Of a DNA stretch of 64,000 nucleotides, positions 1 through 64,000 are shown in pieces. Made by a program: the position numbers and the translations under genes. The notes under the pieces were generated by a model. It had not been told where the DNA came from, made no database searches, and was given only the letters and a program-made list of their open reading frames with translations. How positions within the stretch are numbered: the first letter of the stretch is position 1; each line of letters opens with the position of its first letter. The DNA is from an uncultured Candidatus Saccharibacteria bacterium. GTDB taxonomy: Bacteria > Patescibacteriota > Minisyncoccia > Minisyncoccales > Staskawiczbacteraceae. The stretch is taken from positions 5,746 through 69,745 of the forward strand of contig CAYRHW010000005.1 in the NCBI GenBank assembly GCA_964424305.1. The letters run 5' to 3'.

Positions 1-2184
1 GTCCTTATCAATTGGCTCATTCTTCCCCACAGCATCCCATATCATCTCTGATCCAGCGTTAGACGTACAAATAATAATTGTGTTTGTAAAAGCAGTTTTC
101 CTGTTTTGCCCATCAGTAACCTCTCCCTCATCAAGAACCTGTAAGAATAGATTTAAAATATTCCTATGCGCTTTCTCTATTTCATCCATCAGTAATAAAG
201 CAAATGGTTTTTCTCTTACTGGTGTTGTTAGTAATCCTTCTTGTCCCGGAGCACCAATTAAACGGGGAATGTCAGAAACGGCTTGGAATTCTGACATATC
301 CAGTCTGATCATTTTATCCTCCCCCTTAAAATATACCGTTGCCAAAGCTTTTGAAGTTTCTGTTTTACCGACACCAGTGGGGCCAAGAAACAAGAATGAA
401 CCCATGGGTCGTTTCTTTGAACCAATGCCTGCTCGGGCTCTTCTCATGGCGATGGAGATCTCTTTTACTGCCTCTTCTTGATTAACTATTCTTTCATGAA
501 TAAGTTTCTCAAGATTCAATAACATTTCTTTTTCTTCTGCTTCTACTCTACCAACTGGGATTTCAGTCTTAGCAGAAATGATCTTTGCTACGTGTTCTGG
601 TAGAACCACCTTGTCTTTAGTGGACCTTGCCACATAGACAACAACGTCTTGGAGCAAATCAATCCCCTTCTGTGGGAATGGTTTACTTGGAATATATCGA
701 GCGGCCAATTTAACCACTTCTCTAACCGCTGGGTAAGTTACAAAAACCTTGTATCTTTGTTCTAACTCCAAAGAAAGATTCTGCAGGATTCTCATTGTTT
801 CTTCTTCGGTCACCTCCCCCACTTCAATCTTCGTAAATTGATCAAGCATTGATGGATTTCTTTCTATCCTTGTATGAAGCCCGTTATAATTTGTGATACC
901 TATAAACTTAAATTCGGGGGATCCTAAATATTTCCCAAGAATTCCAGAGATATCAACCATGCCAGGCTGAACAGTCTCAAGCCCTACATAGTTGTGGAAT
1001 TCTTTGATAACTAAGATTACATTGCCGGCAGAAACCACTTCCTGGAAAATCTGATCTAAGATAGATTCTACTTTCTCTGCATCGTTTATCTGGGATAGCA
1101 TGGATACCATGTCTAGCTCTACGACCCTAAAATGATTCAACTCTGGCAAACTCTTCCCCAAATATGCCCTTCTTGCTAGCCCCTCGATAATACTGTCTCT
1201 ACCAGTTCCCGCCTCTCCAACGATTAAGACATTATTTGCCTCCGGCTTAGCCAGGCCCACCTGCACATCCTCAATTTCTTTCCCATGCCCAATTACTGCC
1301 TTGAATACCCAATTTTTAACAATTCTTCTCCAATCAATGGAATATTGATCCAAGGTTATCGTATAGCCAGTGGCAAAGTCTCTACCCATTGATCCATAGA
1401 TAGAAAGATTCTCCTTGCTCCAAAACTTCTTACTTTCTCTAATTTTTCTTTCAAGGTAATCAAACCATAGAGTAAGGTTATTAAAATCCTCTATCTTCAA
1501 ATCATTCTCAACTAATATTTGTTCGAAGAAATCTGTTTTAGATATTCCTACTAAAATATCTCTGGCCTCAATCCTTGTGCGCTTACGCTCCACTACTACT
1601 CTTGCTGCCTCAACCATTGCGATATTAAAATCCTCTGAAAAGAATTCTACAAATCTTTCCCCTCTTTTAGATTTTTCTAAAGAATTTTTAATATTATCCT
1701 GAATGGACGCTATGTCCATTCCCAATCGAGAAAAGATATAGTTGGCCTGGTCACTTACATCTAAGGCACCATAAAGCAAAGCCATTGCCGAAACCTCTGA
1801 GAGCTTTCTTTTCCTACAAAACTTAATCGCCCTAAGAACAATCCGTGCTGATTCAGTTGTTAAAAACTCTGCCAGGTTACATGTTTCTAATTTTTCAATT
1901 TCTTCGGCAATATTATGTTCTAAATCTGGGTTAGATATTTTAGTTTTTAAAAATAGGTTGGCCTCGGCGAGTATGACAAAAAGCACTAGAAAAAAGACCG
2001 AAATTTGGAGAGCGGAAATAAAAGAAAACATTCCGAGGAAGGAAAGCCCGATAGGAAATAGTGATAGAACTAAAAATCCGAGAAAGATGTTTTTAAAAAA
2101 TCCAGAAAATCTAAAAAAGACAGAACGCCCCTGCTTTTCTGCTTGATAAATTGCTGTTTCCCTTAAATTAAAGTTTGATCCCAT
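1..2184 (-). CDS. Clp/Hsp100-family AAA+ ATPase (ClpC/ClpB-like) with hydrophobic N-terminal membrane anchor; C-terminus runs off the window start
   Basis: Not in the ORF track (no stop inside the window). My translation from ATG 2184 gives MGSNFNLRE... and a hydrophobic stretch FLGFLVLSLFPIGLSFLGMFSFISALQISVFFLVLFVILA. First Walker A is NVLIVGEAGTGRDSIIEGLA; second Walker A is GSFLFLGPTGVGKTE (~361-405); Walker B is LLLMDEIEKAH. The frame is open to position 1. Confidence 0.8.
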   Translation of the reverse strand, partial: MGSNFNLRETAIYQAEKQGRSVFFRFSGFFKNIFLGFLVLSLFPIGLSFLGMFSFISALQISVFFLVLFVILAEANLFLKTKISNPDLEHNIAEEIEKLETCNLAEFLTTESARIVLRAIKFCRKRKLSEVSAMALLYGALDVSDQANYIFSRLGMDIASIQDNIKNSLEKSKRGERFVEFFSEDFNIAMVEAARVVVERKRTRIEARDILVGISKTDFFEQILVENDLKIEDFNNLTLWFDYLERKIRESKKFWSKENLSIYGSMGRDFATGYTITLDQYSIDWRRIVKNWVFKAVIGHGKEIEDVQVGLAKPEANNVLIVGEAGTGRDSIIEGLARRAYLGKSLPELNHFRVVELDMVSMLSQINDAEKVESILDQIFQEVVSAGNVILVIKEFHNYVGLETVQPGMVDISGILGKYLGSPEFKFIGITNYNGLHTRIERNPSMLDQFTKIEVGEVTEEETMRILQNLSLELEQRYKVFVTYPAVREVVKLAARYIPSKPFPQKGIDLLQDVVVYVARSTKDKVVLPEHVAKIISAKTEIPVGRVEAEEKEMLLNLEKLIHERIVNQEEAVKEISIAMRRARAGIGSKKRPMGSFLFLGPTGVGKTETSKALATVYFKGEDKMIRLDMSEFQAVSDIPRLIGAPGQEGLLTTPVREKPFALLLMDEIEKAHRNILNLFLQVLDEGEVTDGQNRKTAFTNTIIICTSNAGSEMIWDAVGKNEPIDKD

Positions 2185-2185
2185 T

Positions 2186-2569
2186 TTAAATAATACTAAA
2201 AGAGAATAATAATCCTGCTATACAAAATAAAGGAAGGATTAACCACCCTATAAATAGAACTAGCCCTCCCAATAAAACGGTTATCTGGAATGCTATGCCG
2301 CCAATAAGCAAACCTGTTCGCATAATGGCCCCTAAAATCCTTGAAAAAATGTTGGAAGTGAGTGTTTCAAAAATTTTACCAAAATCCAATCCCCTCGGAT
2401 AACTCCAATTATATCTTCTCCACGGAGAGAAAAAGGTTTTTAATAATAACGGGGTGGAGAAGATCTCCACACTAAAACCAATAAAATTCTTCCAAACACC
2501 CAGGATGAATTTTGGGGCTTCAAAAAAATGCCAGGAGAACCACAAAACGAAAATATTACTATTTGTCAT
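2186..2569 (-). CDS. small multi-pass membrane protein, unknown function
   Basis: 127-aa track ORF with several hydrophobic helices. Its stop lies 1 nt from the Clp start, and it overlaps the upstream ORF by 11 nt, which suggests an operon. Confidence 0.5.
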   Translation of the reverse strand: MTNSNIFVLWFSWHFFEAPKFILGVWKNFIGFSVEIFSTPLLLKTFFSPWRRYNWSYPRGLDFGKIFETLTSNIFSRILGAIMRTGLLIGGIAFQITVLLGGLVLFIGWLILPLFCIAGLLFSFSII

Positions 2570-2912
2570 TGTTACTATTATCTTTAATAGCGACTAATCT
2601 GATACCAAGGCTCGCGATTTGGCTTCCTCCTAGTATTAATATTCCGGCTAACATAGACCAAATTACTAGGTTTAAAATTTGAGGGATAGAATCTGTTGGC
2701 AATAAATTGCCCAGCTGATTACTAATCGCTTGCTCCATTAGCTTTTGAGGATCCTGAGTATTTTTAGTAGTTGGTGATTCTTTCGTGTATTCAAGAAATA
2801 TCTTTGGAGCAGATGCTTTGCCAGTGAAAATATCGTAGGAGGCAAAAAGAGTCCAACCAATTACGATTAACCCTACGGCAAGCAATATATATCCTATTAC
2901 TTTATTCGCCAT
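2559..2912 (-). CDS. small membrane protein (N- and C-terminal TM helices), unknown function
   Basis: 117-aa track ORF. Hydrophobic segments are VIGYILLAVGLIVIGWTLFA and LNLVIWSMLAGILILGG. Confidence 0.5.
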   Translation of the reverse strand: MANKVIGYILLAVGLIVIGWTLFASYDIFTGKASAPKIFLEYTKESPTTKNTQDPQKLMEQAISNQLGNLLPTDSIPQILNLVIWSMLAGILILGGSQIASLGIRLVAIKDNSNNDK

Positions 2913-2928
2913 AATTTTTATCTCTCAG

Positions 2929-3000
2929 TGGACGGTGCAGGGATCGGACCTGCGACCTCTTCGATGTGAACGAAGCGCTCTACCACTGAGCCAACCGTCC
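2929..3000 (-). tRNA. tRNA-Val (anticodon CAC)
   Basis: The reverse complement GGACGGTTGGCTCAGTGGTAGAGCGCTTCGTTCACATCGAAGAGGTCGCAGGTCCGATCCCTGCACCGTCCA folds as a cloverleaf. The acceptor is GGACGGT/ACCGTCC and the anticodon arm is CTTCG-TTCACAT-CGAAG. Confidence 0.85.
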
Positions 3001-3074
3001 ATTTAGTGTTAATATATTTTAACATTTAAAAATTAACAGGTAAACAAGAAAAAAACCCAGGATTGGGTTTTCTG

Positions 3075-3473
3075 TCACAAATCGGCATCAAGCCTTAAAG
3101 AAATGCCTAGTTGCTTTTTCCACCAGGCCTCTCGAGCCCCAATTGTAGTATTTTCCAGAACAAGCCAAGGATCTTCTGGGTTATTGCTTCCCCATCTTAT
3201 CATCTTCCTCTCAAGACGGTATTGGCCCGCTTTCACAACAACCATAACCCCTCCAGCTTCAAACCGCCCTTTTGAAAAATCAAACAATCTTTCGTCTTCC
3301 CTCAACCTAATCCCAAAAAATGGGCCAGGCATATTGGAAAAAATTTCTTGTATTAGTTTCCTTACATTAACCCGGGGTCTTGGGTCAATGATGTTACTTC
3401 GTATCTCTGAAAACGTATCAATCAATTTCAGCACGAAATCCCAAAAGAGATCTGAAAATTTGTGCTTTGCCAT
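3075..3473 (-). CDS. hypothetical protein (132 aa)
   Basis: Track ORF on the coding-dense strand. I recognise no motif. Confidence 0.45.
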   Translation of the reverse strand: MAKHKFSDLFWDFVLKLIDTFSEIRSNIIDPRPRVNVRKLIQEIFSNMPGPFFGIRLREDERLFDFSKGRFEAGGVMVVVKAGQYRLERKMIRWGSNNPEDPWLVLENTTIGAREAWWKKQLGISLRLDADL

Positions 3474-3562
3474 TTGGGCACCCTACCTTTCAATGAACCA
3501 ATAATTTAGATTAATACTTTCTTTAAAACTTACAAGACTGTCGCACAATAATCGGACACAAC

Positions 3563-3590
3563 GAAAAACGCACCCCTAAGGGTGCGTTTT
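3563..3590 (-). terminator. rho-independent terminator after rplL
   Basis: Hairpin ACGCACCC-CTAA-GGGTGCGT is flanked by an A-run and a T-run, so it is usable on either strand. It lies directly downstream of the rplL stop. Confidence 0.7.
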
Positions 3591-3600
3591 CTTCCAAATA

Positions 3601-4008
3601 CTATTTTAACTCTACTTTTGCTCCTACTGCTTCAAATTTCTTTTTAAGATCCTCTGCTTCTTCTTTCTTTACGTTCTCCTTTACTACTTGAGGAGCTGCG
3701 GCAGCTGCGTCAACTAGATCTTTGGATTCTTTTAATCCCTTGCCAGTAATATCTCTGACAATCTTGATAACGTCAATTTTCTTTTGGCCAACTTCTTTTA
3801 ATTCTACATTAAATGAAGTTTTCTCTTCTACTGGAGCGGCGGCGGCGGCTGGAGCGGCGGCGGCTGCTGGAGCGGCGGCTGATACACCGAATTTCTTCTC
3901 TAATACCTTCACTAATTCGGCTAAGTCTAAAACTGACATCTTCTCTATTTCTCCTACTAAATCCTTGAATTTAGCTGGAACTTCTATTTTCTCTATTTCG
4001 TCTGTCAT
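3601..4008 (-). CDS. rplL: 50S ribosomal protein L7/L12
   Basis: Has an Ala-rich hinge ([16 protein letters not shown]) and the C-terminal domain [24 protein letters not shown]...[14 protein letters not shown]. It follows rplJ. Confidence 0.95.
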
Positions 4009-4027
4009 ATTATTTTTATTATTTTAT

Positions 4028-4549
4028 TTATTTATTAATTGCACTTAAAGCGTACAATAGACCTTTAATGTTTCCTTGTAAAACATTCTCAAAACCAGAT
4101 ATTGGCGAAGCCAAGCTTCCAACCAATTTTGACAATAATTCTTCCCTTGTCGGAATTGCGGAATAAATGAACACTGTTTCCTTGTTGGCAAATTTGTTTT
4201 CGAAGATGCCTCCTAGTATCTTAACGTTTTCACTTTCTTTGATAAATTGAGCTGAAATCTTCGCTGGTGATATTTCGTCCTTTATCCCAAAGACTATGGC
4301 CAACTGTCCTGGGATGTTCTTCTTAGCTTCTTCCCAGATAGCGGCATGGTCCTTTCCAAATGCGATACCCAATAAAGTCTTTTTTGAAACCTTCAGGTTG
4401 CATCCGGATGCTTTTAGCTTCTTTCTAAAGGAAAATATATCTTTGGCTTTCACCTTAGCAAAATCAATAAAAACTATTGATTTCTGATTCTTAATTCTCT
4501 CCTTTAAATCTTCTACTGCTGTTTTCTTTTGATCTTTTGTTAATGGCAT
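4028..4549 (-). CDS. rplJ: 50S ribosomal protein L10
   Basis: 173-aa ORF immediately upstream of rplL. The N-terminus MPLTKDQKKTAVEDLKERIKNQKSIVFIDF is typical of L10. Confidence 0.9.
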   Translation of the reverse strand: MPLTKDQKKTAVEDLKERIKNQKSIVFIDFAKVKAKDIFSFRKKLKASGCNLKVSKKTLLGIAFGKDHAAIWEEAKKNIPGQLAIVFGIKDEISPAKISAQFIKESENVKILGGIFENKFANKETVFIYSAIPTREELLSKLVGSLASPISGFENVLQGNIKGLLYALSAINK

Positions 4550-4676
4550 GTTTTTTGATTATAAATAAAAAGCTGTGTTTCCACAGACAGAATAAAAATC
4601 TCGAAAGAGATCGTTTTCCTCGGCAGGGCTTACTTTTGTGCCTGCTGTCTATGGAACAATTTTTGATTGTGGCTGT
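4550..4676 (-). promoter_or_regulatory. structured rplJ 5' leader (L10-leader-like autoregulatory element, tentative)
   Basis: On the minus strand, CCATAGACAG (4645-4654) pairs over 10 bp with CTGTCTGTGG (4581-4590), enclosing an inner CAGG...CCTG helix. It sits between the promoter and the rplJ ATG. Confidence 0.4.
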
Positions 4677-4705
4677 ATATTAATACATCACAAACCAGAT
4701 GTCAA
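4677..4705 (-). promoter_or_regulatory. sigma70-type promoter for rplJL
   Basis: Minus strand reads TTGACA (4700-4705), a 17-nt spacer, then TAATAT (4677-4682). Confidence 0.55.
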
Positions 4706-4708
4706 TAG

Positions 4709-5710
4709 TTACCTTAAATATTTCCTTATTGCAGCAGCGTGCTCTGCAAATGTTTTGCTAAATATTGTTCTACCATCCTCTGCTGCCGATAGATAGAATA
4801 AATAGTTACTTTCTGTCGGGTATATTGCGGCAATAATACTATCTAACCCAGGGCTTGAAATGGGCCCCTTCGGCAACCCATAGAACCTATAGGTATTATA
4901 CGGCGAATCTATCTGAAGGTCTTCCAGGCTTGGCTGCTTGTTTATTACGTAAACAACGGTTGCATCAACCTGCAGCGGCATACCAATATCTATTCTCTTC
5001 CATAGGATCCCTGATACCATTTTCTTGTCTTCCGGAGACTTAACCTCTTTTTCTATCAATGAGGCCATTGTTACTATTTCAAAAATTGACTTATTCTGTC
5101 GTGCTATCTCCGCCCTTAACTCTGGAGTAAACTTATCATCAAAAGTTGATAAAATCTTTTTTAAAATATCTTCGGTGCTAGTGCCCGGAATAAACTCATA
5201 GGTATCTGGGAATAAATATCCTTCTAGATCAGCATCTTTGGGCTTATCCTTGAGGGAATCTAAGCCAAAACTATAGTCTTTCTTTGCTAGGGTTAATAAT
5301 TCCCCATCTTTAGAAATCCCTTGCTCTACGAAATACTTTGAGATATCCCTCAAATCCCAACCCTCGACTATTGTCAGCTTCTCAGTGATAACATCTCCTG
5401 ACAGAAATTTACTAACTATTTGAGCGATGCTCATCGCAGAAGAAACCTCGTAGCTACCGGCCTGAAGCTTCTCGGCCTTACCAATCATCAGGGCATAGAA
5501 TCTAAAAATAGAGCCATATTTCACTATTCCTTGCTCTTTTAGAGCGATTGAGATCTGTTTGGCCCCTTGCCCCTTCTCAAGAGTAAAATCAACTATTTTA
5601 CTAGAACCGGGACTTAGAGGTAGATAGATAGCACTCCATAAAAAAATGCTACCTACCAAAAGAAGCAACACGAATAATAAAATAATGTTCTTCAGCGTGC
5701 TATTCATCAT
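4709..5710 (-). CDS. mltG: endolytic murein transglycosylase MltG (YceG-like)
   Basis: N-terminal TM helix plus YceG motifs: LIEKE, VDATVVYV, SPYNTYRFYGLPKGPISSPG. Confidence 0.85.
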   Translation of the reverse strand: MMNSTLKNIILLFVLLLLVGSIFLWSAIYLPLSPGSSKIVDFTLEKGQGAKQISIALKEQGIVKYGSIFRFYALMIGKAEKLQAGSYEVSSAMSIAQIVSKFLSGDVITEKLTIVEGWDLRDISKYFVEQGISKDGELLTLAKKDYSFGLDSLKDKPKDADLEGYLFPDTYEFIPGTSTEDILKKILSTFDDKFTPELRAEIARQNKSIFEIVTMASLIEKEVKSPEDKKMVSGILWKRIDIGMPLQVDATVVYVINKQPSLEDLQIDSPYNTYRFYGLPKGPISSPGLDSIIAAIYPTESNYLFYLSAAEDGRTIFSKTFAEHAAAIRKYLR

Positions 5711-5711
5711 C

Positions 5712-6326
5712 TTAATTACTGATTAAGGGTACAAAAACAAACCCAGGATGATCAATCTCCTCAAATTCTGTTTCAGATTTTTTCAGTATTGTCTTGATCG
5801 AATTCCCCACAGGAGCCACAATTCTTCCCCCCACTTTTAATTGATCTTTCCACTCATTGGGGATTTGAGCTGAGGTGGCAGAAGCCAAAATTTTATCATA
5901 GGGCGATTCCTCTTGAAGCCCCTTTGATCCATCTGCCAGAAACGTTTTAACAATCCCTTTTTCTACAAAACCATATTTTAGCAAATTCTGTTCGCCAAAT
6001 TCTTTTAATTCTGGCACCAGCTCTAAAGAAACAATCTTTCCGGTCTCCCCTACTATTTCAGCCAATAACCCACTGGTCCAACCAGAACCAGATCCAACAT
6101 CTAGAATTTTGTCTCCTTTTTTGGGTTGTAATTGCTCAAACATAAAAGCAACAACAGCTGGTTGTGATATTGTTTGTCCAAAACCAATTGGCAAAGCTTC
6201 GTTAACCTCGGCCAGATTTTTAACGTTTTCTGGCAAGAAATCTTCTCTTTTTATTTTCAAAAAAGCGGCCTTGACCGAAGGGGTCTTCACCCAATTTTCT
6301 TTAATTAAAACATCTATTAAACTCAT
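5712..6326 (-). CDS. pcm: protein-L-isoaspartate O-methyltransferase
   Basis: Contains GQTISQPAVVAFMFEQL and the SAM-binding motif ILDVGSGSGWTSGLLAEIVG. Confidence 0.85.
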   Translation of the reverse strand: MSLIDVLIKENWVKTPSVKAAFLKIKREDFLPENVKNLAEVNEALPIGFGQTISQPAVVAFMFEQLQPKKGDKILDVGSGSGWTSGLLAEIVGETGKIVSLELVPELKEFGEQNLLKYGFVEKGIVKTFLADGSKGLQEESPYDKILASATSAQIPNEWKDQLKVGGRIVAPVGNSIKTILKKSETEFEEIDHPGFVFVPLISN

Positions 6327-6347
6327 AAATTTAACTGTGCTGTTAGT

Positions 6348-6680
6348 TTACAATAATTTACCTTGCCTAAGAGTTTTGGCAACTTGCTCTGCTTTCTCTC
6401 TACCTTCTTTGGTAATAGCAAATTCAGTTCCTGGGTCTCCTTTAATATATTTCTGGTTTCTTAGTGACCTTAGCGGCCTATCTAGCTTTCTGGCATCTGG
6501 CCATTGAGGATATCTCTGGAAGCCGAATATGTCTGGAAAGAGTATAAAGGACTGGTTGACTAGTCTTTCAAAGGTACAATCTTCTTTATTGGTCACAACA
6601 GAATAAACACTAAAAAGAATAAGATCATTTATAGACGCCTTGCAAAAAGTTAAACTTTTTATTGTTTTCTTTTTTGGCAT
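6348..6680 (-). CDS. hypothetical protein (110 aa)
   Basis: Track ORF in the coding-dense minus strand. I recognise no motif. Confidence 0.45.
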   Translation of the reverse strand: MPKKKTIKSLTFCKASINDLILFSVYSVVTNKEDCTFERLVNQSFILFPDIFGFQRYPQWPDARKLDRPLRSLRNQKYIKGDPGTEFAITKEGREKAEQVAKTLRQGKLL

Positions 6681-6692
6681 ATTCTACCCAAT

Positions 6693-7946
6693 TTAGCTTG
6701 GGTTGCTTACTCTCCCTAGAAACAGGATATTTCCCGTAGCATTATCCTGGATTAAAAAGATAAAAGGATGATCAGCTATGAATTCTAATTGGTCTGATGG
6801 GAAAGCAGATTTTAATTCCATTATGACCGCTGTAGCAGCAGCTGCCTCTGTCCCCTCTTCATTAACTTCAACAAATGCCTGATGAATAACTTCTGATATT
6901 CTAAGATCCTGCTTGCCATCCATTCCCGAAAAATCTGCCTGGTCAGAGAAAGCAACCGGCATACCCATATTACTTAGATCCCCTTTCATCGAATACTTTG
7001 TCTCTATTTTAAACTTTGGAAAATACACATTAACCTGTTTTTCAGTTAAGCCTGCCTTCAATTCTAGAAATTTCTCAGGAGTTAAGTATGCATCGACAGA
7101 AGAGATATTGTTCTTCGGCAGAAGAACAAGCATTGAAAGATCCTTACTATCGTAAGGTAATTCTAGAATCTGTAGATCGCTATTCTCTGCATAGTTAAAC
7201 TTGGCATCTTCTCCCTTTAAACTCATCATTTGGGCTTTTACTGTTTTATCGCTAGCAATATTAAAGTCCTGTTCTTTCGTGTCTTTCTTGTCAAACTGTA
7301 ATTGCCAGGTCCCTTTAAAGTAAATGGCATTTGTTAATACTAGCTTTGTAAGATTACTTAATACACCAGCGGGAATTAAATCCTTAATCTTGTCGTTAGT
7401 CTGATCTTCTACCCATTTATTAATAGTTAACCTTGCATCCTCTGCGGCATTAATAAAATCCAAGTTTGTTACTTCCCCGCCATAATAGTTTTTGATCAAC
7501 GAAAAATAGCTGTCTAGAAAAGCGAAATCCTTCTGAGCCCACAAAGCATTGGCTGTCTTCAGCTCATAGGTCTTACCTGCTTTGTTTATCTGATTATATA
7601 TTTTGGCAAAGGCAGGTTGCCTTACGCCAGCGTCCTTTGGAAAATGAAAAACGGCTTGAATTTCTTCTGCTGTCTTCCCCTTAGCTCCTTCGTAGACCAT
7701 GGCTAGCGCGGTAGATAAGCTATAGGGAGAAAAAAAGATATTCCCATCATTTGCCTCATACTTTTTATACAAATCAAAGGCAAATTGATTGTTTGCTAGA
7801 ATAACACCGGCCTCTGACTCAGGGAAAGACTTACTATCATCCAAAACTACTGGGTTATTCTCCGCTTTTGGCAAAAAAATCAATACTCCGGCCAATATGA
7901 CGATGATAACGAATAATATTACTGGCAGTATTATTATTTTATTCAT
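6693..7946 (-). CDS. serpin-family serine protease inhibitor, membrane-anchored/secreted
   Basis: Serpin length and motifs: FSPYSLSTALAMVYEGAKGKT, hinge/reactive-loop region EVNEEGTEAAAATAV, and C-terminal FIADHPFIFLIQDNATGNILFLGRVSNP. I chose the start at MNKIIILPV (hydrophobic anchor). Confidence 0.85.
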   Translation of the reverse strand: MNKIIILPVILFVIIVILAGVLIFLPKAENNPVVLDDSKSFPESEAGVILANNQFAFDLYKKYEANDGNIFFSPYSLSTALAMVYEGAKGKTAEEIQAVFHFPKDAGVRQPAFAKIYNQINKAGKTYELKTANALWAQKDFAFLDSYFSLIKNYYGGEVTNLDFINAAEDARLTINKWVEDQTNDKIKDLIPAGVLSNLTKLVLTNAIYFKGTWQLQFDKKDTKEQDFNIASDKTVKAQMMSLKGEDAKFNYAENSDLQILELPYDSKDLSMLVLLPKNNISSVDAYLTPEKFLELKAGLTEKQVNVYFPKFKIETKYSMKGDLSNMGMPVAFSDQADFSGMDGKQDLRISEVIHQAFVEVNEEGTEAAAATAVIMELKSAFPSDQLEFIADHPFIFLIQDNATGNILFLGRVSNPS

Positions 7947-8010
7947 ATATATTAGAAACCCATATATATACAAATTCTAACACAAGGGTAGTGCTTTATC
8001 AATCAATTTT

Positions 8011-8047
8011 AAAGCAAAAGCCCAGGTTCTAAGGAAAGAACCTGGGC
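8011..8047 (-). terminator. rho-independent terminator of the island-1 gene
   Basis: Minus strand has GCCCAGGTTCT-TTCCTT-AGAACCTGGGC followed by TTTTGCTTT. The hairpin overlaps the last codons of the ORF. Confidence 0.7.
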
Positions 8048-8397
8048 CAAAAAGTAACGACGGATAGAATAAAACCCGCGAGCAGCAGGAAAAAGATAAT
8101 CCCCGCTGCCAATGGGTGACGCTGACCGAACCTTCCGATTACTCGGCCGGTTCCAACAAGGAATCGGCGGAGCTGACGGAAGAACTGTCTGGTCACGCGC
8201 CAGCCCAGAACGAAAAGGGCCCTTACAACCCTCCTCAACATCTCTGCCAACCATCGGACAAGGGAACGCAACTGCCTCCCCATCCATCGATGGACGGCTC
8301 TCGGGCCACCAGCAATTCCCGAAACCATGATGGCGATTCCGTACACCATCAACATCAGGGTCAAAAGAGACCCGAGGACAGTCTCACTGGGATTCAT
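8029..8397 (-). CDS. GC-rich orphan: small membrane protein with two terminal TM helices and an Arg-rich amphipathic middle
   Basis: Start chosen at ATG 8397 (MNPSETVLGSLLTLMLMVYGIAIMVSG...) because GAAGGAG lies 8 nt upstream. The middle reads RQLRSLVRWLAEMLRRVVRALF...RQFFRQLRRFL. Confidence 0.6.
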   Translation of the reverse strand: MNPSETVLGSLLTLMLMVYGIAIMVSGIAGGPRAVHRWMGRQLRSLVRWLAEMLRRVVRALFVLGWRVTRQFFRQLRRFLVGTGRVIGRFGQRHPLAAGIIFFLLLAGFILSVVTFWPRFFP

Positions 8398-8456
8398 CGT
8401 CTTTACTCCTTCAAAGGACAATGGATTAGTTACTACATTTCACTAATCACAGATAT

Positions 8457-8485
8457 ATAATATCACATAATTGTAAGGCTGTCAA
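8457..8485 (-). promoter_or_regulatory. sigma70-type promoter of the island-1 gene
   Basis: Minus strand reads TTGACA (8480-8485), a 17-nt spacer, then TATTAT (8457-8462). Confidence 0.55.
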
Positions 8486-8502
8486 CATTTTAAACACTAT
8501 TC

Positions 8503-9762
8503 CTATTCATACCTCAATGCCTCTATCGGGTCTAATCTTGCGGCACTTCTAGCTGGTAAAACTCCGAAGCCTATCCCAATGGCGCTAGAAACTCCAACGG
8601 CAATAACTATGGCATAAATGGGGACACTGAATACCCAGGCTAAACCACTAGAGATTGCGATGAAGGATATGAGCCAACCCAGCAAGGATCCCAATACAAT
8701 CCCTAAAATCCCGCCCAAAACTGTAACCAAAATCGATTCTATTAAAAACTCACTTAATATGTCTTTATTCGTTGCCCCCAAGGCTTTCTTCAAACCAATC
8801 TCACTTGTTCTTTCGGTAACAACTACATACATAATGTTCATTATCCCCACTCCCCCGACTAATAAAGAGATTGCGGCGATGGCAATAAGTAAAATGGTAA
8901 TGCCATTAAAAATAGTGTTAAAACTTTCTAAGGCCTGTGCCTGAGTAGTTACAGTAAAATCATCTTTGGCTGGATCTGTAATATTATGGTTATCTCTCAT
9001 CGTTTGCCTAATTGCTTCGGCAGTAGACTCTCCCAAATTTGTATCTTTTAACTGCACCACCCCAATGGTTATATAATTAATGCCCAACATCTTCTTCTGC
9101 GCCGTGCCTATTGGCATATACAATCCATCGTCGGCACTTGGGCCACCAACAGCACCCTGAGATTCGTAAACTCCAATAACTTGGAAGTTTAAAGTACCAA
9201 GACGGACCAATTTTCCGATTGGATCGTCTTGTAAAAAAAGGTCGTTGGCTAAATTACTACCCAGAATAACCACTTGAGAGGCACCGGAGTCTTCTGTTTT
9301 TGTATAAAACCTACCGCCCGGCCGTAGGGCATGTTTATCCATGGAGAATCTCTCTGCCGATGCGCCATAGTAGATAACGCTCTTGGCATTATCCCGATAA
9401 CTGGCCACTGCCAAACCCGTTACCATCCCGTAGGCGTTAATAACATTAGGCAATCTTTTGATATTATCTAAATCAACCTGCTTAAAGCTGGTAATCGCAA
9501 CCGCAGAATTAGCCCGGCTAAAATCGGCGCTAGTGGCCGAGTTATTTCTATTCTTTGTTGTGGGCGGAACACGAGTTTCAACAAAAAGTGTATCAGTCCC
9601 CCACGATGCTAATTGGTCATCGATTAAACTCCTGAATCCTTCACCTGCCGATAGAACTAGAATAACAGTAGCAATACCAATAACAATACCCAAAGTAGTT
9701 AAAACCGTCCGAACCGGATTAGCAGATAATACTTTTATTGATTGTTTTAAAGATTTAAACAT
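8503..9762 (-). CDS. ABC transporter permease, MacB/FtsX type
   Basis: 419 aa with an N-terminal TM helix, a large extracytoplasmic domain and a C-terminal FtsX-like 3-TM module (RTSEIGLKKALGATNKDILSEFLIES). Confidence 0.85.
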   Translation of the reverse strand: MFKSLKQSIKVLSANPVRTVLTTLGIVIGIATVILVLSAGEGFRSLIDDQLASWGTDTLFVETRVPPTTKNRNNSATSADFSRANSAVAITSFKQVDLDNIKRLPNVINAYGMVTGLAVASYRDNAKSVIYYGASAERFSMDKHALRPGGRFYTKTEDSGASQVVILGSNLANDLFLQDDPIGKLVRLGTLNFQVIGVYESQGAVGGPSADDGLYMPIGTAQKKMLGINYITIGVVQLKDTNLGESTAEAIRQTMRDNHNITDPAKDDFTVTTQAQALESFNTIFNGITILLIAIAAISLLVGGVGIMNIMYVVVTERTSEIGLKKALGATNKDILSEFLIESILVTVLGGILGIVLGSLLGWLISFIAISSGLAWVFSVPIYAIVIAVGVSSAIGIGFGVLPARSAARLDPIEALRYE

Positions 9763-9763
9763 A

Positions 9764-11035
9764 TTATTCGTATCTTAAAGCATCGATTGGGTTTAACCTT
9801 GATGCTTTTAACGCAGGGTACAATCCGAAAATTACTCCAGTCAAAATTGAAACTCCTATAGATAGCGCAACGGATCCAAAAGAAACAACAAACGCCCAAT
9901 CATATCCCAGATAGCGCATCAATGGGGCGAGAGCATAGGAAATTGATACTCCGAAGATGATTCCCAAGACTCCCCCAAAAAAGGTTAATGTTCCAGCTTC
10001 TAAAAGGAACTGTCGCATTATGGCTCCGTTTGTAGCGCCCGTTGCTTTTCTTAAACCAATCTCTCTTGTGCGCTCAGCCACCGTCGCTAACATAATATTT
10101 AAAATCCCAATACCACCAACCAATAGAGCGATGGCGGCCATGGATGTTAGAAATAGTTTTAGAGCATCCGTAATGGTGCTCAAAAGGTTAACAGCATCCG
10201 CTATATTTCTCACCGTGAAATCAACATCAATATCATTTTGTATGCGATGCTGTTGTTTTAAAACACTTGTTACGTCTGTAATTGTTTGATCAATATTATC
10301 AGCTGAATCCACCCTAATGTTAATATTCGCCAGATAATGGATGCCAAGTAATTGCTGTTGGGCAATCTCCAATGGTAAAAACACCCTATCATCCTGATCT
10401 TGAAAAAATGCGCTCCCCCTAGGAGTGATAACTCCGACAACCCTTAGTGGAGTTCCGCCTGATTGATTCTGGGATGCATTCCTTACCTTAATTACCTGCC
10501 CTATCGGATCAACTCCAGTTCCATCGAATAATTCGCTGCTAACCGAAGACCCCAAAACAACCACGTTAGCATTCCCCTGCTCCTGCTGTTGAGAAAGGAA
10601 TTGGCCTTCTTGCATGGTGATGGTAACTACATTTGGATAGACATAATCTGTTCCAACAAAATTTGTATCAATCGTCTTATTCCCCCAAGTTACAGAAGCA
10701 GAGCCAGTTACCATGGCGTTAACAGCAACCGCATGGGGAACCTGGGCACTGGCCCTAAGGGCCTGAGCGTCCTGGTTAGTTAATGTGGTAATTACAATTC
10801 CAAAAACTTGCGCTGGGGGCCCCTTCTCATTACTCTTCCCCGGCTGAACACTTAAAATATTCGAACCTAACTTTGTTACCTGTCCTAGAATTAAACTTTG
10901 GGCGCCAGCCCCCAGAGCGATGATCGTGATAACTCCGGACACACCAATAACAATTCCGAGAATAGTCAAAAACGACCTGCCCTTCCTGGCAAGCAATGTA
11001 CGAATAACAAGTTTTATAGTTCCTAGAAAATCCAT
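9764..11035 (-). CDS. ABC transporter permease, MacB/FtsX type (paralog)
   Basis: 423 aa with the same architecture (RTREIGLRKATGATNGAIMRQFLLEA). It ends ...PIDALRYE, like its neighbour. Confidence 0.85.
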   Translation of the reverse strand: MDFLGTIKLVIRTLLARKGRSFLTILGIVIGVSGVITIIALGAGAQSLILGQVTKLGSNILSVQPGKSNEKGPPAQVFGIVITTLTNQDAQALRASAQVPHAVAVNAMVTGSASVTWGNKTIDTNFVGTDYVYPNVVTITMQEGQFLSQQQEQGNANVVVLGSSVSSELFDGTGVDPIGQVIKVRNASQNQSGGTPLRVVGVITPRGSAFFQDQDDRVFLPLEIAQQQLLGIHYLANINIRVDSADNIDQTITDVTSVLKQQHRIQNDIDVDFTVRNIADAVNLLSTITDALKLFLTSMAAIALLVGGIGILNIMLATVAERTREIGLRKATGATNGAIMRQFLLEAGTLTFFGGVLGIIFGVSISYALAPLMRYLGYDWAFVVSFGSVALSIGVSILTGVIFGLYPALKASRLNPIDALRYE

Positions 11036-11050
11036 AGATGTAAAAACCTA

Positions 11051-11767
11051 CTATTTAACTAGGTTTCTGTCTGCCTCGGTAAAGGTTCTTTGTTTTACGG
11101 CCTCATCGGAGATAATATTCCCATCTTTAATACGGATAATCCTTTTGGCGTGGTTTGCCGTGTCAGTTTCGTGAGTAACCAGAATGATTGTGTGACCCTG
11201 CGTATTTAATTTCTGAAGTATATGCATAACTGCGTTCCCAGATTTCGAATCAAGGTTTCCGGTGGGCTCGTCGGCAAAAATTACAGCGGGATTACACACC
11301 AGAGCCCGGGCGATTGCCACTCTTTGTTTTTCTCCACCAGAGATTTGATTTGTAAAATAGTTTAAACGGTGAGAAAGGCCAACTGCTTCAATAGCTTTCT
11401 TGGCTAATTCATCGTGATCTTTCTTTTTGCTATAGACCAAGGGAAGTTTTACATTATCCAAAACAGTAGTTCGGGCCAATAAATTAAAAGATTGGAAAAC
11501 AAACCCAACCTTCTCATTCCTTAATTTCGCTAGATACTGATCTGTAAAGTTGGTAACATCTTTTCCCTCAAATTCGTATAACCCGGAAGTCGGACGATCT
11601 AAAAAACTGAGAATGTGCATTAACGTTGATTTCCCAGATCCCGATGGGCCCATAATAGCCACAAATTCTCCTTCGTCTATTCCAAAACTAATGTCACCAA
11701 GAACATGGGTGACAACATCGTCATTTATATAGTCCTTTTTTAAATGTTTGACTTTAATTAAAGCCAT
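11051..11767 (-). CDS. ABC transporter ATP-binding protein (MacB/LolD-like)
   Basis: Walker [10 protein letters not shown], signature [15 protein letters not shown], Walker [13 protein letters not shown]. Confidence 0.9.
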
Positions 11768-11768
11768 A

Positions 11769-13307
11769 TTACTTCATGTAGGTTATAACCTCCTGGCCTT
11801 CTGAAAGCCCTGAAAGAATCTCGATCAATCCCCCATCGGCTTGCAACCCGATTTGTACTTGAACCTCGTGGTATTTCTTTGTTTTTTTATCATCAATCAC
11901 TTTTACAAACTGGCCATTGGTTTTGTTAACAACCGCGGTTGAGGGGACAGCTAACACTCCCTGCTTTTCGGCAACTAAAATTGTCATATTAGCTGTCATG
12001 CCTGGTTTTACCTTCGGGACATTATCCAAACCTCCCGTAACCTTGTAATTAACAACACCAGAGACAACAGTAGACGCTGGATCTATGGTCATTACTTTCC
12101 CAGCAAAATGCTCATCTGATCCTAGGGCATCAAAAGTATAATCAATGGATTGCCCCATTTCTAGAGATGCGATATTTGCTTCACTAACATTTGCCTCTGT
12201 GTGTAAATCTGAAATGTTTTGTAATCCGATAACGACAGAGCCAGCCGAGGCTTGTTGGCCAACTTTCGCATCAACTAAAGTAATTGTTCCAGAGGCCGGA
12301 GCCATTAAAAGTAGATTATTTAAAGTTGCCCTAGCGGCATCAACCTGACCCTGAGCAGAAGTTACTTGAGCGATAGCTGCATCAATATCTGCCTGTCTAG
12401 GTGGAGCTTTCTTATACGCCAACTGATCTTGCGCCTTTAAAAGCGCGATCTTATACCCCAAGATGCTATCTTGGGCAGCTGTCGTGTTGGTCAGGGCCGT
12501 ATTAATATATGTTCTCTGAGTGTCTATGGATGTTCTATCTGTGGCAGAAACTCTAGAATAATATATTCCTTGGTCGCACATATCACGAACGATTCTTAAT
12601 GCGTCTGAAGTATCATTTAGGGCAGTTACTATATGGGAGATAGCAGACTCAGCATTCGCTGGGGTAAGATTAGCTTTTGCAATATCTAGATAGGACTTCG
12701 AGATATTCACACTATTGGCTATTACCGCCCTACTCTCTTGCACTCTAATGCCCTCTTGATCGGCAGTTCCAAAATAGTCATTTTGAAGCGTAACCACCGT
12801 AGCCAAAGCATTATACATTTTTGTATATGCATCATTTAGTGTATTTATCGAACTTGCGTATGAGGAATCTAGGTCTTGTTGAGCAGAAACCACGGTGTTC
12901 TCGATTGTTTTAACATCTTCCGTGGAAGCCCCTGCTAAAAGTTTGTCGTAATTTGCATTAGCCTGAGCAAGAGACCCCTGGGCAGTAGTTAAGCTGGCGC
13001 GAGCACCAGCTGTATCAAGTGCAGCCAACAGCTTGCCAGCGTATACTTGGTCCCCTTCCTTTACTAGTACTTGCCTTACCACGCCACTGCCTTGGAAACT
13101 AAGCTTAAGATCGATGCCGGAAACCACTTGGCCAGTTGTTAATACTGTTTGTTTTAAATCCTGCTTGGAAACAATGGCTGTTTGCATTCCATTGGGGCTG
13201 TTCTTTTTCCCGAACGCGAGATTCCATATACCGATAATAACAAGCAAGATTATTGCACCCCAGATTATTCTCTTCTTTGTAAAAAACTTTGGCAATTTAA
13301 ATTTCAT
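11769..13307 (-). CDS. HlyD/MacA-family membrane-fusion (periplasmic adaptor) protein
   Basis: N-terminal TM helix, a biotinyl-lipoyl-like segment (VKEGDQVYAGKLLAALD), a long coiled coil and C-terminal beta-barrel motifs. It is adjacent to the MacB-type genes. Confidence 0.8.
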   Translation of the reverse strand: MKFKLPKFFTKKRIIWGAIILLVIIGIWNLAFGKKNSPNGMQTAIVSKQDLKQTVLTTGQVVSGIDLKLSFQGSGVVRQVLVKEGDQVYAGKLLAALDTAGARASLTTAQGSLAQANANYDKLLAGASTEDVKTIENTVVSAQQDLDSSYASSINTLNDAYTKMYNALATVVTLQNDYFGTADQEGIRVQESRAVIANSVNISKSYLDIAKANLTPANAESAISHIVTALNDTSDALRIVRDMCDQGIYYSRVSATDRTSIDTQRTYINTALTNTTAAQDSILGYKIALLKAQDQLAYKKAPPRQADIDAAIAQVTSAQGQVDAARATLNNLLLMAPASGTITLVDAKVGQQASAGSVVIGLQNISDLHTEANVSEANIASLEMGQSIDYTFDALGSDEHFAGKVMTIDPASTVVSGVVNYKVTGGLDNVPKVKPGMTANMTILVAEKQGVLAVPSTAVVNKTNGQFVKVIDDKKTKKYHEVQVQIGLQADGGLIEILSGLSEGQEVITYMK

Positions 13308-13351
13308 ATATTGATTAACTTTAATATTTTTATTAATTATACCAGAAATAG

Positions 13352-14098
13352 TTAGATTTGAATCTTCTTGAAAAAATAGCTACCGAGCCATAGGAATAAC
13401 AGCGTAACTGATCCAAGAACAAGGAAATCTATTCCCAATCCATAGTGCCCTCCGTTTATAAACAAAGCACGTAGGGCATCAATGCCATATGAGAGCGGAT
13501 CAAGCCTGGCGATGATCGCAAGAGCACTGGGCAAATCTTTAAGTGGGAAAAGCGCGCCGGAAAGGAAAAATAGGGGCATAACAAGAAAATTCATAATTAA
13601 TTGAAAGCCCTGCATATCATCCAATAAAGAAGCGATCATTGTGCCTAGTGCTGTGAAGAGAAGTGCGACTAGAAACATAATCCCTACTGCTGGAATAATT
13701 GCCAACCAGCTTACTGGGTGGAAACCAAAGATTAAAGAGATAAACATAACAATAACACCCTGCATTGTGGCAACCGTTGCCCCACCCAAAGTTCTACCTA
13801 TCATAATATGTAGTCGTGACATGGGGGCTACCAATGTTTCTTTCAAAAACCCAAATTGCCTATCCCAAATAATCTCCATACCAGAAAAGATAGCAGTAAA
13901 GATAATACTCATACCAATAATCCCAGGGGCAAGAAAGTTAAGATAATTCCCCTCCCCTGCTTTCTGGAATACAGAACCGAATCCATAGCCCAATGCAAGC
14001 AAAAAGAGCAATGGTTGGGCTAGTGAGCCAATCATACGAGACCTGGAGCGAAAGTATTTTTTAATTTGTCTTAGCCAAAGAATGTAAATCTTTTTCAT
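13352..14098 (-). CDS. ABC-2 type transporter permease
   Basis: 248 aa with about six TM helices, immediately downstream of an ABC ATPase. Confidence 0.8.
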   Translation of the reverse strand: MKKIYILWLRQIKKYFRSRSRMIGSLAQPLLFLLALGYGFGSVFQKAGEGNYLNFLAPGIIGMSIIFTAIFSGMEIIWDRQFGFLKETLVAPMSRLHIMIGRTLGGATVATMQGVIVMFISLIFGFHPVSWLAIIPAVGIMFLVALLFTALGTMIASLLDDMQGFQLIMNFLVMPLFFLSGALFPLKDLPSALAIIARLDPLSYGIDALRALFINGGHYGLGIDFLVLGSVTLLFLWLGSYFFKKIQI

Positions 14099-14112
14099 AA
14101 ATATATATTTAA

Positions 14113-14907
14113 TTATCTATGCCAAACTCTATGTCTCATTCTCATCCTATCTGCTACATTACTTGTCTCTTCCCTAATTGTCTTACCAGTAAGCGACAGA
14201 AATGCATCCTCTAGAGAATTTGTTTTAGTTTTCTTTTTTAATTCGGCTGATGTTCCCACGGCAACAATCTTCCCATGATCAATAACAGCGATACGTTGAG
14301 CGATGCGGTCAGCTTCTTCCATGTAGTGGGTTGTGAAGAATATGGTTGTGCCTTCACTTTTATTCAAAGCCCTAAGGTATTCCCACATATTATTCCTTGT
14401 CTGCGGATCAAGGCCAAGGGTTGGCTCATCAAGGAATATGATCTTTGGGTGATGCAAAAGACCACGGGCAATTTCCAATCTTCGTTTCATCCCACCAGAG
14501 AATTCCTTCACTAAATTATCTTTACGATCCCATAGATCAACGAACTTTAGCAATTCTTCACTCCTTTGCTTCCTAATATTAGCCGGAACATCGTAAAGTA
14601 CCCCGTGTATTTCCATATTTTCCCAAGCAGTTAAATCATCATCTAAGCTTGGATCTTGGAAAACAATCCCGAACGAACGTCGTGTCTCGTCCGGATGGTG
14701 CACTGGATCATGCCCGTTAAGAGTAACTGTGCCGGTTGTGGGCCTAAGTAGTGTCGTAAGTATCTTAATGGTAGTTGATTTACCTGCGCCATTTGGGCCG
14801 AGAAAAGCAAAAATCTCTCCTTCAGGGATAGAAAAAGAAATATCATCCACCGCTACAAAATCATCGAATTTCTTAGTAAGATTTTTAACTTCGATTATAT
14901 TTTTCAT
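14113..14907 (-). CDS. ABC transporter ATP-binding protein (DrrA/ABC-2 type)
   Basis: Walker A GPNGAGKST, signature FSGGMKRRLEIARGLL, Walker B IIFLDEPTLGLD. Confidence 0.9.
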   Translation of the reverse strand: MKNIIEVKNLTKKFDDFVAVDDISFSIPEGEIFAFLGPNGAGKSTTIKILTTLLRPTTGTVTLNGHDPVHHPDETRRSFGIVFQDPSLDDDLTAWENMEIHGVLYDVPANIRKQRSEELLKFVDLWDRKDNLVKEFSGGMKRRLEIARGLLHHPKIIFLDEPTLGLDPQTRNNMWEYLRALNKSEGTTIFFTTHYMEEADRIAQRIAVIDHGKIVAVGTSAELKKKTKTNSLEDAFLSLTGKTIREETSNVADRMRMRHRVWHR

Positions 14908-15338
14908 ATATTAATTTTAGATAGTATTTTTTTATGTAAATTAAGATAAGTTTCTAATTCATTATCATTTAGGGCATCGAATAACGTTATCATCATTTTC
15001 ATACGTCTATCCTTAAGTTCGGTAATTTGCTTACTACCCTTAGTAGAAAGCTCTAATTGCAGTGCGCGACGATCGTTTGAATCCGCCTTCCTCACCACAT
15101 AGCCATTATCTACTAACCCATCTACAAGCTGAGTGGCTGCACTTGATGAAATATTCAGCTTCTGTGATATTTCCTTTATCCCAATGTCACAATTCTTCTC
15201 TATAATCGCCAAAACAAAAAGCTGCGAGTGAGTGATAGAAGCTTTACTCCCCGGCTGTATGCCTTGAACGTGCATCTTGTTCTTCATGGCGTGAAAGTTT
15301 GCCATGATTTCTTCAATTAATTTTTTTCTATTTTCCAT
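14904..15338 (-). CDS. MarR-family transcriptional regulator
   Basis: 144 aa with a winged-HTH region (ISQKLNISSSAATQLVDGLVDNGYVVRKADSNDRRALQLELSTKG). It overlaps the downstream ATPase by 4 nt. Confidence 0.8.
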   Translation of the reverse strand: MENRKKLIEEIMANFHAMKNKMHVQGIQPGSKASITHSQLFVLAIIEKNCDIGIKEISQKLNISSSAATQLVDGLVDNGYVVRKADSNDRRALQLELSTKGSKQITELKDRRMKMMITLFDALNDNELETYLNLHKKILSKINI

Positions 15339-15356
15339 ATTGGGAGATATATAAGT

Positions 15357-15385
15357 ATCTTAACTAATATTAATACGCCTGTCAA
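15357..15385 (-). promoter_or_regulatory. sigma70-type promoter of the marR-ABC operon
   Basis: Minus strand reads TTGACA (15380-15385), a 17-nt spacer, then TAAGAT (15357-15362). Confidence 0.5.
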
Positions 15386-15528
15386 ACCCAACTTATTGCA
15401 AAAAAACCAGCCATTGCGTTTGGTTTTATTGCGCGGGTGGCTGAACGATTTTCGAACTTTTGAGTGGGAGCAAGCGTTCCCGGTACCCGAGCTGGCGATT
15501 AAGGAGATTAACCAATTATTAGCTTTGA

Positions 15529-16875
15529 CTATTTAGGATAAGCAACTCTGCCGCTGCTAGTAAAAACTGGGTGTGCTACTTTTCCAGCTTTTTCGGAATG
15601 TTCAACAGCTTTCTCAACCAATATCCGATCAGGAGTTATAACAACAGCCCCAAGAACATCTTCATACTTGAATCCTCCGCCATCATCATATTTGAACACT
15701 CTATAATATTTATAGGGCTCATAGCCTCGTTTTGACCGACCGTCTTCTAAATGGTTAAGATCATCTTCGATAGTTTGGTCCAAATGAAGGATGAGAGCGA
15801 TTTCATATTGGTTGGGGGTTCTAACAGCTGCATATTTATCTGACTCACGACGATTTCTCGCGGCTTCCCCTTCAAGGTAAGGAACAAGCGAAAAAAATTT
15901 TCTTAAATTATCTTCCCTAGAAAGAAGCTCCGGGTTTTTGCGCATCGCTTCAATAAAATCTACTTTTTTTTCTAAATCATATTCTGGACCACCCCTCTTG
16001 GCACATAAAACAAGGGTGAGGAAAATTTCCCTTAGCCAGCCCGTTTTATCTTCTACGCCTAATTCCTCAAATAAATTTTGGGCAAGTGGTATCAATTCCG
16101 CTACAAGTTTTTCTAACCGCCAGTCAGAGATTTTTTTTAATTGTGCTCCGGTTAATTGCACATTCTGATCAATCCATTTTGATATTTGATCAGACTGTTT
16201 TTCGTTTATATTGTGTTCACTCGAAATTCTGTTAAGAAATTCTGTAGGTTTACGTCTGCCACTTACCTTTCTATATGCATTTTCATAATTCTTTTCTCTG
16301 AACGGAAGATACCCGAGTTCATCACCATAAATTAGCTTCTCCTTTTGCCGTTGAGTGCTTGGATCAACCTTTTGCATAAATCGTCTTACTGTTTCTCCTT
16401 TAATGTCCCTTTCCCCTTCACTACCTTGAAGGGCCTCCGCAGCCTCGTTATGGGCTTCTTTTAATTTTTCTAAAAGTGCTTGATAGTTCTCAACGGTTTT
16501 TCCTGAAAAAATATCCCATTCTGTTGGACCCATTGCCTTATACCAATCCTTTTTACTATTTCCAAGCCAATCCTTAAAAATTGGTGCTTTTCCACCCTCG
16601 ACCGCAAATGATAAAGAGCAACCTCGACCACTTATTCCATGATCCACAAACTCTAGATACTCATCAAAACTCATAAACCGAACTGCAAATTCGGCAAATT
16701 TTTCACCCAAAAGTATTTCTTTTTTTTCTTGCGCCACTTTTTCGCTTTTTTCTTGTTCTATTTGCCTCTCGGCGTCTGCATAATCTTTTGCCTGGCCACC
16801 ATCTATTTTCTGCAATAAAATGTCGGCTTCATTTTGCGCATCTTCTTGATTTAATCTTTCTTTTTCTCCTGGCAT
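15529..16875 (-). CDS. hypothetical protein (448 aa), Glu/Lys-rich, no recognised domain
   Basis: Long uninterrupted track ORF. A hairpin plus T-run lies downstream at ~15397-15445. Confidence 0.6.
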   Translation of the reverse strand: MPGEKERLNQEDAQNEADILLQKIDGGQAKDYADAERQIEQEKSEKVAQEKKEILLGEKFAEFAVRFMSFDEYLEFVDHGISGRGCSLSFAVEGGKAPIFKDWLGNSKKDWYKAMGPTEWDIFSGKTVENYQALLEKLKEAHNEAAEALQGSEGERDIKGETVRRFMQKVDPSTQRQKEKLIYGDELGYLPFREKNYENAYRKVSGRRKPTEFLNRISSEHNINEKQSDQISKWIDQNVQLTGAQLKKISDWRLEKLVAELIPLAQNLFEELGVEDKTGWLREIFLTLVLCAKRGGPEYDLEKKVDFIEAMRKNPELLSREDNLRKFFSLVPYLEGEAARNRRESDKYAAVRTPNQYEIALILHLDQTIEDDLNHLEDGRSKRGYEPYKYYRVFKYDDGGGFKYEDVLGAVVITPDRILVEKAVEHSEKAGKVAHPVFTSSGRVAYPK

Positions 16876-17022
16876 ATTATTATTCTTAATTTTATCTTAT
16901 CCTACCAAAAAGCCCCCTCAATTAAAAGGTGGCTCTTGATAGCATTTGGTATGACTTGATGGCGCGGGTGGCTAGACGGTTTCCGAACGAAACAAACGAC
17001 CTCTCATCTGCTTGTACTCTTG

Positions 17023-17093
17023 CGGGGACGCATGGATTCGAACCATGAACAAAGATTTTGGAGATCCTTATGATGCCATTTCACTACGTCCCC
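17023..17093 (-). tRNA. tRNA-Trp (anticodon CCA)
   Basis: The reverse complement is GGGGACGTAGTGAAATGGCATCATAAGGATCTCCAAAATCTTTGTTCATGGTTCGAATCCATGCGTCCCCG. The acceptor is GGGGACG/CGTCCCC, the anticodon loop CTCCAAA and the T-arm CATGG-TTCGAAT-CCATG. Confidence 0.85.
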
Positions 17094-17188
17094 GAGTTAC
17101 CTACTTGCCCCAATGTTATCACATAAATTTCTGGAAAAAAAGTCCTCGCAATAAAATTGCCAGGGCTTTTTTATGCTTCTAAACCTAA

Positions 17189-18454
17189 TTAATTTCTCCT
17201 TCTGTTGTATCCGCGGTTACCTCCTCCTCTGAAATTATTCCCTCTACGGAATTGTGGGGTACGAGTTGGTTCTGGAACATACGGCTTTCTTGGCGCTTCT
17301 GGAGGAAGCTCTGGTAATTGTGAAATTGGTAGATATATTTGGACTAGTCTCTCAATCTCTCTTACTTTGCTTCCTTGATCTGGCAACACAAAAGAGATGG
17401 CCTTGCCCGACATACCAGCCCTACCTGTTCTTCCAATACGATGGACATAATCTTCAGCATTCTCCGGAAGATCGTAGTTTATAACCAACTCAATCCCTTT
17501 AACATCAATGCCACGAGAGGCGATATCTGTAGCAACAAGTACTCTGTATTTTCCAATCTTAAAACCCTCTAATGCTTCCCTTCTCTGACTAAGTGATCTA
17601 TTAGAATGAATCTCGGCTGCTTTAATTCCTAAATCTGCGATATCTCTACAAATCTTTTTTGCATTATGTTTTAATCTTAGAAAGATTAAAACACTTCCTT
17701 TGGTCTCCCAAAGTATTTTAGCTAACAAACGATTCTTTTGTTCTCTTTTAACAACAAACAACTCATGCTCAACTTTCTCAGCCGTAGTTCCAGATCTAGC
17801 AATTTCTATCCTTACGGGGCATTTCATGTGCGTACTAGCAATTTTAGCAATGCCATCTGGCATTGTTGCGGAAAACAACATAGTTTGACGATTTTTTGGT
17901 AGAACCTGTAGAATTTTAGCTATCTGCGGAGCAAAACCCATGTCGAACATGCGATCAGCTTCATCTAATACCAAAATACTCACATTGTTTAAATTTAATG
18001 TCCTTTGCTGGACATGGTCAATAATTCTTCCAGGAGTTCCCACTATAATATGCGGATTGTGACGAATCTGTTGTATCTGATGCCCTATTGGAGCTCCACC
18101 AATTAACACTGCTGTCTTCACGCCAAAAGCATGCCCTATCTTCTGCAAAGTTTCATTAATCTGAAAGGCCAACTCTCTAGTTGGCAAAACAACTAATCCC
18201 ATGCCTGATCCTGCCTGCATAATTCTTTGAATCATCGGAATCCCAAAAGCAAGAGTTTTTCCTGTACCCGTTTGAGCGATACCAATTAAATCCTTCCCCT
18301 CTATGGCAGGCGGAATGGCCTTATGCTGGATAGGTGTTGGAGTTTTAAAATTTGATCTTGCCAATAATTCAAGAATCTTTGGAGCTACTCCAAGCCCATT
18401 AAATCCCGTCCCAACCTCTGGCTGGCACACTGGCTCTGTCTGTTTATTTATCAT
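17189..18454 (-). CDS. DEAD-box ATP-dependent RNA helicase
   Basis: Motifs AQTGTGKT, DEADRM, SAT and HRIGRTGRAG, with an Arg/Gly-rich tail. The start is moved to MINKQ (18454) because the track start lies inside the -10 box. Confidence 0.9.
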   Translation of the reverse strand: MINKQTEPVCQPEVGTGFNGLGVAPKILELLARSNFKTPTPIQHKAIPPAIEGKDLIGIAQTGTGKTLAFGIPMIQRIMQAGSGMGLVVLPTRELAFQINETLQKIGHAFGVKTAVLIGGAPIGHQIQQIRHNPHIIVGTPGRIIDHVQQRTLNLNNVSILVLDEADRMFDMGFAPQIAKILQVLPKNRQTMLFSATMPDGIAKIASTHMKCPVRIEIARSGTTAEKVEHELFVVKREQKNRLLAKILWETKGSVLIFLRLKHNAKKICRDIADLGIKAAEIHSNRSLSQRREALEGFKIGKYRVLVATDIASRGIDVKGIELVINYDLPENAEDYVHRIGRTGRAGMSGKAISFVLPDQGSKVREIERLVQIYLPISQLPELPPEAPRKPYVPEPTRTPQFRRGNNFRGGGNRGYNRRRN

Positions 18455-18460
18455 AAAAAT

Positions 18461-18489
18461 ATTATACATTAAGAAATATCAAATGTCAA
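18461..18489 (-). promoter_or_regulatory. consensus sigma70 promoter, probably giving a leaderless helicase mRNA
   Basis: Minus strand reads TTGACA (18484-18489), a 17-nt spacer, then TATAAT (18461-18466). Only 6 nt separate the -10 box from ATG 18454. Confidence 0.55.
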
Positions 18490-18498
18490 ACCTCTGCT

Positions 18499-18529
18499 AA
18501 AAACCACCCGTCTATTGGGGTGGTTTTTT
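18499..18529. terminator. bidirectional rho-independent terminator
   Basis: AAAACCACCC-GTCTATT-GGGGTGGTTTTTT lies downstream of the 72-aa gene. Confidence 0.7.
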
Positions 18530-18555
18530 AGTTTCAAAGCAATACTAATATCAGA

Positions 18556-18774
18556 TTATTTAACGACCAAAGCTTCCTCAAGACGATTGATTCTTTTCTC
18601 AAGAGATTCTATCTGTTGGGAGTGTTGTTTTAATAAAATATTTTCTATTCTATCGAGGCGATCGTTGACTCTATTAAAGCTTTTATCAACCTGATCAAAT
18701 CGTTGGTCAACTCCGCTAAAACCTTTTTGGACCATCACTGCCAGGTTATCAATTGTAATGTTTTTATTCTTCAT
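18556..18774 (-). CDS. small coiled-coil protein (72 aa), unknown function
   Basis: Track ORF with heptad-like repeats (RFDQVDKSFNRVNDRLDRIENILLKQ...LEKRINRLEEAL). Confidence 0.5.
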   Translation of the reverse strand: MKNKNITIDNLAVMVQKGFSGVDQRFDQVDKSFNRVNDRLDRIENILLKQHSQQIESLEKRINRLEEALVVK

Positions 18775-18832
18775 GTTTTAATTATATTCTAATGGAAAAC
18801 AGTGTCAACATATCATCTATAATACGCTGGTC

Positions 18833-19915
18833 TTATACAAATCTCTCTACTCTTGCCCCTATTAATCTAATTAATTGCCCTCTGGGATTGTTTCTCTTAT
18901 CAAGAAATGGCAAAAGCAATTTTAAACCTTCTAATTTAAGCCTCTTCTCCGCATTCAGCCCAATCCCCTCTTTAAAACTCTTTGAGCTAGTCTTTGTTTC
19001 AAAATTGGAGAATCTAACAACAATCGTTATTGTTTTAAACTTATTGAAACCAGAATCCTTAAATCTTTTAAAAACATCCACTAATATTTTCTCGAATTCT
19101 TCTGTAATGTATAAAAGGTTGGAAGAGTTTTCATTAAAGGTTACTTGTTCTCCGATGGATTTTACTTCCCTATTTTCCACAATGGGTTCCTCATCAATCC
19201 CTCGAGCCCTATGGTAGATCTCTCCTCCATATTTCCCCAACATCTCTATTAATTCATCTCTAGAGAACTTTTTTAAATCATTAATAACCTCTACTTTCCT
19301 GCCATAGAAGATTTCTGCAGTTTTTGGCCCTATGCCGGGAATCTTTCTTATCGGAAGTGATTCCAAAAACTTCTCGCTATCTTTCGGCTCAACTACAAAT
19401 AGGCCGTTGGGTTTTTTAAACCCAGCAGCAATTTTAGAAATCAGCTTATTCTCCCCTATTCCAATGGAACAGGTAACTTTTTCTTTTTTAAGAATCTCCT
19501 CTTTTATCTTTTTACAGATATCTTCTGCTTTTTTAAATGTTTTAGCAGAACTAAGATCGAAATAGAATTCGTCTATACTTGCTTGCTCGACACTAGTAGA
19601 ATATTTTTTAATTATTTCAAAAACATTCTGCGAAACCCTCTCGTACATTTCAAAATTCGGAGTCAAAAAGACAACCTCTGGTTTGCCTTGTTTTTTTGCT
19701 TCTTGGGAAAGACGCCAAGCGGTTGATATGGGAAGAGCAGAATGAATGCCGTATTCTCTTGCTAAATAATTCGCCGTAGAAACCACTCCTCGTCCCCTGC
19801 CTTCGTCCGGGTCTGCTCCAACGGCAATGGGTTTCCCTTTAAAGCTAGGGGTGGCCACTTCTTCCAACGAAGCAAAGAATGCATCCATATCTAAGTGAGC
19901 AATAATCCTTTTCAT
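18833..19915 (-). CDS. dinB: DNA polymerase IV (Y-family)
   Basis: Begins MKRIIAHLDMDAFFASLEE and continues SIDEFYFDL, SIGIGENKLISKIA and IRKIPGIGPKT. The start is trimmed to MKRII. Confidence 0.9.
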   Translation of the reverse strand: MKRIIAHLDMDAFFASLEEVATPSFKGKPIAVGADPDEGRGRGVVSTANYLAREYGIHSALPISTAWRLSQEAKKQGKPEVVFLTPNFEMYERVSQNVFEIIKKYSTSVEQASIDEFYFDLSSAKTFKKAEDICKKIKEEILKKEKVTCSIGIGENKLISKIAAGFKKPNGLFVVEPKDSEKFLESLPIRKIPGIGPKTAEIFYGRKVEVINDLKKFSRDELIEMLGKYGGEIYHRARGIDEEPIVENREVKSIGEQVTFNENSSNLLYITEEFEKILVDVFKRFKDSGFNKFKTITIVVRFSNFETKTSSKSFKEGIGLNAEKRLKLEGLKLLLPFLDKRNNPRGQLIRLIGARVERFV

Positions 19916-19985
19916 ATATATACATTCTACTATTAAACAAACAATTAAAAACACCCATCTCTGGGTGTTTTTAACTTTTAACCAA

Positions 19986-20183
19986 TTAGATACGAGTTAC
20001 GTTAACTGCGTTTGGTCCTTTTGGAGAATCTCCCTTTTCGAAAGAAACTCTATCGCCTTCTTTTAACTCAGTAAAGGTTACTCCCTTTAGTTCGTTACCG
20101 TGAAAGAAAAGATCTTTCTCTTCTCCATCGATGGTAATAAAACCAAATCCTTTGTCTGTGAGTTTTTTTATTACTCCTTCCAT
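19986..20183 (-). CDS. cold-shock protein (CspA family)
   Basis: 65 aa with the RNP motifs KGFGFI and LFFH. Confidence 0.9.
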   Translation of the reverse strand: MEGVIKKLTDKGFGFITIDGEEKDLFFHGNELKGVTFTELKEGDRVSFEKGDSPKGPNAVNVTRI

Positions 20184-20295
20184 TTGAATTTAATAGATAT
20201 GATTAATTAGATAGTTCGCTTAATGAATTCGACTAGCTTTAATTAGGCAACTAACTATCGATAATGATAACACACAAACTAGCAATAATCAATAG

Positions 20296-21669
20296 CTATT
20301 CCTGCAACCCCAAACTTCCCTGACTATTTAACACATTTCTTGTTGAAGGACCAACGTTACCAGTTTGCATTAATCCGTTTGCTGCCTGGTATCTTCTTAC
20401 GGCTGCTGCTGTAACATATCCATAATGTCCGGCAATAGCTCCGCCATAATATCCTTGATCTGTTAAGAGTTGCTGGAGCGCTATTACCTCAGCGCCAGAA
20501 GATCCGACTGTAAGAAAACTAGTAAATGTATATACGGGATAAACAGGATTACTTCCTACTGTTGCGGAAACAGCCCCACAGTTATTATTTAAATCACAAA
20601 TTACAAGTACCGCCACCCCATTTTTTATCCCATAGATTGTGAGCGTATTGCCCCCTATGCTCGGCTGAACAGTAGTTAAATCTGAATTATATGCAACACG
20701 GTAAGTGTTGGTGTATCCTCCATAATAGCTTCCGCCCAAAATGGAGATGGTCATACTCTGGCCGATGGATATAGTTGGATTATCCTGGCTAAAAGTTAGA
20801 AGTGAAGTATTTGTATAATATTGGTTGTTATTTGTTACAGAGATATATACAACGGCGCACTGTCCCCCGGCCTGACAGACAGAAACGTTCGCGCTACCAT
20901 AACTGTTGGCATAAATTATTAGGTTATTCCCACTGATGGAAACCGTGGCAATACTTTGCCCGGTATAGTTGGAAAAATAGTATCCTCCATTACCAGTGAT
21001 GGAAACAGTCGTGCTCTGTCCTTGGACTAAAGAAACACTAGTCTGACTTAGGGTTATAACCCCACCGCTATACCCCACAGTTGCCGTGATAGAAGCACAA
21101 ACAGTGCTTGAAGAGCAAACAGCGATAACAGCTGACCCATTACTTGAAACGCCGTAAAGCGACAAGGAACTACCTGCTATTGTAGCTTGAACAATGTTTG
21201 AGTTTGAATTAGAAGAGATATAGTAATTGGTGCCTGAGCCTCCGTAGATATAGACAGTTGTACTCTGCCCGACAGATATTGTTGGATTTGTCTGGCTAAA
21301 AGTAATCGCTGTCCCCTGATTTATAGATGGCCAAACTACAGTTGGTGATGATACATTATTAACGACAGCGTATACCAAAGTGTTAGAAGTAATTCCGTAC
21401 GTAGCCGAACTAATGGTAGTAGTTAAATATCCATTAGAATTAGTTGTACCGACATAGCTACCCTGTGGTATAGAGCCAGAAACAACAGAATAAAGGGCTA
21501 CACTAGAATTTGCAACCGCAGTTACTACAATCTGAACACTATCCCCTGTGCCAATACTTGTAGCTGATAATGTAACTGATGGTAGGGGCATAATTGCATA
21601 GGCCACGGAAGTAAATCCTACCACGAATAATGAGGCCACAACTAACGATATTTTTGTATATGTATTCAT
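20296..21669 (-). CDS. secreted protein with repeated Ig-like modules and a C-terminal peptidoglycan-binding domain
   Basis: The true start is MNTYTKISLVVASLFVVGFTSVAYA (signal peptide). At least three ~90-aa repeats follow (ITFSQTNPTISVGQSTTV..., ITLSQTSVSLVQGQSTTV..., LTFSQDNPTISIGQSMTI...), each with a Cys pair. The C-terminus GAEVIALQQLLTDQGYYGG...AAAVRRYQAANGL is PG_binding_1-like. Confidence 0.7.
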   Translation of the reverse strand: MNTYTKISLVVASLFVVGFTSVAYAIMPLPSVTLSATSIGTGDSVQIVVTAVANSSVALYSVVSGSIPQGSYVGTTNSNGYLTTTISSATYGITSNTLVYAVVNNVSSPTVVWPSINQGTAITFSQTNPTISVGQSTTVYIYGGSGTNYYISSNSNSNIVQATIAGSSLSLYGVSSNGSAVIAVCSSSTVCASITATVGYSGGVITLSQTSVSLVQGQSTTVSITGNGGYYFSNYTGQSIATVSISGNNLIIYANSYGSANVSVCQAGGQCAVVYISVTNNNQYYTNTSLLTFSQDNPTISIGQSMTISILGGSYYGGYTNTYRVAYNSDLTTVQPSIGGNTLTIYGIKNGVAVLVICDLNNNCGAVSATVGSNPVYPVYTFTSFLTVGSSGAEVIALQQLLTDQGYYGGAIAGHYGYVTAAAVRRYQAANGLMQTGNVGPSTRNVLNSQGSLGLQE

Positions 21670-21751
21670 AAGAATATTTAATAAATTAATTAGTATTAAC
21701 CTCGTACGCCTCAACATTAACATATCGCGAGAATGTTTCAAGGACTGATGT

Positions 21752-21800
21752 AAATAAAATCCCCGAGCGAGATTCCCATATTGGGTTTCTACGCTCGGGG
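21752..21800 (-). terminator. rho-independent terminator after the SPFH gene
   Basis: A 9-bp perfect stem CCCCGAGCG/CGCTCGGGG is followed on the minus strand by ATTTTATTT. Confidence 0.6.
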
Positions 21801-21842
21801 TATGTTGGACACTTACAGAACTTCCTGGCCGATGTCGCCGGT

Positions 21843-22787
21843 TCAGTCCTTGATCTGCTCGACCGGGGCGTTGGCCTTCTTCATCTCCGGATGCGGGCCG
21901 TCGGGCTTGAGCATCTGAGAAAGGTTGGTGTTTCCAACCATCTGCTTGACCTGGTCCGCGCTCGTAGAGTACGGGTACAGAATGAAGCAGTTGTTCGGAC
22001 CCATGGCCGCCTGACCCATCACGCGGATCTGGTGCCACATCAGGTACTCGGGAGCGCCGGCGAGCTGCTTCTTGATGATGTCGATGGACTCAGCCACCGC
22101 CTCGGCCTTCTTCAGCTCGACGAGCTTGTCGGCCGTCGCAATCTTGAGCTGGCCCTCACTACGCTTCAGGTCAGCCCGAACTTGAGCTTCCGCCGCCGCT
22201 TCCAGGAGCTGGATCTTCACCAACGATTCCTGGGCCTCGGTTATGCTCTTCGGCCAGTCGTAGTTGGTAATCTGTACATCCTCGATGGTCAGGGGCGTTT
22301 GTTTGGCCTCTTCCATCAAACGCTTGGCCACCTCGGTGGCGATCTTCGGGCTGTTAGCCACGGCCGTTTGTACGTCGGGCTGAACCTCAAAAAGCTGCCG
22401 GGGAATGGCCAGGACCTTCATCTGTAAAAACGTCGTGTAAAGTTGCTCGGCCGAGATGTCGTGCCCCTTGGCCGTGACCGTCTCGAACGCCTTGCGCAAC
22501 TGCTCGTCGTCTTCCGACGACTTGACCCTCACGGTGATGTCAACCCGCAGGTTGACCTTGCCTCCGACCAGGATGTCCAATTTCTCCTTGAAGGTTTGGC
22601 TGGTCGTCTCCAGGGTGTACATGTTGTCGTGGCCATAACAGGTGTGCCGGCCGGGCTTGAGGATGTCCTTCTCCCACCCGTTGGTGGTGCTGATCCGCCC
22701 GCGCTTGCCCTGGGGAACCGTCTCGCTGCATCCGACAGCGAAGGCCAACATCGAAACCGCCATTAGAATGCTCAGTGTTTTCTTCAC
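21843..22787 (-). CDS. SPFH/band-7 domain lipoprotein (GC-rich island)
   Basis: GTG start at 22787 with AGGAGA 6-7 nt upstream. The lipoprotein signal is VKKTLSILMAVSMLAFAVGC. The SPFH core is followed by TIEDVQITNYDWPKSITEAQES and an Ala/Glu-rich coiled coil (LLEAAAEAQVRADLKRSEG). Confidence 0.7.
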   Translation of the reverse strand: MKKTLSILMAVSMLAFAVGCSETVPQGKRGRISTTNGWEKDILKPGRHTCYGHDNMYTLETTSQTFKEKLDILVGGKVNLRVDITVRVKSSEDDEQLRKAFETVTAKGHDISAEQLYTTFLQMKVLAIPRQLFEVQPDVQTAVANSPKIATEVAKRLMEEAKQTPLTIEDVQITNYDWPKSITEAQESLVKIQLLEAAAEAQVRADLKRSEGQLKIATADKLVELKKAEAVAESIDIIKKQLAGAPEYLMWHQIRVMGQAAMGPNNCFILYPYSTSADQVKQMVGNTNLSQMLKPDGPHPEMKKANAPVEQIKD

Positions 22788-22862
22788 GTTTCTTCTCCTA
22801 TTCTCGTTTTCTGCGATCCGCCTAGCACAATGCTTACGGATTTTCACTTCTGGGTTGCTGCG

Positions 22863-23339
22863 TTACTTTTTCTCGACCGGTTGCGTCGCCGCAGAGTTAC
22901 GCTGACGAATCCTCTCGGCCTCGGCCTCCATGGCCTGGTCGAAATTCGTCAGCGCTTTCTCGTGTGGCTTGACTTCGGCGCGCTCCTTCAATTCGGCGCG
23001 CGCCTTGTCCATCTCGTCCTTAGTCGGCAGCTTTGTTTGCTGCAGGCGTTTCTGCTCGGCGTTTTGCGCCGGGTTTTCGTAGGTCGAGACGTTTGTTGTT
23101 GCGTCCTGCATGGCGTTCCACGCGAGGACTCCGCCGACGGCGAACAAGCCGACGACCACGATGGTCGCGATGATGGGGCCGATCGGAGACGGCGTCAGAA
23201 CCGTGTTCTTGCCCGCCGCCTCCACCTTGGTGCCGTATGCCAGCCACATCTTGGTGAGGCCCCACGCCACCAACACTGCCACCACCAACAGCACGATCCA
23301 GTACAGATTGCTCCAGATTAATGTTCCTGCTCCGATCAT
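22863..23339 (-). CDS. 2-TM membrane protein with charged coiled-coil tail, first gene of the SPFH operon
   Basis: Start at ATG 23339 (MIGAGTLIWSNLYWIVLLVVAVLVAWG) with an AGGAAAGGA RBS. The second TM is PIIATIVVVGLFAVGGVLAW. The tail is KDEMDKARAELKERAEVKPHEKAL. Confidence 0.6.
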   Translation of the reverse strand: MIGAGTLIWSNLYWIVLLVVAVLVAWGLTKMWLAYGTKVEAAGKNTVLTPSPIGPIIATIVVVGLFAVGGVLAWNAMQDATTNVSTYENPAQNAEQKRLQQTKLPTKDEMDKARAELKERAEVKPHEKALTNFDQAMEAEAERIRQRNSAATQPVEKK

Positions 23340-23475
23340 GATGCGTTCCTTTCCTAAAAAAGTCCACTGGTTTATGCAAACAGATTCCGTTCTGAAAACG
23401 TTTGTTCTATAAATGTCTCCTAAATGGAAATGTACTATTAATGACGACACACATCGCCATTAACCTATCGTCGTG

Positions 23476-23505
23476 ATTATAGCACACAATTCAAACTATT
23501 GTCAA
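23476..23505 (-). promoter_or_regulatory. sigma70-type promoter of the 2TM-SPFH operon
   Basis: Minus strand reads TTGACA (23500-23505), an 18-nt spacer, then TGCTATAAT (-10 at 23476-23481). Confidence 0.55.
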
Positions 23506-23540
23506 TATCGCGACGGCAACAATCTACCTCTTATGATATA

Positions 23541-23572
23541 TATGAAAAGTTCCCATACCGGAGTATGGGAAC
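23541..23572 (-). terminator. rho-independent terminator of Cys-rich mini-gene A
   Basis: A 10-bp perfect stem GTTCCCATAC-TCCG-GTATGGGAAC is followed by TTTTC on the minus strand. Confidence 0.75.
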
Positions 23573-23596
23573 ATGTTGTGTTTTGCAGCAAAGTTG

Positions 23597-23809
23597 TCAG
23601 GCCACGGTCTGGCCCTCTGGTGTTATAAACCAGAATCCGACATCCGGTCGGCGCGTGCTTTTGCAGGGACCGAGATGCCCCTTTGGAAGGTTGCAGACAA
23701 CCGGGTGGCTTGGATGTAATGAGACACAAAGTGGCTCACTGCAAACACCACACCGACAGTCTCTGGGTACGGCGGGGACAGCGACCGATATTCCGCACAA
23801 ATGACTCAC
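23597..23809 (-). CDS. Cys/His-rich mini-protein A (70 aa), unknown family
   Basis: GTG start with AAGGAG 6 nt upstream, plus its own promoter and terminator. It shares the core C-x-C-G-V...L-C-x-S-L-x-P-x2-P-V-x-C-N-x2-K-G-H-x-G-x-C-x2-T-x2-P-x2-G-x-W with the ORF at 23976-24182. Confidence 0.6.
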   Translation of the reverse strand: MSHLCGISVAVPAVPRDCRCGVCSEPLCVSLHPSHPVVCNLPKGHLGPCKSTRRPDVGFWFITPEGQTVA

Positions 23810-23871
23810 TCTTCGCTCCTTCGAACTAAAGGTACTATGATATCAGGTCGACTCCCGACCCGAACGTTAAC

Positions 23872-23899
23872 ATTATATCAAATATAAAGACGGTGTCAA
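23872..23899 (-). promoter_or_regulatory. sigma70-type promoter of mini-gene A
   Basis: Minus strand reads TTGACA (23894-23899), a 16-nt spacer, then TATAAT (23872-23877). Confidence 0.55.
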
Positions 23900-23910
23900 T
23901 GATAGGCTGT

Positions 23911-23946
23911 GGAAAAGAGAAGGTCCAGTACATGCAGTACTGGACC
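23911..23946 (-). terminator. rho-independent terminator of Cys-rich mini-gene B
   Basis: A 10-bp perfect stem GGTCCAGTAC/GTACTGGACC with a 5-nt loop is followed by TTCTCTTTTC on the minus strand. Confidence 0.75.
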
Positions 23947-23975
23947 ATTTGTTCGTTACTTCCCCGAAAGGAAGT

Positions 23976-24182
23976 CTAGGTCAGGATCGGATCGCCGGCC
24001 TTCTTTTGCCAGATCCCTAGCTCGGGGTGCAAAGTGTTCCGGCACCGTCCCTTGTGACCCTTCTTTCGGTTGCAGGCAACCGGCCTCATCGGCTGCAAGC
24101 TGCCACACAGCTCTACCCCACACTTGCACTTCGTGCTCGTGAGGTTCTCCAGCATGTGTTTGTGGCCACTCTTTTCCTTCAT
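23976..24182 (-). CDS. Cys/His-rich mini-protein B (68 aa), paralog of A
   Basis: ATG start with a GAAGGAG RBS. The core is CKCGVELCGSLQPMRPVACNRKKGHKGRCRNTLHPELGIW. Confidence 0.6.
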   Translation of the reverse strand: MKEKSGHKHMLENLTSTKCKCGVELCGSLQPMRPVACNRKKGHKGRCRNTLHPELGIWQKKAGDPILT

Positions 24183-24245
24183 CTTCTTACTCCTTCTGAT
24201 TCCAGATTGCCTAAAACCTAAACCAAAATCTAACTGAATGATATA

Positions 24246-24273
24246 ATTATAGCATATATATCTAAGTTGTCAA
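24246..24273 (-). promoter_or_regulatory. sigma70-type promoter of mini-gene B
   Basis: Minus strand reads TTGACA (24268-24273), a 16-nt spacer, then TGCTATAAT (-10 at 24246-24251). Confidence 0.55.
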
Positions 24274-24344
24274 ACCAAGATGCTTTATTTAAAAAAAGAG
24301 AGCTCAGCACATATAGCGCCAAGCCCTTTCTCTTTGAATTAATC

Positions 24345-24626
24345 CTACGGAATATTGCTTTGGATTACTTCCCTTAGGAGTTTTCTCCATCGGCCGACAT
24401 GGATGAAAGAACGAATAGCAAGTGCTATCAATATAACTTCCATCAGAATGAATGGCCAACTGCTCTTCAAATCAACCAGGCCACCACCCAAGAGAATAAT
24501 ATGAAAGATTGCCGTCATAATCGTACATCCAACAAACGCAATGGCGACTTTTAGTGTGTCAGTAATGTAGGCCCCTAACCAAGCACTAATCGCCCTCTTG
24601 TTAAGGAGCATTGTGAGTAAAAACAT
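24345..24626 (-). CDS. small membrane protein (about 90 aa), start uncertain (24626 or 24611)
   Basis: Two or three hydrophobic helices (VAIAFVGCTIMTAIFHIILLGGG, WPFILMEVILIALAIRSFI). It overlaps the purC-purE stop. A hairpin plus T7 lies downstream at ~24290-24340. Confidence 0.45.
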   Translation of the reverse strand: MFLLTMLLNKRAISAWLGAYITDTLKVAIAFVGCTIMTAIFHIILLGGGLVDLKSSWPFILMEVILIALAIRSFIHVGRWRKLLREVIQSNIP

Positions 24627-26070
24627 CTCTCTTAACCGGCTTTGAAGTTCGAGGCTTGACCGGTGGCAACTCGCCACTTTCAATGCGCTCAAGCAACTCA
24701 GCCAACCCTGCCGGACCAGTGTAGGCCTGGCCAGTCATTTCGTTAAAGATTACGGGCTGACCCGGAATCCGCAAAATGGAAAGCTGAGCGGCCAACAAGT
24801 CAATATCATCCGCCTCGCCCAGGGCGACACCAGCCACTCGGATGTTTCGGTCGAAATACCGAGCCCAAGCATCAATGATCCCTGGTAAAGCAAGGGCCTT
24901 GCCACCAACTCCAATCACCACGTCGTATTCGAGTAATTCCTCGGTCTCAGTGAGACGCATTACGTCCCAGGGATTCCGATGACAACTCATGACATGGACA
25001 TTGACGCTTTCGTCACTGAAATTCCCGGCCATCCTGACTTTGGGCAGATCGGTCTCACTGCCACAAACAATCAAGACTTTCTTGGCCGGTCTTTCCAGAA
25101 CAGCAACGTGCATTACGCTGCTCAAGTATTGTTCAATGGTTCTCCCAGTCAACCGCCAGAAAATGTAACGATAGGTCTGCGTTGTCTGATCAATGAGGTC
25201 CTGGGGAATAACCATGGCGTGAGCCTTGGCGACATCATCGGGACTTTCGGGTTTAAGTTTGTTGATTCCCTGGCCAATGCCCCAATTTCTGACAAGTTGT
25301 TTGTCTTTTGGCGAGGGAGATTTCCTGCCAGTAGCGGGTGTCCGGCTTTCCAGCCACTCACTACGGTCCAGAAAACGACAGGAGTCGGGCGTGCCGACCT
25401 CATCGCAAACCGTACCATCTTCAGCAAGTTCGAATTTCCCATCTCCCAATATGATGCCATTCTTTATGGCGATGTCAGAAATGATCTGGAAAATCTGCGA
25501 GAGTAAAATTGTGTGCTGAGGATACTTTTTCCTGACTTCGTCAGCCGACATATGTTCATCATGGCCCTCTTCGGCCTTGGTTGTCGGCGTATCAAGAATG
25601 AACGGAAGTTTATCGCCATCCTGCAACCCCGGCATAAGCCGATGGCCACAGATCTGCCCGGTTTCATCATAGGCGGTCTTCCCAGAACCCAACAGAAGAT
25701 AACGGCCGATAAACTCGATCGGCGCCATTTTCTTTTTGCGAACAACCATTGCCCGCGACTGCAAGTCAATATTGCCACGTAAATTCTCTGGCAAATACTT
25801 ATCAATGTCCGCTCCAGCGGCAACGAAGTGAGTTTTGATCCCAAATTCCGAAAGGATGTTAAGCCAGAAATGATTTATTGCGTTCAAAACAATCCCCTTC
25901 AAAGGGACCAGGGCATTAAGAACGAAATCAAAGATACTGATTCCATCCGTTGCCACTACCAATAGGTTGCCATCGGGCAACTCGTAGGTGTCGCGGACTT
26001 TACCGCGAAATAGCAATGTTAATCCTGGTAGCAGTGCTACCCCGGCTCTTGCCGGTGAAAGTGTGGCCAT
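24601..26070 (-). CDS. bifunctional SAICAR synthetase / AIR carboxylase-type protein (PurC-PurE fusion)
   Basis: The N-terminal ~310 aa are PurC-like (LLFRGKVRDTYELPDGNLLVVATDGISIFDFVL). The C-terminal ~170 aa are PurE-like (KVLIVCGSETDLPKV, VHVMSCHRNP, VVIGVGGKALALPGII). Confidence 0.75.
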   Translation of the reverse strand: MATLSPARAGVALLPGLTLLFRGKVRDTYELPDGNLLVVATDGISIFDFVLNALVPLKGIVLNAINHFWLNILSEFGIKTHFVAAGADIDKYLPENLRGNIDLQSRAMVVRKKKMAPIEFIGRYLLLGSGKTAYDETGQICGHRLMPGLQDGDKLPFILDTPTTKAEEGHDEHMSADEVRKKYPQHTILLSQIFQIISDIAIKNGIILGDGKFELAEDGTVCDEVGTPDSCRFLDRSEWLESRTPATGRKSPSPKDKQLVRNWGIGQGINKLKPESPDDVAKAHAMVIPQDLIDQTTQTYRYIFWRLTGRTIEQYLSSVMHVAVLERPAKKVLIVCGSETDLPKVRMAGNFSDESVNVHVMSCHRNPWDVMRLTETEELLEYDVVIGVGGKALALPGIIDAWARYFDRNIRVAGVALGEADDIDLLAAQLSILRIPGQPVIFNEMTGQAYTGPAGLAELLERIESGELPPVKPRTSKPVKRDVFTHNAP

Positions 26071-26256
26071 AAAGGCTCCTTTCCTGATTCCTCTTAGGAA
26101 TCTTCTAATCGTTCTTTAAAAGATCGGTCATTATACTGCAAGTAAACTTTAATAAAATAACGGGGGGATGTCAACGTTAGGTGAATATATTTTCCAAGAA
26201 AAAAGCCCTCTGTCGGAACAAAAGGGCCTCATACTCTTATCTTTAGAACAGCGGGG

Positions 26257-27399
26257 TTATCGAACTCCAAGCGTTGCACCCACGAACTCTATGCCTTTCG
26301 GTTCAATCACAACCCTTTTCTCATCACTTTTCTCAATATGTCCAGCATAGAATACCTCGAAGGGCATTTCGTGCTCTTTGAGCATATCCCAGATTCTGGG
26401 CACATCATCCTGGGGTACGTAAATGGTAAAGCCAGCGCCCATATTGAGGTTACCATATGCCTCAAGATCATCGACTGGTCCCTGGGCTTGGATAAAATCG
26501 AAAATGGGAAGCTGTTTTGGTAGGACTTCAATGACGTAGGTGAATGGGTTTGCTGCCCGCATAAGCTTACGCCAACCATGCCCAGTAATGTTGACTGCGT
26601 AATTGATGTCGATGCCAAGATCGAGACACTGCTCAATAAATGCCACGTAAAGGTGCGTTGGATCAAGCAACACCTCACCGTACATTCTTCCGTCGCTGAG
26701 TCTGGTGAGATATCCTTCGGGAAGGTTATCAGCAATTTTTCTTGCCATCGTTAGGCCATTGGCCCCGATACCCGAACTGGCAAGAAAAATGATAGCGTCG
26801 CCATGTTGAATGTTGACGGGATTTATCAACCGTTCCCTCGGTTTCACAATACCCATCGCCGAACCAGAAAGGACAGCGGTCCCGGGCGTGATAATGCCTT
26901 TAAGGGTTGGGGTCTCTCCCCCACCCCAGACACATCGCACAAGTATGCATGCTTTTTTCCAGCCATCGATAAGATCATGGCATCGCTGTTCGTCATCAAA
27001 CCATCTCGAATCACCAACAGCAAGATGCATCGCCACAGAAAGTGGCAGTGCGCCAAGGGTGATCATGTCATTGACAATCATCGCCACGGCGTCCTGTGCG
27101 ATTTGATCGTAACACGTTCTTCCCAATACACCTTGGATTGCGCTGGCAATTCTCATCTGCCCTCTAAATGCATCGGCAACAAGGTTCTTCGTACCAAGAC
27201 CTTCTTCAACATGGGCGAGGAAAGCCTCTCCGATGTCGATTAGATAGCAGCTCTCGCCACGAGACCAACCCACCTCGGAAAATCCAAAACGTTTCAAGCT
27301 GTTTACGGTCTTAAGTCCGGCCAATTGCGCCTTGCGCTTGAATGGGTCCATTGCGTCGTAATCAACGCCGACGGCAGCATAGGTCATTTTCTTTTCCAT
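26257..27399 (-). CDS. PurM/AIR-synthase-family protein (probable phosphoribosylformylglycinamidine cyclo-ligase)
   Basis: AIRS-family landmarks are VGVDYD, EGLGTKN, DAVAMIVNDMITLGALPL, GGGETP, SSGIGANG and ITGHGW. The start is at MEKKM (AAGGAG 8 nt upstream). It is longer and more divergent than canonical PurM. Confidence 0.6.
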   Translation of the reverse strand: MEKKMTYAAVGVDYDAMDPFKRKAQLAGLKTVNSLKRFGFSEVGWSRGESCYLIDIGEAFLAHVEEGLGTKNLVADAFRGQMRIASAIQGVLGRTCYDQIAQDAVAMIVNDMITLGALPLSVAMHLAVGDSRWFDDEQRCHDLIDGWKKACILVRCVWGGGETPTLKGIITPGTAVLSGSAMGIVKPRERLINPVNIQHGDAIIFLASSGIGANGLTMARKIADNLPEGYLTRLSDGRMYGEVLLDPTHLYVAFIEQCLDLGIDINYAVNITGHGWRKLMRAANPFTYVIEVLPKQLPIFDFIQAQGPVDDLEAYGNLNMGAGFTIYVPQDDVPRIWDMLKEHEMPFEVFYAGHIEKSDEKRVVIEPKGIEFVGATLGVR

Positions 27400-27557
27400 C
27401 TCTTTTTCTCCTTTCTGGAAATATTCACTTTTCAAATTGCATAGTTAGCCAAAATATATTTTAAGGCTACGTATAGATAAAATTACACTACTTTGTTGGG
27501 AATGTAAATAAAAAAAATCGCCGGGGGGTGAGTCCAGCGACATTGTTTTTTTCAAAA

Positions 27558-30594
<3,037 letters not shown>

Positions 30595-30758
30595 AGGGAC
30601 CTCACTTTCTTTTTGTGTGGTTAAACAAAAAAATGTAAAAGGGCATAAATTCTTTTTTTCACATTACCTTAAAACTAAATGGCAAGTCAAATAAAAAATG
30701 CAAAAGAAAAGGCCTAGAAGCTTTCGCGTCTTGACCTTTGTGAGTTTGTTGAATCCTA

Positions 30759-32381
30759 TCAGTGAGCGAAAAATCCTCGAGCCTCAATGTCCGGTAACTG
30801 GAGGAGCAGGACACCGTTCCGCTCGCAGAGTGCTTGGACTTTTTCGTCGCCGATCTTGCTGCCGCTGGTGCTGAAAATGGCCGTGATGCCGGCGTCAATC
30901 AAAATCTTGACAGCATCCGTGTACGGGAAGAACGAATCACTGCAAGCAACGGCGCCTCGCAGCATACCCGCGTGTTTGGCATCTCTCGCCCGCATGACAG
31001 CCAACTTGGCGGCCCAGACACGAGCCTGCTGGCCCACGCCGTTACCGATAAGCATGCCATTCTTGACAATGGTAATGGTATTGGAATTGGAGGTCGCACA
31101 GACCGCCCAGGCTAAGGCCAGGTCGGTCACGATTCTGTCAAAATTCTTGGGCTTGTCCTCAAACGCCAACGCTTTGTGGTCGACGAGATTGGGGATATAT
31201 GTGTAGTTCGGCTGGACGATGAATCCTCCACGAACCTGCCGGAGACGTGGCGTGGTATCAAGCGATGCACAGTCGGCGAGTGCATGGGAAATCATCAATC
31301 GGCAACGTCCACCCTTACGTTCGAAAAATGCGCCGACGCCTTCGGTGAAAGCAGGGGCGACGATGCCATCGAACTTCTGCACCTTGCCCTTCTTCATGCC
31401 AGCGGTAACCATGATTTCCGCCAACTCTTCATTGATCGGAAAATTGGTCATTACCCAACCACCGAATACAGCGAGGCTGTCGCCTTTCACCACGGCCCTG
31501 ACGACTTCCTCGCGATCACCGACAGCGGCTCCGCAGGGATTGCCGTGCTTGACGGCGACGGCAATGCGCGGAATGGTGCCGAAGTTTGTTTGGAATATTG
31601 CGACAATGTGCGTCAACGTTTGCAACAACCGGTCGATATCGGTCCAGTTGCAATAGCCTAAGGGAGCACCTTCAAGCAACAGGATCTTGTCCAGCGCGAG
31701 GGGGTCATCGTTACCGGTAGAAAAAAGTCCGGCCGGCGACTGTGGCCCGTTTTCGCCCTTGGGGATACCAACAGCCTTCTGACCGAGAATCCCGTTGAAC
31801 TGGCCGTTGCCGTGGAAAATCGCCGAAGTGGCGACGTATGTTGCCACCTCAAATTCAGCAATAGCACGCAACGATTGTATGGTCTCAGCGGGTACCTCTC
31901 CCTGAGTTTCCAAAATGTGGAGAATGTATTCCCTGTCCTGCATCCGGCAGATAACGATTCTTCCGCCCTTGGCAGCCGAACGAACCATGCACGGTCCGCC
32001 AATATCGGTCATATCGACTACCGAGTCAATGGTGGCACCGAGCTTCGCGATTGCCATGGCTAACGGATAAAAATCGCAGACTACCATACCGATAATGGGA
32101 ATATTCAACCCTTCCAGCTCGGCAATATCTGCCGGCTTCTTAAGGTCTGCTAATAGCGCGGCGTGCACCTGTCGCGACAAGGTCACGACACGGTGACCAA
32201 GGATGGGGCCACCTCCGACGAGTTCAGCCACGTCCTTGACTGGCACACCCGCCTCGGTCAATGCCTTGGCTGTTCCTCCGGAGCTGATAATTCTCCATCC
32301 TAATTTCACCAATCGTTGCGCGAACTCCACAACGCCTTTCTTGTTATAAACTGAGATTAATGCCCAGCGTTCTGCACTCAC
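30759..32381 (-). CDS. purH: bifunctional AICAR transformylase / IMP cyclohydrolase
   Basis: GTG start with a GGAGA RBS. The N-terminus is MGS-like (ALISVYNKKGVVEFAQRLVKLGWRIISSGGTAKAL). Also contains VAVKHGNPCGAAV and a C-terminal FFAH. Confidence 0.9.
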   Translation of the reverse strand: MSAERWALISVYNKKGVVEFAQRLVKLGWRIISSGGTAKALTEAGVPVKDVAELVGGGPILGHRVVTLSRQVHAALLADLKKPADIAELEGLNIPIIGMVVCDFYPLAMAIAKLGATIDSVVDMTDIGGPCMVRSAAKGGRIVICRMQDREYILHILETQGEVPAETIQSLRAIAEFEVATYVATSAIFHGNGQFNGILGQKAVGIPKGENGPQSPAGLFSTGNDDPLALDKILLLEGAPLGYCNWTDIDRLLQTLTHIVAIFQTNFGTIPRIAVAVKHGNPCGAAVGDREEVVRAVVKGDSLAVFGGWVMTNFPINEELAEIMVTAGMKKGKVQKFDGIVAPAFTEGVGAFFERKGGRCRLMISHALADCASLDTTPRLRQVRGGFIVQPNYTYIPNLVDHKALAFEDKPKNFDRIVTDLALAWAVCATSNSNTITIVKNGMLIGNGVGQQARVWAAKLAVMRARDAKHAGMLRGAVACSDSFFPYTDAVKILIDAGITAIFSTSGSKIGDEKVQALCERNGVLLLQLPDIEARGFFAH

Positions 32382-32528
32382 CTCTGTCTCCTAGTCCCTA
32401 TGAACTTGTCGAGGTACAACCTGGCTCGAGAACGTCTCAAGCCCTTACATAGACTAGACTACACCTAATTACAAAAAAAACAATAAAAAAAGAGCCCGCT
32501 GTCGACGGACTCGCTGTACCCCAGTGGG

Positions 32529-33059
32529 CTATATGCCAAACACTGATGATACAACCAGCAAAGATAGAGCGGCATAAATACCAGCGACGAAATCGTCAAG
32601 CATTACGCCTTTTGCGCTTTGCATTCTATCAAAAAATCTTGTAGGAGGGATCTTGGTAATATCGAAGAAACGGAAAAAAGCAAAGGCCAGCCCCAGAGCC
32701 AACCAAGTTAACTTAACTTGGATAAAAAGCAAAGGGAGACATGATGTCAGCATCCCAAAAACTTCGTCAATTACGATCTGGTTCTGATCGTGGACTCTTT
32801 GTTTCCCTTTTTGATCAATCATTTTACCTAATCCAATCTCAGCCTTGGGAACACACCACAAACCCAAAAGGAAAACTACTGCCATTACCAGCAGATAAGA
32901 AATGACTGTCCCGGCCTTAGCCAGCTCCAATGCCAGATAGCACAAGGGCAGAGAGAAAAAGCTACCATATGTTCCGCCCATCCCCTTCCCGAACATGGGT
33001 GGGATTAAACCGCAGTAAAACCAAGTCGCCATAAAAACTGCTGCCTTGTTTTTCATCAT
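32529..33059 (-). CDS. pgpA: phosphatidylglycerophosphatase A family membrane protein
   Basis: Contains FYCGLIPPMFGKGMGGTYGS, DQNQIVIDEVFG, FRFFDITKIPP and GVMLDDFVAGIYA. The start is at MMKNK (GGGAGGA RBS), 28 nt after the guaA stop. Confidence 0.7.
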   Translation of the reverse strand: MMKNKAAVFMATWFYCGLIPPMFGKGMGGTYGSFFSLPLCYLALELAKAGTVISYLLVMAVVFLLGLWCVPKAEIGLGKMIDQKGKQRVHDQNQIVIDEVFGMLTSCLPLLFIQVKLTWLALGLAFAFFRFFDITKIPPTRFFDRMQSAKGVMLDDFVAGIYAALSLLVVSSVFGI

Positions 33060-33087
33060 CTTTTCCTCCCATCTGTTTTGGAGACTT

Positions 33088-34716
33088 TCATCCCCATTCA
33101 ATTGTAGCTGGCGGTTTGTCTGAGGTTCTGTAAACCACGGCTCCAACTTCTGGAACTTCATTTGTAATTCTTTGAGAAATGCGTTTTATAAAATCCCAGG
33201 GTAATTCTGCCGCTTGAGCAGTGAAACCATTGACGCTCCATACCGCCCATAAGGCAACAACCACACCACTTACGGCATCGTCGCCCTTTGTACAAGTTGT
33301 GACTGATTGGGTGACCACTGCTCCGGCCTGCCAAATACCCGCGTAGAGATCTTGCTCTCGCAATCCCTTAATATAGATGTCGTCAATTTGGCGAGCAATC
33401 CTTAAGTTGTCGGCAGTAATCTGTCCCTCGATCCTTACAATCAAGCCGGGGCCAGGGAATGGCTGACGGACAAGGAGAGATTCCGGAACTCCAGCCGAAC
33501 GACCAATATCTCGACCCGTATCCTTAACGCAATCATCAAGCGGAGTGAGCTCCTCTACAGAAAATCCCAAACCTACATTGTGGTGAAGTTTGATTTGGGC
33601 CTTCGCCGCTTGCGTGGCATATCCCTGTCCACTTTCTGAAATGTCAGTGTAAAGCGTTCCCTGTGCTATAAAGCTGGCCCCAAACTCCTTGGCCTCTTCT
33701 TCAAGCACAGCTTTGTAAACGCTTCGCATCGCCACTCTCTTCTCTTTCATTGTTTCTTTTTCGCGTAAGACATCCAAAAACCTATCAGTTGCATCGACAA
33801 TCCTTAACTCAACCCAGTCTTGATTTGCAAAATACTCCAACACGTGGGCCTCATCATCCGGCCGATCGACTCCCCGGATGTAAACTGCCCTTAACTGTCC
33901 CTTCTTGCCAACGAGAGTAGCTTTCAAAAGATAGGCAACGGTCGATGAATCAGACCCACCGGATAGTGCCAACAGGACTTTTTTGTCGCCTATCTTTTCT
34001 CGTAGGGCAACTATCTTCTGTTGAGCCACCTCCTTGGCCGGATACTTGTCTTTGGCTCCGCAAATCCCAAAACAAAAGTTCTCGAAGATCTTGAGACCCT
34101 TCGTTGTCTCCGTCACCTCGGGGTGAAATTGCACCCCCCAAAGATGTCTATAATTTGCCGCTGCAACGGGAGAATTTTCCGTTTTGCCTAAAACAAAAAA
34201 TTCGCTGATAAGACTTCTTGAAATCGGGCTTTCGGGTTTTTCCACCATATCTCCGTGGCTTTCCAAAACCGGCATCCCATTTTCACAACCCCTCAAAATA
34301 CCACCCCAGTCAAGAATTGAAAGTTTATGTGTGCCGAACTCTCTTCTCGCTGATTGTCTAACGGAACAACCAATATGGTGTGCCCATAATTGGAATCCTA
34401 AGCAAATACCCAGAACTGGTATTCCTAAATCAAAAATACTGAAGTCAAATGGCAAAACATTTTGGTAGACAGAAACGGGGCCACCAGAAAGTATCAAGCC
34501 TGTCGGCCCGACCTTTTGAACATCGGCCGCTCTCACCTGGCTAGGATCTGCCACGAGGCAAAAAACTCCTAGCTTTTCTAGTGCTTGTTTAATTAAGTGG
34601 TCAAACTGACTGCCCAAAGAAAACAATAAAAAGAGTTCGCTCGTCTTACGGATTGCCTTCTCTTCGGCGATTTCCCGAAGAACCCTTTCGTCAACCCTCT
34701 TTAATGTATGTATCAT
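33088..34716 (-). CDS. guaA: GMP synthase (glutamine-hydrolysing)
   Basis: The GATase domain has GICLGFQL and GVQFHPE. The ATP-PPase domain has ALSGGSDSS. The C-terminus ends PPATIEWG. Confidence 0.9.
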   Translation of the reverse strand: MIHTLKRVDERVLREIAEEKAIRKTSELFLLFSLGSQFDHLIKQALEKLGVFCLVADPSQVRAADVQKVGPTGLILSGGPVSVYQNVLPFDFSIFDLGIPVLGICLGFQLWAHHIGCSVRQSARREFGTHKLSILDWGGILRGCENGMPVLESHGDMVEKPESPISRSLISEFFVLGKTENSPVAAANYRHLWGVQFHPEVTETTKGLKIFENFCFGICGAKDKYPAKEVAQQKIVALREKIGDKKVLLALSGGSDSSTVAYLLKATLVGKKGQLRAVYIRGVDRPDDEAHVLEYFANQDWVELRIVDATDRFLDVLREKETMKEKRVAMRSVYKAVLEEEAKEFGASFIAQGTLYTDISESGQGYATQAAKAQIKLHHNVGLGFSVEELTPLDDCVKDTGRDIGRSAGVPESLLVRQPFPGPGLIVRIEGQITADNLRIARQIDDIYIKGLREQDLYAGIWQAGAVVTQSVTTCTKGDDAVSGVVVALWAVWSVNGFTAQAAELPWDFIKRISQRITNEVPEVGAVVYRTSDKPPATIEWG

Positions 34717-34760
34717 TTCTCACCATTGCCTTTCTTGTCAATGTGCGGACCTGTTTAGTA

Positions 34761-34789
34761 AAACTATACCGAAAGCATAATACTGTCAA
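34761..34789 (-). promoter_or_regulatory. sigma70-type promoter of guaA-pgpA
   Basis: Minus strand reads TTGACA (34784-34789), a 17-nt spacer, then TAGTTT (34761-34766). Confidence 0.4.
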
Positions 34790-34791
34790 AC

Positions 34792-34818
34792 AAAACCCGA
34801 GCTATTAACTCGGGTTTT
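34792..34818. terminator. rho-independent terminator after rpmG (marks the right edge of the GC-rich block)
   Basis: AAAACCCGAG-CTATTAA-CTCGGGTTTT. Confidence 0.7.
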
Positions 34819-34831
34819 GGGTTATAAGGAA

Positions 34832-34993
34832 TTATCGTTTTCCTTCTTTGTGTGGCGTGTGTTTTCTGCAAGAGTTGCAGAACTTTTTCATCTCTAACTT
34901 CTTCTCTGCTGCTTTCTTTGATTTCTTTGTAAAGTAATTCACTTCTTTACAAGCGCTGCATTGTATTTTCGAAAACGGTTTTTTCTTTGCCAT
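34832..34993 (-). CDS. rpmG: 50S ribosomal protein L33
   Basis: Below the track length cutoff. My translation is MAKKKPFSKIQCSACKEVNYFTKKSKKAAEKKLEMKKFCNSCRKHTPHKEGKR (53 aa, CxxC...CxxC zinc ribbon). Confidence 0.85.
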   Translation of the reverse strand: MAKKKPFSKIQCSACKEVNYFTKKSKKAAEKKLEMKKFCNSCRKHTPHKEGKR

Positions 34994-35023
34994 ACTATTT
35001 TATTTTTATTTTATATTTTTCTG

Positions 35024-35297
35024 AGCCGATGGCCAGATTTGAACTGGCGACCTTTCCCTTCGCTTAAACCTCTTTTTAGAATAGTGCTTATAAGAGGGCT
35101 AGACTGTATCTTGAGCATATCCTTTCACAGGAATCAGCTCCCCTTTGTCAGTCGTTCGAGCGCCTTTCGGGCGCTACGGTCTTGGCCAGACATTGGCTAT
35201 TAACCGTGATTAGGGATTCATTATATGGTTTCCCGTATAATGGGCAGGGGTTTTGCGACCCACCATGGGAGTGCTCTACCAACTGAGCTACATCGGC
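35024..35297 (-). tRNA. tRNA-Thr (anticodon GGU) interrupted by a group I intron after position 36
   Basis: Exon 1 (35262-35297) is GCCGATGTAGCTCAGTTGGTAGAGCACTCCCATGGT. Exon 2 (35024-35060) is AAGGGAAAGGTCGCCAGTTCAAATCTGGCCATCGGCT. Joined, they give a 73-nt cloverleaf with acceptor GCCGATG/CATCGGC, anticodon loop AUGGUAA, T-arm GCCAG-TTCAAAT-CTGGC and discriminator U. Confidence 0.8.
35061..35261 (-). mobile_element. group I intron (IC3-like, ~201 nt) in the tRNA-Thr anticodon loop
   Basis: The 5' exon ends in U and the intron ends in G (...UUUAAGCG|AA). P2 is the hairpin CAUUAUACGG-GAAA-CCAUAUAAUG. P4/P5 are ACGGU...GCCA-AUGUC-UGGC-CAAG-ACCGU. P6 is GCGCCC-GAAA-GGCGC. P7 is GACUG/CAGUC with the J8/7-P7 block CAAGAUACAGUC (compare the canonical AAGAUAUAGUC). 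P3 is UCCCU/GGGGA and P9 is CCUCUU...AAGAGG. Confidence 0.8.
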
Positions 35298-35305
35298 ACG
35301 TAAAA

Positions 35306-35911
35306 CTAATTATTATATTTCTTAATGCTCGCTAAAATATGCTCTTTTAATTTTTTATTAGTAAAACTCATTGTCAAAACTCCATATTCACTTTTTTTCT
35401 TATAAGTCCCCCTACCCTGCGGCGGTACAACTGTTATTTTCCCGAGTTGTTTCCTTGTAATGCCGATTTGTTTCTTCCAGAAATTGACTGCTTTTTCTTC
35501 TTTGACATCGTTGAAAAGAATTAACCCATAAGAAAACTTTTTTTCTTCTGCCTGATATAATTTTCTTAAAAATTCTCTAAATTTTTTAATTAAAAACGGA
35601 TCTGTGTTGCTCACCCTAACCGACGTGTTATTGGGGCTTTTATCCCCCTCTCCCCAATAAATCCCCAACCCCATTCCCCTAAGCTCGACTTCTTCTTTAT
35701 TAAGCCTCTTTTTCAGCGTAAACGGATCTCCATCTGGGTTGTGTTTAATATAGGCGGCATCACTTAAATTCCTCTTTTGAATCTTGTATCTATGAAGCCA
35801 ATAATTCACTCCGCTTTCTGAATAACCGATGGAAGTGGCAATTTCAGCAGCAGATTTATGTTTGTTAATATACAAATCCGAAAGCCTATCAAATGATAAA
35901 TTATTATTCAT
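35306..35911 (-). CDS. free-standing LAGLIDADG-like homing endonuclease with N-terminal HTH
   Basis: 201 aa. The HTH is SAAEIATSIGYSESGVNYWLHRYKI. A single LAGLIDADG-type motif (GMGLGIYWGEGDK) is followed by VRVSNTDPFLIKKFREFLRKLY and NFWKKQIGI, as in LAGLIDADG_3-type proteins. It lies between tRNA-Tyr and the intron-containing tRNA. Confidence 0.6.
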   Translation of the reverse strand: MNNNLSFDRLSDLYINKHKSAAEIATSIGYSESGVNYWLHRYKIQKRNLSDAAYIKHNPDGDPFTLKKRLNKEEVELRGMGLGIYWGEGDKSPNNTSVRVSNTDPFLIKKFREFLRKLYQAEEKKFSYGLILFNDVKEEKAVNFWKKQIGITRKQLGKITVVPPQGRGTYKKKSEYGVLTMSFTNKKLKEHILASIKKYNN

Positions 35912-35982
35912 ATTATAGTGATTAATCTATTATACCACTAAATATGTTAACCACCACCTATCCAGATGGTTACTCTACTCTG

Positions 35983-36064
35983 TGGGCAGGATAGGACTTG
36001 CACCTATGAAGACCTTGGTCGTTGGATTTACAGTCCAATGCGTTAGCTTCTCCGCCACCTGCCC
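35983..36064 (-). tRNA. tRNA-Tyr (anticodon GTA), long variable arm
   Basis: The reverse complement is GGGCAGGTGGCGGAGAAGCTAACGCATTGGACTGTAAATCCAACGACCAAGGTCTTCATAGGTGCAAGTCCTATCCTGCCCA. The anticodon arm is TTGGA-CTGTAAA-TCCAA. Confidence 0.85.
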
Positions 36065-36093
36065 AAATTTCCTTGTATTCTATCACAAATAAC

Positions 36094-36753
36094 TTACTTT
36101 TCAATGACCTTCCTATTAATGTTCCTCCACTCTTGAATCTTTTTATGATCTCCGGAGGTTAAAACTTCTGGAACCTTCCAATTTTTCCCCTTAATCTTAA
36201 ACACTTCTGGCCTGGTATATTGTGCATATTCAATAAATCCACCATCTTTTGTAACCCGCTCGCCCAACAATTCTTTTTTCCCAATAACGCCTGGGATTAA
36301 TCTTGATATCGTTTCAATAACAATCATTGCTGGCAATTCTCCGCCCATTAAATCATACTCCCCTATAGATAACTCCAGATCTGCCACATTTTTAGCCACC
36401 CTTTCATCAACCCCCTCATATCTTCCACAAATTAAAACCAATTGTTTCTCTTTAGAAAGCTTAGTGGCAAGTTGCTGATTAAACTTTTTCCCTCTTGGGG
36501 TGAAGAGGATAACCTTCCCGCCCTTCTTTTTAATCTTTGAAACTGCTTTGTAAATTGGCTCCACCTTCATCACCATTCCTAATCCCCCACCAAATGGTTT
36601 ATCATCAACTGTTTTATGAGCATCGTCAGCCCAATCTCTTAAATTATGGATGTTAACGGAAATTAGCCGATTTTTTATGGCTTTTTGTATAAGAGATTCT
36701 TTAAAATAACTGGAAAATATATTCGGGAATATGGTTACAATATCAAATTTCAT
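36094..36753 (-). CDS. trmD: tRNA (guanine37-N1)-methyltransferase
   Basis: Begins MKFDIVTIFPNIF and contains DDKPFGGGLGMVM, LICGRYEGVDERV, SIGEYDLMGGELPAM and LTSGDHKKI. Confidence 0.9.
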   Translation of the reverse strand: MKFDIVTIFPNIFSSYFKESLIQKAIKNRLISVNIHNLRDWADDAHKTVDDKPFGGGLGMVMKVEPIYKAVSKIKKKGGKVILFTPRGKKFNQQLATKLSKEKQLVLICGRYEGVDERVAKNVADLELSIGEYDLMGGELPAMIVIETISRLIPGVIGKKELLGERVTKDGGFIEYAQYTRPEVFKIKGKNWKVPEVLTSGDHKKIQEWRNINRKVIEK

Positions 36754-36820
36754 TTTCTAAAAACGAAAGCCGTACTATTAGTGTAGCACGGCTCTCGTAG
36801 TCTTGTAAATTTTAATGAGA

Positions 36821-37135
36821 TTACAGACTGATATTATCGATATCGGATGAAGGCTTCGCTTCTGATTTTCTCTGAACACGACCACCTTCTGGCTCTTCAA
36901 TCTTCAAATTGACGCGGGCGTGGTTTTTTAAACCAACGATTCTTACCAAATTTCTGATTGCGTTAGCAGTTGAGCCTTCGCGACCAATTATTTGGCCCAT
37001 ATCTTCTGGGTTTACTCTCAAAGAAAGTAATACTCCCATTTCGTCAACTTTTCTTTCAACTTTTACGTCTTTTGGGTTATCTACCAATGACTCTATTAAG
37101 TACTGTAGAAACTCCTTGTCATTCTCTTTTGCCAT
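36821..37135 (-). CDS. khpA: KH-domain RNA-binding protein (YlqC/KhpA-like)
   Basis: The KH core is VNPEDMGQIIGREGSTANAIRNLV. It is positioned between rpsP and trmD, as in many bacteria. Confidence 0.65.
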   Translation of the reverse strand: MAKENDKEFLQYLIESLVDNPKDVKVERKVDEMGVLLSLRVNPEDMGQIIGREGSTANAIRNLVRIVGLKNHARVNLKIEEPEGGRVQRKSEAKPSSDIDNISL

Positions 37136-37279
37136 TTTTTTATCATTAAAAGTTTTTCTTGTAGCTCGACCTTTCTCTACCGCTGGGAACTACCCATTGG
37201 GGTTATGCAGCGAATCAGAGCTTTTGAAGCTACTATAATATATTTTACTCATTTTCATGCGGTTGTCAATAAATTAAAC

Positions 37280-37304
37280 ACAAAAGGCCCGCTGAGCGGG
37301 CCTT
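37280..37304 (-). terminator. rho-independent terminator after rpsP
   Basis: Minus strand has AAGGCCCGC-TCAG-CGGGCCTT followed by TTGTGTTT. Confidence 0.65.
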
Positions 37305-37318
37305 GTATATATATGAGG

Positions 37319-37690
37319 TTAGGCTTTGGGTTCTTCTGGGGCTACTGGAGTCACTGGGGCTGTGGGGGCAGTTGGCGCAACCGTTGCTGTAACTGGGGTT
37401 GCTGCCGGAGTTTCTCCACCTTTCTTCTTCGCGTGGGTGGCAATCTTTACTCCCTTTATAATATTTTCCTTTACTAGAAGATTGTTAATACTTACCGATG
37501 GTTTAGCTCCTTTTGAAATCCAGTAAGTAACTCTATCTGCTTTAATGTTTGTCTTTTTGGTAAAAGGATTATAGTTACCTAAAATCTCCACGAATCTTCC
37601 TCCGCGAGTTGCCCTCCTTTTATCAGTCACGATAATCCTATACATCGGCTGATTCTTTTTTCCTATTCTTGTAAATCTTATAACTAACAT
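37319..37690 (-). CDS. rpsP: 30S ribosomal protein S16 with Pro/Ala/Thr-rich C-terminal extension
   Basis: Begins MLVIRFTRIGKKNQPMYRIIVTDKRRATRGGRFVEILGNYNP. The tail is PAATPVTATVAPTAPTAPVTPVAP. Confidence 0.9.
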   Translation of the reverse strand: MLVIRFTRIGKKNQPMYRIIVTDKRRATRGGRFVEILGNYNPFTKKTNIKADRVTYWISKGAKPSVSINNLLVKENIIKGVKIATHAKKKGGETPAATPVTATVAPTAPTAPVTPVAPEEPKA

Positions 37691-37721
37691 GGTTTAATTT
37701 GTGTTTCTTTAATGTGTAATG

Positions 37722-38411
37722 TTACCAACCCCTAGCGATTAAGGCCTTTTTAGCAGCGGCCTCTTCCGCCTCTTGCTTGGAAGAACCCTCTCCCTCAGCG
37801 ATTAATTCTTCTTCTAAAAATGCTCCGATTATGAAACTCTTAACGTGATCCGGTCCCCATTCTTTCAAAACCTTATACATCGGGGTTATCCCTTCTTTCT
37901 CCTGGGCTGTCTCCTGGAAATGGGACTTTGCATCTCTGTAAAGCCCACTTTCAATAATTTCTGGTAATCTTGATGTAAGATATTTTTTAATAAACCCATC
38001 GCAAGGATTAAGTCCGGAATCTAGATAAAGGGCTCCAATCAACGATTCAAAGGTATTGGCTAGAATATACTGTCTTGCTTTTCCCTTTTCTTTTGTTTCG
38101 CCTTTTGATAATAGCAGAAACTCATTTAAATTCAACTCCTGAGCAACTTGGGCTAACATTTTCGCGTTAACCAATGATGCTCTCCAATTGGTTAGCTTCC
38201 CCTCTGGTTGGTCTGGATATTCGTTGTAGAGGAAATCACTTATTATCAATTCCAGAACTGCGTCTCCCAAAAACTCTAATCTCTCATTCTGGCTCAGACG
38301 AAAATTTGGATTTTCGTTTAGATACGATCTATGAACGAATGCCTGAATTAAAAGGTCCTGATTCTTAAACTTTATTCCTAGTTGTTCCTCTAGCTTAGAA
38401 AAATCTTTCAT
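37722..38411 (-). CDS. rnc: ribonuclease III
   Basis: Contains the signature NERLEFLGDAVLE and a C-terminal dsRBD (GEGSSKQEAEEAAAKKAL). Confidence 0.9.
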   Translation of the reverse strand: MKDFSKLEEQLGIKFKNQDLLIQAFVHRSYLNENPNFRLSQNERLEFLGDAVLELIISDFLYNEYPDQPEGKLTNWRASLVNAKMLAQVAQELNLNEFLLLSKGETKEKGKARQYILANTFESLIGALYLDSGLNPCDGFIKKYLTSRLPEIIESGLYRDAKSHFQETAQEKEGITPMYKVLKEWGPDHVKSFIIGAFLEEELIAEGEGSSKQEAEEAAAKKALIARGW

Positions 38412-38474
38412 TTATTTAGTCTAGCCACTAACCACTATCGACTAATGAATAATCGCGACTGGTTATTGGCTGAA

Positions 38475-38921
38475 TTATTTTTTAACTTCTACCTCTTCCT
38501 CAATCCCCATCTGCTTGTACACTGTCCCCAAAACTCCATTGATAAACTTGCCGGAACTTTCCCCGCCAAAAGTTTTAGCCAGTTCAATGGATTCATTGAT
38601 GGCAACTTTTGGAGGAACCTCTTCTTTGTTGCTGTATAGAAGTTCGTATAGCCCTATTCTCAAAACATTTCTATCGACAATTGGTATTTGAGCTATTGGC
38701 CACTCTGGGGCCGCCTTCTCAATTATCTTATCAATCTCGTGTAAATGTTTAATCACTCCCTTTATTATATCCCCAACAAATGTTGTATCTTCCAGGCCTG
38801 GACCAAAGTCTTTAATATTCCTTTCGGTTATCTTACTTAAAACATCTTTCTCCTGACCATAAAAATCCCATTCGTATAGACTTTGCATGGCGATTGATCT
38901 TGAAAGATGTCTTGAGGCCAT
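38475..38921 (-). CDS. nusB: transcription antitermination factor NusB
   Basis: Begins [18 protein letters not shown] and contains [11 protein letters not shown] and INESIELAK. Confidence 0.85.
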
Positions 38922-38940
38922 TAACTATATATATTTTAAA

Positions 38941-39222
38941 CTACTTTTTTGATAAGTTATCCATGGTCATCGGCTTATCACTCTGTTCTTTCTCCGTATT
39001 CTTCATTTCCTTCTCCACCTGCTTCCTTTCTTTCTTGGTTAACTTTCCTAAAACATTGATAATCTCCTTTCCTTTGTAGTAGCCACAATTTTTGCAAACA
39101 ATATGGGCCTTAACTGGTTTATTGCACTTTGAGCACAAAGTCAAAACAGGAGGAGTCACAAAAATGTGCATCCTTCTTTGGTCTCTTGTTGAACTAGTCT
39201 TATGTCTTTTCGGAACTGCCAT
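38941..39222 (-). CDS. rpmF: 50S ribosomal protein L32 with Lys/Glu-rich C-terminal extension
   Basis: Begins MAVPKRHKTSSTRDQRRMH and has the zinc ribbon CSKCNKPVKAHIVCKNCGYY. Confidence 0.85.
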   Translation of the reverse strand: MAVPKRHKTSSTRDQRRMHIFVTPPVLTLCSKCNKPVKAHIVCKNCGYYKGKEIINVLGKLTKKERKQVEKEMKNTEKEQSDKPMTMDNLSKK

Positions 39223-39332
39223 GTTAAATAATAATTTTTAGTAATTAAAAATGTTTTTTTAGTTTACCAGAGAAATCCATAACTGGCAAGTCCCCACACT
39301 CGAACCTAGTGTGGGGACTCATTAAATATCTT

Positions 39333-41873
39333 CTAGAAGGGGTTTATCTCTTTCCACCACGGGGTCCCCGACCCCACATCTCCGACGACAACAGTTGTTG
39401 TGAAAGTACAACAACCAACTGCATCACAAATGTGTAAAGTTACTGTATACCGCCCGTCAGCAGTATAGGTATGAGTAGTATTCCCCCTGGTAGCACTCGT
39501 TCCACCGTCACCAAAATCCCAAGTATAGGTATTTGTTGCTCGGTCTCTGCAGTTGTATGCAGTTTCGTCGTCGTTGTAGCAGACAGAACCATCTAGGAAA
39601 TTAACCGGGGTATTCGCTGACACAATTGACAGTAAAGAGGCAGTCGACGAACCAATAAATCCTGTTTGGCCGGAAAAATCAAATTGAGGACTTGGGAAGG
39701 GGTGGACATAGGTATTAAAGCTGGCTGGACCAGGGATCCAGGCAGAACTCCTACCAGCGGAATCGGTAACCTTAACCCTCCAGTAATATGTTTTCCCATA
39801 GGAGATATAGTTACCACCTAAGGTTGCGGGGATTGGTCTAACCACCACTGCCTGTGAGTTCACGGTGCCAGTTGGATAATTAAGGCCCCCAACAATAATA
39901 TTAACTTCTGGAGATGAATAATTCGAATTATCATCGACTTGGAAATAGAATTGCTTTTCGTTCCTGTTATTCGGACTCTGGTATGTCCATTGGAAGTTGA
40001 TCACTCCGCATCCTGGAGGATTTACACAAGGATTAACATCTGGGATGAGAACATCTATTGCAGTAGGACCCTTGCAGTCTGCGGCAGTGGTACACTCATT
40101 TGCCCCTGTTCCTGGACTAGAGACACATTGTTCCGTGGCGTCGCAGATCATGTGAGTTCCGCTGCAACCAGGTCCCGCCACCCATTGGCAAGCTGCGCTA
40201 CAAGTTCTCGTTCCTCCCCCAACACAATTTTCAACTGTTCCGGGAACGCATGTTCCTGTTTGGCCAGAACAGGTACCCCAAGCACATCCAGTTCCACAGG
40301 TTTGGGTACCACATTTACCACAAGATCGAGTGGCACCATATGTACATTCACCCGCATTTGCTGCACAAGCAGGTGCTGTACCACAAATGCCCGGGAAGCA
40401 AGTACTAAGGGGGCCACCCGTGCAACCACAGGTGCAAGGAGTATTTGTTAAAGTGGTTGCGCAATCCATGGTACACTGAGCGAAAATGGTCGCCACACAC
40501 TTTCCAGTACAATCCAATTTAAGATTTGTAACACTATTCCCTTCGCAATACATAGTTTGAGATCCCCAGTTCGGGCATGGCCATTGGACTACCCATTTTT
40601 TTGATTTTACACACTTACTAGTACCACCGCTGGTGACACAACTAGCACATTGACGTTCCTCTTCTGTTGAGGCCGGGAAAGTAACACCCCATTGAACAAC
40701 TGGGCCTCCACATCTTTGAAGACCAGTGGGATTGCATGAGTCTCCGCAGGGATCATCTGTCACCCAAACAACATGCGACTGACATTCAGATGGCATAGTA
40801 TTATTCGGCCAAGCATGACAATACCCGCATGTTTGTTCCTTTTCTAATACACCACCAGACGAACACCGCTTTTTCCCAGTATCTGTACAGGGCGTTGGCG
40901 GACAATTTACGAGTTTCTGATTACTCTTTACCATAGAACAACCGGGGGCACACCACCAAATAGCTCCCGTTCCAACTCCGGGACATTTACTCGTATTGAC
41001 ACTGCAGTTATCCGCCACCTTGCTCGTTTCGCAATATCCAGGGCTTAAACACGAATTACTTGCTACCTCTTTAGTTGTCCATGTACCATCACAACCATAT
41101 ATTTGCGTAACCCCGCTTGTATTACATTTTTCCTCTTCCTGCTGGCCACAATTATTAGTGGTAGTGCAAACACCTTTTTCCCAAGCATTGCCGTCTTTAC
41201 AAAAAACCTCATTAGGATTCGGCAAGCATTCTGAATCACTCGTACAACCATTGACACAGACTGCCCCGGGTCCCGTTGCTGAAATTTGGATACCAGAGAC
41301 ATCGCAACCGAATTGATCCACGGTCCATTGAGACCACCCCTGACAAAGCCAGCAACAGTCACACCACGTCCCATAATACGTGGTACCGAAAGTACTATCC
41401 CTTTTTGTCAATTGGGTATTGCTTCTTTGCCAATTCACAAACCCATATGGGCTGCCAAAACCCATAGCCCAGAGTGACTCACGAAGAGTTATTTGGGCAA
41501 CGCCGGGTGCATAATAATCAAAGCCTGAGAACAAAACCGACCCCTGTTCGTAGCCTGGAGAAAGAGTGCGCGTGTCTCGGGTGATACTACCGACACAACT
41601 ATTTTGATCAATTGAACCTGTATATGTTCCGTTAAGAAGCTCGCATCTTGTGCCGCCAATACCACTTGCCGCCGTCCAAGGAGAAGGATCTTGCCCCCCT
41701 GTTGAATTTGCTCTTACCCCAGATATGGTTATGGTAATGTCTGCTTGCACAGCCTTCGCTACTCCGGGAGAAACAAAAGAAAAAATAGTTACCAAAAGAA
41801 ACAAAATTAAAGAAAAAGAAAATACTTTTTGAAAATCTTTACTGCCACTAGAAATACAGTTATTGTAAGACAT
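39333..41873 (-). CDS. large secreted Cys-rich protein with C-terminal PKD domain (846 aa)
   Basis: Has a signal/anchor FSFSLILFLLVTIFSFVSPGVAKA and dozens of Cys residues in the 200-600 region. The PKD motif is YTWDFGDGGTSATRGNTTHTYTADGRYTVTLHICD. Confidence 0.7.
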   Translation of the reverse strand: MSYNNCISSGSKDFQKVFSFSLILFLLVTIFSFVSPGVAKAVQADITITISGVRANSTGGQDPSPWTAASGIGGTRCELLNGTYTGSIDQNSCVGSITRDTRTLSPGYEQGSVLFSGFDYYAPGVAQITLRESLWAMGFGSPYGFVNWQRSNTQLTKRDSTFGTTYYGTWCDCCWLCQGWSQWTVDQFGCDVSGIQISATGPGAVCVNGCTSDSECLPNPNEVFCKDGNAWEKGVCTTTNNCGQQEEEKCNTSGVTQIYGCDGTWTTKEVASNSCLSPGYCETSKVADNCSVNTSKCPGVGTGAIWWCAPGCSMVKSNQKLVNCPPTPCTDTGKKRCSSGGVLEKEQTCGYCHAWPNNTMPSECQSHVVWVTDDPCGDSCNPTGLQRCGGPVVQWGVTFPASTEEERQCASCVTSGGTSKCVKSKKWVVQWPCPNWGSQTMYCEGNSVTNLKLDCTGKCVATIFAQCTMDCATTLTNTPCTCGCTGGPLSTCFPGICGTAPACAANAGECTYGATRSCGKCGTQTCGTGCAWGTCSGQTGTCVPGTVENCVGGGTRTCSAACQWVAGPGCSGTHMICDATEQCVSSPGTGANECTTAADCKGPTAIDVLIPDVNPCVNPPGCGVINFQWTYQSPNNRNEKQFYFQVDDNSNYSSPEVNIIVGGLNYPTGTVNSQAVVVRPIPATLGGNYISYGKTYYWRVKVTDSAGRSSAWIPGPASFNTYVHPFPSPQFDFSGQTGFIGSSTASLLSIVSANTPVNFLDGSVCYNDDETAYNCRDRATNTYTWDFGDGGTSATRGNTTHTYTADGRYTVTLHICDAVGCCTFTTTVVVGDVGSGTPWWKEINPF

Positions 41874-41945
41874 ATATTGTTATTAATAACAATTATTTTA
41901 GTATCTATTATTTCTTTTTCACTATTGTGCAAAAACCACACCTAA

Positions 41946-42641
41946 CTACCTGCCAAGAGAAATGGGCGGATTAATCATAATAACCCTTGCTTGTTTCTTC
42001 CCATCTGAAGAAACGCCATAGCTAACGAATATTACATCGTTAGCTTTAATTTGCTCCAAAGAGGTCTTCTTCTGATTCCAGACGTCGTGGATATTAAAGT
42101 AAATATCCGTACTATTAATTATTTCGACTGAAGGGTTATTCTCGAAATTAATCGTTTTCCCAGAAATATCAATAACCTTCCCGTTAATGAAAAGGGGCGT
42201 GTTTGCTAGAGAGGCAACACTGCTTGGGGCATTAAGCGGATTTATTATAATAGTTCTTCCCTGTATTCTTCCATCTGGAGAAACGTTAACAATGGCGGTT
42301 ATTAGATCGTTAACCTTGATTTGGTTAAAGGCGGCCTTTGTCCGATCGTTGTAATCGTCGAAGCTTAAATAAACTTTAGTGTCGTCGCTTGTTTCAACGG
42401 AAACTTTTCCGTTTAGAGTAATTATTTTATCAGAAATATTGGTAATCATGCCCTCTACGGAGGGATAGGTAGTAGTTACCGAATTAACAGCCTCTAATGT
42501 TCCCTTCGTATTATTTAATTCTGCCGTTACTTGCGAAAAATTCCTTTTCTCTAAAAATATACCTAAATAACAGCCTGCTCCAATAAGAACTACGGCTCCG
42601 ACTATTATATAGATAACCCTGGGTAAATTATTGTTGCTCAT
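41946..42641 (-). CDS. membrane-anchored protein with two repeated beta-rich modules (DUF5666-like, tentative)
   Basis: N-terminal TM VIYIIVGAVVLIGAGCYLGIF. Internal repeats are ...ITLNGKVSVETSDDTKVY...VSPDGRIQGRTIIINP and ...GKVIDISGKTINFEN...VSSDGKKQARVIMINP. Confidence 0.5.
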   Translation of the reverse strand: MSNNNLPRVIYIIVGAVVLIGAGCYLGIFLEKRNFSQVTAELNNTKGTLEAVNSVTTTYPSVEGMITNISDKIITLNGKVSVETSDDTKVYLSFDDYNDRTKAAFNQIKVNDLITAIVNVSPDGRIQGRTIIINPLNAPSSVASLANTPLFINGKVIDISGKTINFENNPSVEIINSTDIYFNIHDVWNQKKTSLEQIKANDVIFVSYGVSSDGKKQARVIMINPPISLGR

Positions 42642-42676
42642 TTTTATATATTTAATATTAAATTAAATTTTAAAAA

Positions 42677-43141
42677 CTATTGTATGATTGGAGCTACCGG
42701 AAAAATAACAACCAGAGAGCCTTCGAGTTGTCCGTCGGGCAACATTTTCATATTGATGTTTAAACTATCACCAACTTTAATATCCTTAAACTCAACAGCC
42801 ATCTCCTGGGGAAATCCGGAGACGCTCCCATCTGTGGCAGTGGGTGAAACTAGAGAAGAAATTTTCGCATCTTGTTTTATTGAAACCTGCAAACTTTCAT
42901 TCCTAGCCGCCAGGGTGACAATTCTCCCAGAGACGCTTGTTACCTTACCAAAAGCAATTATTGTAGTAATTAATTTTGAAGAAGTTAAGGCGGCGGATAC
43001 GTCAGCTAACTTTCCCAAACTTTCAATTTGCGGTTCCAATCTTTTATTTTCCTGGGAAACACCAAGAAGATATCCTCCACCAAAAAATATTCCTAATCCA
43101 ATAATAATTACAACAGGTATAATTAAAACTTTATTATTCAT
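42677..43141 (-). CDS. membrane-anchored single-module paralog of the upstream gene
   Basis: Start at MNNKVLIIPVVIIIGLGIFFGGGYL. The module is GKVTSVSGRIVTLAARNESLQV...MLPDGQLEGSLVVIFP. Confidence 0.5.
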   Translation of the reverse strand: MNNKVLIIPVVIIIGLGIFFGGGYLLGVSQENKRLEPQIESLGKLADVSAALTSSKLITTIIAFGKVTSVSGRIVTLAARNESLQVSIKQDAKISSLVSPTATDGSVSGFPQEMAVEFKDIKVGDSLNINMKMLPDGQLEGSLVVIFPVAPIIQ

Positions 43142-43327
43142 AGATTTAAATATTAATATATTATACCTTATCTCACACAACCCAACAAACAACCGCAACA
43201 TGTGGATAACTTTTCTTGACTTTACTTTTATCTATTTTCTATGTACAGTAAGGGTAGCACACTCCCGCCATTGTGGAGGGAGAGACCTCTTACAATTTAA
43301 TATGGAAAACTAGAAAGGATCTGGACC

Positions 43328-45022
43328 ATGAAGACGACGACGGCTGCTTGGTTGTTTGTATTTTTTGTTTTCGGATTCTCGGCCCAGGCTCAAGATATTC
43401 CTGGCGGAATCGTTTCTTCCAACGGCAAAGATGCCATCTATCTGGACTATCAGTTGTGCCAAGAAAGGAACCTGACGGCCGACCTTAAGGGGCCGGCAAT
43501 CACGGGACCATTGGCGATTTCAGAAGATGGATTGGTTCTGGCCTGGCTTCAGGGAAACAAATTCCTGACCTGGACGAGCCAAGATGAAAAACCCCGTCCT
43601 ATTGATAACAAATTCCCGCCTACTTTCGGAAAGATCAGAAACATGACACTTTCTCCGGAAGGTGTCCACCTTGCTTTTGAGTCTACCGAGAAAAACACCT
43701 CATTCTTCCTTGTCGAAGCTGGTAAAAGCCAGCCATCGAGATTGGGCGACAGTAGTATTTATCCAAAGTACTTCACGAGAATGGAGGAATATAACGCAAT
43801 CACAATGTCTTATGTTTCTCCCTACATTTCCTGGCGCTATGGGAACACAGGTTTCTACCCGCCCACCTTCCCCATTAGAACAAATGAAACAGTAGATTAT
43901 GCGCCGGGAAAAACCCACAGAGTTGGCGAAGTAACAGAAAGTGTTCTTGGAAGTATTTCAATACCCAATATAAGGGCCGGCCTGAAGGTAACGATCGAGG
44001 AAGCGCACAAGAAGTTCTCGATCAAGCGTGACGCCCACTTTATTGCCTGGCAAAAAGTCTCAACTGATCCCCTCTTCTTTGCCTTGATCTACAAGACAGA
44101 AAAGGGATGGGGACCAATTGAGATCAGAAGCACAGAGCCTCTTTCCTCAACCAATCCCCCCACCGGTCAAAAACCCGGAGTCTGGGAAATCCCTATTCTT
44201 TTGAAAGACTGCCAAAGCCTGGCCTGGAAGCCCGATGGCTCGCTCACCTACTTGAGCGAAGGAAAGGTCTTCTCAATCGAACAGAGATACATCGCAATGG
44301 GGATTGAAAACAGCGGTGTGAAAAAATACAGGGAGCCTGGAAACAGTATCCCGCAATTGGTCCCAGTTAACAATGTCATAAAGGTTACCCCCGAATTGGT
44401 CGCCGAAGGAATCGATGGCGATCGTCTGCACTGGGCCACCAATGACACTTTCCGCTTCCGAGGCAGAGAGGGCAGCCGACGCAACATCACCTCCTGGCAC
44501 AAGGGAGAGATGAAGAAGCTCTGCGCCGCCCCAGAGGAATTTTCCTACTGTGACCGTGCTCCCTTCAGCACTGTCAAACCCACCAACATCGCCGGAACTG
44601 TCTCGGGTAAAGACAAATCCGCCAAGGGTGGCGTGAGCACACAGAAAGGAAACTATCTTCTCTCTGTTGGGAATACCAGTATCAAATGGGAAAGCCGACC
44701 CGACGGTTATTTCAGAATTTGGGGTGGAGGAAAGGGTGATCACTATGCCCTCCCACCCGAATCCAATATCGATGATGTCTACGATCCTTCCAAATACGAT
44801 TTCAAGAAAATGCCGGACAGGTATACAACCGGAACTCCGCGTTTTGTTGACATCAAACCAAACCAAATCCTATTGCTCAAATCCAACAACAAATACACAG
44901 CAATCAAACCGCTGGAAGACAAAGATGGCGGACAAGCCACCCAAATGACCTACGAATGGAAATTCTGGGCAGCCCCTCCAATCATTTCGGCGAGAACAAA
45001 CTCTCCAACTGAGAGTAAATAG
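43328..45022 (+). CDS. GC-rich orphan: secreted protein (564 aa), unknown function
   Basis: The signal peptide is MKTTTAAWLFVFFVFGFSAQA. Repeated beta-strand-like segments (LAWLQGNKFLTWTS, LAWKPDGSLTYLSEGKVFSIE) hint at a beta-propeller. I recognise no catalytic motif. Confidence 0.6.
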   Translation: MKTTTAAWLFVFFVFGFSAQAQDIPGGIVSSNGKDAIYLDYQLCQERNLTADLKGPAITGPLAISEDGLVLAWLQGNKFLTWTSQDEKPRPIDNKFPPTFGKIRNMTLSPEGVHLAFESTEKNTSFFLVEAGKSQPSRLGDSSIYPKYFTRMEEYNAITMSYVSPYISWRYGNTGFYPPTFPIRTNETVDYAPGKTHRVGEVTESVLGSISIPNIRAGLKVTIEEAHKKFSIKRDAHFIAWQKVSTDPLFFALIYKTEKGWGPIEIRSTEPLSSTNPPTGQKPGVWEIPILLKDCQSLAWKPDGSLTYLSEGKVFSIEQRYIAMGIENSGVKKYREPGNSIPQLVPVNNVIKVTPELVAEGIDGDRLHWATNDTFRFRGREGSRRNITSWHKGEMKKLCAAPEEFSYCDRAPFSTVKPTNIAGTVSGKDKSAKGGVSTQKGNYLLSVGNTSIKWESRPDGYFRIWGGGKGDHYALPPESNIDDVYDPSKYDFKKMPDRYTTGTPRFVDIKPNQILLLKSNNKYTAIKPLEDKDGGQATQMTYEWKFWAAPPIISARTNSPTESK

Positions 45023-45068
45023 TTCGCAATTAAATAGGCCCCTAGGTACCAACCTCCGGGCTCTTTTG

Positions 45069-45686
45069 TTACTCCCAGGAAAAAGATTTACGATGGATGG
45101 GACACTGGCCCACCGTTTTTAACACCTTCCGATGAGAAGCAGTTGGATATCCTTTGTGCTTTTTAAATCCATACTCTGGATATTTCTTGTCATATTTCAC
45201 CATTATTCTATCCCTAGTAACTTTAGCAATAATACTAGCTGAAGAAATTGAAAAAACTTTTTGATCTCCTTTTATTATCGACTTCTGAGAAATCTCTGAA
45301 ACTATTTTAAAGTTTCCATCTAGAAGTAAATAGCCGATATTCCCCTTTAATTTTCTCTGAACCTGTCTAATCGATCTTAGCATAGCGAGTTTAGTCGCCT
45401 CTAAGATATTTATCCTATCGATTACCTTTTCTGAAACTATACCAATCCCCCACCATAGGTCTTTGTGATTAATTAAAATACTATAGATACTTTCTCTTTG
45501 GTTTTCGGAAAGTTTCTTGGAATCATTTACTTTTAACGACCTAACAACCTTCTCTGATTTAATTATGACGACAGCTGCAACAACTGGACCGGCCAAAGGG
45601 CCCCTTCCTGCCTCATCTAAACCAGCGACAAACTTAAATCCCTTCTTCCACAATTTCTTTTCTTCATTAAAATTTGGATATTTCAT
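45069..45686 (-). CDS. rnhB: ribonuclease HII
   Basis: Contains GLDEAGRGPLAGPVVAA, DSKKLS, ASIIAKVTRD and GYP. Confidence 0.9.
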   Translation of the reverse strand: MKYPNFNEEKKLWKKGFKFVAGLDEAGRGPLAGPVVAAVVIIKSEKVVRSLKVNDSKKLSENQRESIYSILINHKDLWWGIGIVSEKVIDRINILEATKLAMLRSIRQVQRKLKGNIGYLLLDGNFKIVSEISQKSIIKGDQKVFSISSASIIAKVTRDRIMVKYDKKYPEYGFKKHKGYPTASHRKVLKTVGQCPIHRKSFSWE

Positions 45687-45781
45687 TCAATTATCTTACC
45701 ATGTTAAAATGCAAAAAAATATTGTTTGACTTTGACCTTAAAAAAAGTAAAATAATGATATATTGAAAACGTTTTTTATTT

Positions 45782-48700
45782 ATGAAATTTACCAATCTTC
45801 ACGTTCACAGCCATTATTCTCTCTTGGATGGTTTGCCAAAGATAAAAGAGCTTGTTGACTATGTAAAAGAATCTGGAATGGATTCTGTTGCTTTAACTGA
45901 CCACGGAGTTTTATACGGTGCCGTAGAATTCTATAAAGCCGCTAAAGCCAAGGGGATAAAACCAATTATTGGGTGCGAGGTTTACCAAGCCCTTGAAGGG
46001 ATGACGCAAAAGAGACCAGGAGTGGATGATAAACGATACCACCTTATCCTGTTAGCCAAAAACGAAGAAGGTTATAGAAATCTTGTTAAATTAGTTACTA
46101 AGGCCCAATTAGAGGGCTTTTACTATAAACCAAGAATCGATATGGAGCTATTAGCCCAGCATTCTGCTGGCTTGATTGGTTTAACCGCCTGCATTCAAGG
46201 AAAAATCCCACAATTAATTCTAGCCAATAGATTAGAGGATGCCAAAAAACAAGCCTTGAAATATCAAGAGATATTTGGCAAAGGAAATTTCTATCTTGAG
46301 CTCCAACATCATGCCAATATCCCAGAACAAGATAAGGTGAACAAAGCTCTAATCAGTTTTTCAAAGGAATTAGACATTCCTCTGGTGGCCACCAACGACA
46401 GCCACTATTTAAGGAAAGAAGATGCCGAAGTCCAAGATATTCTAATGCTAATAAACACCGGGGCTGATGCAAACGATCCGGAAAGACTGACAATGTTGCA
46501 TGATGATTTTAGTTTAAAAAAACCCGAGGAGATGGAGGAACTATTTAAAAACACTCCCGAAGCTATTGAGAATACTCAAAAAATTGTAGAGATGTGCGAT
46601 TTCCAATTTGAACTTGGAAAAACCAAACTCCCCCACTTCGAAGTGCCCGAAGGAAAAACTCCGGAAGAATTTTTAGAAGATCTCTGCAAAAAAGGACTTC
46701 CCTCAAGATACGGAGAGAATCCCGACCCAAAAATCTTAGAAAGGTTGAATTATGAATTATCGGTTATTAAAAAAACTGGCTTTGCTGGATATTTCTTAAT
46801 CGTTCAGGATTATGTTAATTGGGCAAAAAACAACAGAATTGTTGTGGGACCAGGAAGAGGCTCTGCTGGCGGATCAATTGTCGCCTATCTAACCAACACC
46901 ACCAACGTCGACCCAATAAAAAACAATTTACTTTTTGAGAGATTTTTAAACCCAGAAAGAATATCTATGCCCGATATTGATATGGACTTTACTGATCGCC
47001 GAAGAGATGAGGTCATTACATACATCTCCCAAAAGTATGGCGCAGATCACGTTGCTCAAATTATTACCTTTGGAACAATGGCAGCTAGAGCCGTAATTAG
47101 AGATGTCGGCAGAGCTTTGGCAATCCCCTACAGTTCTTGTGACCGAATCGCCAAAATGATCCCGCCAGGAATGACCTTAAAAGAAACTTTAGAAGGAGTT
47201 ACTGAATTTAAGGAATTGTACGAAAGTGATGCTCAGGCGAAGAAACTCATAGACCTTGGATCCCATCTAGAGGGAGTTGCCCGCCATGCCTCGACTCATG
47301 CCTGTGGCATTGTGATCTCTGAAAAACCCCTAACAGAATATGTTCCGTTACAACACCCAACGCAGGATGACGATAGTATTGTTACTCAATACGAGATGCA
47401 TGCCATTGAAGACCTGGGATTGTTGAAAATGGATTTACTAGGTTTAAAAAATCTAACAATCATTGAAGATTGTTTGGCCCGTATCTATGGAGTGCACAAA
47501 ATATCAATCCAAATTGATAATATCCCGGCCGATGACGAAAAAACCTACAAACTTTTCAGAGAGGCTAACACAACGGGTGTATTCCAACTGGAATCCGATG
47601 GAATGAAAAGATATCTAAAAGATTTAAAACCAACTGTCTTTGAAGACATCGTTGCCATGGTGGCTTTGTACCGCCCGGGCCCAATGCAATTCATCCCCGA
47701 CTTTATTAAAGGAAAAAATGGAAAAAGGAAAATAGAATACTTGCATCCAAAGCTAGAACCAATTTTAAAATCTACCTATGGTATTTGTGTTTACCAAGAA
47801 CAATTAATGCAAATTGCCCAACACCTAGCTGGATTCTCTCTGGCCGAGGCCGATGTTTTGAGGAAGGCTGTTGGTAAAAAAATAATAGAACTATTAGTTG
47901 CCCAGGAAGCTAAGTTTATCTCTGGCTGTATTAAAAACGAAGTCCCAGAGAAAACTGCCAAAGAACTTTGGCAGTGGATTCTACCATTTGCTGAATACGG
48001 ATTTAATAAATCGCATTCTGTAGCCTATGCTACTATTGCCTGTCAAACAGCATACTTAAAATCCCACTACCCTGCCGAGTTTATGTCTGCCCTATTAACC
48101 TCAGAAAAAGCTGATGTTGAAAGAATCTCTGTATTAATTAAGGAATGCCAGAAAATGGGGATCCCGGTTTTGCCGCCAGACATTAATGAAAGCTTTAGGA
48201 ACTTTTCCGTAGTTCCAAACGAACAAAAAATTAGATTTGGATTGCTAGCTATTAAAAACGTTGGAGAGAATATCGTTGATACAATTATCGAGGAAAGAAA
48301 AGCATCGGGGCCGTATAAATCAATGTATGACTTTGTTTCTAGGATACAAACTAAAACACTAAATAAAAAATCTCTGGAAAGTTTAATTAAAGCCGGTGCT
48401 TTTGATAAATTAGAAGAAAGGAATAAGCTCCTGCAGAACGTGGAAGAGCTGCTTGAAGCCAATAGAGAGATTAAGCAAAACCTAAACAGCGGACAAAAGA
48501 GCCTATTTGCCGGCTCTACTACCTACAACCCCTCGATTTTAAAACTTAAAGAAACTACTACTAATATTATCCCCTTGGCCGTCCAGTTAAACTGGGAGAA
48601 AGAACTTCTCGGACTATATATTTCAGCCCATCCTCTAGATGCCTATAGAAGCTTTTTAGAAAAGAAATCCTATCCCCTATCTGCACTTAATAACGACATA

Positions 48701-48964
48701 GTGGGAAAATTAGTAAAGATTGGCGGGATTATATCAACAATCAAAAGGATCATAACCAAGAGCGGCAAGCCAATGATGTTCATAAATCTCGAAGATTTAA
48801 ACACCAAGGTTGAGGTGGTAGTATTTGCATCGGTTATTGATAAAAATCCTGAAGTATTTCAAGAAAACAAAATTGTTTTTGTAAAAGGCAAGGTTGATAA
48901 TCGCGATGGAGAAATTAAGATTATCGCCGATGAAATCGACGAGATTATAAATCAAGAAGCATAG
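45782..48964 (+). CDS. dnaE: DNA polymerase III alpha subunit
   Basis: 1060 aa. The PHP domain begins FTNLHVHSHYSLLDG. Also contains PGRGSAGGS, MPDIDMDF, GLLKMDLLGLKNL, FNKSHSVAYA and a C-terminal OB fold. Confidence 0.95.
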   Translation: MKFTNLHVHSHYSLLDGLPKIKELVDYVKESGMDSVALTDHGVLYGAVEFYKAAKAKGIKPIIGCEVYQALEGMTQKRPGVDDKRYHLILLAKNEEGYRNLVKLVTKAQLEGFYYKPRIDMELLAQHSAGLIGLTACIQGKIPQLILANRLEDAKKQALKYQEIFGKGNFYLELQHHANIPEQDKVNKALISFSKELDIPLVATNDSHYLRKEDAEVQDILMLINTGADANDPERLTMLHDDFSLKKPEEMEELFKNTPEAIENTQKIVEMCDFQFELGKTKLPHFEVPEGKTPEEFLEDLCKKGLPSRYGENPDPKILERLNYELSVIKKTGFAGYFLIVQDYVNWAKNNRIVVGPGRGSAGGSIVAYLTNTTNVDPIKNNLLFERFLNPERISMPDIDMDFTDRRRDEVITYISQKYGADHVAQIITFGTMAARAVIRDVGRALAIPYSSCDRIAKMIPPGMTLKETLEGVTEFKELYESDAQAKKLIDLGSHLEGVARHASTHACGIVISEKPLTEYVPLQHPTQDDDSIVTQYEMHAIEDLGLLKMDLLGLKNLTIIEDCLARIYGVHKISIQIDNIPADDEKTYKLFREANTTGVFQLESDGMKRYLKDLKPTVFEDIVAMVALYRPGPMQFIPDFIKGKNGKRKIEYLHPKLEPILKSTYGICVYQEQLMQIAQHLAGFSLAEADVLRKAVGKKIIELLVAQEAKFISGCIKNEVPEKTAKELWQWILPFAEYGFNKSHSVAYATIACQTAYLKSHYPAEFMSALLTSEKADVERISVLIKECQKMGIPVLPPDINESFRNFSVVPNEQKIRFGLLAIKNVGENIVDTIIEERKASGPYKSMYDFVSRIQTKTLNKKSLESLIKAGAFDKLEERNKLLQNVEELLEANREIKQNLNSGQKSLFAGSTTYNPSILKLKETTTNIIPLAVQLNWEKELLGLYISAHPLDAYRSFLEKKSYPLSALNNDIVGKLVKIGGIISTIKRIITKSGKPMMFINLEDLNTKVEVVVFASVIDKNPEVFQENKIVFVKGKVDNRDGEIKIIADEIDEIINQEA

Positions 48965-49014
48965 ATCACAGAGTAACTTTATCAAAAAATAGTTTTCTAC
49001 TCTATATATATTTT

Positions 49015-49051
49015 AAAACCCCTCTCTGCGCGTTGCGTGGAGAGGGGTTTT
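49015..49051. terminator. bidirectional rho-independent terminator between dnaE and the island-5 gene
   Basis: AAAA-CCCCTCTC-(13 nt)-GAGAGGGG-TTTT. Confidence 0.7.
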
Positions 49052-49087
49052 ACTGTTCAGGGTCTTGAGACCAGGAGCAGTTTGAAG

Positions 49088-49588
49088 TTACTTGCGACGG
49101 GAGAAAACGAAGCGATAATCGCCAGCCCAGGCGCTGCCGGGGCTGTCACAATAGCCGTCGAGCCACAGGCCATCGTCATCGCGCCCCACGCCGAACAACC
49201 TGAGGCTGCCATCCGAACCGGTAATCGGCTCCGTGCCGATCACCAGCCACTCTCCCTTGGGCTGATCCGCGTACTGCAGACGGAGCTGGAGGGCGACCTC
49301 GGGTGCGCAAAGTTGGAGACCACGTGATTTGGCACGGGCGTAGATGTCCTCCCTCTTAGCTCCATCCTTGAAAGTGAAACGGGCGACGGTGACGACGACG
49401 AGGTCCACTTCGGTTCCCTCGGTGGCTACCGTGAGACCGACCTTTTTGAGGATGTCATCGGCCCAGTCGCCGATCTTCATTCCGCCAGCCTCGATGGCCT
49501 GGCGGAATTCATCAACGGTTTTGGGACCGGTGCCGAGCTTCACAGTCTTGAAGACCCTGAAGCTGTAGCCACCTTTCTTCTGCCTCAT
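49088..49588 (-). CDS. GC-rich orphan: hypothetical cytoplasmic protein (166 aa)
   Basis: Track ORF with a GAAAGGA RBS. I recognise no motif and see no TM helix or signal peptide. Confidence 0.55.
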   Translation of the reverse strand: MRQKKGGYSFRVFKTVKLGTGPKTVDEFRQAIEAGGMKIGDWADDILKKVGLTVATEGTEVDLVVVTVARFTFKDGAKREDIYARAKSRGLQLCAPEVALQLRLQYADQPKGEWLVIGTEPITGSDGSLRLFGVGRDDDGLWLDGYCDSPGSAWAGDYRFVFSRRK

Positions 49589-49654
49589 GGCACACGTCCT
49601 TTCTTCGTCTGTTCGCCAAGAAATTACCTCTACCCGAGGTTAAGGGGCTGACCG

Positions 49655-49711
49655 TAGCAGTCATAGCCAGAAAGCACCAAACTCCTATTAGTACCTTTTG
49701 GCTATGACTGC
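49655..49711. repeat. 14-bp perfect inverted repeat upstream of the island-5 gene
   Basis: AGCAGTCATAGCCA (49655-49668) and TGGCTATGACTGCT (49698-49711) are separated by 29 nt. Confidence 0.8.
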
Positions 49712-49848
49712 TGGATCGCAAGTAAAATTGGATATTAAAGTACAGTTTTTATTGAGCTTTTATTATGCCACTACTAAAACACAACGTCAATCGTTTACGC
49801 CCGAAAATAAAGGTGGTAAGATTAAAAATACTATTCTTAATAAAAAAC

Positions 49849-51597
49849 ATGGCAGACAACATAGAAACAATAAGACACTCCTTGGCTCACATCATGGCTA
49901 GCGCCATACAAGAAATCTATCCAAAAGCAAAATTTGGAATCGGTCCAGCAGTAGAATCCGGCTTTTATTACGACATCGAGCTACCCTCTGCAATAATGCC
50001 AGAGGATTTAGCCAAGATAGAGGTTAAGATGCAAGAGTTGATCAAAAAAGACATCAAGTTCAAGAAATCAAAAGTTTCAAAGATAAAAGCGAAGAAAATA
50101 TTTGCTAAACAGCCGTATAAGCTGGAGTTGATAAAAGAACTGAAGGAAAAGGAAGTTACTATTTACGAATCAGGAAGTTTTGTGGATCTCTGTCGTGGCC
50201 CCCATGTTAAATCTACTAAAGAAATCCCGAATGACGGGTTTAAGTTAACTAAAATTGCTGGAGCCTACTGGAAAGGAAACGAAAAGAATAAAATGTTGAC
50301 CAGAATATACGGAGTAGCATTTTTGAGTAAGAAAGAACTTAACGACTATCTAACAACTCAAGCTGAAGCTGAAAAAAGAGACCACCGGAAACTTGGAGAA
50401 AAACTTAAGATTTTCATATTCAGCGAATTAGTTGGCCCCGGCCTTCCTCTGTGGCTGCCCAATGGAACAGTAATAATTGAAGAATTGGAAACGCTAGCAA
50501 AACACATGGAGAAGTCTGCTGGATATCTCCAGGTTAGGACCCCACACATTGCCAAAGAGATAATGTATAAGACTTCGGGGCACCTCCCCTACTATGCCGA
50601 CTCCATGTTCCCACCAATGGTTTTACAAGAAGATGGCCAAAAGACTGTCTATTATTTAAAAGCGATGAATTGCCCACATCACCACCAGATATATGGTTCT
50701 GAAACTAGAAGCTATCGCGACTTACCAGTGAGGCTATCTGAATACGGCACATGCTACAGGTATGAAAAAAGCGGAGAGCTATTCGGATTAATGCGCGTTA
50801 GATCAATGCAAATGAATGATGCCCACATTTATTGCACCGAAGACCAATTCTCCACGGAATTCATGGCTGTTATTAAGCTGTACCTAGAATACTTTAAAAT
50901 ATTCGGAATAGAAAAATACGTCATGCGACTAAGCACTCACAGCAAAGAGGGGCTTGGAAAGAAATACATTGATAATGAAAAATTATGGAAGAAAACTGAG
51001 GCAATGGTGCGGGATGTAATGACTAAAGAAAAAATCCCTTTTGTAGAAGTTCCCAATGAAGCTGCCTTTTACGGTCCAAAGATAGACGTCCAAATTTGGA
51101 ATGCTATCGGCCGCGAGTTTACCTTGGCAACCAACCAAGTAGACTTTGCAGTACCAGCACGATTCAATCTCACATACATTGATAAAGATGGAAAGGAGAA
51201 AACTCCAATATGTATTCATCGGGCACCACTTAGCACGCACGAAAGAATGATTGGCTTCTTAATCGAACACTATGCAGGGGCCTTCCCCCTATGGCTATCC
51301 CCTTCTCAAGTTTGTATCATCCCAATAAGCGAAAAACACAAAGACTACGCCAGTAAGATTAAAAATGAGTTAGCTAAAAATGGAATAAGGACAATCTTGA
51401 AGGACGAGAACGAAACATTGGGCAAAAAGATTAGAGAGGCAGAAATGCAAAAGATTCCCTACCTTTTAATTATTGGCGATAAAGAAATCCAAGCTGAATC
51501 AGTGGCCGTAAGACAGAGGAGTAAGGGAGATATTGGTATGACAAAACTTTCCGATTTTATTGAAAAAATTAAAAAGGAAATTAAAGAAAAAATTTAA
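49849..51597 (+). CDS. thrS: threonyl-tRNA synthetase
   Basis: Start at MADNIETIRHSLAHIMA. Contains the class II motifs RDHRKLG, YYLKAMNCPHH and FGLMRVRSMQMNDAH, plus a C-terminal anticodon-binding domain. Confidence 0.9.
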   Translation: MADNIETIRHSLAHIMASAIQEIYPKAKFGIGPAVESGFYYDIELPSAIMPEDLAKIEVKMQELIKKDIKFKKSKVSKIKAKKIFAKQPYKLELIKELKEKEVTIYESGSFVDLCRGPHVKSTKEIPNDGFKLTKIAGAYWKGNEKNKMLTRIYGVAFLSKKELNDYLTTQAEAEKRDHRKLGEKLKIFIFSELVGPGLPLWLPNGTVIIEELETLAKHMEKSAGYLQVRTPHIAKEIMYKTSGHLPYYADSMFPPMVLQEDGQKTVYYLKAMNCPHHHQIYGSETRSYRDLPVRLSEYGTCYRYEKSGELFGLMRVRSMQMNDAHIYCTEDQFSTEFMAVIKLYLEYFKIFGIEKYVMRLSTHSKEGLGKKYIDNEKLWKKTEAMVRDVMTKEKIPFVEVPNEAAFYGPKIDVQIWNAIGREFTLATNQVDFAVPARFNLTYIDKDGKEKTPICIHRAPLSTHERMIGFLIEHYAGAFPLWLSPSQVCIIPISEKHKDYASKIKNELAKNGIRTILKDENETLGKKIREAEMQKIPYLLIIGDKEIQAESVAVRQRSKGDIGMTKLSDFIEKIKKEIKEKI

Positions 51598-53225
51598 TGA
51601 CCCAATTATCTCAAGCAACGAAAAACCTTCTTTTACAATATCAAACTGGCGATAAAGCTAGCCAGTTAAAAGATGGTGCGATAACAATCCACGTAGATGA
51701 AGTGGCAGCAAAGGTTGCTGTTTTCTATGAGAGGATCCGCGGGATTATCGACTGGAGAGAAGAGCACCTTTTAAAAAGGGGGGCCATCGAAAGAATGTTG
51801 AAAAGAAGGGTCATGGTTGGCTTAGATACATTAAAAGAAGAAAACACTCGTGAATCGGTTGCTGAGCCATTGGTTCTAGAATTAATCAGGGGTGGACATT
51901 ATCCGAACGACCAAATCCCAGAATCAAAAATATCCGATGTCCAAAAAGCGCTTGATAAGTATATATTTATTCTAAAAAACACTCCCCAGGCAGAAAATGG
52001 CCAAGAAGCCATGAAGTTCTACAACTGGTTTCTATCAATCGCTTCTTGCGAGATAGAAGAAATACTGAGTTCTTCTTACAAAGAAAGGGCTTTAATTGCT
52101 TTTATGTTTGAGTCGATGAAGGAAAAGATCGTCCTGAACGAAGGAGCAGTTGCCACAAAACCAGTGAAGGAAGATGAAAAGAATATTCAAATATACATTG
52201 CTGTCCAAAAGGCTCTTTTCAAACTCGACTCCCCGGTTATTGGATATCACTTGATAAAATATAAATACCCAAATTGGAAAACCATCAGCCAAGAAGAATT
52301 GCTCGAGGTTGCCAAGAACATGCTAACCCTAAGAAAAAAGATAGAAAGGAATATTAACCACCCGTTAGCTAATAAGTTTTACCAAATCTGCGAAAGGTAT
52401 GATACCCCCTATCTATTACTTGGGGATATAGTCTCCACGGATCCTCAGGGAAGTGAAGAGAAATTTTCAAAACCTGAGATTATAGAAGCGGAGATTAAGG
52501 ATGCGTACAATAAGAGAGTAAAAACTCTCAAAAACCGCTTGGCCAGGGCCGCCCTGTATGCCACCCTATCTATCTTCATTACTAAGATCATTGTGGGAAT
52601 GGCAATCGAAATTCCTATCGATAAATACATCACCCATGAGTATAATCTGCTTTCTCTTATTATAAACATCATCATCCCTCCCGTCTTAATGTATTTATTG
52701 GTAAGTACGATTAAAGTTCCGGGCAGAGAAAATCTAGAGAGAGCTGTATTAGAAACGATGAAGATAATCCACCAAACTGAGAAGAAAGATGTTTACGAAA
52801 TAAAAACATTTAAGGCACGAAAGAGTTTCGTCATTTCTGGGGCCATCAATTTCATCTATATCCTCACCTTTGCGCTAACACTAAGTTTAATAATTTACAT
52901 TTTGCGTGGCTTAAAATTCTCCCCACTTTCAATAATAATCTTTGTTTTATTCACCTCCCTAATCGCCTTTACTGGAACCCGCATCAGACAGAGATCCAAA
53001 GAGCTAGAAATTATCGAGGAGAAAGAAGGATTCTTCAACATGATCCTTGATCTATTCGCTATACCATTGGTAGAAGTGGGAAAATGGCTGACTCAAAAGT
53101 GGCAAAAATATAACTTTATCTCCGCCCTATTCAATATACTAATCGATATGCCATTTATGGTTTTCATAGAGTTTATCGAACAATGGCGCTACTTCCTAAA
53201 AGAGAAAAAGGAAAAAATACAATAA
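51597..53225 (+). CDS. membrane protein (542 aa; soluble N-terminal half, about five C-terminal TM helices), unknown function
   Basis: Track ORF. Its ATG overlaps the thrS stop (TAATG), which suggests translational coupling. Confidence 0.55.
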   Translation: MTQLSQATKNLLLQYQTGDKASQLKDGAITIHVDEVAAKVAVFYERIRGIIDWREEHLLKRGAIERMLKRRVMVGLDTLKEENTRESVAEPLVLELIRGGHYPNDQIPESKISDVQKALDKYIFILKNTPQAENGQEAMKFYNWFLSIASCEIEEILSSSYKERALIAFMFESMKEKIVLNEGAVATKPVKEDEKNIQIYIAVQKALFKLDSPVIGYHLIKYKYPNWKTISQEELLEVAKNMLTLRKKIERNINHPLANKFYQICERYDTPYLLLGDIVSTDPQGSEEKFSKPEIIEAEIKDAYNKRVKTLKNRLARAALYATLSIFITKIIVGMAIEIPIDKYITHEYNLLSLIINIIIPPVLMYLLVSTIKVPGRENLERAVLETMKIIHQTEKKDVYEIKTFKARKSFVISGAINFIYILTFALTLSLIIYILRGLKFSPLSIIIFVLFTSLIAFTGTRIRQRSKELEIIEEKEGFFNMILDLFAIPLVEVGKWLTQKWQKYNFISALFNILIDMPFMVFIEFIEQWRYFLKEKKEKIQ

Positions 53226-53235
53226 TATTTAAAAG

Positions 53236-54531
53236 ATGAAAACACTACAAATATTTTTACTTTTTGCGATACTCTTTTCCGGGGCAGCTCTGTCTTCGGG
53301 TGTTTTTGCTCAAGAGCTATCCCAAGGCATAACCATAGATTCTGCTACTGCAGCTCTACAATTCCAAATCAAAATTCCTACACTCCTTCCAAATAATCCG
53401 TTCTATTTCCTAAAAGAAATCGGCAGGGGTATTCAATCCATTTTTACCTTCGATAAAATTAAGCAAGCCGAATTAAATGAAAGATTTTCCAACGAAAAAC
53501 TAGTAGAGCTTCAGAAACTAATAGAGAACAACGTTTCCCAAAGTACCATCGATAAATCTGCCGATTTATATAAGAAAGCGGTGGAAAAATCTGAAAACTA
53601 TCTAGCCCAAATAAAAGACGAGATAACCGGAAATCCAAATCTAAATGGTCTTTTGGAGAAATTCACAATCCAACAACCAGTGCAAGAACAAGTAATTAAA
53701 AAAGTAGAGGGAATAATCCCCCAGCAGACAGCCCAGAACATAAAGGGCTTGATGACCGAAAAAATTAGAACGATTGATAGCCTTAGGAATTGCCCACTGA
53801 TTGCTCAGCCCGCCCCAACTTTTTGCTTAAACGGAGAAATCAAACCCAAAAATAGCTCCATAGGATGTATAACATCCTATGAATGTAGCACGAATAGTAA
53901 CAATGATAGCGAAGAAGTCTGCGTTCCCACCTGTCTGAATATAGGGACTGGAGTAGAGGGTTGGTATAATTCCTGTGACAAAGAATTGATTAAATACGGC
54001 AGTTGTAAAAATTGTCGAGCAATTTGCAAAAACATTGGGACCACGCTGGAAGGACAATACAACTCCTGTACCGGTGAATTAATCAAATGGACGACATGTA
54101 GTCAGAAACCGGAGGTTTGCACACAAGAAGTTAATCCTGTCTGTGGTAAAAATAAAAAAACATATAACAATGAATGCCTATTAAAAAACGCGGGCGAGGA
54201 ACTGGACTATAAAGGAGGATGCAAGGCAGAGTGCGCAAAAGATGGTGATTGTCCAACTATTTATTGTATTAAAGCCCCTTGCCCCAAGAATAGATGCCTT
54301 AGCGAAAAATGCAGATTAACAGAATGCGTAAAAGATAGCGATTGCCTTCGGGACGGACCAATAGATACAGTAAAAGTATGCTCTAACTATAAATGCATTA
54401 GCACAAACGCTTCCCCCGCGCCAGGCACTATTAATAATGGGAACTCGGCTGCAAACAATAATCTACTTGAGCCAGAGGAAGGATCTTCCTACGAAGAAGT
54501 CCCCTTCGTAGATACTGGGGCACGAGAGTAA
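53236..54531 (+). CDS. secreted Cys-rich protein containing a Kazal-type inhibitor domain
   Basis: The signal peptide is MKTLQIFLLFAILFSGAALSSGVFA. The Kazal-like core is CTQEVNPVCGKNKKTYNNECLLKNAGEELDYKGGC. Duplicated modules are C..IGTGVEGWYNSCDKELIKYGSC and C.NIGTTLEGQYNSCTGELIKWTTC. Confidence 0.65.
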   Translation: MKTLQIFLLFAILFSGAALSSGVFAQELSQGITIDSATAALQFQIKIPTLLPNNPFYFLKEIGRGIQSIFTFDKIKQAELNERFSNEKLVELQKLIENNVSQSTIDKSADLYKKAVEKSENYLAQIKDEITGNPNLNGLLEKFTIQQPVQEQVIKKVEGIIPQQTAQNIKGLMTEKIRTIDSLRNCPLIAQPAPTFCLNGEIKPKNSSIGCITSYECSTNSNNDSEEVCVPTCLNIGTGVEGWYNSCDKELIKYGSCKNCRAICKNIGTTLEGQYNSCTGELIKWTTCSQKPEVCTQEVNPVCGKNKKTYNNECLLKNAGEELDYKGGCKAECAKDGDCPTIYCIKAPCPKNRCLSEKCRLTECVKDSDCLRDGPIDTVKVCSNYKCISTNASPAPGTINNGNSAANNNLLEPEEGSSYEEVPFVDTGARE

Positions 54532-55788
54532 ATGGTTAAAAAATACCACATAATCACATATGGCTGCCAAATGAACCATAGCGACTCCGAAAGAGTCGCT
54601 ACTGTTTTGGGAACACTTAAATACAAAGAAACTCCTAAGACAAGCGAAGCTGACCTAATCGTTGTAAATATGTGCTCCGTGAGACAATCGGCAGTTGACC
54701 GCATACTATCTCTCAGAAAAGAGTTTGATAAACTCAGAATAGCTAAACCAAAATTAATCACCATACTCACTGGGTGCTATCTATTTAAAGATAAATTAAA
54801 ATTTTTAAGAATTTTCGACCAAATATTGCCAATTGAAAAAATTGGGGAAATAACAAAAATATTAGGAAAAGATTTTAAATTTAGTAAAGACTACTTAAAC
54901 ATACAGCCGACGTATTTGAGTAAATTCTCTGCCGTGATTCCCATAATGACTGGCTGTAACAATTTTTGCACCTATTGTGTCGTCCCCCATACTCGGGGAC
55001 CAGAAGTTTCAAAATCGGCAAAAAAATTGGTTATTGAGATAAAGGATCTAATCAAGCATGGCTACAAAGAAATATGGCTGATGGGACAGAACGTGAATTC
55101 CTACAAGGATGGTGATACCAACTTCCCCAAATTACTAAAAAGGATAGACGATATCCCAGGAGATTTCTGGATCAGATTTACTTCTTCTCACCCGAAGAAT
55201 TTTTCCGACAAACTAATTGAAACAATGGCAAGGGGTAAAAAAATTACTGAGTATTTAAACCTACCAGTGCAAGCCGGCTCAGACAGAATTTTAAAGATGA
55301 TGAATCGGCCATATACTATTAAACAATACGAGGGTATGGTTAAAAAAGTTCGCAAAATAATCCCGGATATAACCGTCTCGACGGATATTATTGTTGGCTT
55401 CCCAGGAGAAACGCAAAAAGATTTTAATGATAGCCTAAACCTATTTAAAACCATAAAATACGACATGGCATACATATCCGAATATTCGGCCAGGGCAGGC
55501 ACCGTCGCCTCAAAGATGAAAGATGCTGTTTCGAAAGAAGAGAAAACCAAAAGAAAGTTTTTAATTAATGAGGCGCTGAAGAAAACTGCTCAAGAAAAAA
55601 ATGAAAAATTTGTTGGCCGAATAGTGCTAGCATTAATTGATAGAAAAGACCACAAAAATAATTGGGTTGGAAAAACGAGAGAATATAAGACTATCGTGAT
55701 AGAATCAAATAAAAATTTAATGGGGAAATTCGTTAAAACAAAAATAGTCGATTCTTCTCCATGGGGACTAAGGGGAGAATTAATATAA
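54532..55788 (+). CDS. miaB: tRNA methylthiotransferase MiaB (radical SAM)
   Basis: Contains YHIITYGCQMNHSDSE, the radical-SAM motif GCNNFCTYCVVP and a C-terminal TRAM domain. It lies upstream of miaA. Confidence 0.8.
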   Translation: MVKKYHIITYGCQMNHSDSERVATVLGTLKYKETPKTSEADLIVVNMCSVRQSAVDRILSLRKEFDKLRIAKPKLITILTGCYLFKDKLKFLRIFDQILPIEKIGEITKILGKDFKFSKDYLNIQPTYLSKFSAVIPIMTGCNNFCTYCVVPHTRGPEVSKSAKKLVIEIKDLIKHGYKEIWLMGQNVNSYKDGDTNFPKLLKRIDDIPGDFWIRFTSSHPKNFSDKLIETMARGKKITEYLNLPVQAGSDRILKMMNRPYTIKQYEGMVKKVRKIIPDITVSTDIIVGFPGETQKDFNDSLNLFKTIKYDMAYISEYSARAGTVASKMKDAVSKEEKTKRKFLINEALKKTAQEKNEKFVGRIVLALIDRKDHKNNWVGKTREYKTIVIESNKNLMGKFVKTKIVDSSPWGLRGELI

Positions 55789-56684
55789 TGCAGAAACTAA
55801 TAGTTATCTTGGGGCCAACGGCTTCCGGGAAAACCAGCCTATCAATTAAACTCGCCAAAAAGTTCAATGGGGAGATAATTTCGGCTGATTCACGACAGGT
55901 ATATAAAGGTATGGATATTGGGACCGGCAAAGTTACAAAAAAGGAGATGCAGGGTGTCCCCCACTATTTACTTAATGTAGTTTCACCAAAAGTAATTTTT
56001 GATGTTACCCAATTTAAAAAATTAGCAGATAAAGCAATCTCCAACATCTATAATAAAAACAGAATCCCGTTCCTTGTCGGTGGCACTGGTTTTTACATAC
56101 AGACCGTAACTGACAATATAGTGTTGCCGAATGTGAAACCAGATTGGAAACTACGGAAAAAACTAGAAAAAAAATCAGTAGTAGAATTGCACAAAATGCT
56201 GGGCAAACTAGACCCAAGAAGGGCGAAGACCATTGATAAAAACAACCCTAGGCGCCTAATAAGGGCCCTAGAAATCGTCATTAAATCAAAAGGGCCCGTC
56301 AGCCCATTGTCCCCCCAAAAACCCAATTTTAGCACCCTATTTCTGGGGGTTAAAAGAAATGATAAAGAACTAAAAGGATTAATTAAAAAAAGGCTAATTG
56401 AGAGACTGAAGTCTGGGATGGTAAAAGAGATAACAAACCTCCACAAATCCGGTGTTTCCTGGGGGCGCCTTGAAGAATTTGGTTTAGAATATCGATACAT
56501 TACTCAATATCTACAGGGAAAACTTGATTACGACGAGATGGTAGATAGATTGCAAAAAGAGATTGAACATTATGCTAAAAGACAAATGACTTGGTTTAAA
56601 AGAAATAACAGGATAAAATGGGTTAAAGAGTATAAAGAAGCAGAGAGAAGGTGCAAAACCTTCCTATTGACAAACAAGAAATAA
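55788..56684 (+). CDS. miaA: tRNA dimethylallyltransferase
   Basis: Begins MQKLIVILGPTASGKTSLSIKLAKKFNGEIISADSRQVYKGMDIGTGK. The start overlaps the miaB stop (TAATG). Confidence 0.9.
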   Translation: MQKLIVILGPTASGKTSLSIKLAKKFNGEIISADSRQVYKGMDIGTGKVTKKEMQGVPHYLLNVVSPKVIFDVTQFKKLADKAISNIYNKNRIPFLVGGTGFYIQTVTDNIVLPNVKPDWKLRKKLEKKSVVELHKMLGKLDPRRAKTIDKNNPRRLIRALEIVIKSKGPVSPLSPQKPNFSTLFLGVKRNDKELKGLIKKRLIERLKSGMVKEITNLHKSGVSWGRLEEFGLEYRYITQYLQGKLDYDEMVDRLQKEIEHYAKRQMTWFKRNNRIKWVKEYKEAERRCKTFLLTNKK

Positions 56685-56694
56685 GTGCTATAAT
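56667..56694 (+). promoter_or_regulatory. sigma70-type promoter of the first island-6 gene (its -35 lies inside the last miaA codons)
   Basis: TTGACA (56667-56672), a 16-nt spacer, then TGCTATAAT (-10 at 56689-56694). Confidence 0.55.
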
Positions 56695-56745
56695 TAGTCT
56701 AGTGGTCAACCATTTCCCCCAACCCCTGTGTGAAGGAGCACGAGC

Positions 56746-56991
56746 ATGAAAATGGCAAAAAGGACGTTCGTAAAAGGCTTGATGACCTGGATCGCTCTCC
56801 TGCTAATCATCGCAGGGATCGCCGGGGGCGTCGAGTCCTTCTTTGTACGAGGCCCCGGAGGGCTCATCTGGCTACTCGGGAGCCTCCTCTGTCTCGGAGT
56901 GGCCTGGATCGTCCAGGTCAAAAGGGACAAGATCTCCCTCTACAAGGACCTCAGAAATTCTCGTTTTGAGGAGAGATTTCTCCCAAGGTGA
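56746..56991 (+). CDS. GC-rich orphan: small 2-TM membrane protein (81 aa)
   Basis: GAAGGAG lies 7 nt upstream. The TM helices are LMTWIALLLIIAGIAGGV and LIWLLGSLLCLGVAWIV. Confidence 0.6.
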   Translation: MKMAKRTFVKGLMTWIALLLIIAGIAGGVESFFVRGPGGLIWLLGSLLCLGVAWIVQVKRDKISLYKDLRNSRFEERFLPR

Positions 56992-57061
56992 CTGATGCAA
57001 CTGCGTCAGACACACGGGGCTGCACTACGGTGTGGCCCTGTTTCTTTACACTTTTCTACTG

Positions 57062-57091
57062 TTGACAATATGCAACTATGTATGTCATAAT
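57062..57091 (+). promoter_or_regulatory. sigma70-type promoter of the second island-6 gene
   Basis: TTGACA (57062-57067), a 17-18-nt spacer, then TCATAAT. Confidence 0.5.
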
Positions 57092-57161
57092 CGGAATAGA
57101 CGGTGAGGAGCGTTTCCCATCGTCGGAAATATTGAGGAACGTTGAAATCAAGGAGCAAACC

Positions 57162-57482
57162 ATGTTGCGAATTAGAAACGCGATTTTCTGGTATGGGATA
57201 ACGACAGCGCTCTTTCTTCTGGCTGTTGGAGGCATCTTCGCCTTCATCGGGATGAAGATGGAAGAACTCCTGTTCTGCCGGTTCGCCGATTGTAGCCTGT
57301 TTCTGGGCATCTACGTGGCAATCGGCATTCTGCTGGCGACCGGGCTCATCGAGATCTTCCGTCGCTGCTATAGGCGATACGCCACAGCCAGGGCGGAGGC
57401 GGAAAAAAGGTTCCTCCGCCGCCTTGCCCGCAATCAAGCGGCTTGGGAACGGGATGCCAATCGCAATTACGACCCCCTTTAG
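57162..57482 (+). CDS. GC-rich orphan: small 2-TM membrane protein with Arg-rich tail (106 aa)
   Basis: Start at MLRIRNAIFWYGITTALFLLAVGGIFAF with AAGGAG 6 nt upstream. The track start 57078 lies upstream of the predicted transcription start. Confidence 0.6.
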   Translation: MLRIRNAIFWYGITTALFLLAVGGIFAFIGMKMEELLFCRFADCSLFLGIYVAIGILLATGLIEIFRRCYRRYATARAEAEKRFLRRLARNQAAWERDANRNYDPL

Positions 57483-57503
57483 GGGGAGGGCTCAAACAAG
57501 CCA

Positions 57504-57540
57504 AGGTCACACCGTCATCATACGAGTGTGACCTTTTGCT
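57504..57540 (+). terminator. rho-independent terminator
   Basis: AGGTCACAC-(13 nt)-GTGTGACCT followed by TTTGCTTT. Confidence 0.7.
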
Positions 57541-57632
57541 TTAAGCAATTAACGTCTAGCAGATAATATGCTATAGTATAATCGCTTAAATTTCTTGTTT
57601 AAATCGCGCACCTTAAAATCGAGGAGAATCTC

Positions 57633-57863
57633 ATGGAGAAAGATAGAACATCGCTACGAGTGATCAATGAAAAGATTATGAACTTTTGGGGTCTATCAAC
57701 GGTTATCCTGCTGTTGATCGCAATTATCGCACTCTTAGCCGCTGCCCACACGGCTCTAATTTGGATTCTCCTATTTGTCCTATGCAAAAGTTTCCTTGCT
57801 AGTATCGCAACGACAATCCTACGTCTCTGCATATTTATCAATGAAAAACGCAAAAAAAACTAA
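57633..57863 (+). CDS. small 2-TM membrane protein (76 aa), N-terminus similar to the preceding gene
   Basis: GAGGAG lies 6 nt upstream. Compare LRVINEKIMNFWGLSTVILLLIAIIALL with LRIRNAIFWYGITTALFLLAVGGIFAF. Confidence 0.6.
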   Translation: MEKDRTSLRVINEKIMNFWGLSTVILLLIAIIALLAAAHTALIWILLFVLCKSFLASIATTILRLCIFINEKRKKN

Positions 57864-57867
57864 AGCG

Positions 57868-57898
57868 GCCACACCGTATGCACGGATGTGGCTTTTCT
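57868..57898 (+). terminator. rho-independent terminator
   Basis: GCCACACCG-TATGCA-CGGATGTGGC followed by TTTTCTCTT. Confidence 0.7.
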
Positions 57899-57970
57899 CT
57901 TGTCCTAATTAATCCCTAGATACTTCTGTCAGACAAGCCCCGTTTTATTGCCCTTTTTTATTACTTAATA

Positions 57971-58411
57971 TTAATTACTCCCCTCCGATGGAGGATATTC
58001 TTTCGAACATTCGAAGATTCCCTTTTTAGAGCCATCTGGCCAAATTTCTCCAACCCCCGCGCCACTGGTAATAAGGTGGAGACCGCTGGAGCACGTCGAG
58101 ATACATCCGCACACGCTAATAGATTCTCCGGGATACTCCCCCTGTGTTATTGACCTACAACCCCAGCTAGTACCAGTTCCACAACTTTTATAATCTGAAT
58201 TATCAGTCTTCAAATTGTCGGTTTGATTATTGTCTTTCGTAATTATGTCGTTAACAATCACATCGTTAACGGTCAAATTCGAATCATCCTTTATCGTATT
58301 CTCAGGATTCTGAATGTTATCCCCCACCGTTGGTACTTTTATCCCAGAAGAAACACTGGCCACGATAATAATCGCCAAGACGCCTACTATAATAATATAT
58401 TTGTTAATCAT
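57971..58411 (-). CDS. secreted/anchored Cys-rich protein (146 aa), Asn/Asp-rich linker
   Basis: N-terminal TM YIIIVGVLAIIIVASVSSG. The C-terminal module has eight Cys residues (CGTGTSWGCRS...CGCISTCSS...FEC). Confidence 0.55.
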   Translation of the reverse strand: MINKYIIIVGVLAIIIVASVSSGIKVPTVGDNIQNPENTIKDDSNLTVNDVIVNDIITKDNNQTDNLKTDNSDYKSCGTGTSWGCRSITQGEYPGESISVCGCISTCSSGLHLITSGAGVGEIWPDGSKKGIFECSKEYPPSEGSN

Positions 58412-58426
58412 TATTTTTATAATTAA

Positions 58427-59893
58427 TTATTTTAAAAGTTTTTCAAGCAGCTTGTGTACTATTGCTGGATTTGCCCTTCCCTTAGTCGCGGCCATTACTT
58501 GGCCTGCTAAAAACTGTAGAGCATTTTTGGCACCACTCCTATAATCCTCCACTGGTTTTGGATTTTTCTCTATTACTCCCCTAACTATATTTTCAATTTC
58601 TGTCTCATCGCTTACTTGTCCTAATCCCCCTTTTTCTATTATATTTGACGGATCTCCTCCAATTTTGACCATTGTTGATAAAACATCCTTCGCGGTTTTA
58701 CTTGTTATCTTCCCACTATTAACTAAACTCACAAATTCCCCGAAGTTTTCTGGTGATATTTTGAACTCTTTCTCGACAAATGCTTTGCCACCCAGTATTC
58801 CCTGGACATCGGTGAGTAAATAGTTGGCTGAAGCTTTGATCAAATCCTTAAAATCTGAACTTTTTGCTTCACTTTTTAATTCGCTAACTGTTTTTTCAAA
58901 ATATTCACTTAAATCCCGGTTATCAACAAAAATTTCAGTAGATTTTGGGCCTAAACCGTACTCTTTTTCAAATCTATGGCGCTTTTCTGCCGGCAATTCT
59001 GGAATTTCAGCACGAATGCTGTTAATAAGTTGTGGGTCGATTATTACGGGCGGTAAATCAGGCTCTGGGAAGTACCTATAATCATGCGCTTCTTCCTTTT
59101 TTCTTTGAGAGAAGGTCTCTCCCCCACCATCATCCCAGCCACGGGTCTCCTGGATAACCTTTTCTTTGTTTTTTAAAACTTCCGTCTGCCTCTTTATCTC
59201 ATAATCAACTGCTTTTTCGGCAGATCTGAAGGAATTTAAGTTTTTGATCTCAACCTTAGTCCCCAGTTTCTTAGTAGCACTTAAGCTTATGTTCACCTCT
59301 ACCCTCATTTGACCTTTTTCCATGTCAGCGTCAGAAACTCCCAAATATCTCAGAATTGATTGCAACTCCTCAGCAAAACGCCTCACTTCCAACCCCGATT
59401 CTAAATCCGGTTCCGTTACTAATTCCATTAACGGGATACCAGCCCGGTTATAATCCACCAAGGAATATTCTTCCCCATCTGGGTGTATTAATCTTCCCGT
59501 GTCTTCCTCTAGGTGAATCCTTGTTATCCTTATCGTTTTTGAATCTGCTTTAGAAAAATCATGGGAAACTGGAATTTCTAACTTACCTTGTTGGCAGAAT
59601 GGTTTATCATATTGAGAAATTTGGTACCCCTTCGGTAAATCTGGGTAAAAATAGTTTTTACGATCAAATTTTGATTCTGCTAAAATATTGCAACCTAAAG
59701 CAATACCAGTTTTAATAACTTTTTTTATTGCTTCTTTATTGGCAGTGGGAAGAGTTCCTGGGTGTCCCATGCAAATTGGGCAAACGTTAAAGTTAGCCTG
59801 TTTCTCATCGGGATCATTCTTACATGAGCAAAACATTTTTGAATTTGTTTTAAGCTCAACGTGAATTTCTAAACCAATTGTGGGTTTTAACAT
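58427..59893 (-). CDS. gatB: Asp/Glu-tRNA(Asn/Gln) amidotransferase subunit B
   Basis: Begins MLKPTIGLEIHVELKTNSKMFCSC and contains PICMGHPGTLP, a RYFPEPDLPP-type motif and a C-terminal YqeY-like tail. Confidence 0.9.
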   Translation of the reverse strand: MLKPTIGLEIHVELKTNSKMFCSCKNDPDEKQANFNVCPICMGHPGTLPTANKEAIKKVIKTGIALGCNILAESKFDRKNYFYPDLPKGYQISQYDKPFCQQGKLEIPVSHDFSKADSKTIRITRIHLEEDTGRLIHPDGEEYSLVDYNRAGIPLMELVTEPDLESGLEVRRFAEELQSILRYLGVSDADMEKGQMRVEVNISLSATKKLGTKVEIKNLNSFRSAEKAVDYEIKRQTEVLKNKEKVIQETRGWDDGGGETFSQRKKEEAHDYRYFPEPDLPPVIIDPQLINSIRAEIPELPAEKRHRFEKEYGLGPKSTEIFVDNRDLSEYFEKTVSELKSEAKSSDFKDLIKASANYLLTDVQGILGGKAFVEKEFKISPENFGEFVSLVNSGKITSKTAKDVLSTMVKIGGDPSNIIEKGGLGQVSDETEIENIVRGVIEKNPKPVEDYRSGAKNALQFLAGQVMAATKGRANPAIVHKLLEKLLK

Positions 59894-59895
59894 AA

Positions 59896-60384
59896 TTATT
59901 TCTCAAAAACGACAAATGATAAATCATACGGATTATCATTATCGGCTGGCCTATCTGTTCTTTTAGCTTCTTTGTACGCAGAAAAATCAATTTCCGGAAA
60001 GAAAGTATCTGCCTCAAAGTCGTGATGGATAAAGGTAATGTATAAACGATTAGCTATTGGTAAAAATTGCTTGTAAACCATCAACCCCCCGCATATCATT
60101 ACCTCTTCCTGATCCTTCACCATCTCTATCAATTCGCCGATTGATCTTGCCACCTGACAATTTTCAGGAGTTTGATAATTTGGATCGTTATTCAGAATTA
60201 TCGTCTTTCTACCTGGTAGGGGTTTGCCACCAATTGAATCAAAAGTCCTCTGCCCCATAACAATAGTCTTGCCGAGCGTGTTTTGTTTAAAATATGCCAG
60301 ATCAGCTGGCAGATTCCATGGCAACTTATTATTAAGCCCGATGGCTCTATTATCAGCTATTGCTACTATTATTGAAATGATCAT
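59896..60384 (-). CDS. folA: dihydrofolate reductase
   Basis: Begins MIISIIVAIADNRAIGLNNKLPWNLPADLAYFKQNTLGKTIVMGQRTFDSIG. It overlaps the thyA stop by 4 nt. Confidence 0.9.
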   Translation of the reverse strand: MIISIIVAIADNRAIGLNNKLPWNLPADLAYFKQNTLGKTIVMGQRTFDSIGGKPLPGRKTIILNNDPNYQTPENCQVARSIGELIEMVKDQEEVMICGGLMVYKQFLPIANRLYITFIHHDFEADTFFPEIDFSAYKEAKRTDRPADNDNPYDLSFVVFEK

Positions 60385-61205
60385 ACTGCCATTGGGGCGC
60401 TAATACCCGGGTGAGATTGATAATCAATCAACTTAATATCATCCATCTTAAAATCATCGATGTTCTTAATCTCCGGATTAAGCCACAATTTCGGTAAAGC
60501 CATCGGCTTTCTTGCAAGTTGTTCTTTAACTTGATCAAAATGATTTAAATATATATGGGCGTCTCCCAATGTATGGACAAACTCCCAGGCTTTTAACCCT
60601 GTGACCTGAGCGACCATATGTAGCAACAAAGAATATGAGGCGATATTAAACGGGACGCCCAAAAATGTATCACAGCTCCTCTGATACATGTATAGAGATA
60701 ATTTGCCCTCTACTGAAAAGAAATGGAAAAGAAGATGGCATGGGGGCAGGGCCATCATATCAATCTCAGCTGGATTCCAGGCAGTAACGATTAGTCTCCT
60801 ATCATGGGGATTCTTTTTTATCCCCTCGATTACTTTAGCGATTTGATCAATTGGTACATCGCTATATGGTGATTTCCATTTTCTCCACTGGACCCCATAA
60901 ACACGTCCCAAATCCCCCTCAAACTTGGCTTTTGGTTTCCAGTAATCAGCATTAGCATTACCATCCCAAATATGGCACCCTAATTTTTGTAATTCTTTAT
61001 TATCGCTACTCCCCGTTAAGAACCAAAGCAACTCTGCTTTCACTTGGTTAAAGGCTAATTTCTTTGTGGTAACTGCTGGGAACCCATCTTCCATGTTGTA
61101 TCGCGTAGTTACCCCAAAATATGCTCTGGAACCAATTCCGGTCCTGTCTGGCCTATCAATCCCCTTCTCTAATATTAATTTTAATATATCGAGATACTTT
61201 TCCAT
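60381..61205 (-). CDS. thyA: thymidylate synthase (ThyA type)
   Basis: Contains DRTGIGS, GVQWRKW, DRRLIVTAWNP, the active site ALPPCH, SCDTFLGVPFNIASY and GDAHIY. Confidence 0.95.
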   Translation of the reverse strand: MEKYLDILKLILEKGIDRPDRTGIGSRAYFGVTTRYNMEDGFPAVTTKKLAFNQVKAELLWFLTGSSDNKELQKLGCHIWDGNANADYWKPKAKFEGDLGRVYGVQWRKWKSPYSDVPIDQIAKVIEGIKKNPHDRRLIVTAWNPAEIDMMALPPCHLLFHFFSVEGKLSLYMYQRSCDTFLGVPFNIASYSLLLHMVAQVTGLKAWEFVHTLGDAHIYLNHFDQVKEQLARKPMALPKLWLNPEIKNIDDFKMDDIKLIDYQSHPGISAPMAV

Positions 61206-61816
61206 TAAAGTAGCTTTGAAATTATGTCTTTTACCTGATTAAATACCTCGGGGATTGTTTTCTCTCCGTCTATGATCACTACATTTTCTATCTTGCCGGG
61301 TAGGATTTCGTAGGTTTTCCAAACTTTAGCTAATTTCTCTTGTTTCTCAAAAAGTGTTTTTGCAGTTCCCCTCTTCTCTATCCTATCAATACAAACCTCT
61401 GGCCTTACTTTTAGAATAATGGCTTGGTCGGGTAATAAAAAGTTATCATTAATTTTGATAAGCCAGTCTAGGTCTAACCCGTCTGAAGAGCCGTAGGCAA
61501 ATGTTGAAAGAAAATATCTGTCAGATATTACCCACTTTCCTTCTTTTAATGCGGGGATAATAACTTTCTCTAAATGCTCTCTTCGGTCCTCTGACATTAA
61601 CTCCTGTATCTCCTGGGGTTCAACTTTAACCTTTTGATCTAATATTTCTCTTAACTTTTTTCCTGCTTCAGATTCCTTTGTCGGCTCTTTGGTCATCACA
61701 ACCCCAAACCCCCTCTCTGTTAAGAAATCTTTTAAGAGAACCATTTGAGTAGATTGCCCAGATCCATCTAGGCTATCAAAAACAATGAATTTACCAGGGT
61801 ATGTATTTTTAATCAT
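61205..61816 (-). CDS. tmk: thymidylate kinase
   Basis: Contains the P-loop region FIVFDSLDGSGQST and the DRY motif (ISDRYFLSTFAY). Its stop overlaps the thyA start (TAATG). Confidence 0.85.
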   Translation of the reverse strand: MIKNTYPGKFIVFDSLDGSGQSTQMVLLKDFLTERGFGVVMTKEPTKESEAGKKLREILDQKVKVEPQEIQELMSEDRREHLEKVIIPALKEGKWVISDRYFLSTFAYGSSDGLDLDWLIKINDNFLLPDQAIILKVRPEVCIDRIEKRGTAKTLFEKQEKLAKVWKTYEILPGKIENVVIIDGEKTIPEVFNQVKDIISKLL

Positions 61817-61879
61817 GTTTTCTTATTAGTTTAAATATTGTATCACAACCAAATCTTCAAAAAAAGAGGGTAAAAAATT

Positions 61880-61907
61880 ATTGACACAGCACATCAATTC
61901 TATATAA
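61880..61907 (+). promoter_or_regulatory. sigma70-type promoter of the dCTP deaminase-like gene
   Basis: TTGACA (61880-61885), a 16-nt spacer, then TATAAT (61902-61907). Confidence 0.55.
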
Positions 61908-61963
61908 TAAAGGATCTTTTCAATTAGTAATGTATTTTGACAATCAACAGAAAGGAGCCTCCT

Positions 61964-62641
61964 ATGAGACCCCCGATGCGATCGCTTTTGAGCACAGCCC
62001 AAATCCTCCGCCATATAAAGCTGGGGAACATATTTATCTCCCCATTTGTGCGTCCGAACCTCAAAACAACGAGCTACGACGTAAGATTGGGAGAAAACTT
62101 TTTCCAGGAACAACCATTCAGGACATCTCTCCGCAGAATTTTCAATCCGTTTAACCCGAGTGACATCGCCAGATACTGGGGCAAACCCCAGAAGGCGATG
62201 TTGGCCAGCGATTGGACAAAAGAAAACGGACCACTGGAAAACATCCGACCCGATGACAGGATTATTATACTGGGCCCAGGAGAAACGGTTCTGGCCCATA
62301 CTGAAGAGTTCATCGGTGGTAGAAATTGCGTCACTACAGAAATGAGAGCCAGAAGCTCCATGGGGAGAATTGGTATTACGGTATGTAAATGCGCGGGCTG
62401 GGGAGACCTGGGATTTTGCAACCGTTGGACAATGGAAATGTCTAACCATCTAAAAGACACTCCCGTGATCCTGGTTGTTGGCATGCGAGTTGCCCAAATG
62501 GCCTTTTACCAAGTTGACCCCTTAGCAGGATCTTATGTCGGAACAGGCGGCCAATATCAGGCTACCGACGATACAGAAAAAATGATTGCTGAATGGTCTC
62601 CGCAATCAATGTTGCCCAAATTCTCAAGGGAAAACTACTAA
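61964..62641 (+). CDS. dcd: dCTP deaminase / dUTPase-superfamily protein (GC-richer than flanks)
   Basis: Start at ATG 61964 with AAAGGAG 6 nt upstream. Contains ILRHIKLGNIFISPF, SYDVRLG, and a RSSMGRIGI...AGWGDLGF...WTMEM pattern typical of Dcd. Confidence 0.7.
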   Translation: MRPPMRSLLSTAQILRHIKLGNIFISPFVRPNLKTTSYDVRLGENFFQEQPFRTSLRRIFNPFNPSDIARYWGKPQKAMLASDWTKENGPLENIRPDDRIIILGPGETVLAHTEEFIGGRNCVTTEMRARSSMGRIGITVCKCAGWGDLGFCNRWTMEMSNHLKDTPVILVVGMRVAQMAFYQVDPLAGSYVGTGGQYQATDDTEKMIAEWSPQSMLPKFSRENY

Positions 62642-62658
62642 TAGCTATTTAAAACATC

Positions 62659-62691
62659 AAAAAAGCCATGCTTTCGAGCAAGGCTTTTTTC
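62659..62691. terminator. bidirectional rho-independent terminator between the convergent dcd and dCMP deaminase genes
   Basis: AAAAA-AGCCATGCT-TTCG-AGCAAGGCT-TTTTTT. Confidence 0.7.
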
Positions 62692-62698
62692 ATTTCTC

Positions 62699-63268
62699 TT
62701 ATTTATTATCTCCTAAATTCTCTTTTATATTCTGATCTGTCCCATACTGATATTTATCATCCAAAATATCCCCTTGCTTCCATTCTTCAACCCAATCTTT
62801 AACATAGAATATTTGGAAACCTCCATCTTTCTTCGAGCAAACAATTCTATTAAGACCAGCATTAATTATCATTTTTTTACAGATATAGCATGGGAAGGCA
62901 TCAACTCTTTCTCCAGTTTTTCCGTTCTCTGCATAGATGTATAGGGTTCCGTCTAATAGGCTTACTCCGGCCCTTGCTGCGTTTATTATGGCATTCATCT
63001 CTGCATGGGCACTTCTACAAATCTCGTACTGTGTACCATGGGGGATTTTTAGCTTATCTCGCAAACAATACCCTCTTTCAAGGCAATCTTTTGTTCCCCT
63101 TGGAGCCCCTACATAACCCGTAGCAATTATCTGATCCCCTTTTAATATGATGGTGCCGTATTTAGCTCTATAGCAAGTCCCTCTTTGAGAGATCTCTTTG
63201 GCGATATTTAAAAAATATTGATCTTTTGGCGGTCGCTTTTGTCCCTGTGCGTTTTGTTGTTCTTCCAT
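62699..63268 (-). CDS. deoxycytidylate (dCMP) deaminase
   Basis: Zinc motifs HAEMNAI and PCYICKKMI, plus GYVGAPRG. Confidence 0.85.
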   Translation of the reverse strand: MEEQQNAQGQKRPPKDQYFLNIAKEISQRGTCYRAKYGTIILKGDQIIATGYVGAPRGTKDCLERGYCLRDKLKIPHGTQYEICRSAHAEMNAIINAARAGVSLLDGTLYIYAENGKTGERVDAFPCYICKKMIINAGLNRIVCSKKDGGFQIFYVKDWVEEWKQGDILDDKYQYGTDQNIKENLGDNK

Positions 63269-63328
63269 AGAAATTATATAGTTTTTTATAACCCCATATT
63301 ACCACTACATTTTTACGGGTGCAAATTT

Positions 63329-63448
63329 AAACAAACAGCCCCGCGTTAACGGGGCTGTTTTGACACTTAATCTACAATGTCTACTCCCATGTTTCTCGCA
63401 GTCCCCAAAATAAAGATTGTTGCTTAAAAACTAGTACTTCTATCTTGT
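63329..63448 (-). ncRNA. candidate ~120-nt cis-regulatory leader or small RNA (promoter-to-terminator unit with no ORF)
   Basis: It is bounded by the promoter at 63455-63482 and by the terminator CAGCCCCG-TTAACG-CGGGGCTG plus TTTGTTT (63329-63357). The upstream segment UUUUGGGGACUG (63399-63410) can pair with the 5' arm of the terminator, which gives an anti-terminator option. Confidence 0.35.
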
Positions 63449-63454
63449 TTACTA

Positions 63455-63482
63455 ATTATACTCCGGCAAGAGGCCGTGTCAA
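63455..63482 (-). promoter_or_regulatory. sigma70-type promoter directly after the DUF134 stop codon
   Basis: Minus strand reads TTGACA (63477-63482), a 16-nt spacer, then TATAAT (63455-63460). Confidence 0.5.
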
Positions 63483-63483
63483 A

Positions 63484-63759
63484 TTATTTTATTATCTTAA
63501 TGGCCTTTCCCTCTATCAAAGCTTCTGTGATTTTTTTATATGCCGAAGATAAAATTCTCTGAAAGGTGCTTTGGGAAGTATTCATTTTTTTCGCCGCCTC
63601 TTCTTGTTCTAAGTCTTTTATATTTCTTAATCTCAAAGCCTCTACCTCTTCTGTAGTTAGCTCAACTATTTCTAGCTCTCTTATCGGTACTCCTTGAGGT
63701 TTGAAATAAGTTATATTTGGATTAAATTCTATTCTTCTACAAAGTCTTGGTCTTGTCAT
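63484..63759 (-). CDS. DUF134/UPF0251-family putative DNA-binding protein
   Basis: Begins MTRPRLCRRIEFNPNITYFKPQGVP...ELTTEEVEALRLRNIKDLEQEEAAKKMNTSQSTFQRIL, a sigma-70 region-4-like HTH. Confidence 0.7.
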   Translation of the reverse strand: MTRPRLCRRIEFNPNITYFKPQGVPIRELEIVELTTEEVEALRLRNIKDLEQEEAAKKMNTSQSTFQRILSSAYKKITEALIEGKAIKIIK

Positions 63760-63765
63760 AAAGTT

Positions 63766-64000
63766 TTACTTACAAATGTTAATTACCTTCTCTTCTTGCT
63801 CATAAGGAACAAGCGGTCTAATTTTTTCTTGTGTATATGGATTGTTTTTGTTTGTCGGAATTTGCCATAGAGGGATAGTCCAATCCGATTTTTCCATAAA
63901 TTCGTCTAAATTTTCCCAATTGATATCAGCGTTATCCCAAAAATCAATCCACATATCATTCCATTGTTTTAAATTACCTCCGATATAAGTATGTGACACC
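63766..64000 (-). CDS. hypothetical protein; the N-terminus may lie beyond the window end
   Basis: The track ORF reaches the window edge (a GTG at 63999 is only a possible start). It is Trp/Asp/Asn-rich with no recognised motif. Confidence 0.4.
   Translation of the reverse strand, partial: VSHTYIGGNLKQWNDMWIDFWDNADINWENLDEFMEKSDWTIPLWQIPTNKNNPYTQEKIRPLVPYEQEEKVINICK

Follow-up and report, generated by a model that had tools for sequence, protein, structure and literature searches.

Piecemeal acquisition from the phylum's own gene pool as the probable origin of seven GC-rich islands in an AT-rich Patescibacteria genome

The DNA analysed here (64,000 nt, hereafter the window, in whose positions all coordinates are given) has a backbone close to Candidatus Staskawiczbacteria (Parcubacteria/Patescibacteria), in which several segments switch abruptly to G/C-rich codons. 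Where do these segments come from, and how did they settle between backbone genes? A 200-nt GC profile recovered seven GC-rich segments (8001-8400, 21701-24200, 24501-34700 (patchy), 43301-45100, 49001-49700, 56701-57600 and 62001-62600) where an earlier note had marked them by eye. Against a reference of 45 backbone coding sequences (CDSs; GC 0.384 ± 0.024, GC3 0.359 ± 0.044), the island CDSs showed a GC3 of 0.44-0.82 (z = +1.8 to +10.5), confirming that their codon statistics differ from those of the flanks. Gly, Ala, Arg and Pro together had a share of 0.281 in island proteins and 0.213 in backbone proteins, in line with the Arg/Ala/Gly-rich products noted earlier, and the Lys share was lower in the islands (0.061 against 0.091). 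The GC-normalised dinucleotide signatures of islands 2, 3 and 5 and of purH lay beyond the 95th percentile of backbone chunks of equal size, islands 1, 6 and 7 being too short for testing singly. GC1, GC2, GC3, the Arg/Lys balance and the dinucleotide signature of the islands all deviate from the backbone; the islands have a foreign compositional history at all codon positions. The GC excess was limited to coding sequence (spacers inside islands, 0.39 GC; backbone spacers, 0.357), indicating that whole multi-gene blocks were not imported unchanged. Searches with Rfam and ARAGORN found no RNA genes inside the islands. The stretch 39333-41873 is likewise GC-elevated, through GC2 and not GC3.

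Abrupt GC shifts in a metagenome-derived contig could mean that reads of a GC-rich organism had been fused to a CPR contig during assembly or binning. The window was compared with contigs of the ENA assemblies ERZ27248937 and ERZ27248961 and the Logan assembly SRR8437217. The results showed that 39088-59588 (islands 4-6) was 99.995-100% identical in both ENA assemblies and in the Logan assembly, which comes from a separate run, and that island 3 recurred with identical gene order in one ENA and one Logan contig, the ENA contig also carrying island 2. Island junctions were identical across the contigs. Because independent assemblies agree across islands 4-6 (three) and 2-3 (two), islands 2-6 are not the assembly chimeras against which the earlier note had cautioned. 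Promoters that look functional, one of them overlapping miaA, also lie at the junctions, and the same mosaic occurs in related genomes from other studies, so the probability of a chimera is regarded as negligible.

The units of islands 1, 2, 4, 6 and 7 are as follows.

8019-8485, minus strand: island 1 (promoter, RBS, one CDS, terminator)
8485-8457, minus strand: island 1 promoter, TTGACA-17-TATTAT with TG
8029-8397, minus strand: CDS of a 122-aa membrane protein, GC3 0.63, RBS GAAGGAG
8048-8019, minus strand: island 1 terminator hairpin, overlapping the stop codon
21751-23505, minus strand: island 2a, two-gene unit, promoter 23505-23476 (12/12)
22863-23339, minus strand: 158-aa two-TM protein, GC3 0.80
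21843-22787, minus strand: SPFH/Band-7 lipoprotein, GC3 0.82, putative lipobox AVGC read by eye
21800-21761, minus strand: island 2a terminator hairpin, followed by a T-run
23549-24273, minus strand: island 2b, two tandem Cys-rich small-protein genes, each with a promoter and a terminator to itself
23976-24182, minus strand: 68-aa CDS of island 2b, promoter 24273-24246 (12/12), terminator 23946-23922
23597-23809, minus strand: 70-aa CDS of island 2b, promoter 23899-23872 (12/12), terminator 23572-23549
43217-45075, plus strand: island 4, weak promoter, short terminator
43328-45022, plus strand: CDS of a 564-aa protein, GC3 0.54, putative signal peptide by eye (AQA/QD)
56667-57900, plus strand: island 6, three small membrane-protein units
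56746-56991, plus strand: CDS of unit 1 (81 aa), promoter 56667-56694 (-35 in miaA), terminator 57014-57041
57162-57482, plus strand: CDS of unit 2 (106 aa), promoter 57062-57091, terminator about 57506-57533
57633-57863, plus strand: CDS of unit 3 (76 aa), promoter-like site 57549-57577, terminator about 57866-57895
61881-62695, plus strand: island 7, promoter 61881-61908 (12/12), RBS GAAAGGAG, terminator about 62660-62690
61964-62641, plus strand: dCTP deaminase CDS of island 7, GC3 0.52

The 122-aa protein had no Pfam or PHROG match, the island 2b proteins are paralogues (50% identity, E 2e-14), and island 7 lies among tmk, thyA, folA and dCMP deaminase genes, all of native composition. The window contains eight perfect (12/12) TTGACA-N16-18-TATAAT sites; five of them, at 24273, 23899, 23505, 56667 and 61881, lead into islands, as do two 11/12 sites (8485 and 57062). 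The near-consensus promoter that had been ascribed to every segment was thus found for islands 1, 2, 6 and 7, but the best sites of islands 3 and 5 reach only 10/12 and that of island 4 is weak. The AGGAG-type RBSs and hairpin/T-run terminators described earlier were seen for nearly all units (GGAG-type RBS, GC hairpin), and a -35 box does lie within the final miaA codons. However, backbone genes have the same consensus promoters and terminators, and so do island homologues elsewhere, including those of the 60% GC genome L094. The self-contained layout described in the earlier note is therefore nothing special but the way in which genes are normally arranged in these genomes. Seven is the number of segments, not of units, since island 3 alone breaks up into a minimum of four or five, each with its own boundaries, and AT-rich housekeeping flanks hold except at island 1, whose neighbours encode a serpin and an ABC permease, and where islands 2 and 3 directly abut.

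Occupancy was determined for islands 3-6 in two to four relatives per locus. The gaps rpmF-rnhB, dnaE-thrS, miaA-gatB and downstream of rpmG were syntenic in L004, L005, L017, L101 and L103, and the presence of the islands was sporadic. The clearest difference concerned island 5.

48965-49848, minus strand: island 5, 884-bp insert from dnaE stop to thrS start
49790-49762, minus strand: promoter-like site
49656-49712, minus strand: conserved 5'UTR hairpin
49088-49588, minus strand: CDS of a 166-aa homologue of DGR variable proteins, GC3 0.73
about 49016-49052, minus strand: terminator hairpin

This site is empty in L004 (dnaE-thrS spacing 1-2 nt) and in L005, L007 and L017, where the two genes are adjacent; across CPR the gap ranges from 0 to 3.9 kb. 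Family members in L094, L095 and L194 adjoin bAvd and RT, and mismatches between their C-terminal VR and the cognate TR fall almost only at adenines (17/17 in L095; 15/18 and 23/24 in L094; 23/26 and 27/32 in L194). The family C-terminus is hypervariable, and the 3' end of the window gene aligns over 138-147 nt to the TRs of these three genomes. The protein model (pLDDT 89) had C-type lectins (Mincle, NKp65, NKR-P1) as its top PDB matches, all weak (E 0.05-0.5, TM 0.35-0.5). Neither RT or Avd (tblastn) nor a TR-like repeat was found within the 64-kb window, and the island 5 gene is best described as a probable orphan DGR variable-protein gene.

Islands 4 and 6 are both missing from L005, where rpmF and rnhB are contiguous and the miaA-gatB gap is 556 bp. 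The sister species L004 has a GC-rich island 4 homologue at the same locus with 33% identity, the family being small and fast-evolving (129 clusters among 1.84 billion representatives). In the miaA-gatB gap, where the window has three small TM genes, L004 has two different ones and a bPH gene; the miaA-internal promoter position is kept, the small TM genes downstream are GC-rich, and the first of them is weakly homologous to the first island 6 gene (E 3e-5) and also GC-elevated. At four-fold sites the window and L004 have diverged to saturation (identity 0.21-0.35, the chance expectation being 0.25-0.27).

Island 3 is a purine-nucleotide block.

24299-34741, minus strand: island 3, block of several units
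33088-34716, minus strand: guaA
32529-33059, minus strand: pgpA, then terminator 32512-32492
30759-32381, minus strand: purH, GC3 0.63
29062-30594, minus strand: guaB
27558-29048, minus strand: purA
26257-27399, minus strand: purM-like gene, then terminator 26225-26206 and promoter-like site 26174-26146
24601-26070, minus strand: purC-purE fusion, overlapping the 88-aa TM ORF
24345-24611, minus strand: 88-aa TM ORF, then terminator 24327-24299

PurH, PurA, PurC and PurM score under the NCBIfam equivalog cut-offs, indicating that they are not the ordinary bacterial versions. Only purH of this block is common to L101 and L103, where it likewise adjoins rpmG and has a GC3 of 0.57-0.58. At the rpmG-purH junction L103 has a 2-kb GC-rich promoter-ORFs-terminator unit without counterpart in L101, and this indel starts right after one terminator and ends with another. 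The presence of purH, island 4 and the first island 6 gene at the same loci in relatives implies that they are not recent insertions private to the window genome. Such shared position and composition, which the earlier note had held to count against acquisition, was thus found for these three but not for island 5, which is a private insertion; the islands accordingly differ in age.

Simple vertical descent would predict that island 4, the first island 6 gene and purH had ameliorated. Their GC-elevated counterparts at the same loci, despite saturated synonymous sites, therefore require of an acquisition scenario that genes were replaced repeatedly at hotspots or that some force slows amelioration. 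One possibility is that the island genes are old, vertically inherited genes whose GC is actively maintained by GC-biased gene conversion, acting where accessory loci are prone to recombination, or by transcript or codon selection, with no recent import. The same-locus homologues, the miaA-internal promoter kept in L004 and the restriction of the GC excess to coding sequence fit this idea, as does the comparison of the L101 and L103 purH genes, which differ at 42% of synonymous third positions with nearly the same GC3; their polarised changes are roughly balanced, and parsimony polarisation gave no clear direction. However, purH GC3 in AT-rich backbones forms a continuum from 0.21 to 0.72, and the fully AT-rich purH of L128 and L160 (0.21-0.26) implies that the gene has no intrinsic GC requirement. 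In the PurH clade, GC12 and K/(K+R) are correlated with the GC3 of the gene itself (partial r 0.61, p 2e-7) and not with backbone composition (partial r 0.24, p 0.07), which counts against selection at synonymous sites. Two fast-evolving accessory neighbours, h174 and h231, are AT-rich in the window and in L004 alike, GC switches at the edges of genes over <100 bp, too sharply to fit conversion tracts easily, and the island 5 site is empty in four relatives. The window purH also groups with sequences from GC-rich contigs (76% bootstrap for L097 and L107) and not with the syntenic L101 and L103, although the tree is star-like with weak internal support. Taken together, these results make maintenance without import unlikely.

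If the genes were imported, a higher-GC, non-Patescibacteria host cell of this episymbiont, as the earlier note had proposed, could have been their donor. The islands are GC-rich, their nucleotide-metabolism cargo could profit a symbiont, and the GC-rich contigs with the three closest PurH (L096, L097 and L107) could come from outside Patescibacteria. But for the three island proteins searched (PurH, the SPFH/Band-7 lipoprotein and the 166-aa island 5 protein), the named homologues among the best matches belong to Staskawiczbacteria, Buchananbacteria, Parcubacteria or other Patescibacteria at 50-71% identity. One PurH match carries the label 'archaeon'. The closest homologues among 5.8 billion proteins reach no more than 60-71% identity, and small, lineage-restricted families are seen for Band-7 (74 matches), the island 5 protein (226 matches) and island 4 (the 129 representative clusters); the sub-cut-off scores of PurH, PurA, PurC and PurM also speak against a host. 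Thus, of the earlier proposal of repeated horizontal acquisition, the gain of foreign accessory genes on more than one occasion stands, and a host origin is very unlikely.

Island families do recur as GC-rich islets in other AT-rich Patescibacteria. purH was GC-richer than its flanks at 60 of the 62 PurH-clade loci (mean +0.073, maximum +0.22), with a GC of 0.49 in a 0.33 backbone in L086 and 0.54 in about 0.40 in L084. The TM plus Band-7 two-gene module forms such an islet at other loci in L090 (0.52 in a 0.37 backbone) and L093 (0.52 in about 0.40), and the island 5 homologue of L095 has a GC of 0.56 in a 0.36 backbone, while in L094 it equals the backbone. The three PurH sequences nearest to that of the window (L096, L097 and L107; 62-63% identity) have flanks of 0.54-0.56 GC, as would be expected of relatives resembling the donor.

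Such units could be moved between genomes by a dedicated, unrecognised mobilising system, such as a recombinase that resembles those of integrons or is guided by hairpins and works on the stems of terminators. Hairpins bound the units, the L101/L103 indel runs from terminator to terminator, the Band-7 unit occurs in three genomes at loci unrelated to one another and always brings a promoter and a terminator, and the island 5 unit retains its 5'UTR hairpin in two genomes. Nevertheless, Pfam scans of window ORFs, island or backbone, found no integrase, transposase or recombinase domain; no flanking repeats, target duplications or conserved motifs were found at island borders; the window tRNAs (2928, 17022 and 35982; ARAGORN/Rfam) abut no island; and neither intI nor attC R'/R'' sites were found in the window, its hairpins being plain T-run terminators. 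These scans uphold the earlier observation that integrase, transposase, direct repeats and tRNA-adjacent att sites are missing. The units also have promoters, unlike integron cassettes, and for junctions to fall between terminators and promoters it is enough that purifying selection in a compact genome removes insertions that disrupt genes, which renders such a system highly improbable.

The seven segments are therefore probably accessory genes that this ultra-small bacterium gained piecemeal, on separate occasions, by horizontal transfer out of its own phylum's gene pool. Foreign composition, variable occupancy, Patescibacteria affiliation of the families and recurrence as GC-rich islets elsewhere are observed directly; with closest homologues at 60-71% identity, none of the matches points to a particular donor and no transfer is demonstrably recent. 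The ultimate sources would be GC-richer lineages (about 55-60% GC), and the GC3 spread of 0.44-0.82 may stem from a variety of donors and from amelioration having progressed to different degrees. Entry was most likely by DNA uptake followed by recombination without a dedicated integrase, which would be homologous through conserved flanks if the donor was a relative and otherwise illegitimate. Genes would settle in a few insertion-tolerant gaps (downstream of rpmG, rpmF-rnhB, dnaE-thrS and miaA-gatB), and selection would spare only those insertions that fall after one terminator and before the following promoter. Each unit would have its promoter, RBS and terminator because one gene per unit is normal in compact genomes, GC-rich relatives included.

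Among known systems, integron cassettes resemble the islands in being small, mostly single-ORF units with a hairpin-forming end and cargo that is membrane-related or of unknown function, but the islands lack intI, attC R'/R'' and an array, have their own promoters and are scattered singly. Compositional deviation and sporadic presence in relatives (islands 3-6) recall classical integrative genomic islands, from which the window islands differ in having no mobility gene, direct repeats or tRNA-adjacent att. Lawrence and Ochman reportedly described in 1997 the amelioration of horizontally acquired genes; the GC3 continuum from donor-like to recipient-like, with codon positions shifting together, agrees with that model, whereas GC-rich genes that occupy one locus in relatives with deep divergence do not, as the simple model predicts that they had already ameliorated. 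Many insertion hotspots without an integrase are known in the wider literature. In E. coli, accessory genes of varying content are concentrated in a small number of set intervals along a conserved order of core genes (PMC2617782), and here too gaps between syntenic core genes differ in content among genomes, although the E. coli hotspots were shown with many closed genomes and the present ones with 2-4 synonymously saturated relatives per locus. CPR DGR variable proteins (PMC8144416) are matched by the island 5 family members beside bAvd and RT in L094, L095 and L194, whereas the window gene stands alone between dnaE and thrS. A further parallel is a survey of groundwater Patescibacteria (PMC12455944; mSystems 2025), in which IslandViewer and MetaCHIP were applied to MAGs: the 125 aquifer genomes yielded genomic islands by the hundreds, with single-gene transfers mostly between Patescibacteria. 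Deviant-composition segments in small CPR genomes, transfer within Patescibacteria and nucleotide-metabolism gains are common to both, while the recurrence of purH, the TM plus Band-7 pair and the DGR target as GC-rich single-gene units across many AT-rich genomes, and the directional bias of the purH loci, are seen here and not described in that survey. The islands are an already known kind of gene-transfer mosaic.

A 200-nt GC profile recovered, at the positions given there, all seven of the GC-rich stretches (islands 1-7) that the earlier note had picked out by eye, so that the window, with a mean GC of 42%, is a mosaic of these stretches and a backbone of 38% GC. The features concerned are as follows.

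Island 1, ~8005-8465: membrane protein of 122 aa.
Island 2, ~21700-24340: 158-aa two-TM protein, SPFH/Band-7 lipoprotein and two tandem Cys-rich paralogues.
23976-24182 and 23597-23809, minus strand: the Cys-rich paralogues of island 2, of 68 aa and 70 aa, respectively, 50% identical.
Island 3, ~24340-34790: guaA, pgpA, purH, guaB, purA, a purM-like gene, a purC-purE fusion and an overlapping small TM ORF.
24601-26070, minus strand: PurC-PurE fusion of island 3, SAICAR synthetase N-terminal and AIR carboxylase C-terminal.
24345-24611, minus strand: 88-aa membrane ORF of island 3, its start overlapping the purC-purE stop (ATGCTCCTTAA).
Island 4, ~43260-45060: 564-aa protein without known domain, with a putative signal peptide (by eye).
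Island 5, ~49030-49720: 166-aa protein at 49088-49588, minus strand.
Island 6, ~56700-57900: three small membrane proteins.
Island 7, ~61900-62690: dCTP deaminase.
39333-41873, minus strand, outside the islands: PKD-domain surface protein of 846 aa (GC2 0.57, GC3 0.37).

The third-position GC (GC3) of the island CDSs ranged from 0.44 to 0.82 (z = +1.8 to +10.5) compared to 0.359 ± 0.044 in the backbone (45 CDSs, curated gene starts). GC1 and GC2 were also higher in the island CDSs, indicating that the shift is not in the third position only, and the island proteins were richer in Gly/Ala/Arg/Pro (0.281 vs 0.213 in the backbone) and poorer in Lys (0.061 vs 0.091). The GC-normalised dinucleotide signatures of islands 2 and 3, purH and island 5 exceeded the 95th percentile of backbone chunks of the same size. 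The spacers within the islands were near the backbone spacers in GC (0.39 vs 0.357), so that the GC excess is limited to coding sequence. Structured RNA genes, rRNA included, do not account for the GC peaks, since three tRNAs and an L10 leader were all that Rfam and ARAGORN returned, and these lie outside the islands; high expression was also rejected, since GC3 is low in the ribosomal protein genes rplL, rplJ and rpsP. The L10 leader (Rfam RF00557; 4557-4672, minus strand), which scored 44.5 bits, barely over the gathering threshold, precedes rplJ-rplL. The PKD-domain gene is also GC-raised, via GC2 and with backbone-like GC3, because of the amino-acid composition of its product; a 1729-aa relative of this protein (27% identity) is encoded at 1958-7147 (minus strand) in L004, a Candidatus Staskawiczbacteria MAG of a sister species.

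The proteins of the window recur in independent assemblies as well as on a 72,895-bp NCBI contig. The stretch 39088-59588, with islands 4-6 and all their junctions, is found at 99.995-100% identity on MEGAHIT contigs of two ENA assemblies (ERZ27248937 and ERZ27248961) and on a Logan SRR8437217 contig, islands 2-3 recur in the same order on one ENA contig, and part of island 3 recurs on a Logan contig. This recurrence in independent assemblies makes an artefact or chimera very unlikely for islands 2-6. In annotation and binning, abrupt GC-rich stretches of CPR contigs are not to be thrown out as contamination.

Eight perfect TTGACA-N16-18-TATAAT sites (predicted promoters) are present in the window, five preceding island units and three preceding backbone genes. 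A near-consensus promoter had been claimed for every segment; two further island units have sites with 11/12 matches, islands 3 and 5 reach 10/12 and island 4 has a weak site. RBSs and hairpin/T-run terminators occur nearly throughout the units. Both Cys-rich paralogues, which share the motif C-x-CG...C...P..CN..KGH.G.C...G.W and gave no family match, have a perfect consensus promoter and a terminator of their own. Island 3 is not one unit, as had been supposed, but at least four or five, split by internal terminators and AT-rich spacers. The -35 box in the last codons of miaA was confirmed: the predicted promoter (56667-56694), with an extended -10 (TG), is kept in L004 (18748-18776) and precedes a GC-rich small two-TM protein in both genomes. 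The self-contained cassette layout, however, is nothing special, being the ordinary gene grammar of compact genomes and common to the backbone genes; TTGACA...TATAAC promoter grammar is also found in L094, a 60% GC genome. Domain scans of the window ORFs did not detect any integrase, transposase or recombinase, the island borders showed no repeats and no island adjoins a tRNA, in line with the earlier note. Flanking or inverted repeats matched at chance level, and the lone inter-island 'inverted repeat' consists of two consensus promoters in opposite orientation.

The window DnaE is 80% identical to that of L004 (JBAZYR01), 68% to that of L005 and 62% to that of L017, and the order rpsP-rnc-nusB-rpmF ... 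rnhB-dnaE-thrS ... miaB-miaA ... gatB is conserved between the window and its relatives. Island 5 is an 884-bp insert (48965-49848) between dnaE and thrS; the dnaE stop and thrS start are 1-2 nt apart in L004, and L005, L007 and L017 likewise have the two genes side by side, so that this site is empty in all four. In L005, rpmF abuts rnhB, implying that the whole 39333-45060 interval is accessory, and the miaA-gatB gap, the site of island 6, is only 556 bp. L004 has an island-4 homologue at the same position (33% identity, GC3 0.56 vs ~0.40-0.47 in its backbone), and at its island-6 site the miaA-internal promoter precedes two small TM genes of high GC, the first of which is weakly homologous to the first gene of island 6 (30% over 50 aa, E 3e-5). 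In two further relatives, L101 and L103 (contigs Ga0265595_1002169 and Ga0268276_1000620; identity to the window: KH 83%, trmD 66-70%, rpmG 66-69%), purH lies directly downstream of rpmG as in the window, with GC3 of 0.57-0.58 in a backbone of 0.40; guaA, pgpA, guaB, purA, purM and purCE are missing at this locus. Between the rpmG terminator and purH, L103 carries a 2-kb GC-rich unit (5846-7888) made up of a promoter, two ORFs (269 aa and 285 aa) that had no Pfam match and a terminator, which is missing in L101, where two consecutive terminators occupy the spot (1931-2003). Island genes at the same loci with the same composition, which the earlier note had set against acquisition, were thus found in part: GC-rich counterparts exist for island 4, the first island-6 gene and purH, whereas the island-5 site is empty.

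Inserts between dnaE and thrS in other CPR are not GC-rich, implying that the hotspot as such does not make its inserts GC-rich. Accessory genes of AT-rich composition are also present (h174, h231 and a gene for a Kazal-domain protein, the last without L004 counterpart), indicating that a GC scan detects only part of the accessory genome. The Kazal-domain gene (53236-54531, plus strand) and a full-length serpin gene (6693-7973, minus strand; Pfam E 7e-125), both of AT-rich backbone composition, put two protease-inhibitor types in one CPR genome. Downstream (3′) of gatB, the window has folA-thyA-tmk (59896-61816, minus strand) of backbone composition and L004 a 496-aa ThyX (Thy1) gene (21582-23072, minus strand); close relatives thus differ by a non-orthologous replacement of thymidylate synthase, which a GC scan cannot show.

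The best PurH matches were 60-63% identical and, where named, came from Staskawiczbacteria, Buchananbacteria and Patescibacteria, apart from one that bore the label 'archaeon'. The Band-7 protein had only 74 homologues, among which the sole near-full-length named match was from Staskawiczbacteria (62% identity) and one 48% match was labelled Petrotogales, and the 226 homologues of the island-5 protein bore the names Staskawiczbacteria or Parcubacteria. Judged by these matches, all three searched proteins belong to Patescibacteria families, and the island-4 family is small (129 representative clusters among 1.84 billion); the higher-GC host suggested as donor therefore does not fit. PurH, PurA, PurC and PurM scored below the NCBIfam equivalog cut-offs and are thus lineage-specific versions. 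GC-rich islets with homologues occur in other AT-rich Patescibacteria, at loci unrelated to those of the window: purH has 0.49 GC in a 0.33 backbone on a 738-kb Staskawiczbacteria contig (L086) and 0.54 in about 0.40 in L084, the TM and Band-7 pair has 0.52 in 0.37 (L090) and 0.52 in about 0.40 (L093), with the same promoter-UTR-ORFs-terminator layout as in the window, and the island-5 homologue has 0.56 in 0.36 (L095). In L094, a 1.17-Mb contig of 60% GC, the island-5 homologue matches the backbone composition.

A phage vector was not supported by IMG/VR single-protein scans with the island-5 protein, Band-7 and PurH, which gave no match, or by PHROG scans, which matched Band-7 alone, as a generic lipoprotein family. 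In a family alignment scan, island-5 relatives were identified on three viral contigs, of which one carries a full diversity-generating retroelement (DGR), suggesting a mobile-element link for island 5 only. In the island-5 family the body of the protein is conserved and the C-terminal ~45 residues are hypervariable, and members of the family adjoin bAvd and a reverse transcriptase (RT) with a template repeat (TR) in L094 (3929-7656), L095 (285-2833) and the IMG/VR viral contig L194 (8001-10893). Mismatches between TR and variable repeat fell at TR adenines in 17/17, 15/18, 23/24, 23/26 and 27/32 cases in the cognate pairs of these three. By its sequence, the island-5 gene is a member of this DGR-type variable-protein family, and since no RT, Avd or TR was found within the 64-kb window it would be a remote target or an orphan. 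The model of its protein (pLDDT 89) gave top fold matches that were all C-type lectins, although weak. A 5′-UTR hairpin (49656-49712; arms GTCATAGCC / GGCTATGAC, loop about 25-30 nt) has the same arms at 195-240 in L095, a distant genome, and this conserved element, located 5′ of genes of the island-5 family, may act as a cis-regulatory RNA. The hairpin pattern had 18 matches in IMG/VR, an estimated chance level, and none adjoined an island-5 homologue.

To survey the purH family, metagenomes were scanned using an alignment of the PurH clade, which yielded 62 loci flanked by 2 kb or more. purH was GC-richer than its flanks in 60 of the 62 (mean +0.073, maximum +0.22), by more than +0.08 in 27, and its GC3 in AT-rich backbones was continuous from 0.21 to 0.72. 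For any conserved enzyme, an excess of an estimated +0.02-0.04 would be expected. GC12 tracked the gene's own GC3 (partial r 0.61, p 2e-7) rather than the backbone (GC3 controlled: 0.24, p 0.07), as did Lys/(Lys+Arg) (-0.39, p 0.002, vs -0.03, p 0.81). The PurH closest to that of the window are from L096, L097 and L107, with flanks of 0.54-0.56 GC; the GC-rich PurH contigs are Ga0315284_10009367, Ga0315284_10167054 and Ga0315274_10308889. The NJ tree was star-like, with support only for an 18-member clade (100%) and for the window with L097/L107 (76% bootstrap); the syntenic L101 and L103 were placed elsewhere in the star-like clade. Polarisation of synonymous purH changes between L101 and L103 with four outgroups varied with the outgroup's own GC. 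A near-identical PurH variant (P0005) is present on a JGI contig.

The repeated horizontal acquisition proposed earlier is supported by foreign composition, variable occupancy of islands 3-6 in relatives and recurrence of the purH, TM/Band-7 and island-5 families. GC-richer members of the same phylum would be the source, their genes acquired piecemeal by horizontal transfer, entering at differing ages a small number of gaps in a conserved core that tolerate insertion, and ameliorating partially. DNA uptake followed by recombination would be the most economical route of entry. Insertions would persist only between a terminator and the next promoter, and such confinement would explain why the cassette look is ordinary gene grammar. 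Taken together, the results fit piecemeal intra-phylum acquisition with partial amelioration.

Simple amelioration fits poorly with the GC-raised counterparts of island 4 and the first island-6 gene in L004, as four-fold sites are saturated between the two genomes; purH, moreover, adjoins rpmG in three diverged genomes (window, L101 and L103). GC-rich counterparts beyond saturation imply either repeated re-occupation with related-allele replacement or slowed amelioration, in which some force keeps island genes GC-rich. The latter, for which these same-locus counterparts speak, is unlikely, given that fully AT-rich family members exist, that amino-acid composition moves together with GC3 and that GC-rich genes have AT-rich, fast-evolving genes as immediate neighbours, the composition changing sharply at the gene edges. 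Piecemeal acquisition could be extended, though we think it improbable, to a standing class of GC-rich single-gene units in AT-rich Parcubacteria, circulating from GC-rich to AT-rich members and re-occupying the same terminator-promoter gaps; such a class may include purine enzymes, SPFH lipoproteins, small membrane proteins and DGR targets. If true, this would mean a core/accessory compositional dimorphism lasting beyond synonymous saturation, and either a force blocking amelioration or an unrecognised cassette-insertion route, for example transformation and recombination guided by shared promoter/terminator sequences.

De novo nucleotide synthesis is absent from most Patescibacteria. The later purine pathway (purE/C, purM-like, purH, purA, guaB and guaA) would have been built up gene by gene in this Staskawiczbacteria-like genome, which also has a dCTP deaminase, implying that gene flow within the phylum fills metabolic gaps in ultra-small symbionts. 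The SAICAR synthetase-then-AIR carboxylase order of the fusion is that of animal PAICS; purB, purF, purD, purN and purL were not seen among the ORFs scanned in the window.

The islands are a gene-transfer mosaic of an already known type, and the directional, persistent GC excess is the sole feature meriting population-genetic follow-up: that the same families show it in one direction across many AT-rich genomes is a modest, testable puzzle. In a survey of aquifer Patescibacteria (PMC12455944), genomic islands were reported to number in the hundreds, and most transfers had both partners within the Patescibacteria. The window islands agree with this intra-Patescibacteria transfer pattern and with the general bacterial hotspot picture (PMC2617782).

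Follow-up and report, generated by a model that had tools for sequence, protein, structure and literature searches.

Haloarchaeal C(P)XCG proteins and Brz are small (fewer than 100 amino acids), stand-alone, cytoplasmic proteins with Cys knuckles, and some of these haloarchaeal zinc-finger micro-proteins act as regulators (PMC11241148, PMC2253796). Such a motif is not always a sign of bound metal, e.g., several small Haloferax proteins with zinc-finger motifs bind no zinc (PMC11241148). A structurally defined zinc site is known from the restriction endonuclease DraIII (PDB 4L0K), in which the N-terminal zinc is held by C4, C22, H28 and C32 (PMC3996161); alanine at any one of these four ligands inactivates the enzyme (PMC3996161). 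Here we describe two tandem mini-genes, W1 and W2, in the window (the whole stretch of DNA that was analysed, 64 kb), together with the family to which they belong. Their products are like the haloarchaeal proteins in being shorter than 100 residues and stand-alone, in having Cys knuckles and, probably, in being cytoplasmic. By the definition of the C(P)XCG group (PMC11241148), however, they fall outside it: each member of the new family carries at most one C-x(1,2)-C-G and the short forms carry none. The family core is C...C-x5-H-x3-C, no sequence relation to the haloarchaeal micro-proteins was detected, and the host lineage is different.

Both genes lie on the minus strand, where the earlier note had reported two ORFs of 68 and 70 amino acids, each with a near-consensus promoter, a ribosome-binding site and a perfect 10-bp terminator. 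All these elements are present, and the promoters in fact match the consensus at 12 of 12 positions. In the direction of transcription, the features are as follows (positions in the window; ribosome-binding sites read from the sequence):

24246..24273, minus strand: W1 promoter, TTGACA, N16, TG-extended TATAAT (12/12 consensus)
24190..24197, minus strand: W1 ribosome-binding site, AGAAGGAG, 7 nt 5' of the ATG
23976..24182 (24182..23976), minus strand: W1 coding sequence, ATG start, 68 aa, long-form member
23958..23975, minus strand: hairpin 3' of W1, 7 bp, UUCG loop, adjoining the stop codon
23912..23946, minus strand: W1 intrinsic terminator, perfect 10-bp stem (23946-23922), 5-nt loop, T-rich tail
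23872..23899, minus strand: W2 promoter, TTGACA, N16, TG-extended TATAAT (12/12 consensus)
23843..23863, minus strand: hairpin in the W2 5' UTR, 8 bp, GGAGU loop, 5' of the ribosome-binding site
23816..23822, minus strand: W2 ribosome-binding site, GAAGGAG, 6 nt 5' of the GTG
23597..23809 (23809..23597), minus strand: W2 coding sequence, GTG start, 70 aa, long-form member
23541..23572, minus strand: W2 intrinsic terminator, perfect 10-bp stem (23572-23549), 4-nt loop, TTTT tail
23476..23505, minus strand: third perfect promoter, driving the neighbouring unit, outside the mini-gene family

W1 and W2 are each a transcription unit of their own, with a consensus sigma-70 promoter, a Shine-Dalgarno sequence, a short ORF and a hairpin terminator (fold z-scores of about -3.5 for the two terminators). 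Perfect TTGACA-N16-18-TATAAT sites number eight in the 64-kb window, for a chance expectation of ~0.02 according to our own arithmetic (12 fixed bases, three spacings, both strands, 64 kb), and three of the eight fall within 800 bp at W1/W2. The unit served by the third of these promoters encodes a membrane protein (158/195 aa) followed by an SPFH protein. Taken together, the expression signals suggest that W1 and W2 are strongly expressed.

A 10-nt perfect inverted repeat brackets the two-gene unit (23535-23544 and 24253-24262); we judged it to be a chance occurrence in AT-rich DNA.

The W1 and W2 proteins share 22 of 44 aligned residues (50%; BLASTP, E 2e-14), in agreement with the previous estimate that about half of the core positions are identical, and on this alignment they are diverged paralogues. 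The core motif quoted for the pair is correct at every residue, including the shared set of five Cys and one His (W1 has five Cys in total, W2 has seven). A signal peptide had been described as absent; indeed, by inspection, neither protein has a hydrophobic N-terminus or a membrane segment, and the mini-proteins are probably cytoplasmic. W1 is found on four public contigs, which are 100% identical across the region and therefore offer no polymorphism usable for strain variation. No public assembly contains a gene call for W2, and in one of them the call was made on the other strand instead, for an ORF of 48 aa.

An exhaustive phmmer search with W2 against 1.84 billion cluster representatives returned seven matches, four of which are genuine small Cys/His proteins: P0001 (identical to W1), P0004 (86 aa), P0006 (53 aa) and P0007 (83 aa). 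The other three (P0002, P0003 and P0005) were rejected as repeat artefacts, being scored over four to seven separate stretches and devoid of the Cys/His core on inspection. A profile search led to P0008 (96 aa), a protein labelled hypothetical from a Candidatus Staskawiczbacteria MAG and the sole contribution of the word-indexed searches. A degenerate DNA pattern of the core recovered one more metagenome contig, L018; among genome contigs, the DNA-pattern scan gave 10 matches, i.e., the known Staskawiczbacteria locus and nine that we judged to be due to chance. A six-frame HMM scan then located three copies in L018 (L018a, L018b and L018c) and, at the locus L005, a second copy that immediately follows P0008 and had escaped gene calling; it detected no member beyond W1 and W2 in the window.

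The family as assembled comprises 10 distinct members on six distinct DNA stretches (W1, W2 and eight further copies). With 10 members from collections of about 15 billion proteins and the DNA scans, it is very rare in public data and undescribed, and it appears to be confined to CPR/Patescibacteria-like genomes; the true number of members is probably higher, since gene callers miss these ORFs. The view that this is an unrecognised family is borne out by the absence of any significant match between its members and models of Pfam, NCBIfam, PHROG or PADLOC. A search of the literature on small Cys-rich or zinc-finger proteins of CPR bacteria found nothing relevant.

The 10 ORFs are intact and keep their frame across genomes of 34-42% GC. 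Most members for which DNA is available carry a promoter and a ribosome-binding site, the -35 box of the members other than W1 and W2 being TTGACA or TTGATA, with a near-consensus -10 box; the two L005 copies are devoid of a clear ribosome-binding site. Ten intact ORFs in the same frame, most of them with promoters and ribosome-binding sites, therefore settle the matter of coding; judged from sequence, W1 and W2 are real protein-coding genes. Mean pairwise identities at codon positions 1, 2 and 3 are 0.51, 0.49 and 0.31 (nine DNA copies, codons threaded on the protein alignment), figures that lean somewhat to positions 1 and 2 because the alignment was made at the protein level. Conservation of the Cys/His pattern in homologues had been named as a test of the original observation, and the pattern is kept: C26, C37, H43, G45 and C47 (W1 numbering) are invariant in all 10 members, and G42 and W58 are nearly so.

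The coding evidence bears on the alternative that the region acts mainly as RNA, in the form of small RNAs or cis-regulatory elements, with the ORFs being incidental. Conserved hairpins do flank the ORFs. On the 3' side, the UUCG hairpin that follows the W1 stop codon has counterparts in L018a, L018b and L018c, where a UUCG or UUUG hairpin lies within ~20 nt of the stop, before the terminator where one is present. On the 5' side, hairpins of 7-8 bp are located a few to ~20 nt upstream of the ribosome-binding site in W2, L018a, L018b, L018c and L006, with stems that differ in sequence among copies, and are missing from W1, L007 and L005a. The 5' UTR hairpin RNA of L018 reads TCGCGAGGATCGCGA, and a 22-nt 5' UTR element of the same contig, TCGCGAGGATCGCGATACAACA, is 100% identical in front of two copies with otherwise diverged coding sequences. 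However, no Rfam 15 match was obtained for positions 23300-24500, either at the gathering score or at E values up to 1, and conservation is seen at the amino-acid level, in one frame with ribosome-binding sites, across differing GC contents. The flanking hairpins resemble UTR elements that stabilise an mRNA or control its translation and are better read as parts of mRNAs, and we regard a primarily RNA-based function as very unlikely.

All members share the universal core C-x10-13-C-[NT]-x2-[KR]-[GD]-H-x-G-x-C-x5-P-x2-G-x-W, within proteins of 50-96 residues that contain three to seven Cys in total and have pI values from 5.7 to 9.8. The three short members (P0006, L018b and L018c; 50-53 aa) consist of little beyond this core and hold three or four Cys, the three invariant Cys positions being always filled. 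W1 and W2 are among the seven long members, which possess two extra pairs: C-x(1,2)-C immediately ahead of the core and, towards the N-terminus, [H/C]-x-[H/C] (e.g., H-K-H, H-R-H, H-S-H, H-L-C, C-G-H or C-P-H). The two pairs co-occur, both being present in the seven long members and neither in the three short ones. In W1, the H-x-H pair is at positions 7/9 and the C-x-C pair at 19/21, followed by the putative core ligands C26, C37, H43 and C47 and then W58; in W2, the corresponding residues are H3-x-C5, C18-x-C20-x2-C23, C28, C39, H45 and C49, then W60.

In all members, the core is most likely a Cys3His site for one Zn(II), and the two accessory pairs of the long members probably form a second four-ligand zinc site. 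The short mini-proteins would then fold around a single structural zinc ion and the long ones around two, and all would most likely be small zinc-stabilised modules that bind nucleic acid or a partner protein and serve as small regulators or adaptors. For this reading as a whole, that of zinc-binding, non-catalytic mini-proteins, we estimate a probability of roughly 60%. The pI of 9.8 of W1 (14 Lys/Arg) would suit nucleic-acid binding; this is not general across the family, and given the spread of pI values charge does not support family-wide nucleic-acid binding. AlphaFold2 models of W1 and W2, built on alignments of six sequences, are poor (mean pLDDT 54 and 50, respectively), and a Foldseek search of the PDB gave no match.

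The comparison with DraIII points in the same direction. Residues 22-32 of this nuclease, C-Q-L-P-L-G-H-S-G-K-C, align with C-N-L-P-K-G-H-x-G-x-C of the family, in such a way that the invariant C37, H43 and C47 fall exactly on the DraIII zinc ligands C22, H28 and C32. The C-x5-H-x3-C spacing is identical in both, and both have a fourth Cys upstream, at a distance of 17 residues in DraIII compared with 10-13 among the family members. The likeness is at the motif level only, the match between the family profile and DraIII residues 16-33 (KHFPHKCQLPLGHSGKCL) being not significant (E 1.6), and the zinc motif belongs to a protein of 227 residues in DraIII whereas it is a stand-alone module in the family. 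By analogy, the solved structure of DraIII provides an example of this motif serving as a zinc site, and makes a metal-binding reading of the Cys/His pattern reasonable. The earlier note had proposed a compact metal-binding or disulfide knot made of five Cys and one His. Metal binding gains from the alignment of C-x5-H-x3-C with the DraIII ligands; the proposed unit of five Cys and one His does not hold for the family, which has no more than three universal Cys and one universal His and whose three short members do not have the C-x-C pair.

The composition of the core is also relevant to the possibility that these are metallothionein-like peptides for metal buffering or storage, or zinc chaperones. 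Bacterial SmtA/BmtA, a small protein of the Cys/His type, has a zinc-finger-like core and many more Cys than the mini-proteins. The latter are likewise small, rich in Cys and His and preceded by strong promoters, and they have a C-x-C-x2-C ... G-H layout that we take to be loosely like that of SmtA/BmtA and count in favour of this possibility. However, with only three universal Cys and one His, and three to seven Cys in total, they stand far below metallothioneins; a prokaryotic metallothionein is recognised here by a match to the Pfam model Metallothio_Pro together with about nine or more Cys, and none of the mini-proteins matches this model at E values up to 10. The conserved residues that are not ligands (G42, G45, P and W58) point to a defined fold, which argues against a metallothionein. 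A buffering, storage or chaperone role is therefore unlikely.

A second resemblance concerns phage HNH endonucleases. A scan of 2.9 million viral contigs with CN[LF]xKGHxGxC identified 27 contigs, 17 of which encode proteins that, by inspection, have the HNH layout ...C-x-CC-G-E...FLTLDHINNDG...LLCMNCNFAKGHYGxCPH. Three of these proteins were scanned, and each has phrog_2255 (an HNH endonuclease family; E 8.9e-10 to 9e-14) as well as endonuclease VII families among its matches. The phage proteins and the mini-proteins have the 11-residue signature CN[FL]xKGHxGxC in common, an agreement that is not independent since the phage set was picked with the family's own signature. In the nucleases, this signature falls in the region of the zinc knuckle and helix, C-N-x2-K-G being the helix signature that comes after the second knuckle. 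The preceding knuckles, C-x-C-C-G-E in the HNH proteins and C-x-C-G-V-E in the mini-proteins, are similar by eye. There are also differences: the mini-proteins have no HNH catalytic FLTLDH...N hairpin; of the two C-x2-C knuckles that cross-brace a structural zinc around the HNH active site, the second is replaced by C-x10-13-C in the mini-proteins, while a first C-x(1,2)-C is present in seven of the 10 members; and the P-x2-G-x-W tail is specific to the family, the HNH proteins having none. A stricter signature extended by this tail does not occur in the 2.9 million viral contigs.

An hhalign comparison of the family with the phage HNH profile aligned 16 columns only, with no similarity outside them; its probability of 72% is circular, the family motif having served to select the HNH set. 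The mini-proteins have no Pfam or PHROG HNH/EndoVII match at E values up to 10. The catalytic His of HNH nucleases closes strand beta-1, in a DH or HH motif. Between the first knuckle and C37 the mini-proteins contain no conserved His or Asp, whereas the phage HNH alignment has an invariant His in FLTLDH. As the core lacks the catalytic His/Asn hairpin, the mini-proteins are not nucleases, and by the tests run the family lies outside the HNH superfamily; descent from an HNH zinc module is a plausible lead, not a finding. A search of the PDB with the phage HNH profile retrieved only zinc regions of LGP2/DHX58, which are uninformative.

Two readings would give more weight to this resemblance. 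According to the first, the ORFs are what is left of decaying genes for HNH/EndoVII homing nucleases and have no function of their own, as the signature common to the 17 phage HNH proteins, the HNH-like first knuckle and the missing catalytic segment might suggest. Decay is difficult to reconcile with 10 intact ORFs of matching lengths, of which most of those with available DNA are each equipped with a promoter, a ribosome-binding site and a terminator, with a codon-position pattern indicative of purifying selection, and with the position between gatC and mreB that is kept in L005 and L018. Together with the P-x2-G-x-W tail not found in HNH proteins and the confinement of hhalign similarity to 16 columns, these observations make a remnant origin very improbable. 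According to the second, the mini-proteins would be catalytically dead zinc modules derived from HNH proteins, restricted to CPR bacteria and domesticated as abundant mini-regulators. They could bind their own conserved 5' UTR hairpins and control their own translation, or they could be dominant-negative decoys of phage HNH/terminase nucleases, and diverged tandem copies would give different specificities. We consider this scenario quite unlikely.

The window is bacterial in gene content: it carries three tRNAs, an L10 leader, dnaE, thrS, gatB, a gene for a MiaB-like enzyme, thyA, folA, a gene for a DUF5667 protein and purine genes. A phage origin was rejected on this ground, blastn and megablast searches against 50,697 phage records being also empty. 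The genes present, and the classification of the one homologue that bears a taxon name, indicate a CPR/Patescibacteria-like genome. W1 and W2 have purC/purE and the SPFH unit as neighbours and sit at the edge of a block with atypical composition. Compared with a genome GC3 of ~0.35, the purine genes (24.6-34.7 kb) have values of 0.44-0.63, W2 0.54, the membrane protein gene 0.72, and W1 and the SPFH protein gene 0.80 each.

The neighbourhoods of the other copies are different. Tandem copies occur at three loci, i.e., the window (two copies), L005 (two) and L018 (two, with a third 4.5 kb away). In L005, L018 and L006, the mini-genes are divergently oriented beside gatC-gatA, and in L005 and L018 they precede mreB-proS...rseP, so that the gatC-mreB position is common to both. 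P0006 is located after nrdD-nrdG and is followed by two further small genes. No partner gene is conserved across the member loci. The link with an SPFH operon envisaged in the earlier note does not recur, other members adjoining gatCA/mreB or nrdDG.

A role as anti-defence or toxin-modulating factors, which the earlier note had raised as speculation, finds little in these neighbourhoods. Together with the related proposal that the mini-proteins are host decoys or anti-phage factors, both mimicking the zinc module of phage HNH proteins, it could draw on the motif common to the phage HNH family and on the fact that the genes are small, duplicated, independently transcribed and located in a block of atypical composition. 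However, the 10 members match none of the PADLOC model families, the neighbours are housekeeping genes (gatCA, mreB, proS, nrdDG and purCE), and no recognisable defence or mobile-element gene lies beside the W1/W2 unit in the window or in the flanks of the copies in L005 and L018. Since the full signature is also absent from the viral contigs scanned, we find such roles decidedly improbable.

The neighbourhood of P0006 could evoke yet another possibility, namely precursors of ribosomally made, modified or secreted Cys-rich peptides (RiPPs, e.g., of the SCIFF type): P0006 directly follows a radical-SAM gene, and the mini-proteins are short, Cys-rich and present as diverged tandem copies. This radical-SAM gene comes after nrdD and encodes the two domains typical of NrdG, which identifies it as the gene of the ribonucleotide reductase activase. 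Moreover, no maturase, protease or exporter gene is adjacent in the window, L005 or L018, and the proteins have neither a signal peptide nor a leader/core layout, conservation extending over the whole core. A RiPP precursor is thus extremely unlikely.

The mini-proteins form a new family of a familiar general kind, that of small Cys/His proteins, with zinc binding predicted from the conserved ligands. As matters stand, it is one more uncharacterised small-protein family, and it illustrates how such proteins are systematically overlooked in annotation, W2 being uncalled in all public assemblies and at least one more copy, the second at the Staskawiczbacteria locus, being known solely from a six-frame search. 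Ten members are known, their ligands are invariant and a comparable metal site has been solved in DraIII, so that the family can now be defined for testing. If the link with the HNH zinc module were true, a nuclease scaffold would here have been pared down to a zinc knuckle on its own. Since the genomes of CPR/Patescibacteria are tiny, a gene that is kept in them with consensus expression signals, and often in several copies, is probably useful to its host.

W2, one of the two minus-strand paralogous Cys/His mini-protein genes of the window (23597-23809), is without annotation in all public assemblies of the source genome, one of which instead has a 48-aa ORF called on the opposite strand. A second family member is also uncalled in the Candidatus Staskawiczbacteria MAG locus L005 (6272-6499), where its first 20 nt or so overlap the tail of P0008, which is annotated; no obvious ribosome-binding site was seen for either of the two L005 copies.

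Short hairpins lie before or after several genes of the family. In five members the ribosome-binding site is preceded, at a distance of between a few and about 20 nt, by a GC-rich hairpin of 7-8 bp, whose stem sequence varies. A 22-nt upstream element is 100% identical in two of the copies on the metagenome contig L018, and it has in its loop a GGA that is repeated in the ribosome-binding site. The upstream hairpin, or this 22-nt element, could be a site for a translational regulator. In four members the stop codon is followed by a short hairpin whose loop is UUCG or UUUG; it comes immediately after the stop in W1, the other window copy, and within about 20 nt in the L018 copies. This hairpin precedes the true terminator, except in L018a, where the next gene comes after it.

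Hairpins flanking family genes
Window 23843-23863: upstream
L006 (further family locus) about 1200-1222: upstream
L018 2131-2152: upstream
L018 2387-2408: upstream
L018 about 7030-7050: upstream
Window 23958-23975: post-stop (W1)
L018 2362-2381: post-stop
L018 2585-2604: post-stop
L018 7243-7258: post-stop

Among viral contigs, the family-derived signature CN[LF]xKGHxGxC is carried by a phage HNH/EndoVII nuclease family (17 of the loci L019-L043), as an invariant C-terminal CNF[AS]KGHxGxCPH that sits after the second zinc knuckle and may form an extra zinc site. All three of these phage proteins that were scanned match phrog_2255, and a Pfam scan of the three gave no model above threshold. Five viral contigs (L030, L031, L035, L036 and L038) have in common a small ORF, FY[ND]PCNFSKGHKGSCSVRGHDD..., at most 39 codons long, in which the same signature occurs.

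The window contains islands of very high third-position GC (GC3; 21843-24182, 8029-8421 and 49088-49588), in a genome with a GC3 near 0.35.

Genes of high GC3
23976-24182, minus strand: W1, 0.80
22863-23450: membrane protein, 0.72
SPFH protein, 0.80
8029-8421: lone ORF, function unassigned, 0.62
49088-49588: lone ORF, function unassigned, 0.73

W2, flanked by high-GC3 genes, has a GC3 of only 0.54, and the intergenic DNA among these genes is still AT-rich, with consensus promoters present. Perfect TTGACA-N16-18-TATAAT promoters number eight in the whole 64 kb window; thus, textbook sigma-70 signals are used unusually often by the source organism. An L10 leader match (4557-4672, minus strand), upstream of an rplJ-like ORF, barely exceeds the Rfam gathering score (44.5 versus 44 bits). 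When read as their longest ORFs, the genes of the peptidoglycan-binding protein (20296-22038) and the SPFH protein (21843-22847) overlap by about 195 nt; these starts are probably placed too far upstream, since public gene calls begin later (SPFH, 314 aa).

The window also encodes a run of purine-nucleotide genes.

24601-34716, minus strand: purC-purE fusion (489 aa), purM, purA, guaB, purH, guaA

Their GC content (0.47-0.55) is higher than that of the remainder of the window. Such a run of higher GC is unusual in a CPR-like genome and suggests that these genes were acquired horizontally.

Follow-up and report, generated by a model that had tools for sequence, protein, structure and literature searches.

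A compositionally distinct purine-nucleotide gene cluster of CPR type at a variable locus of a Parcubacteria genome

The 64,000-nucleotide stretch of DNA analyzed here, referred to as the window, derives from a reduced, AT-rich Parcubacteria (CPR) genome (~38% GC) and carries a 10-kb purine-nucleotide gene cluster on the minus strand (24345-34716; Table 1). The eight minus-strand genes named in the original prediction are present where it had placed them, and seven of the eight identities agree with Pfam and NCBIfam searches. Scores against NCBIfam and TIGRFAM models vary, with PurH (317 bits against NF002049, cut-off 402), PurA (375.7 bits against NF002223, cut-off 402), PurM (157 bits against TIGR00878, cut-off 236), and PgpA (just 56 bits against the NCBIfam equivalog NF008288, cut-off 226) remaining below the respective cut-offs; PurM nevertheless aligns with solved PurM chains across nearly its full length (E = 2e-30). 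The translations contain the catalytic Cys motif GICLGFQ, FHPEV, and the PP-loop SGGSDS of GuaA (GATase, NAD_synthase-like, and GMP_synt_C domains), the KH motif of PurH (AVKHGNPCG), the catalytic loop GSICTT of GuaB, and the PurA motifs GDTGKGK and TTGRGIGP. The small hydrophobic ORF, a candidate gene called as 88 aa in the Logan gene call, lies between the purCE stop codon, which it overlaps, and the terminator-like hairpin of that unit; it has no family match in Pfam and no homolog among the other loci compared. As predicted, no further pur gene was found: a Pfam scan of nearly all window ORFs of at least 150 aa and several shorter ones, with ribosomal-protein genes assigned by synteny, revealed no purF, purD, purN/T, purL/Q/S, purK, or purB.

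Table 1. Features of the purine-nucleotide gene cluster and its borders (window positions; GC3 given per gene of the cluster).
Feature	Position	Strand	Length (aa)	GC3	Evidence and remarks
Second GC-rich stratum	21843-24273	-			SPFH module and two Cys-rich small ORFs
SPFH/Band-7	21843-22787	-			PF01145
Membrane protein	22863-23339	-	158		
Cys-rich small ORFs (two)	23597-23809, 23976-24182	-			Paralogous
Strong terminator-like hairpin	24299-24327	-			12 pairs, then CTTTTTTTAA; ends purCE-ORF unit
Small hydrophobic ORF (candidate gene)	24345-24626	-	88-93	0.45	Overlaps purCE end; within purCE transcription unit
purC-purE fusion (purCE)	24601-26070	-	489	0.53	PF01259, 154 bits; PF00731, 37.5 bits
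Terminator-like hairpin after purM	26206-26225	-			Terminator scan and sequence reading
purM, FGAM cyclo-ligase/AIR synthetase	26257-27399	-	380	0.50	AIRS_N and AIRS_C domains; divergent
Hairpin after purA	27510-27541	-			GTCGCTGG...CCGGCGA, then run of eight T; read directly from sequence
purA, adenylosuccinate synthetase	27558-29048	-	496	0.47	PF00709, 387 bits
guaB, IMP dehydrogenase with CBS pair	29062-30594	-	510	0.49	TIGR01302, 495.3 bits (cut-off 481.5); leads guaB-purA unit
purH, AICAR formyltransferase/IMP cyclohydrolase	30759-32381	-	540	0.63	PF02142 and PF01808; GTG start
Intrinsic-terminator-like hairpin with T-run	32492-32512	-			8 pairs (5 G-C), then TTTTTTTATT; ends guaA-pgpA unit
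pgpA-family membrane protein	32529-33059	-	176	0.47	PF04608, 100.7 bits (cut-off 28)
guaA, glutamine-hydrolysing GMP synthase	33088-34716	-	542	0.44	NF000848, 429.8 bits (cut-off 400); leads guaA-pgpA unit
Right border of variable slot	34832-35297	-			rpmG and tRNA-Thr(GGU)
rpmG	34832-34993	-			PF00471
tRNA-Thr(GGU)	35022-35297	-			Interrupted by ~200-nt insertion; aligned with intron-less tRNA-Thr genes of relatives

The cluster had been described as about five separately promoted and terminated units, and it is indeed not one operon, being divided into guaA-pgpA, purH, guaB-purA, purM, and purCE with the small membrane ORF; the spacings between guaA and pgpA (28 nt) and between guaB and purA (13 nt) are terminator-free. 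Most of the terminators were confirmed, including the hairpin after purA, which is absent from the terminator-scan list and was found by reading the sequence, but the scan detected none in the purH-guaB gap, and the promoters are only consensus-like. The best of them, located upstream of purCE (26174-26146) and following the purM hairpin, matches 10 of 12 positions (TTGACA, 17-nt spacer, TAAAGT). The genes thus form about five short units, most with an intrinsic terminator and each with a ribosome-binding site of its own.

The intermediate-to-high GC content attributed to the block is borne out by a GC3 of 0.44-0.63 in its eight genes vs. 0.363±0.032 in 35 host genes (z = 2.4-8.3; Mann-Whitney p = 6e-6), with the highest value among the pur genes in purH, and TGA stop codons occur in 4 of 11 GC-rich genes vs. 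1 of the 37 other listed genes. Expression level does not account for the high GC3, since ribosomal-protein genes and fusA are host-like, as are the folA, thyA, tmk, and dCMP-deaminase genes of the window (GC3 0.33-0.41). The composition steps are sharp (~21.8 kb and ~34.8 kb), and the block is a compositional island foreign to the genome. Its start had been set at 24340, but the GC-rich region runs leftward to ~21,800 through a second stratum, in which three genes have a GC3 of 0.80, three promoters match all 12 sigma-70 consensus positions, and hairpin terminators are also present. The SPFH family of this stratum has a Staskawiczbacteria member (62% identity), and the membrane-protein/SPFH module forms a GC3-rich islet in two other loci (L171 and L173) as well.

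The flanking proteins match those of Candidatus Staskawiczbacteria (Parcubacteria), with the nearest syntenic relative being Ca. Staskawiczbacteria SO_2017_GW1_85 (loci L004/L014), with the gene order kept and identities in L014 of 83% for the KH protein, 73% for TrmD, 85% for RpmG, and 72% for DinB. Relatives share the order trmD, tRNA-Tyr, (orf201), tRNA-Thr, and rpmG, whereas the content of the slot that follows varies between related genomes: most carry MFP/ABC/FtsX genes and then rplK-rplA-rplJ-rplL, L014 carries pyrF, an unknown gene, purCE, purB, and a purL encoding 1256 aa, and L091 carries a stand-alone purC with host GC3. Around the island, neither integrase and transposase genes nor flanking direct repeats nor a duplicated tRNA 3' end were found, and the search for a donor-like contig with matching gene order returned none, the best homologs being just 60-64% identical.

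The purC-purE product comprises an N-terminal SAICAR synthetase and a C-terminal PurE-like domain, and its AlphaFold2 model has a pLDDT of 89.9. The modeled PurC domain, which is of the 'long' yeast/actinobacterial type, superposes on yeast and mycobacterial PurC with TM-scores relative to the target of 0.81-0.86, and the PurE domain on class I PurE with 0.58-0.65 (rmsd 2.5-3 Å). Residues invariant in the fusion family include GS..D, SCHRN, and LPG; the SCHR and ALPG loops presumably resemble those of class I enzymes (SAHR, AAHLPG) rather than those of class II (SAHK, SNGLGP). The domain order is that of eukaryotic PAICS, and Foldseek aligns the whole chain with human and insect PAICS (E = 2e-21 and 1e-19, respectively). 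However, the identity is 18%, the rmsd of ~15 Å indicates different domain packing, the long type of the PurC domain differs from PAICS, and the PurE domain scores ~45-54 bits with class I PurE vs. 34.5-34.8 bits with PAICS. The fusion most likely arose independently of the eukaryotic protein.

The lineage had been expected to lack purine synthesis, an expectation at odds with the more than 120 homologs of the fusion at 50% identity or above and with a survey of 399 CPR MAGs in which the complete de novo route to IMP is reported for 32% (PMC11608272). PurH likewise has at least 120 homologs (51-63% identity), and the named homologs of both proteins belong to Staskawicz-, Colwell-, Adler-, Kaiser-, and Buchananbacteria. 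The best PurCE and PurH matches are 50-64% identical and, where named, all CPR except for one 'archaeon' record; when SPFH is included, the range is 50-71% and one Petrotogales record joins the exceptions. Among the nearest PurH homologs (60-63%), those with a name belong to Staskawicz- and Buchananbacteria. In contrast, the nearest non-CPR PurC proteins (Propionibacteriaceae) are 34-39% identical, actinobacterial PurA, PurM, and GuaA in the compared loci are 25-36% identical, and the PurC-PurE architecture was met in CPR records alone. Sequence comparison shows the enzymes to be CPR-type versions common in this radiation, belonging to the same families as the purine genes of CPR/Patescibacteria MAGs (e.g., PMC11608272). 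The non-CPR origin that the original prediction implied does not agree with these identities. Grouping with CPR homologs, which the original prediction had set against acquisition, was found as far as CPR vs. non-CPR ancestry is concerned, but vertical inheritance does not follow from it.

PurM is predicted to convert FGAM to AIR, the PurE-like/PurC fusion AIR through CAIR to SAICAR, PurH AICAR to IMP, PurA IMP to adenylosuccinate, and GuaB with GuaA IMP through XMP to GMP; we infer both the enzyme activities and the completeness of the pathway. The genes proposed for the late steps from AIR to IMP are there, but the range of steps is wider, as PurM adds the conversion of FGAM to AIR. The cluster would not work alone, requiring PurB twice and also PurF, PurD, PurN, and PurL; a class I-like PurE would presumably call for PurK as well. 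Since PurC and PurA would be useless without PurB, and since purB and purL lie beside purCE in the closest syntenic relative, the missing pur genes most likely lie elsewhere in the genome, as in relatives; purB adjoins purCE in four more loci (L017, L031, L034, and L087). The partial pathway that had been proposed is probably an artefact of the window.

The canonical pur operon of B. subtilis is purEKBCSQLFMNHD. Similarly to this type of operon or regulon, the island clusters several purine-synthesis genes on one strand; unlike it, the island is not a single transcript, misses the early steps and purB, contains both IMP branches and pgpA interspersed, and yielded no purine, ZTP, or PRPP riboswitch. 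The arrangement of purine genes as short stand-alone units is shared with other CPR loci. The window gathers seven such genes in 10 kb, whereas purCE and purH in the other loci examined are solitary or accompanied by one or two pur genes.

The variability of the locus between relatives, together with the composition of the island, makes lateral acquisition plausible, and this part of the proposed acquisition of a partial pathway stands, in contrast to its partial-pathway and non-CPR components. We lean toward regarding the block as a functional-looking CPR-type purine cluster, a mosaic of cassettes exchanged laterally within the CPR at a variable slot, with lateral transfer as the presumed cause of the compositional deviation. 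The block and the GC-richer SPFH module, placed directly downstream of trmD, tRNA-Tyr, tRNA-Thr, and rpmG, would probably have arrived piecewise, with donors that were other, GC-richer members of the CPR and not bacteria beyond it, and the island genes would have yet to drift to the AT-rich composition of the host. Consistent with such exchange, purCE or purH lies at least 0.15 above the neighborhood median GC3 in 10 of 11 AT-rich Parcubacteria loci, where the base rate of such an excess is 3.4% of genes (binomial p = 2e-14, which overstates significance because the loci are phylogenetically non-independent). That many AT-rich loci of Parcubacteria share this GC3 signature suggests a circulation of purine genes within the group as small, self-contained expression cassettes.

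Vertical inheritance, which we consider possible but rather unlikely, would make these genes ancestral to Staskawiczbacteria/Parcubacteria and long resident beside rpmG, with local rearrangement and loss in relatives and with GC3 kept high by a process confined to these genes, for example GC-biased gene conversion or selection, rather than reflecting recent arrival. The enzymes group in clades specific to the CPR, purC(E) adjoins rpmG in three related lineages (the window, L014, and L091), and pairwise PurC-domain identities among the three are alike at 61-64%, which fits vertical descent there and is close to the best database match (67%). The PurC-domain neighbor-joining tree is star-like within the CPR clade (bootstrap 22-24%), so that transfers are not demonstrated by it, and neither mobility genes nor flanking repeats were found. 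Moreover, one recent transfer would hardly produce a GC3 excess that recurs in deeply diverged lineages, and a lasting force that acts on particular genes and raises their GC3, for instance biased gene conversion where recombination is frequent, may be involved. However, synonymous sites should equilibrate at ~60% amino-acid identity, yet the excess ranges from 0 (L091) to +0.34 (L006), and the GC3 of purine genes tracks that of the host weakly (r = 0.49), whereas the control trmD tracks it closely (r = 0.87) with an excess of just +0.03. Adjacent units of the island also differ in GC3 and border on the still richer SPFH stratum, and the excess is absent from native nucleotide-metabolism genes and from highly expressed ones.

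The position directly downstream of two tRNA genes, the insertion in tRNA-Thr, and the mobile-looking orf201 between the two tRNAs would suit genes carried in by a phage, plasmid, or integrative element that inserted at tRNA-Thr, comparable to auxiliary metabolic genes; the block also resembles tRNA-adjacent genomic islands in its deviating composition and in slot content that differs among relatives. We nevertheless judge such an origin improbable, as searches for integrase, recombinase, structural, and replication genes and for att-like direct repeats returned none, the tRNA 3' end is not duplicated, the host rpmG intervenes between tRNA and island, and PurC genes in IMG/VR are all distant (29-35% identity), with the fusion family on no phage contig. 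Uptake of a partial pathway from ordinary bacteria by a nucleotide-auxotrophic CPR lineage could be seen in the GC content above that of the host, in the 'long' PurC, and in Propionibacteriaceae as next-best GTDB matches; the identity gap between these matches and the homologs in dozens of CPR genomes, the distant actinobacterial PurA, PurM, and GuaA, the fusion architecture met in CPR records alone, and the purine synthesis reported for CPR MAGs speak against it, so that a non-CPR donor is already largely refuted and very improbable. Least credible is an assembly chimera or binning contamination, in which a GC-rich stretch of another organism would have been joined to a CPR contig. Although the composition steps are sharp and the short contigs L002 and L003 both terminate within the island, a separately assembled 55.9-kb ENA contig covers both junctions with 100% identity, the Logan assembly is 100% identical, and the same proteins occur in NCBI, JGI, and Logan. 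The junctions also lie in ordinary intergenic spacers (terminator, then promoter), and long contigs from many further CPR genomes contain similar GC-rich purCE, purH, and SPFH islets. Under the preferred reading of exchanged cassettes, the cluster is a sign of gene flow between members of the CPR rather than of an unexpected metabolic capability.

Eight consecutive minus-strand ORFs occupy positions 24345-34716, and Pfam and NCBIfam identified seven of them; the eight-gene purine island of the original prediction was recovered in full. GuaA (NF000848, 429.8 bits vs. an equivalog cut-off of 400; GICLGFQ, FHPEV, and SGGSDS motifs intact in the translation) and GuaB (TIGR01302, 495.3 vs. 481.5 bits; PF00571 CBS domain present twice; GSICTT catalytic Cys loop) pass the NCBIfam equivalog cut-offs, whereas PurC, PurE, PurM, PurA, and PurH fall below them and are divergent versions of these enzymes. 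PurA contains the PF00709 domain (387 bits) and the GTP-binding motifs GDTGKGK and TTGRGIGP, and falls just short of NF002223 (375.7 vs. 402 bits). PurH contains both expected domains (PF02142, MGS-like, 53 bits; PF01808, AICARFT_IMPCHas, 138 bits), an N-terminal SVSDK-type motif reading SVYNK, and an intact KH dipeptide, and scores 317 bits against NF002049 (cut-off 402). PurM comprises N- and C-terminal AIRS domains and can be aligned with solved PurM structures along almost its entire length (E = 2e-30), with 157 bits against TIGR00878 (cut-off 236). The PgpA-family protein matches PF04608 (100.7 vs. 28 bits) and lies below the E. coli-type equivalog (56 vs. 226 bits). Family scans of nearly all other ORFs of at least 150 aa found no purF, purD, purN/T, purL/QS, purB, or purK (the partner of class I PurE) in the window, in line with the predicted absence of the early pur genes and purB.

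Features of the purine gene block, its surroundings, and compared loci (window positions unless a locus is named)
Feature	Position	Strand	Size	Remark
Serpin, full-length	6693-7973	-		PF00079, 417 bits
MFP gene	11769-13307			next syntenic gene after rpmG
SPFH/Band-7 protein	21843-22787	-		stratum with GC3 0.80
Membrane protein	22863-23339	-	158 aa	stratum with GC3 0.80
Cys-rich ORF	23597-23809	-	70 aa	no Pfam match
Cys-rich ORF	23976-24182	-	68 aa	no Pfam match; GC3 0.80
Terminator after small ORF	24299-24327	-		hairpin + T-run
Hydrophobic (small) ORF	24345-24626	-	88-93 aa	no family match
purC-purE fusion (purCE)	24601-26070	-	489 aa
Terminator after purM	26206-26225	-		hairpin + T-run
purM	26257-27399	-	380 aa
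Terminator after purA	~27510-27541	-		hairpin + T-run; read by eye
purA	27558-29048	-	496 aa
guaB	29062-30594	-	510 aa
purH	30759-32381	-	540 aa
Terminator after pgpA	32492-32512	-		hairpin + T-run
pgpA-family membrane protein	32529-33059	-	176 aa
guaA	33088-34716	-	542 aa
rpmG	34832-34993
tRNA-Thr(GGU), interrupted	35022-35297	-		insertion at ~35061-35261
orf201	35306-35911	-	201 aa	no Pfam match
Isolated ORF	43328-45022	+		GC3 0.54; no Pfam match
Isolated ORF	49088-49588	-		GC3 0.73; no Pfam match
Kazal-type protease-inhibitor domain protein	53236-54531	+
folA, thyA, tmk, 207-aa gene, dCMP/cytidine deaminase	59896-63268	-		GC3 0.33-0.41
Slot after rpmG in L014	7969-19284			GC-rich set
purB, purCE, purH in L087	6836-12838			CPR-like contig
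Membrane-protein/SPFH islet in L171	9398-11023			Staskawiczbacteria-type genome, unrelated position
Membrane-protein/SPFH islet in L173	9449-10957			Staskawiczbacteria-type genome, unrelated position

In the PurC-PurE fusion protein, the PurC domain matches PF01259 (SAICAR_synt, 154 bits vs. a cut-off of 20), with the PurC fold present, and stays below its best NCBIfam equivalog (NF010568, 199.9 vs. 251 bits). The PurE domain scores 37.5 bits against PF00731 (cut-off 30) over positions 1-103 of the 148-position profile, and 30.3 bits against TIGR01162 (equivalog 149.6). In Foldseek searches with an AlphaFold2 model built from an 18-sequence alignment (pLDDT 89.9, pTM 0.89), residues ~1-320 match PurC of M. 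abscessus and yeast ADE1, with TM-scores of 0.81-0.86 relative to the target, and the C-terminal ~140 residues match class I PurE (0.58-0.65, rmsd 2.5-3 Å); both the AIRC domain and the fold of a class I PurE (N5-CAIR mutase) were therefore found. Class I PurE enzymes carry the catalytic loops S-A-H-R and A-A-H-L-P-G. The family-invariant residues of the fusion include GS..D, SCHRN, and LPG; the second histidine is replaced, the loop reading GGKA[LF]ALPG, and we take the SCHRN and LPG loops to resemble those of class I, not class II. A PDB sequence profile search likewise ranked class I PurE above PAICS. The eukaryotic bifunctional PAICS has the same domain order, and its alignment spans both fusion domains, but with 18% identity and an rmsd of ~15 Å; given this rmsd and the higher scores of class I PurE chains, a class II (CO2-using) PurE domain with PAICS-like packing was rejected. 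We read the fusion as having probably arisen independently in the PAICS domain order. As a small natural protein of PAICS-like build, it would allow the class of its PurE domain and the need for a partner to be tested.

The block is unlikely to be a single pur operon, since four hairpin/T-run terminators lie within it or at its end and its units are 120-190 nt apart, and the predicted division into about five units describes it fairly as far as sequence features can tell. Spacing is 28 nt between guaA and pgpA and 13 nt between guaB and purA, and the end of purCE runs into the small ORF; the terminator scan detected no terminator in the 164-nt purH-guaB spacer. Between 21.0 and 36.5 kb, terminator-like sites number 28 vs. 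16.2±4.4 in shuffled sequence and promoter-like sites 27 vs. 18.6±4.5, the latter excess being marginal. Promoters in the purine block are weakly supported: the best match, upstream of purCE, has 10 of 12 positions, and the TTGACA/TATAGT pair 5' of guaA has a 15-nt spacer. No relevant riboswitch or leader was found with Rfam, either at gathering level over the window or at E ≤ 1 over 21.6-35.0 kb.

The GC content averages ~38% over the window and reaches 46-58% at 21.8-34.8 kb. GC at third codon positions (GC3) is 0.363±0.032 (maximum 0.43) in 35 host genes vs. 0.44-0.63 in the eight island genes (z = 2.4-8.3; Mann-Whitney p = 6e-6), varying by unit (guaA 0.44, purA 0.47, purCE 0.53, purH 0.63), and TGA stops are rare among host genes but frequent in GC-rich ones. 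The proposed compositional island was confirmed in its deviant GC3 but not in its extent, since a second stratum with a GC3 of 0.80 adjoins it on the left. This stratum has 12/12 consensus promoters for three units (at 23505, 23899, and 24273) and hairpin terminators after both small ORFs and the SPFH gene. Its two Cys-rich ORFs are paralogues with the common motif C-x-C-G...LC...P-V-x-CN..KGH.G.C, each preceded by a 12/12 TTGACA/TATAAT promoter with an extended -10 and followed by a hairpin terminator. The membrane-protein and SPFH/Band-7 genes form an NfeD/stomatin-like pair, also present as a GC3-rich islet (0.51-0.63 vs. ~0.33) in two other genomes (L171 and L173).

Expression-linked codon bias was rejected as the source of the high GC3: rpsP, rplJ, rplA, rplK, and the EF-G gene are host-like, so expression level is not the cause of the gap. 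The folA, thyA, tmk, and dCMP deaminase genes of the window (59.9-63.3 kb) are host-like as well, and folate-dependent dTMP synthesis is therefore resident, unlike the purine genes. Two ORFs elsewhere are isolated GC3 outliers against the host mean of 0.36 and may be further foreign cassettes. The window also encodes a serpin and a Kazal-type protease-inhibitor domain protein.

Locus L004/L014, from Candidatus Staskawiczbacteria bacterium SO_2017_GW1_85 (Patescibacteria group, Parcubacteria group), has in common with the window the order KH, trmD, tRNA-Tyr, orf201, tRNA-Thr, rpmG ... dinB, with identities of 83% (KH), 73% (TrmD), 49% (orf201), 85% (RpmG), and 72% (DinB). This gene order and the 49-85% protein identity bear out a CPR host, the assignment resting on synteny and the values of 72-85%. 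Metagenome loci anchored on TrmD (80 loci, 50-71% identity) keep the upstream order rnc-rpsP-KH-trmD, and in several relatives tRNA-Tyr/tRNA-Thr and rpmG are followed by an MFP/ABC/FtsX transporter and then by rplK-rplA-rplJ-rplL. In the window, the GC-rich block stands directly after rpmG, and the MFP gene lies 21 kb off. The same slot of L014 holds another GC-rich set, consisting of pyrF, an unknown 256-aa gene, purCE (56% identical to that of the window), purB, a 1256-aa purL, and two unknown genes (GC3 0.68 and 0.77), with a malic enzyme gene and then dinB beyond it. In L091, another relative, a stand-alone 343-aa purC with a host-like GC3 of 0.33 comes after rpmG, with tgt next to it. Deviant composition is thus combined with variable presence at a conserved site, as in a genomic island.

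Beside the block, the tRNA-Thr(GGU) gene is split by a ~200-nt insertion between anticodon position 36 and position 37; its 5' exon ends in U, and the insert, whose last nucleotide is G, folds at -58.6 kcal/mol (z = -2.4). The same tRNA-Thr has no insert in L014, L091, L093, and L109. The interrupted gene was called by neither ARAGORN nor Rfam, and a group I intron was rejected, with no Rfam match at E ≤ 1. Homologues of orf201, which lies between tRNA-Tyr and tRNA-Thr, occur at 27-50% identity in L014, L093, L095, L104, and L109, where they lie between these two tRNAs or adjoin them; position-variable and beside an interrupted tRNA, orf201 could be a homing-endonuclease-like element.

The purine genes are of CPR type. 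More than 120 homologues of the fusion at ≥50% identity all have both domains, the named ones coming from Staskawicz-, Colwell-, and Adlerbacteria and the "Parcubacteria group", and the best PurH matches (60-63%), where named, come from Staskawicz- and Buchananbacteria. The SPFH protein belongs to a small family with a 62% identical member in Staskawiczbacteria RIFOXYC2_FULL_37. Neighbour-joining of PurC domains puts the fusion family in one group, apart from the actinobacterial outgroup and next to a Wildermuthbacteria PurC. The window PurC belongs to a divergent CPR clade. The tree is star-like within this clade (bootstrap 22-24% around the window sequence) and therefore cannot separate transfer between CPR lineages from vertical descent.

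Of all these features, the excess GC3 that recurs in purine genes of AT-rich Parcubacteria is the one worth pursuing. Among 25 loci (22 purCE, 3 purH), GC3 exceeds the neighbourhood median in 21, compared with 22 of 33 trmD control loci; the mean excess is +0.14 for purCE/purH and +0.03 for trmD, and the correlation with host GC3 is r = 0.49 and r = 0.87, respectively. In the AT-rich loci (median GC3 <0.43), the excess is ≥0.15 in 10 of 11 (purCE vs. median: L006 0.65/0.31, L013 0.61/0.35, L035 0.70/0.37; purH: L089 0.49/0.23), against an AT-rich base rate of 3.4% of genes deviating by ≥0.15 (binomial p = 2e-14, an upper bound on significance, given the lack of phylogenetic independence among the loci). 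The pattern was not found described in the searched literature.

With slightly better than even confidence, we explain the block as a mosaic of cassettes that passed between CPR bacteria and built up in a permissive slot after tRNA-Thr/rpmG. The main rival, long residence at the locus with a gene-specific force holding GC3 high, is rather doubtful in our view. Acquisition from a non-CPR donor would agree with the foreign composition and is unlikely: a scan in which one genome represented each GTDB species found the fusion in Patescibacteria records only, and the next PurC matches were stand-alone Propionibacteriaceae proteins with 34-39% identity. The contexts of the best PurH/PurCE matches (L006, L008, L087-L089, L180) differ from the gene order of the window, so that no donor-like order was found among them.

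An abrupt compositional change might also reflect an assembly chimera, which is unlikely, and the block is no assembly artefact. A 55.9-kb ENA contig (L001) extends across both junctions with 100% identity over 21.5 kb, two more assemblies (L002 and L003) are identical over parts of the island, and island proteins are also recorded in NCBI (72.9-kb contig), JGI, and Logan. No empty-site allele or strain variant was found; the neighbouring PG-binding protein is recorded on one contig only, and the JGI purH variant P0122 is not on record. Cargo of a phage or integrative element, for which the position beside a tRNA gene might speak, is unlikely too. Family scans flagged no integrase or transposase for the block, a repeat search of 20.5-36.5 kb found no flanking direct repeats, and IMG/VR, scanned with the fusion alignment, yielded PurC genes of 29-35% identity only and no member of the fusion family. 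An integrase-mediated, tRNA-linked island was rejected on the same grounds, with neither an integrase/recombinase nor direct repeats duplicating the tRNA 3' end. On the L087 contig, a Transposase_mut gene is the immediate neighbour of purB, purCE, and purH.

The predicted enzymes would supply the steps FGAM to AIR, AIR through CAIR to SAICAR, AICAR to IMP, IMP to adenylosuccinate, and IMP through XMP to GMP. PurC and PurA would be useless without PurB, as would PurM without PurL, and purB adjoins purCE in five loci examined (L014, L017, L031, L034, and L087); the remaining genes are therefore presumably located elsewhere in the genome. The expectation that CPR bacteria are purine auxotrophs was over-generalised: particular lineages are described as lacking de novo purine synthesis (PMC11809585; PMC5220378), but one survey reports the pathway as complete to IMP in 32% of 399 CPR MAGs (PMC11608272), and as a cluster of purine genes in a CPR bacterium the block is ordinary. 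Seen in only 64 kb of sequence, a pathway can look partial even where relatives complete it elsewhere or in this slot. Host dependence of CPR bacteria is usually judged by which genes their MAGs contain or lack. Parcubacteria purine genes are divergent, with five of the seven enzymes encoded here below NCBIfam equivalog cut-offs and many homologues named 'hypothetical protein' at NCBI, so they are easily under-called.

More broadly, we tentatively suggest, at somewhat less than even confidence, that in AT-rich Parcubacteria the purine genes and further accessory modules, the membrane-protein/SPFH pair among them, belong to a GC-rich pool of self-contained one- or two-gene cassettes, each with a promoter and terminator, repeatedly exchanged among CPR bacteria and accumulating at a few permissive slots, in this case after tRNA-Thr/rpmG. 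If true, purine prototrophy or auxotrophy in these episymbionts would be a labile trait shaped by horizontal transfer, not one fixed by genome reduction. Purine genes show a reproducible foreign-composition signature in many AT-rich CPR genomes; if it reflects ongoing intra-CPR transfer, nucleotide self-sufficiency may be gained and lost, which would affect inferred metabolic dependence and host range.
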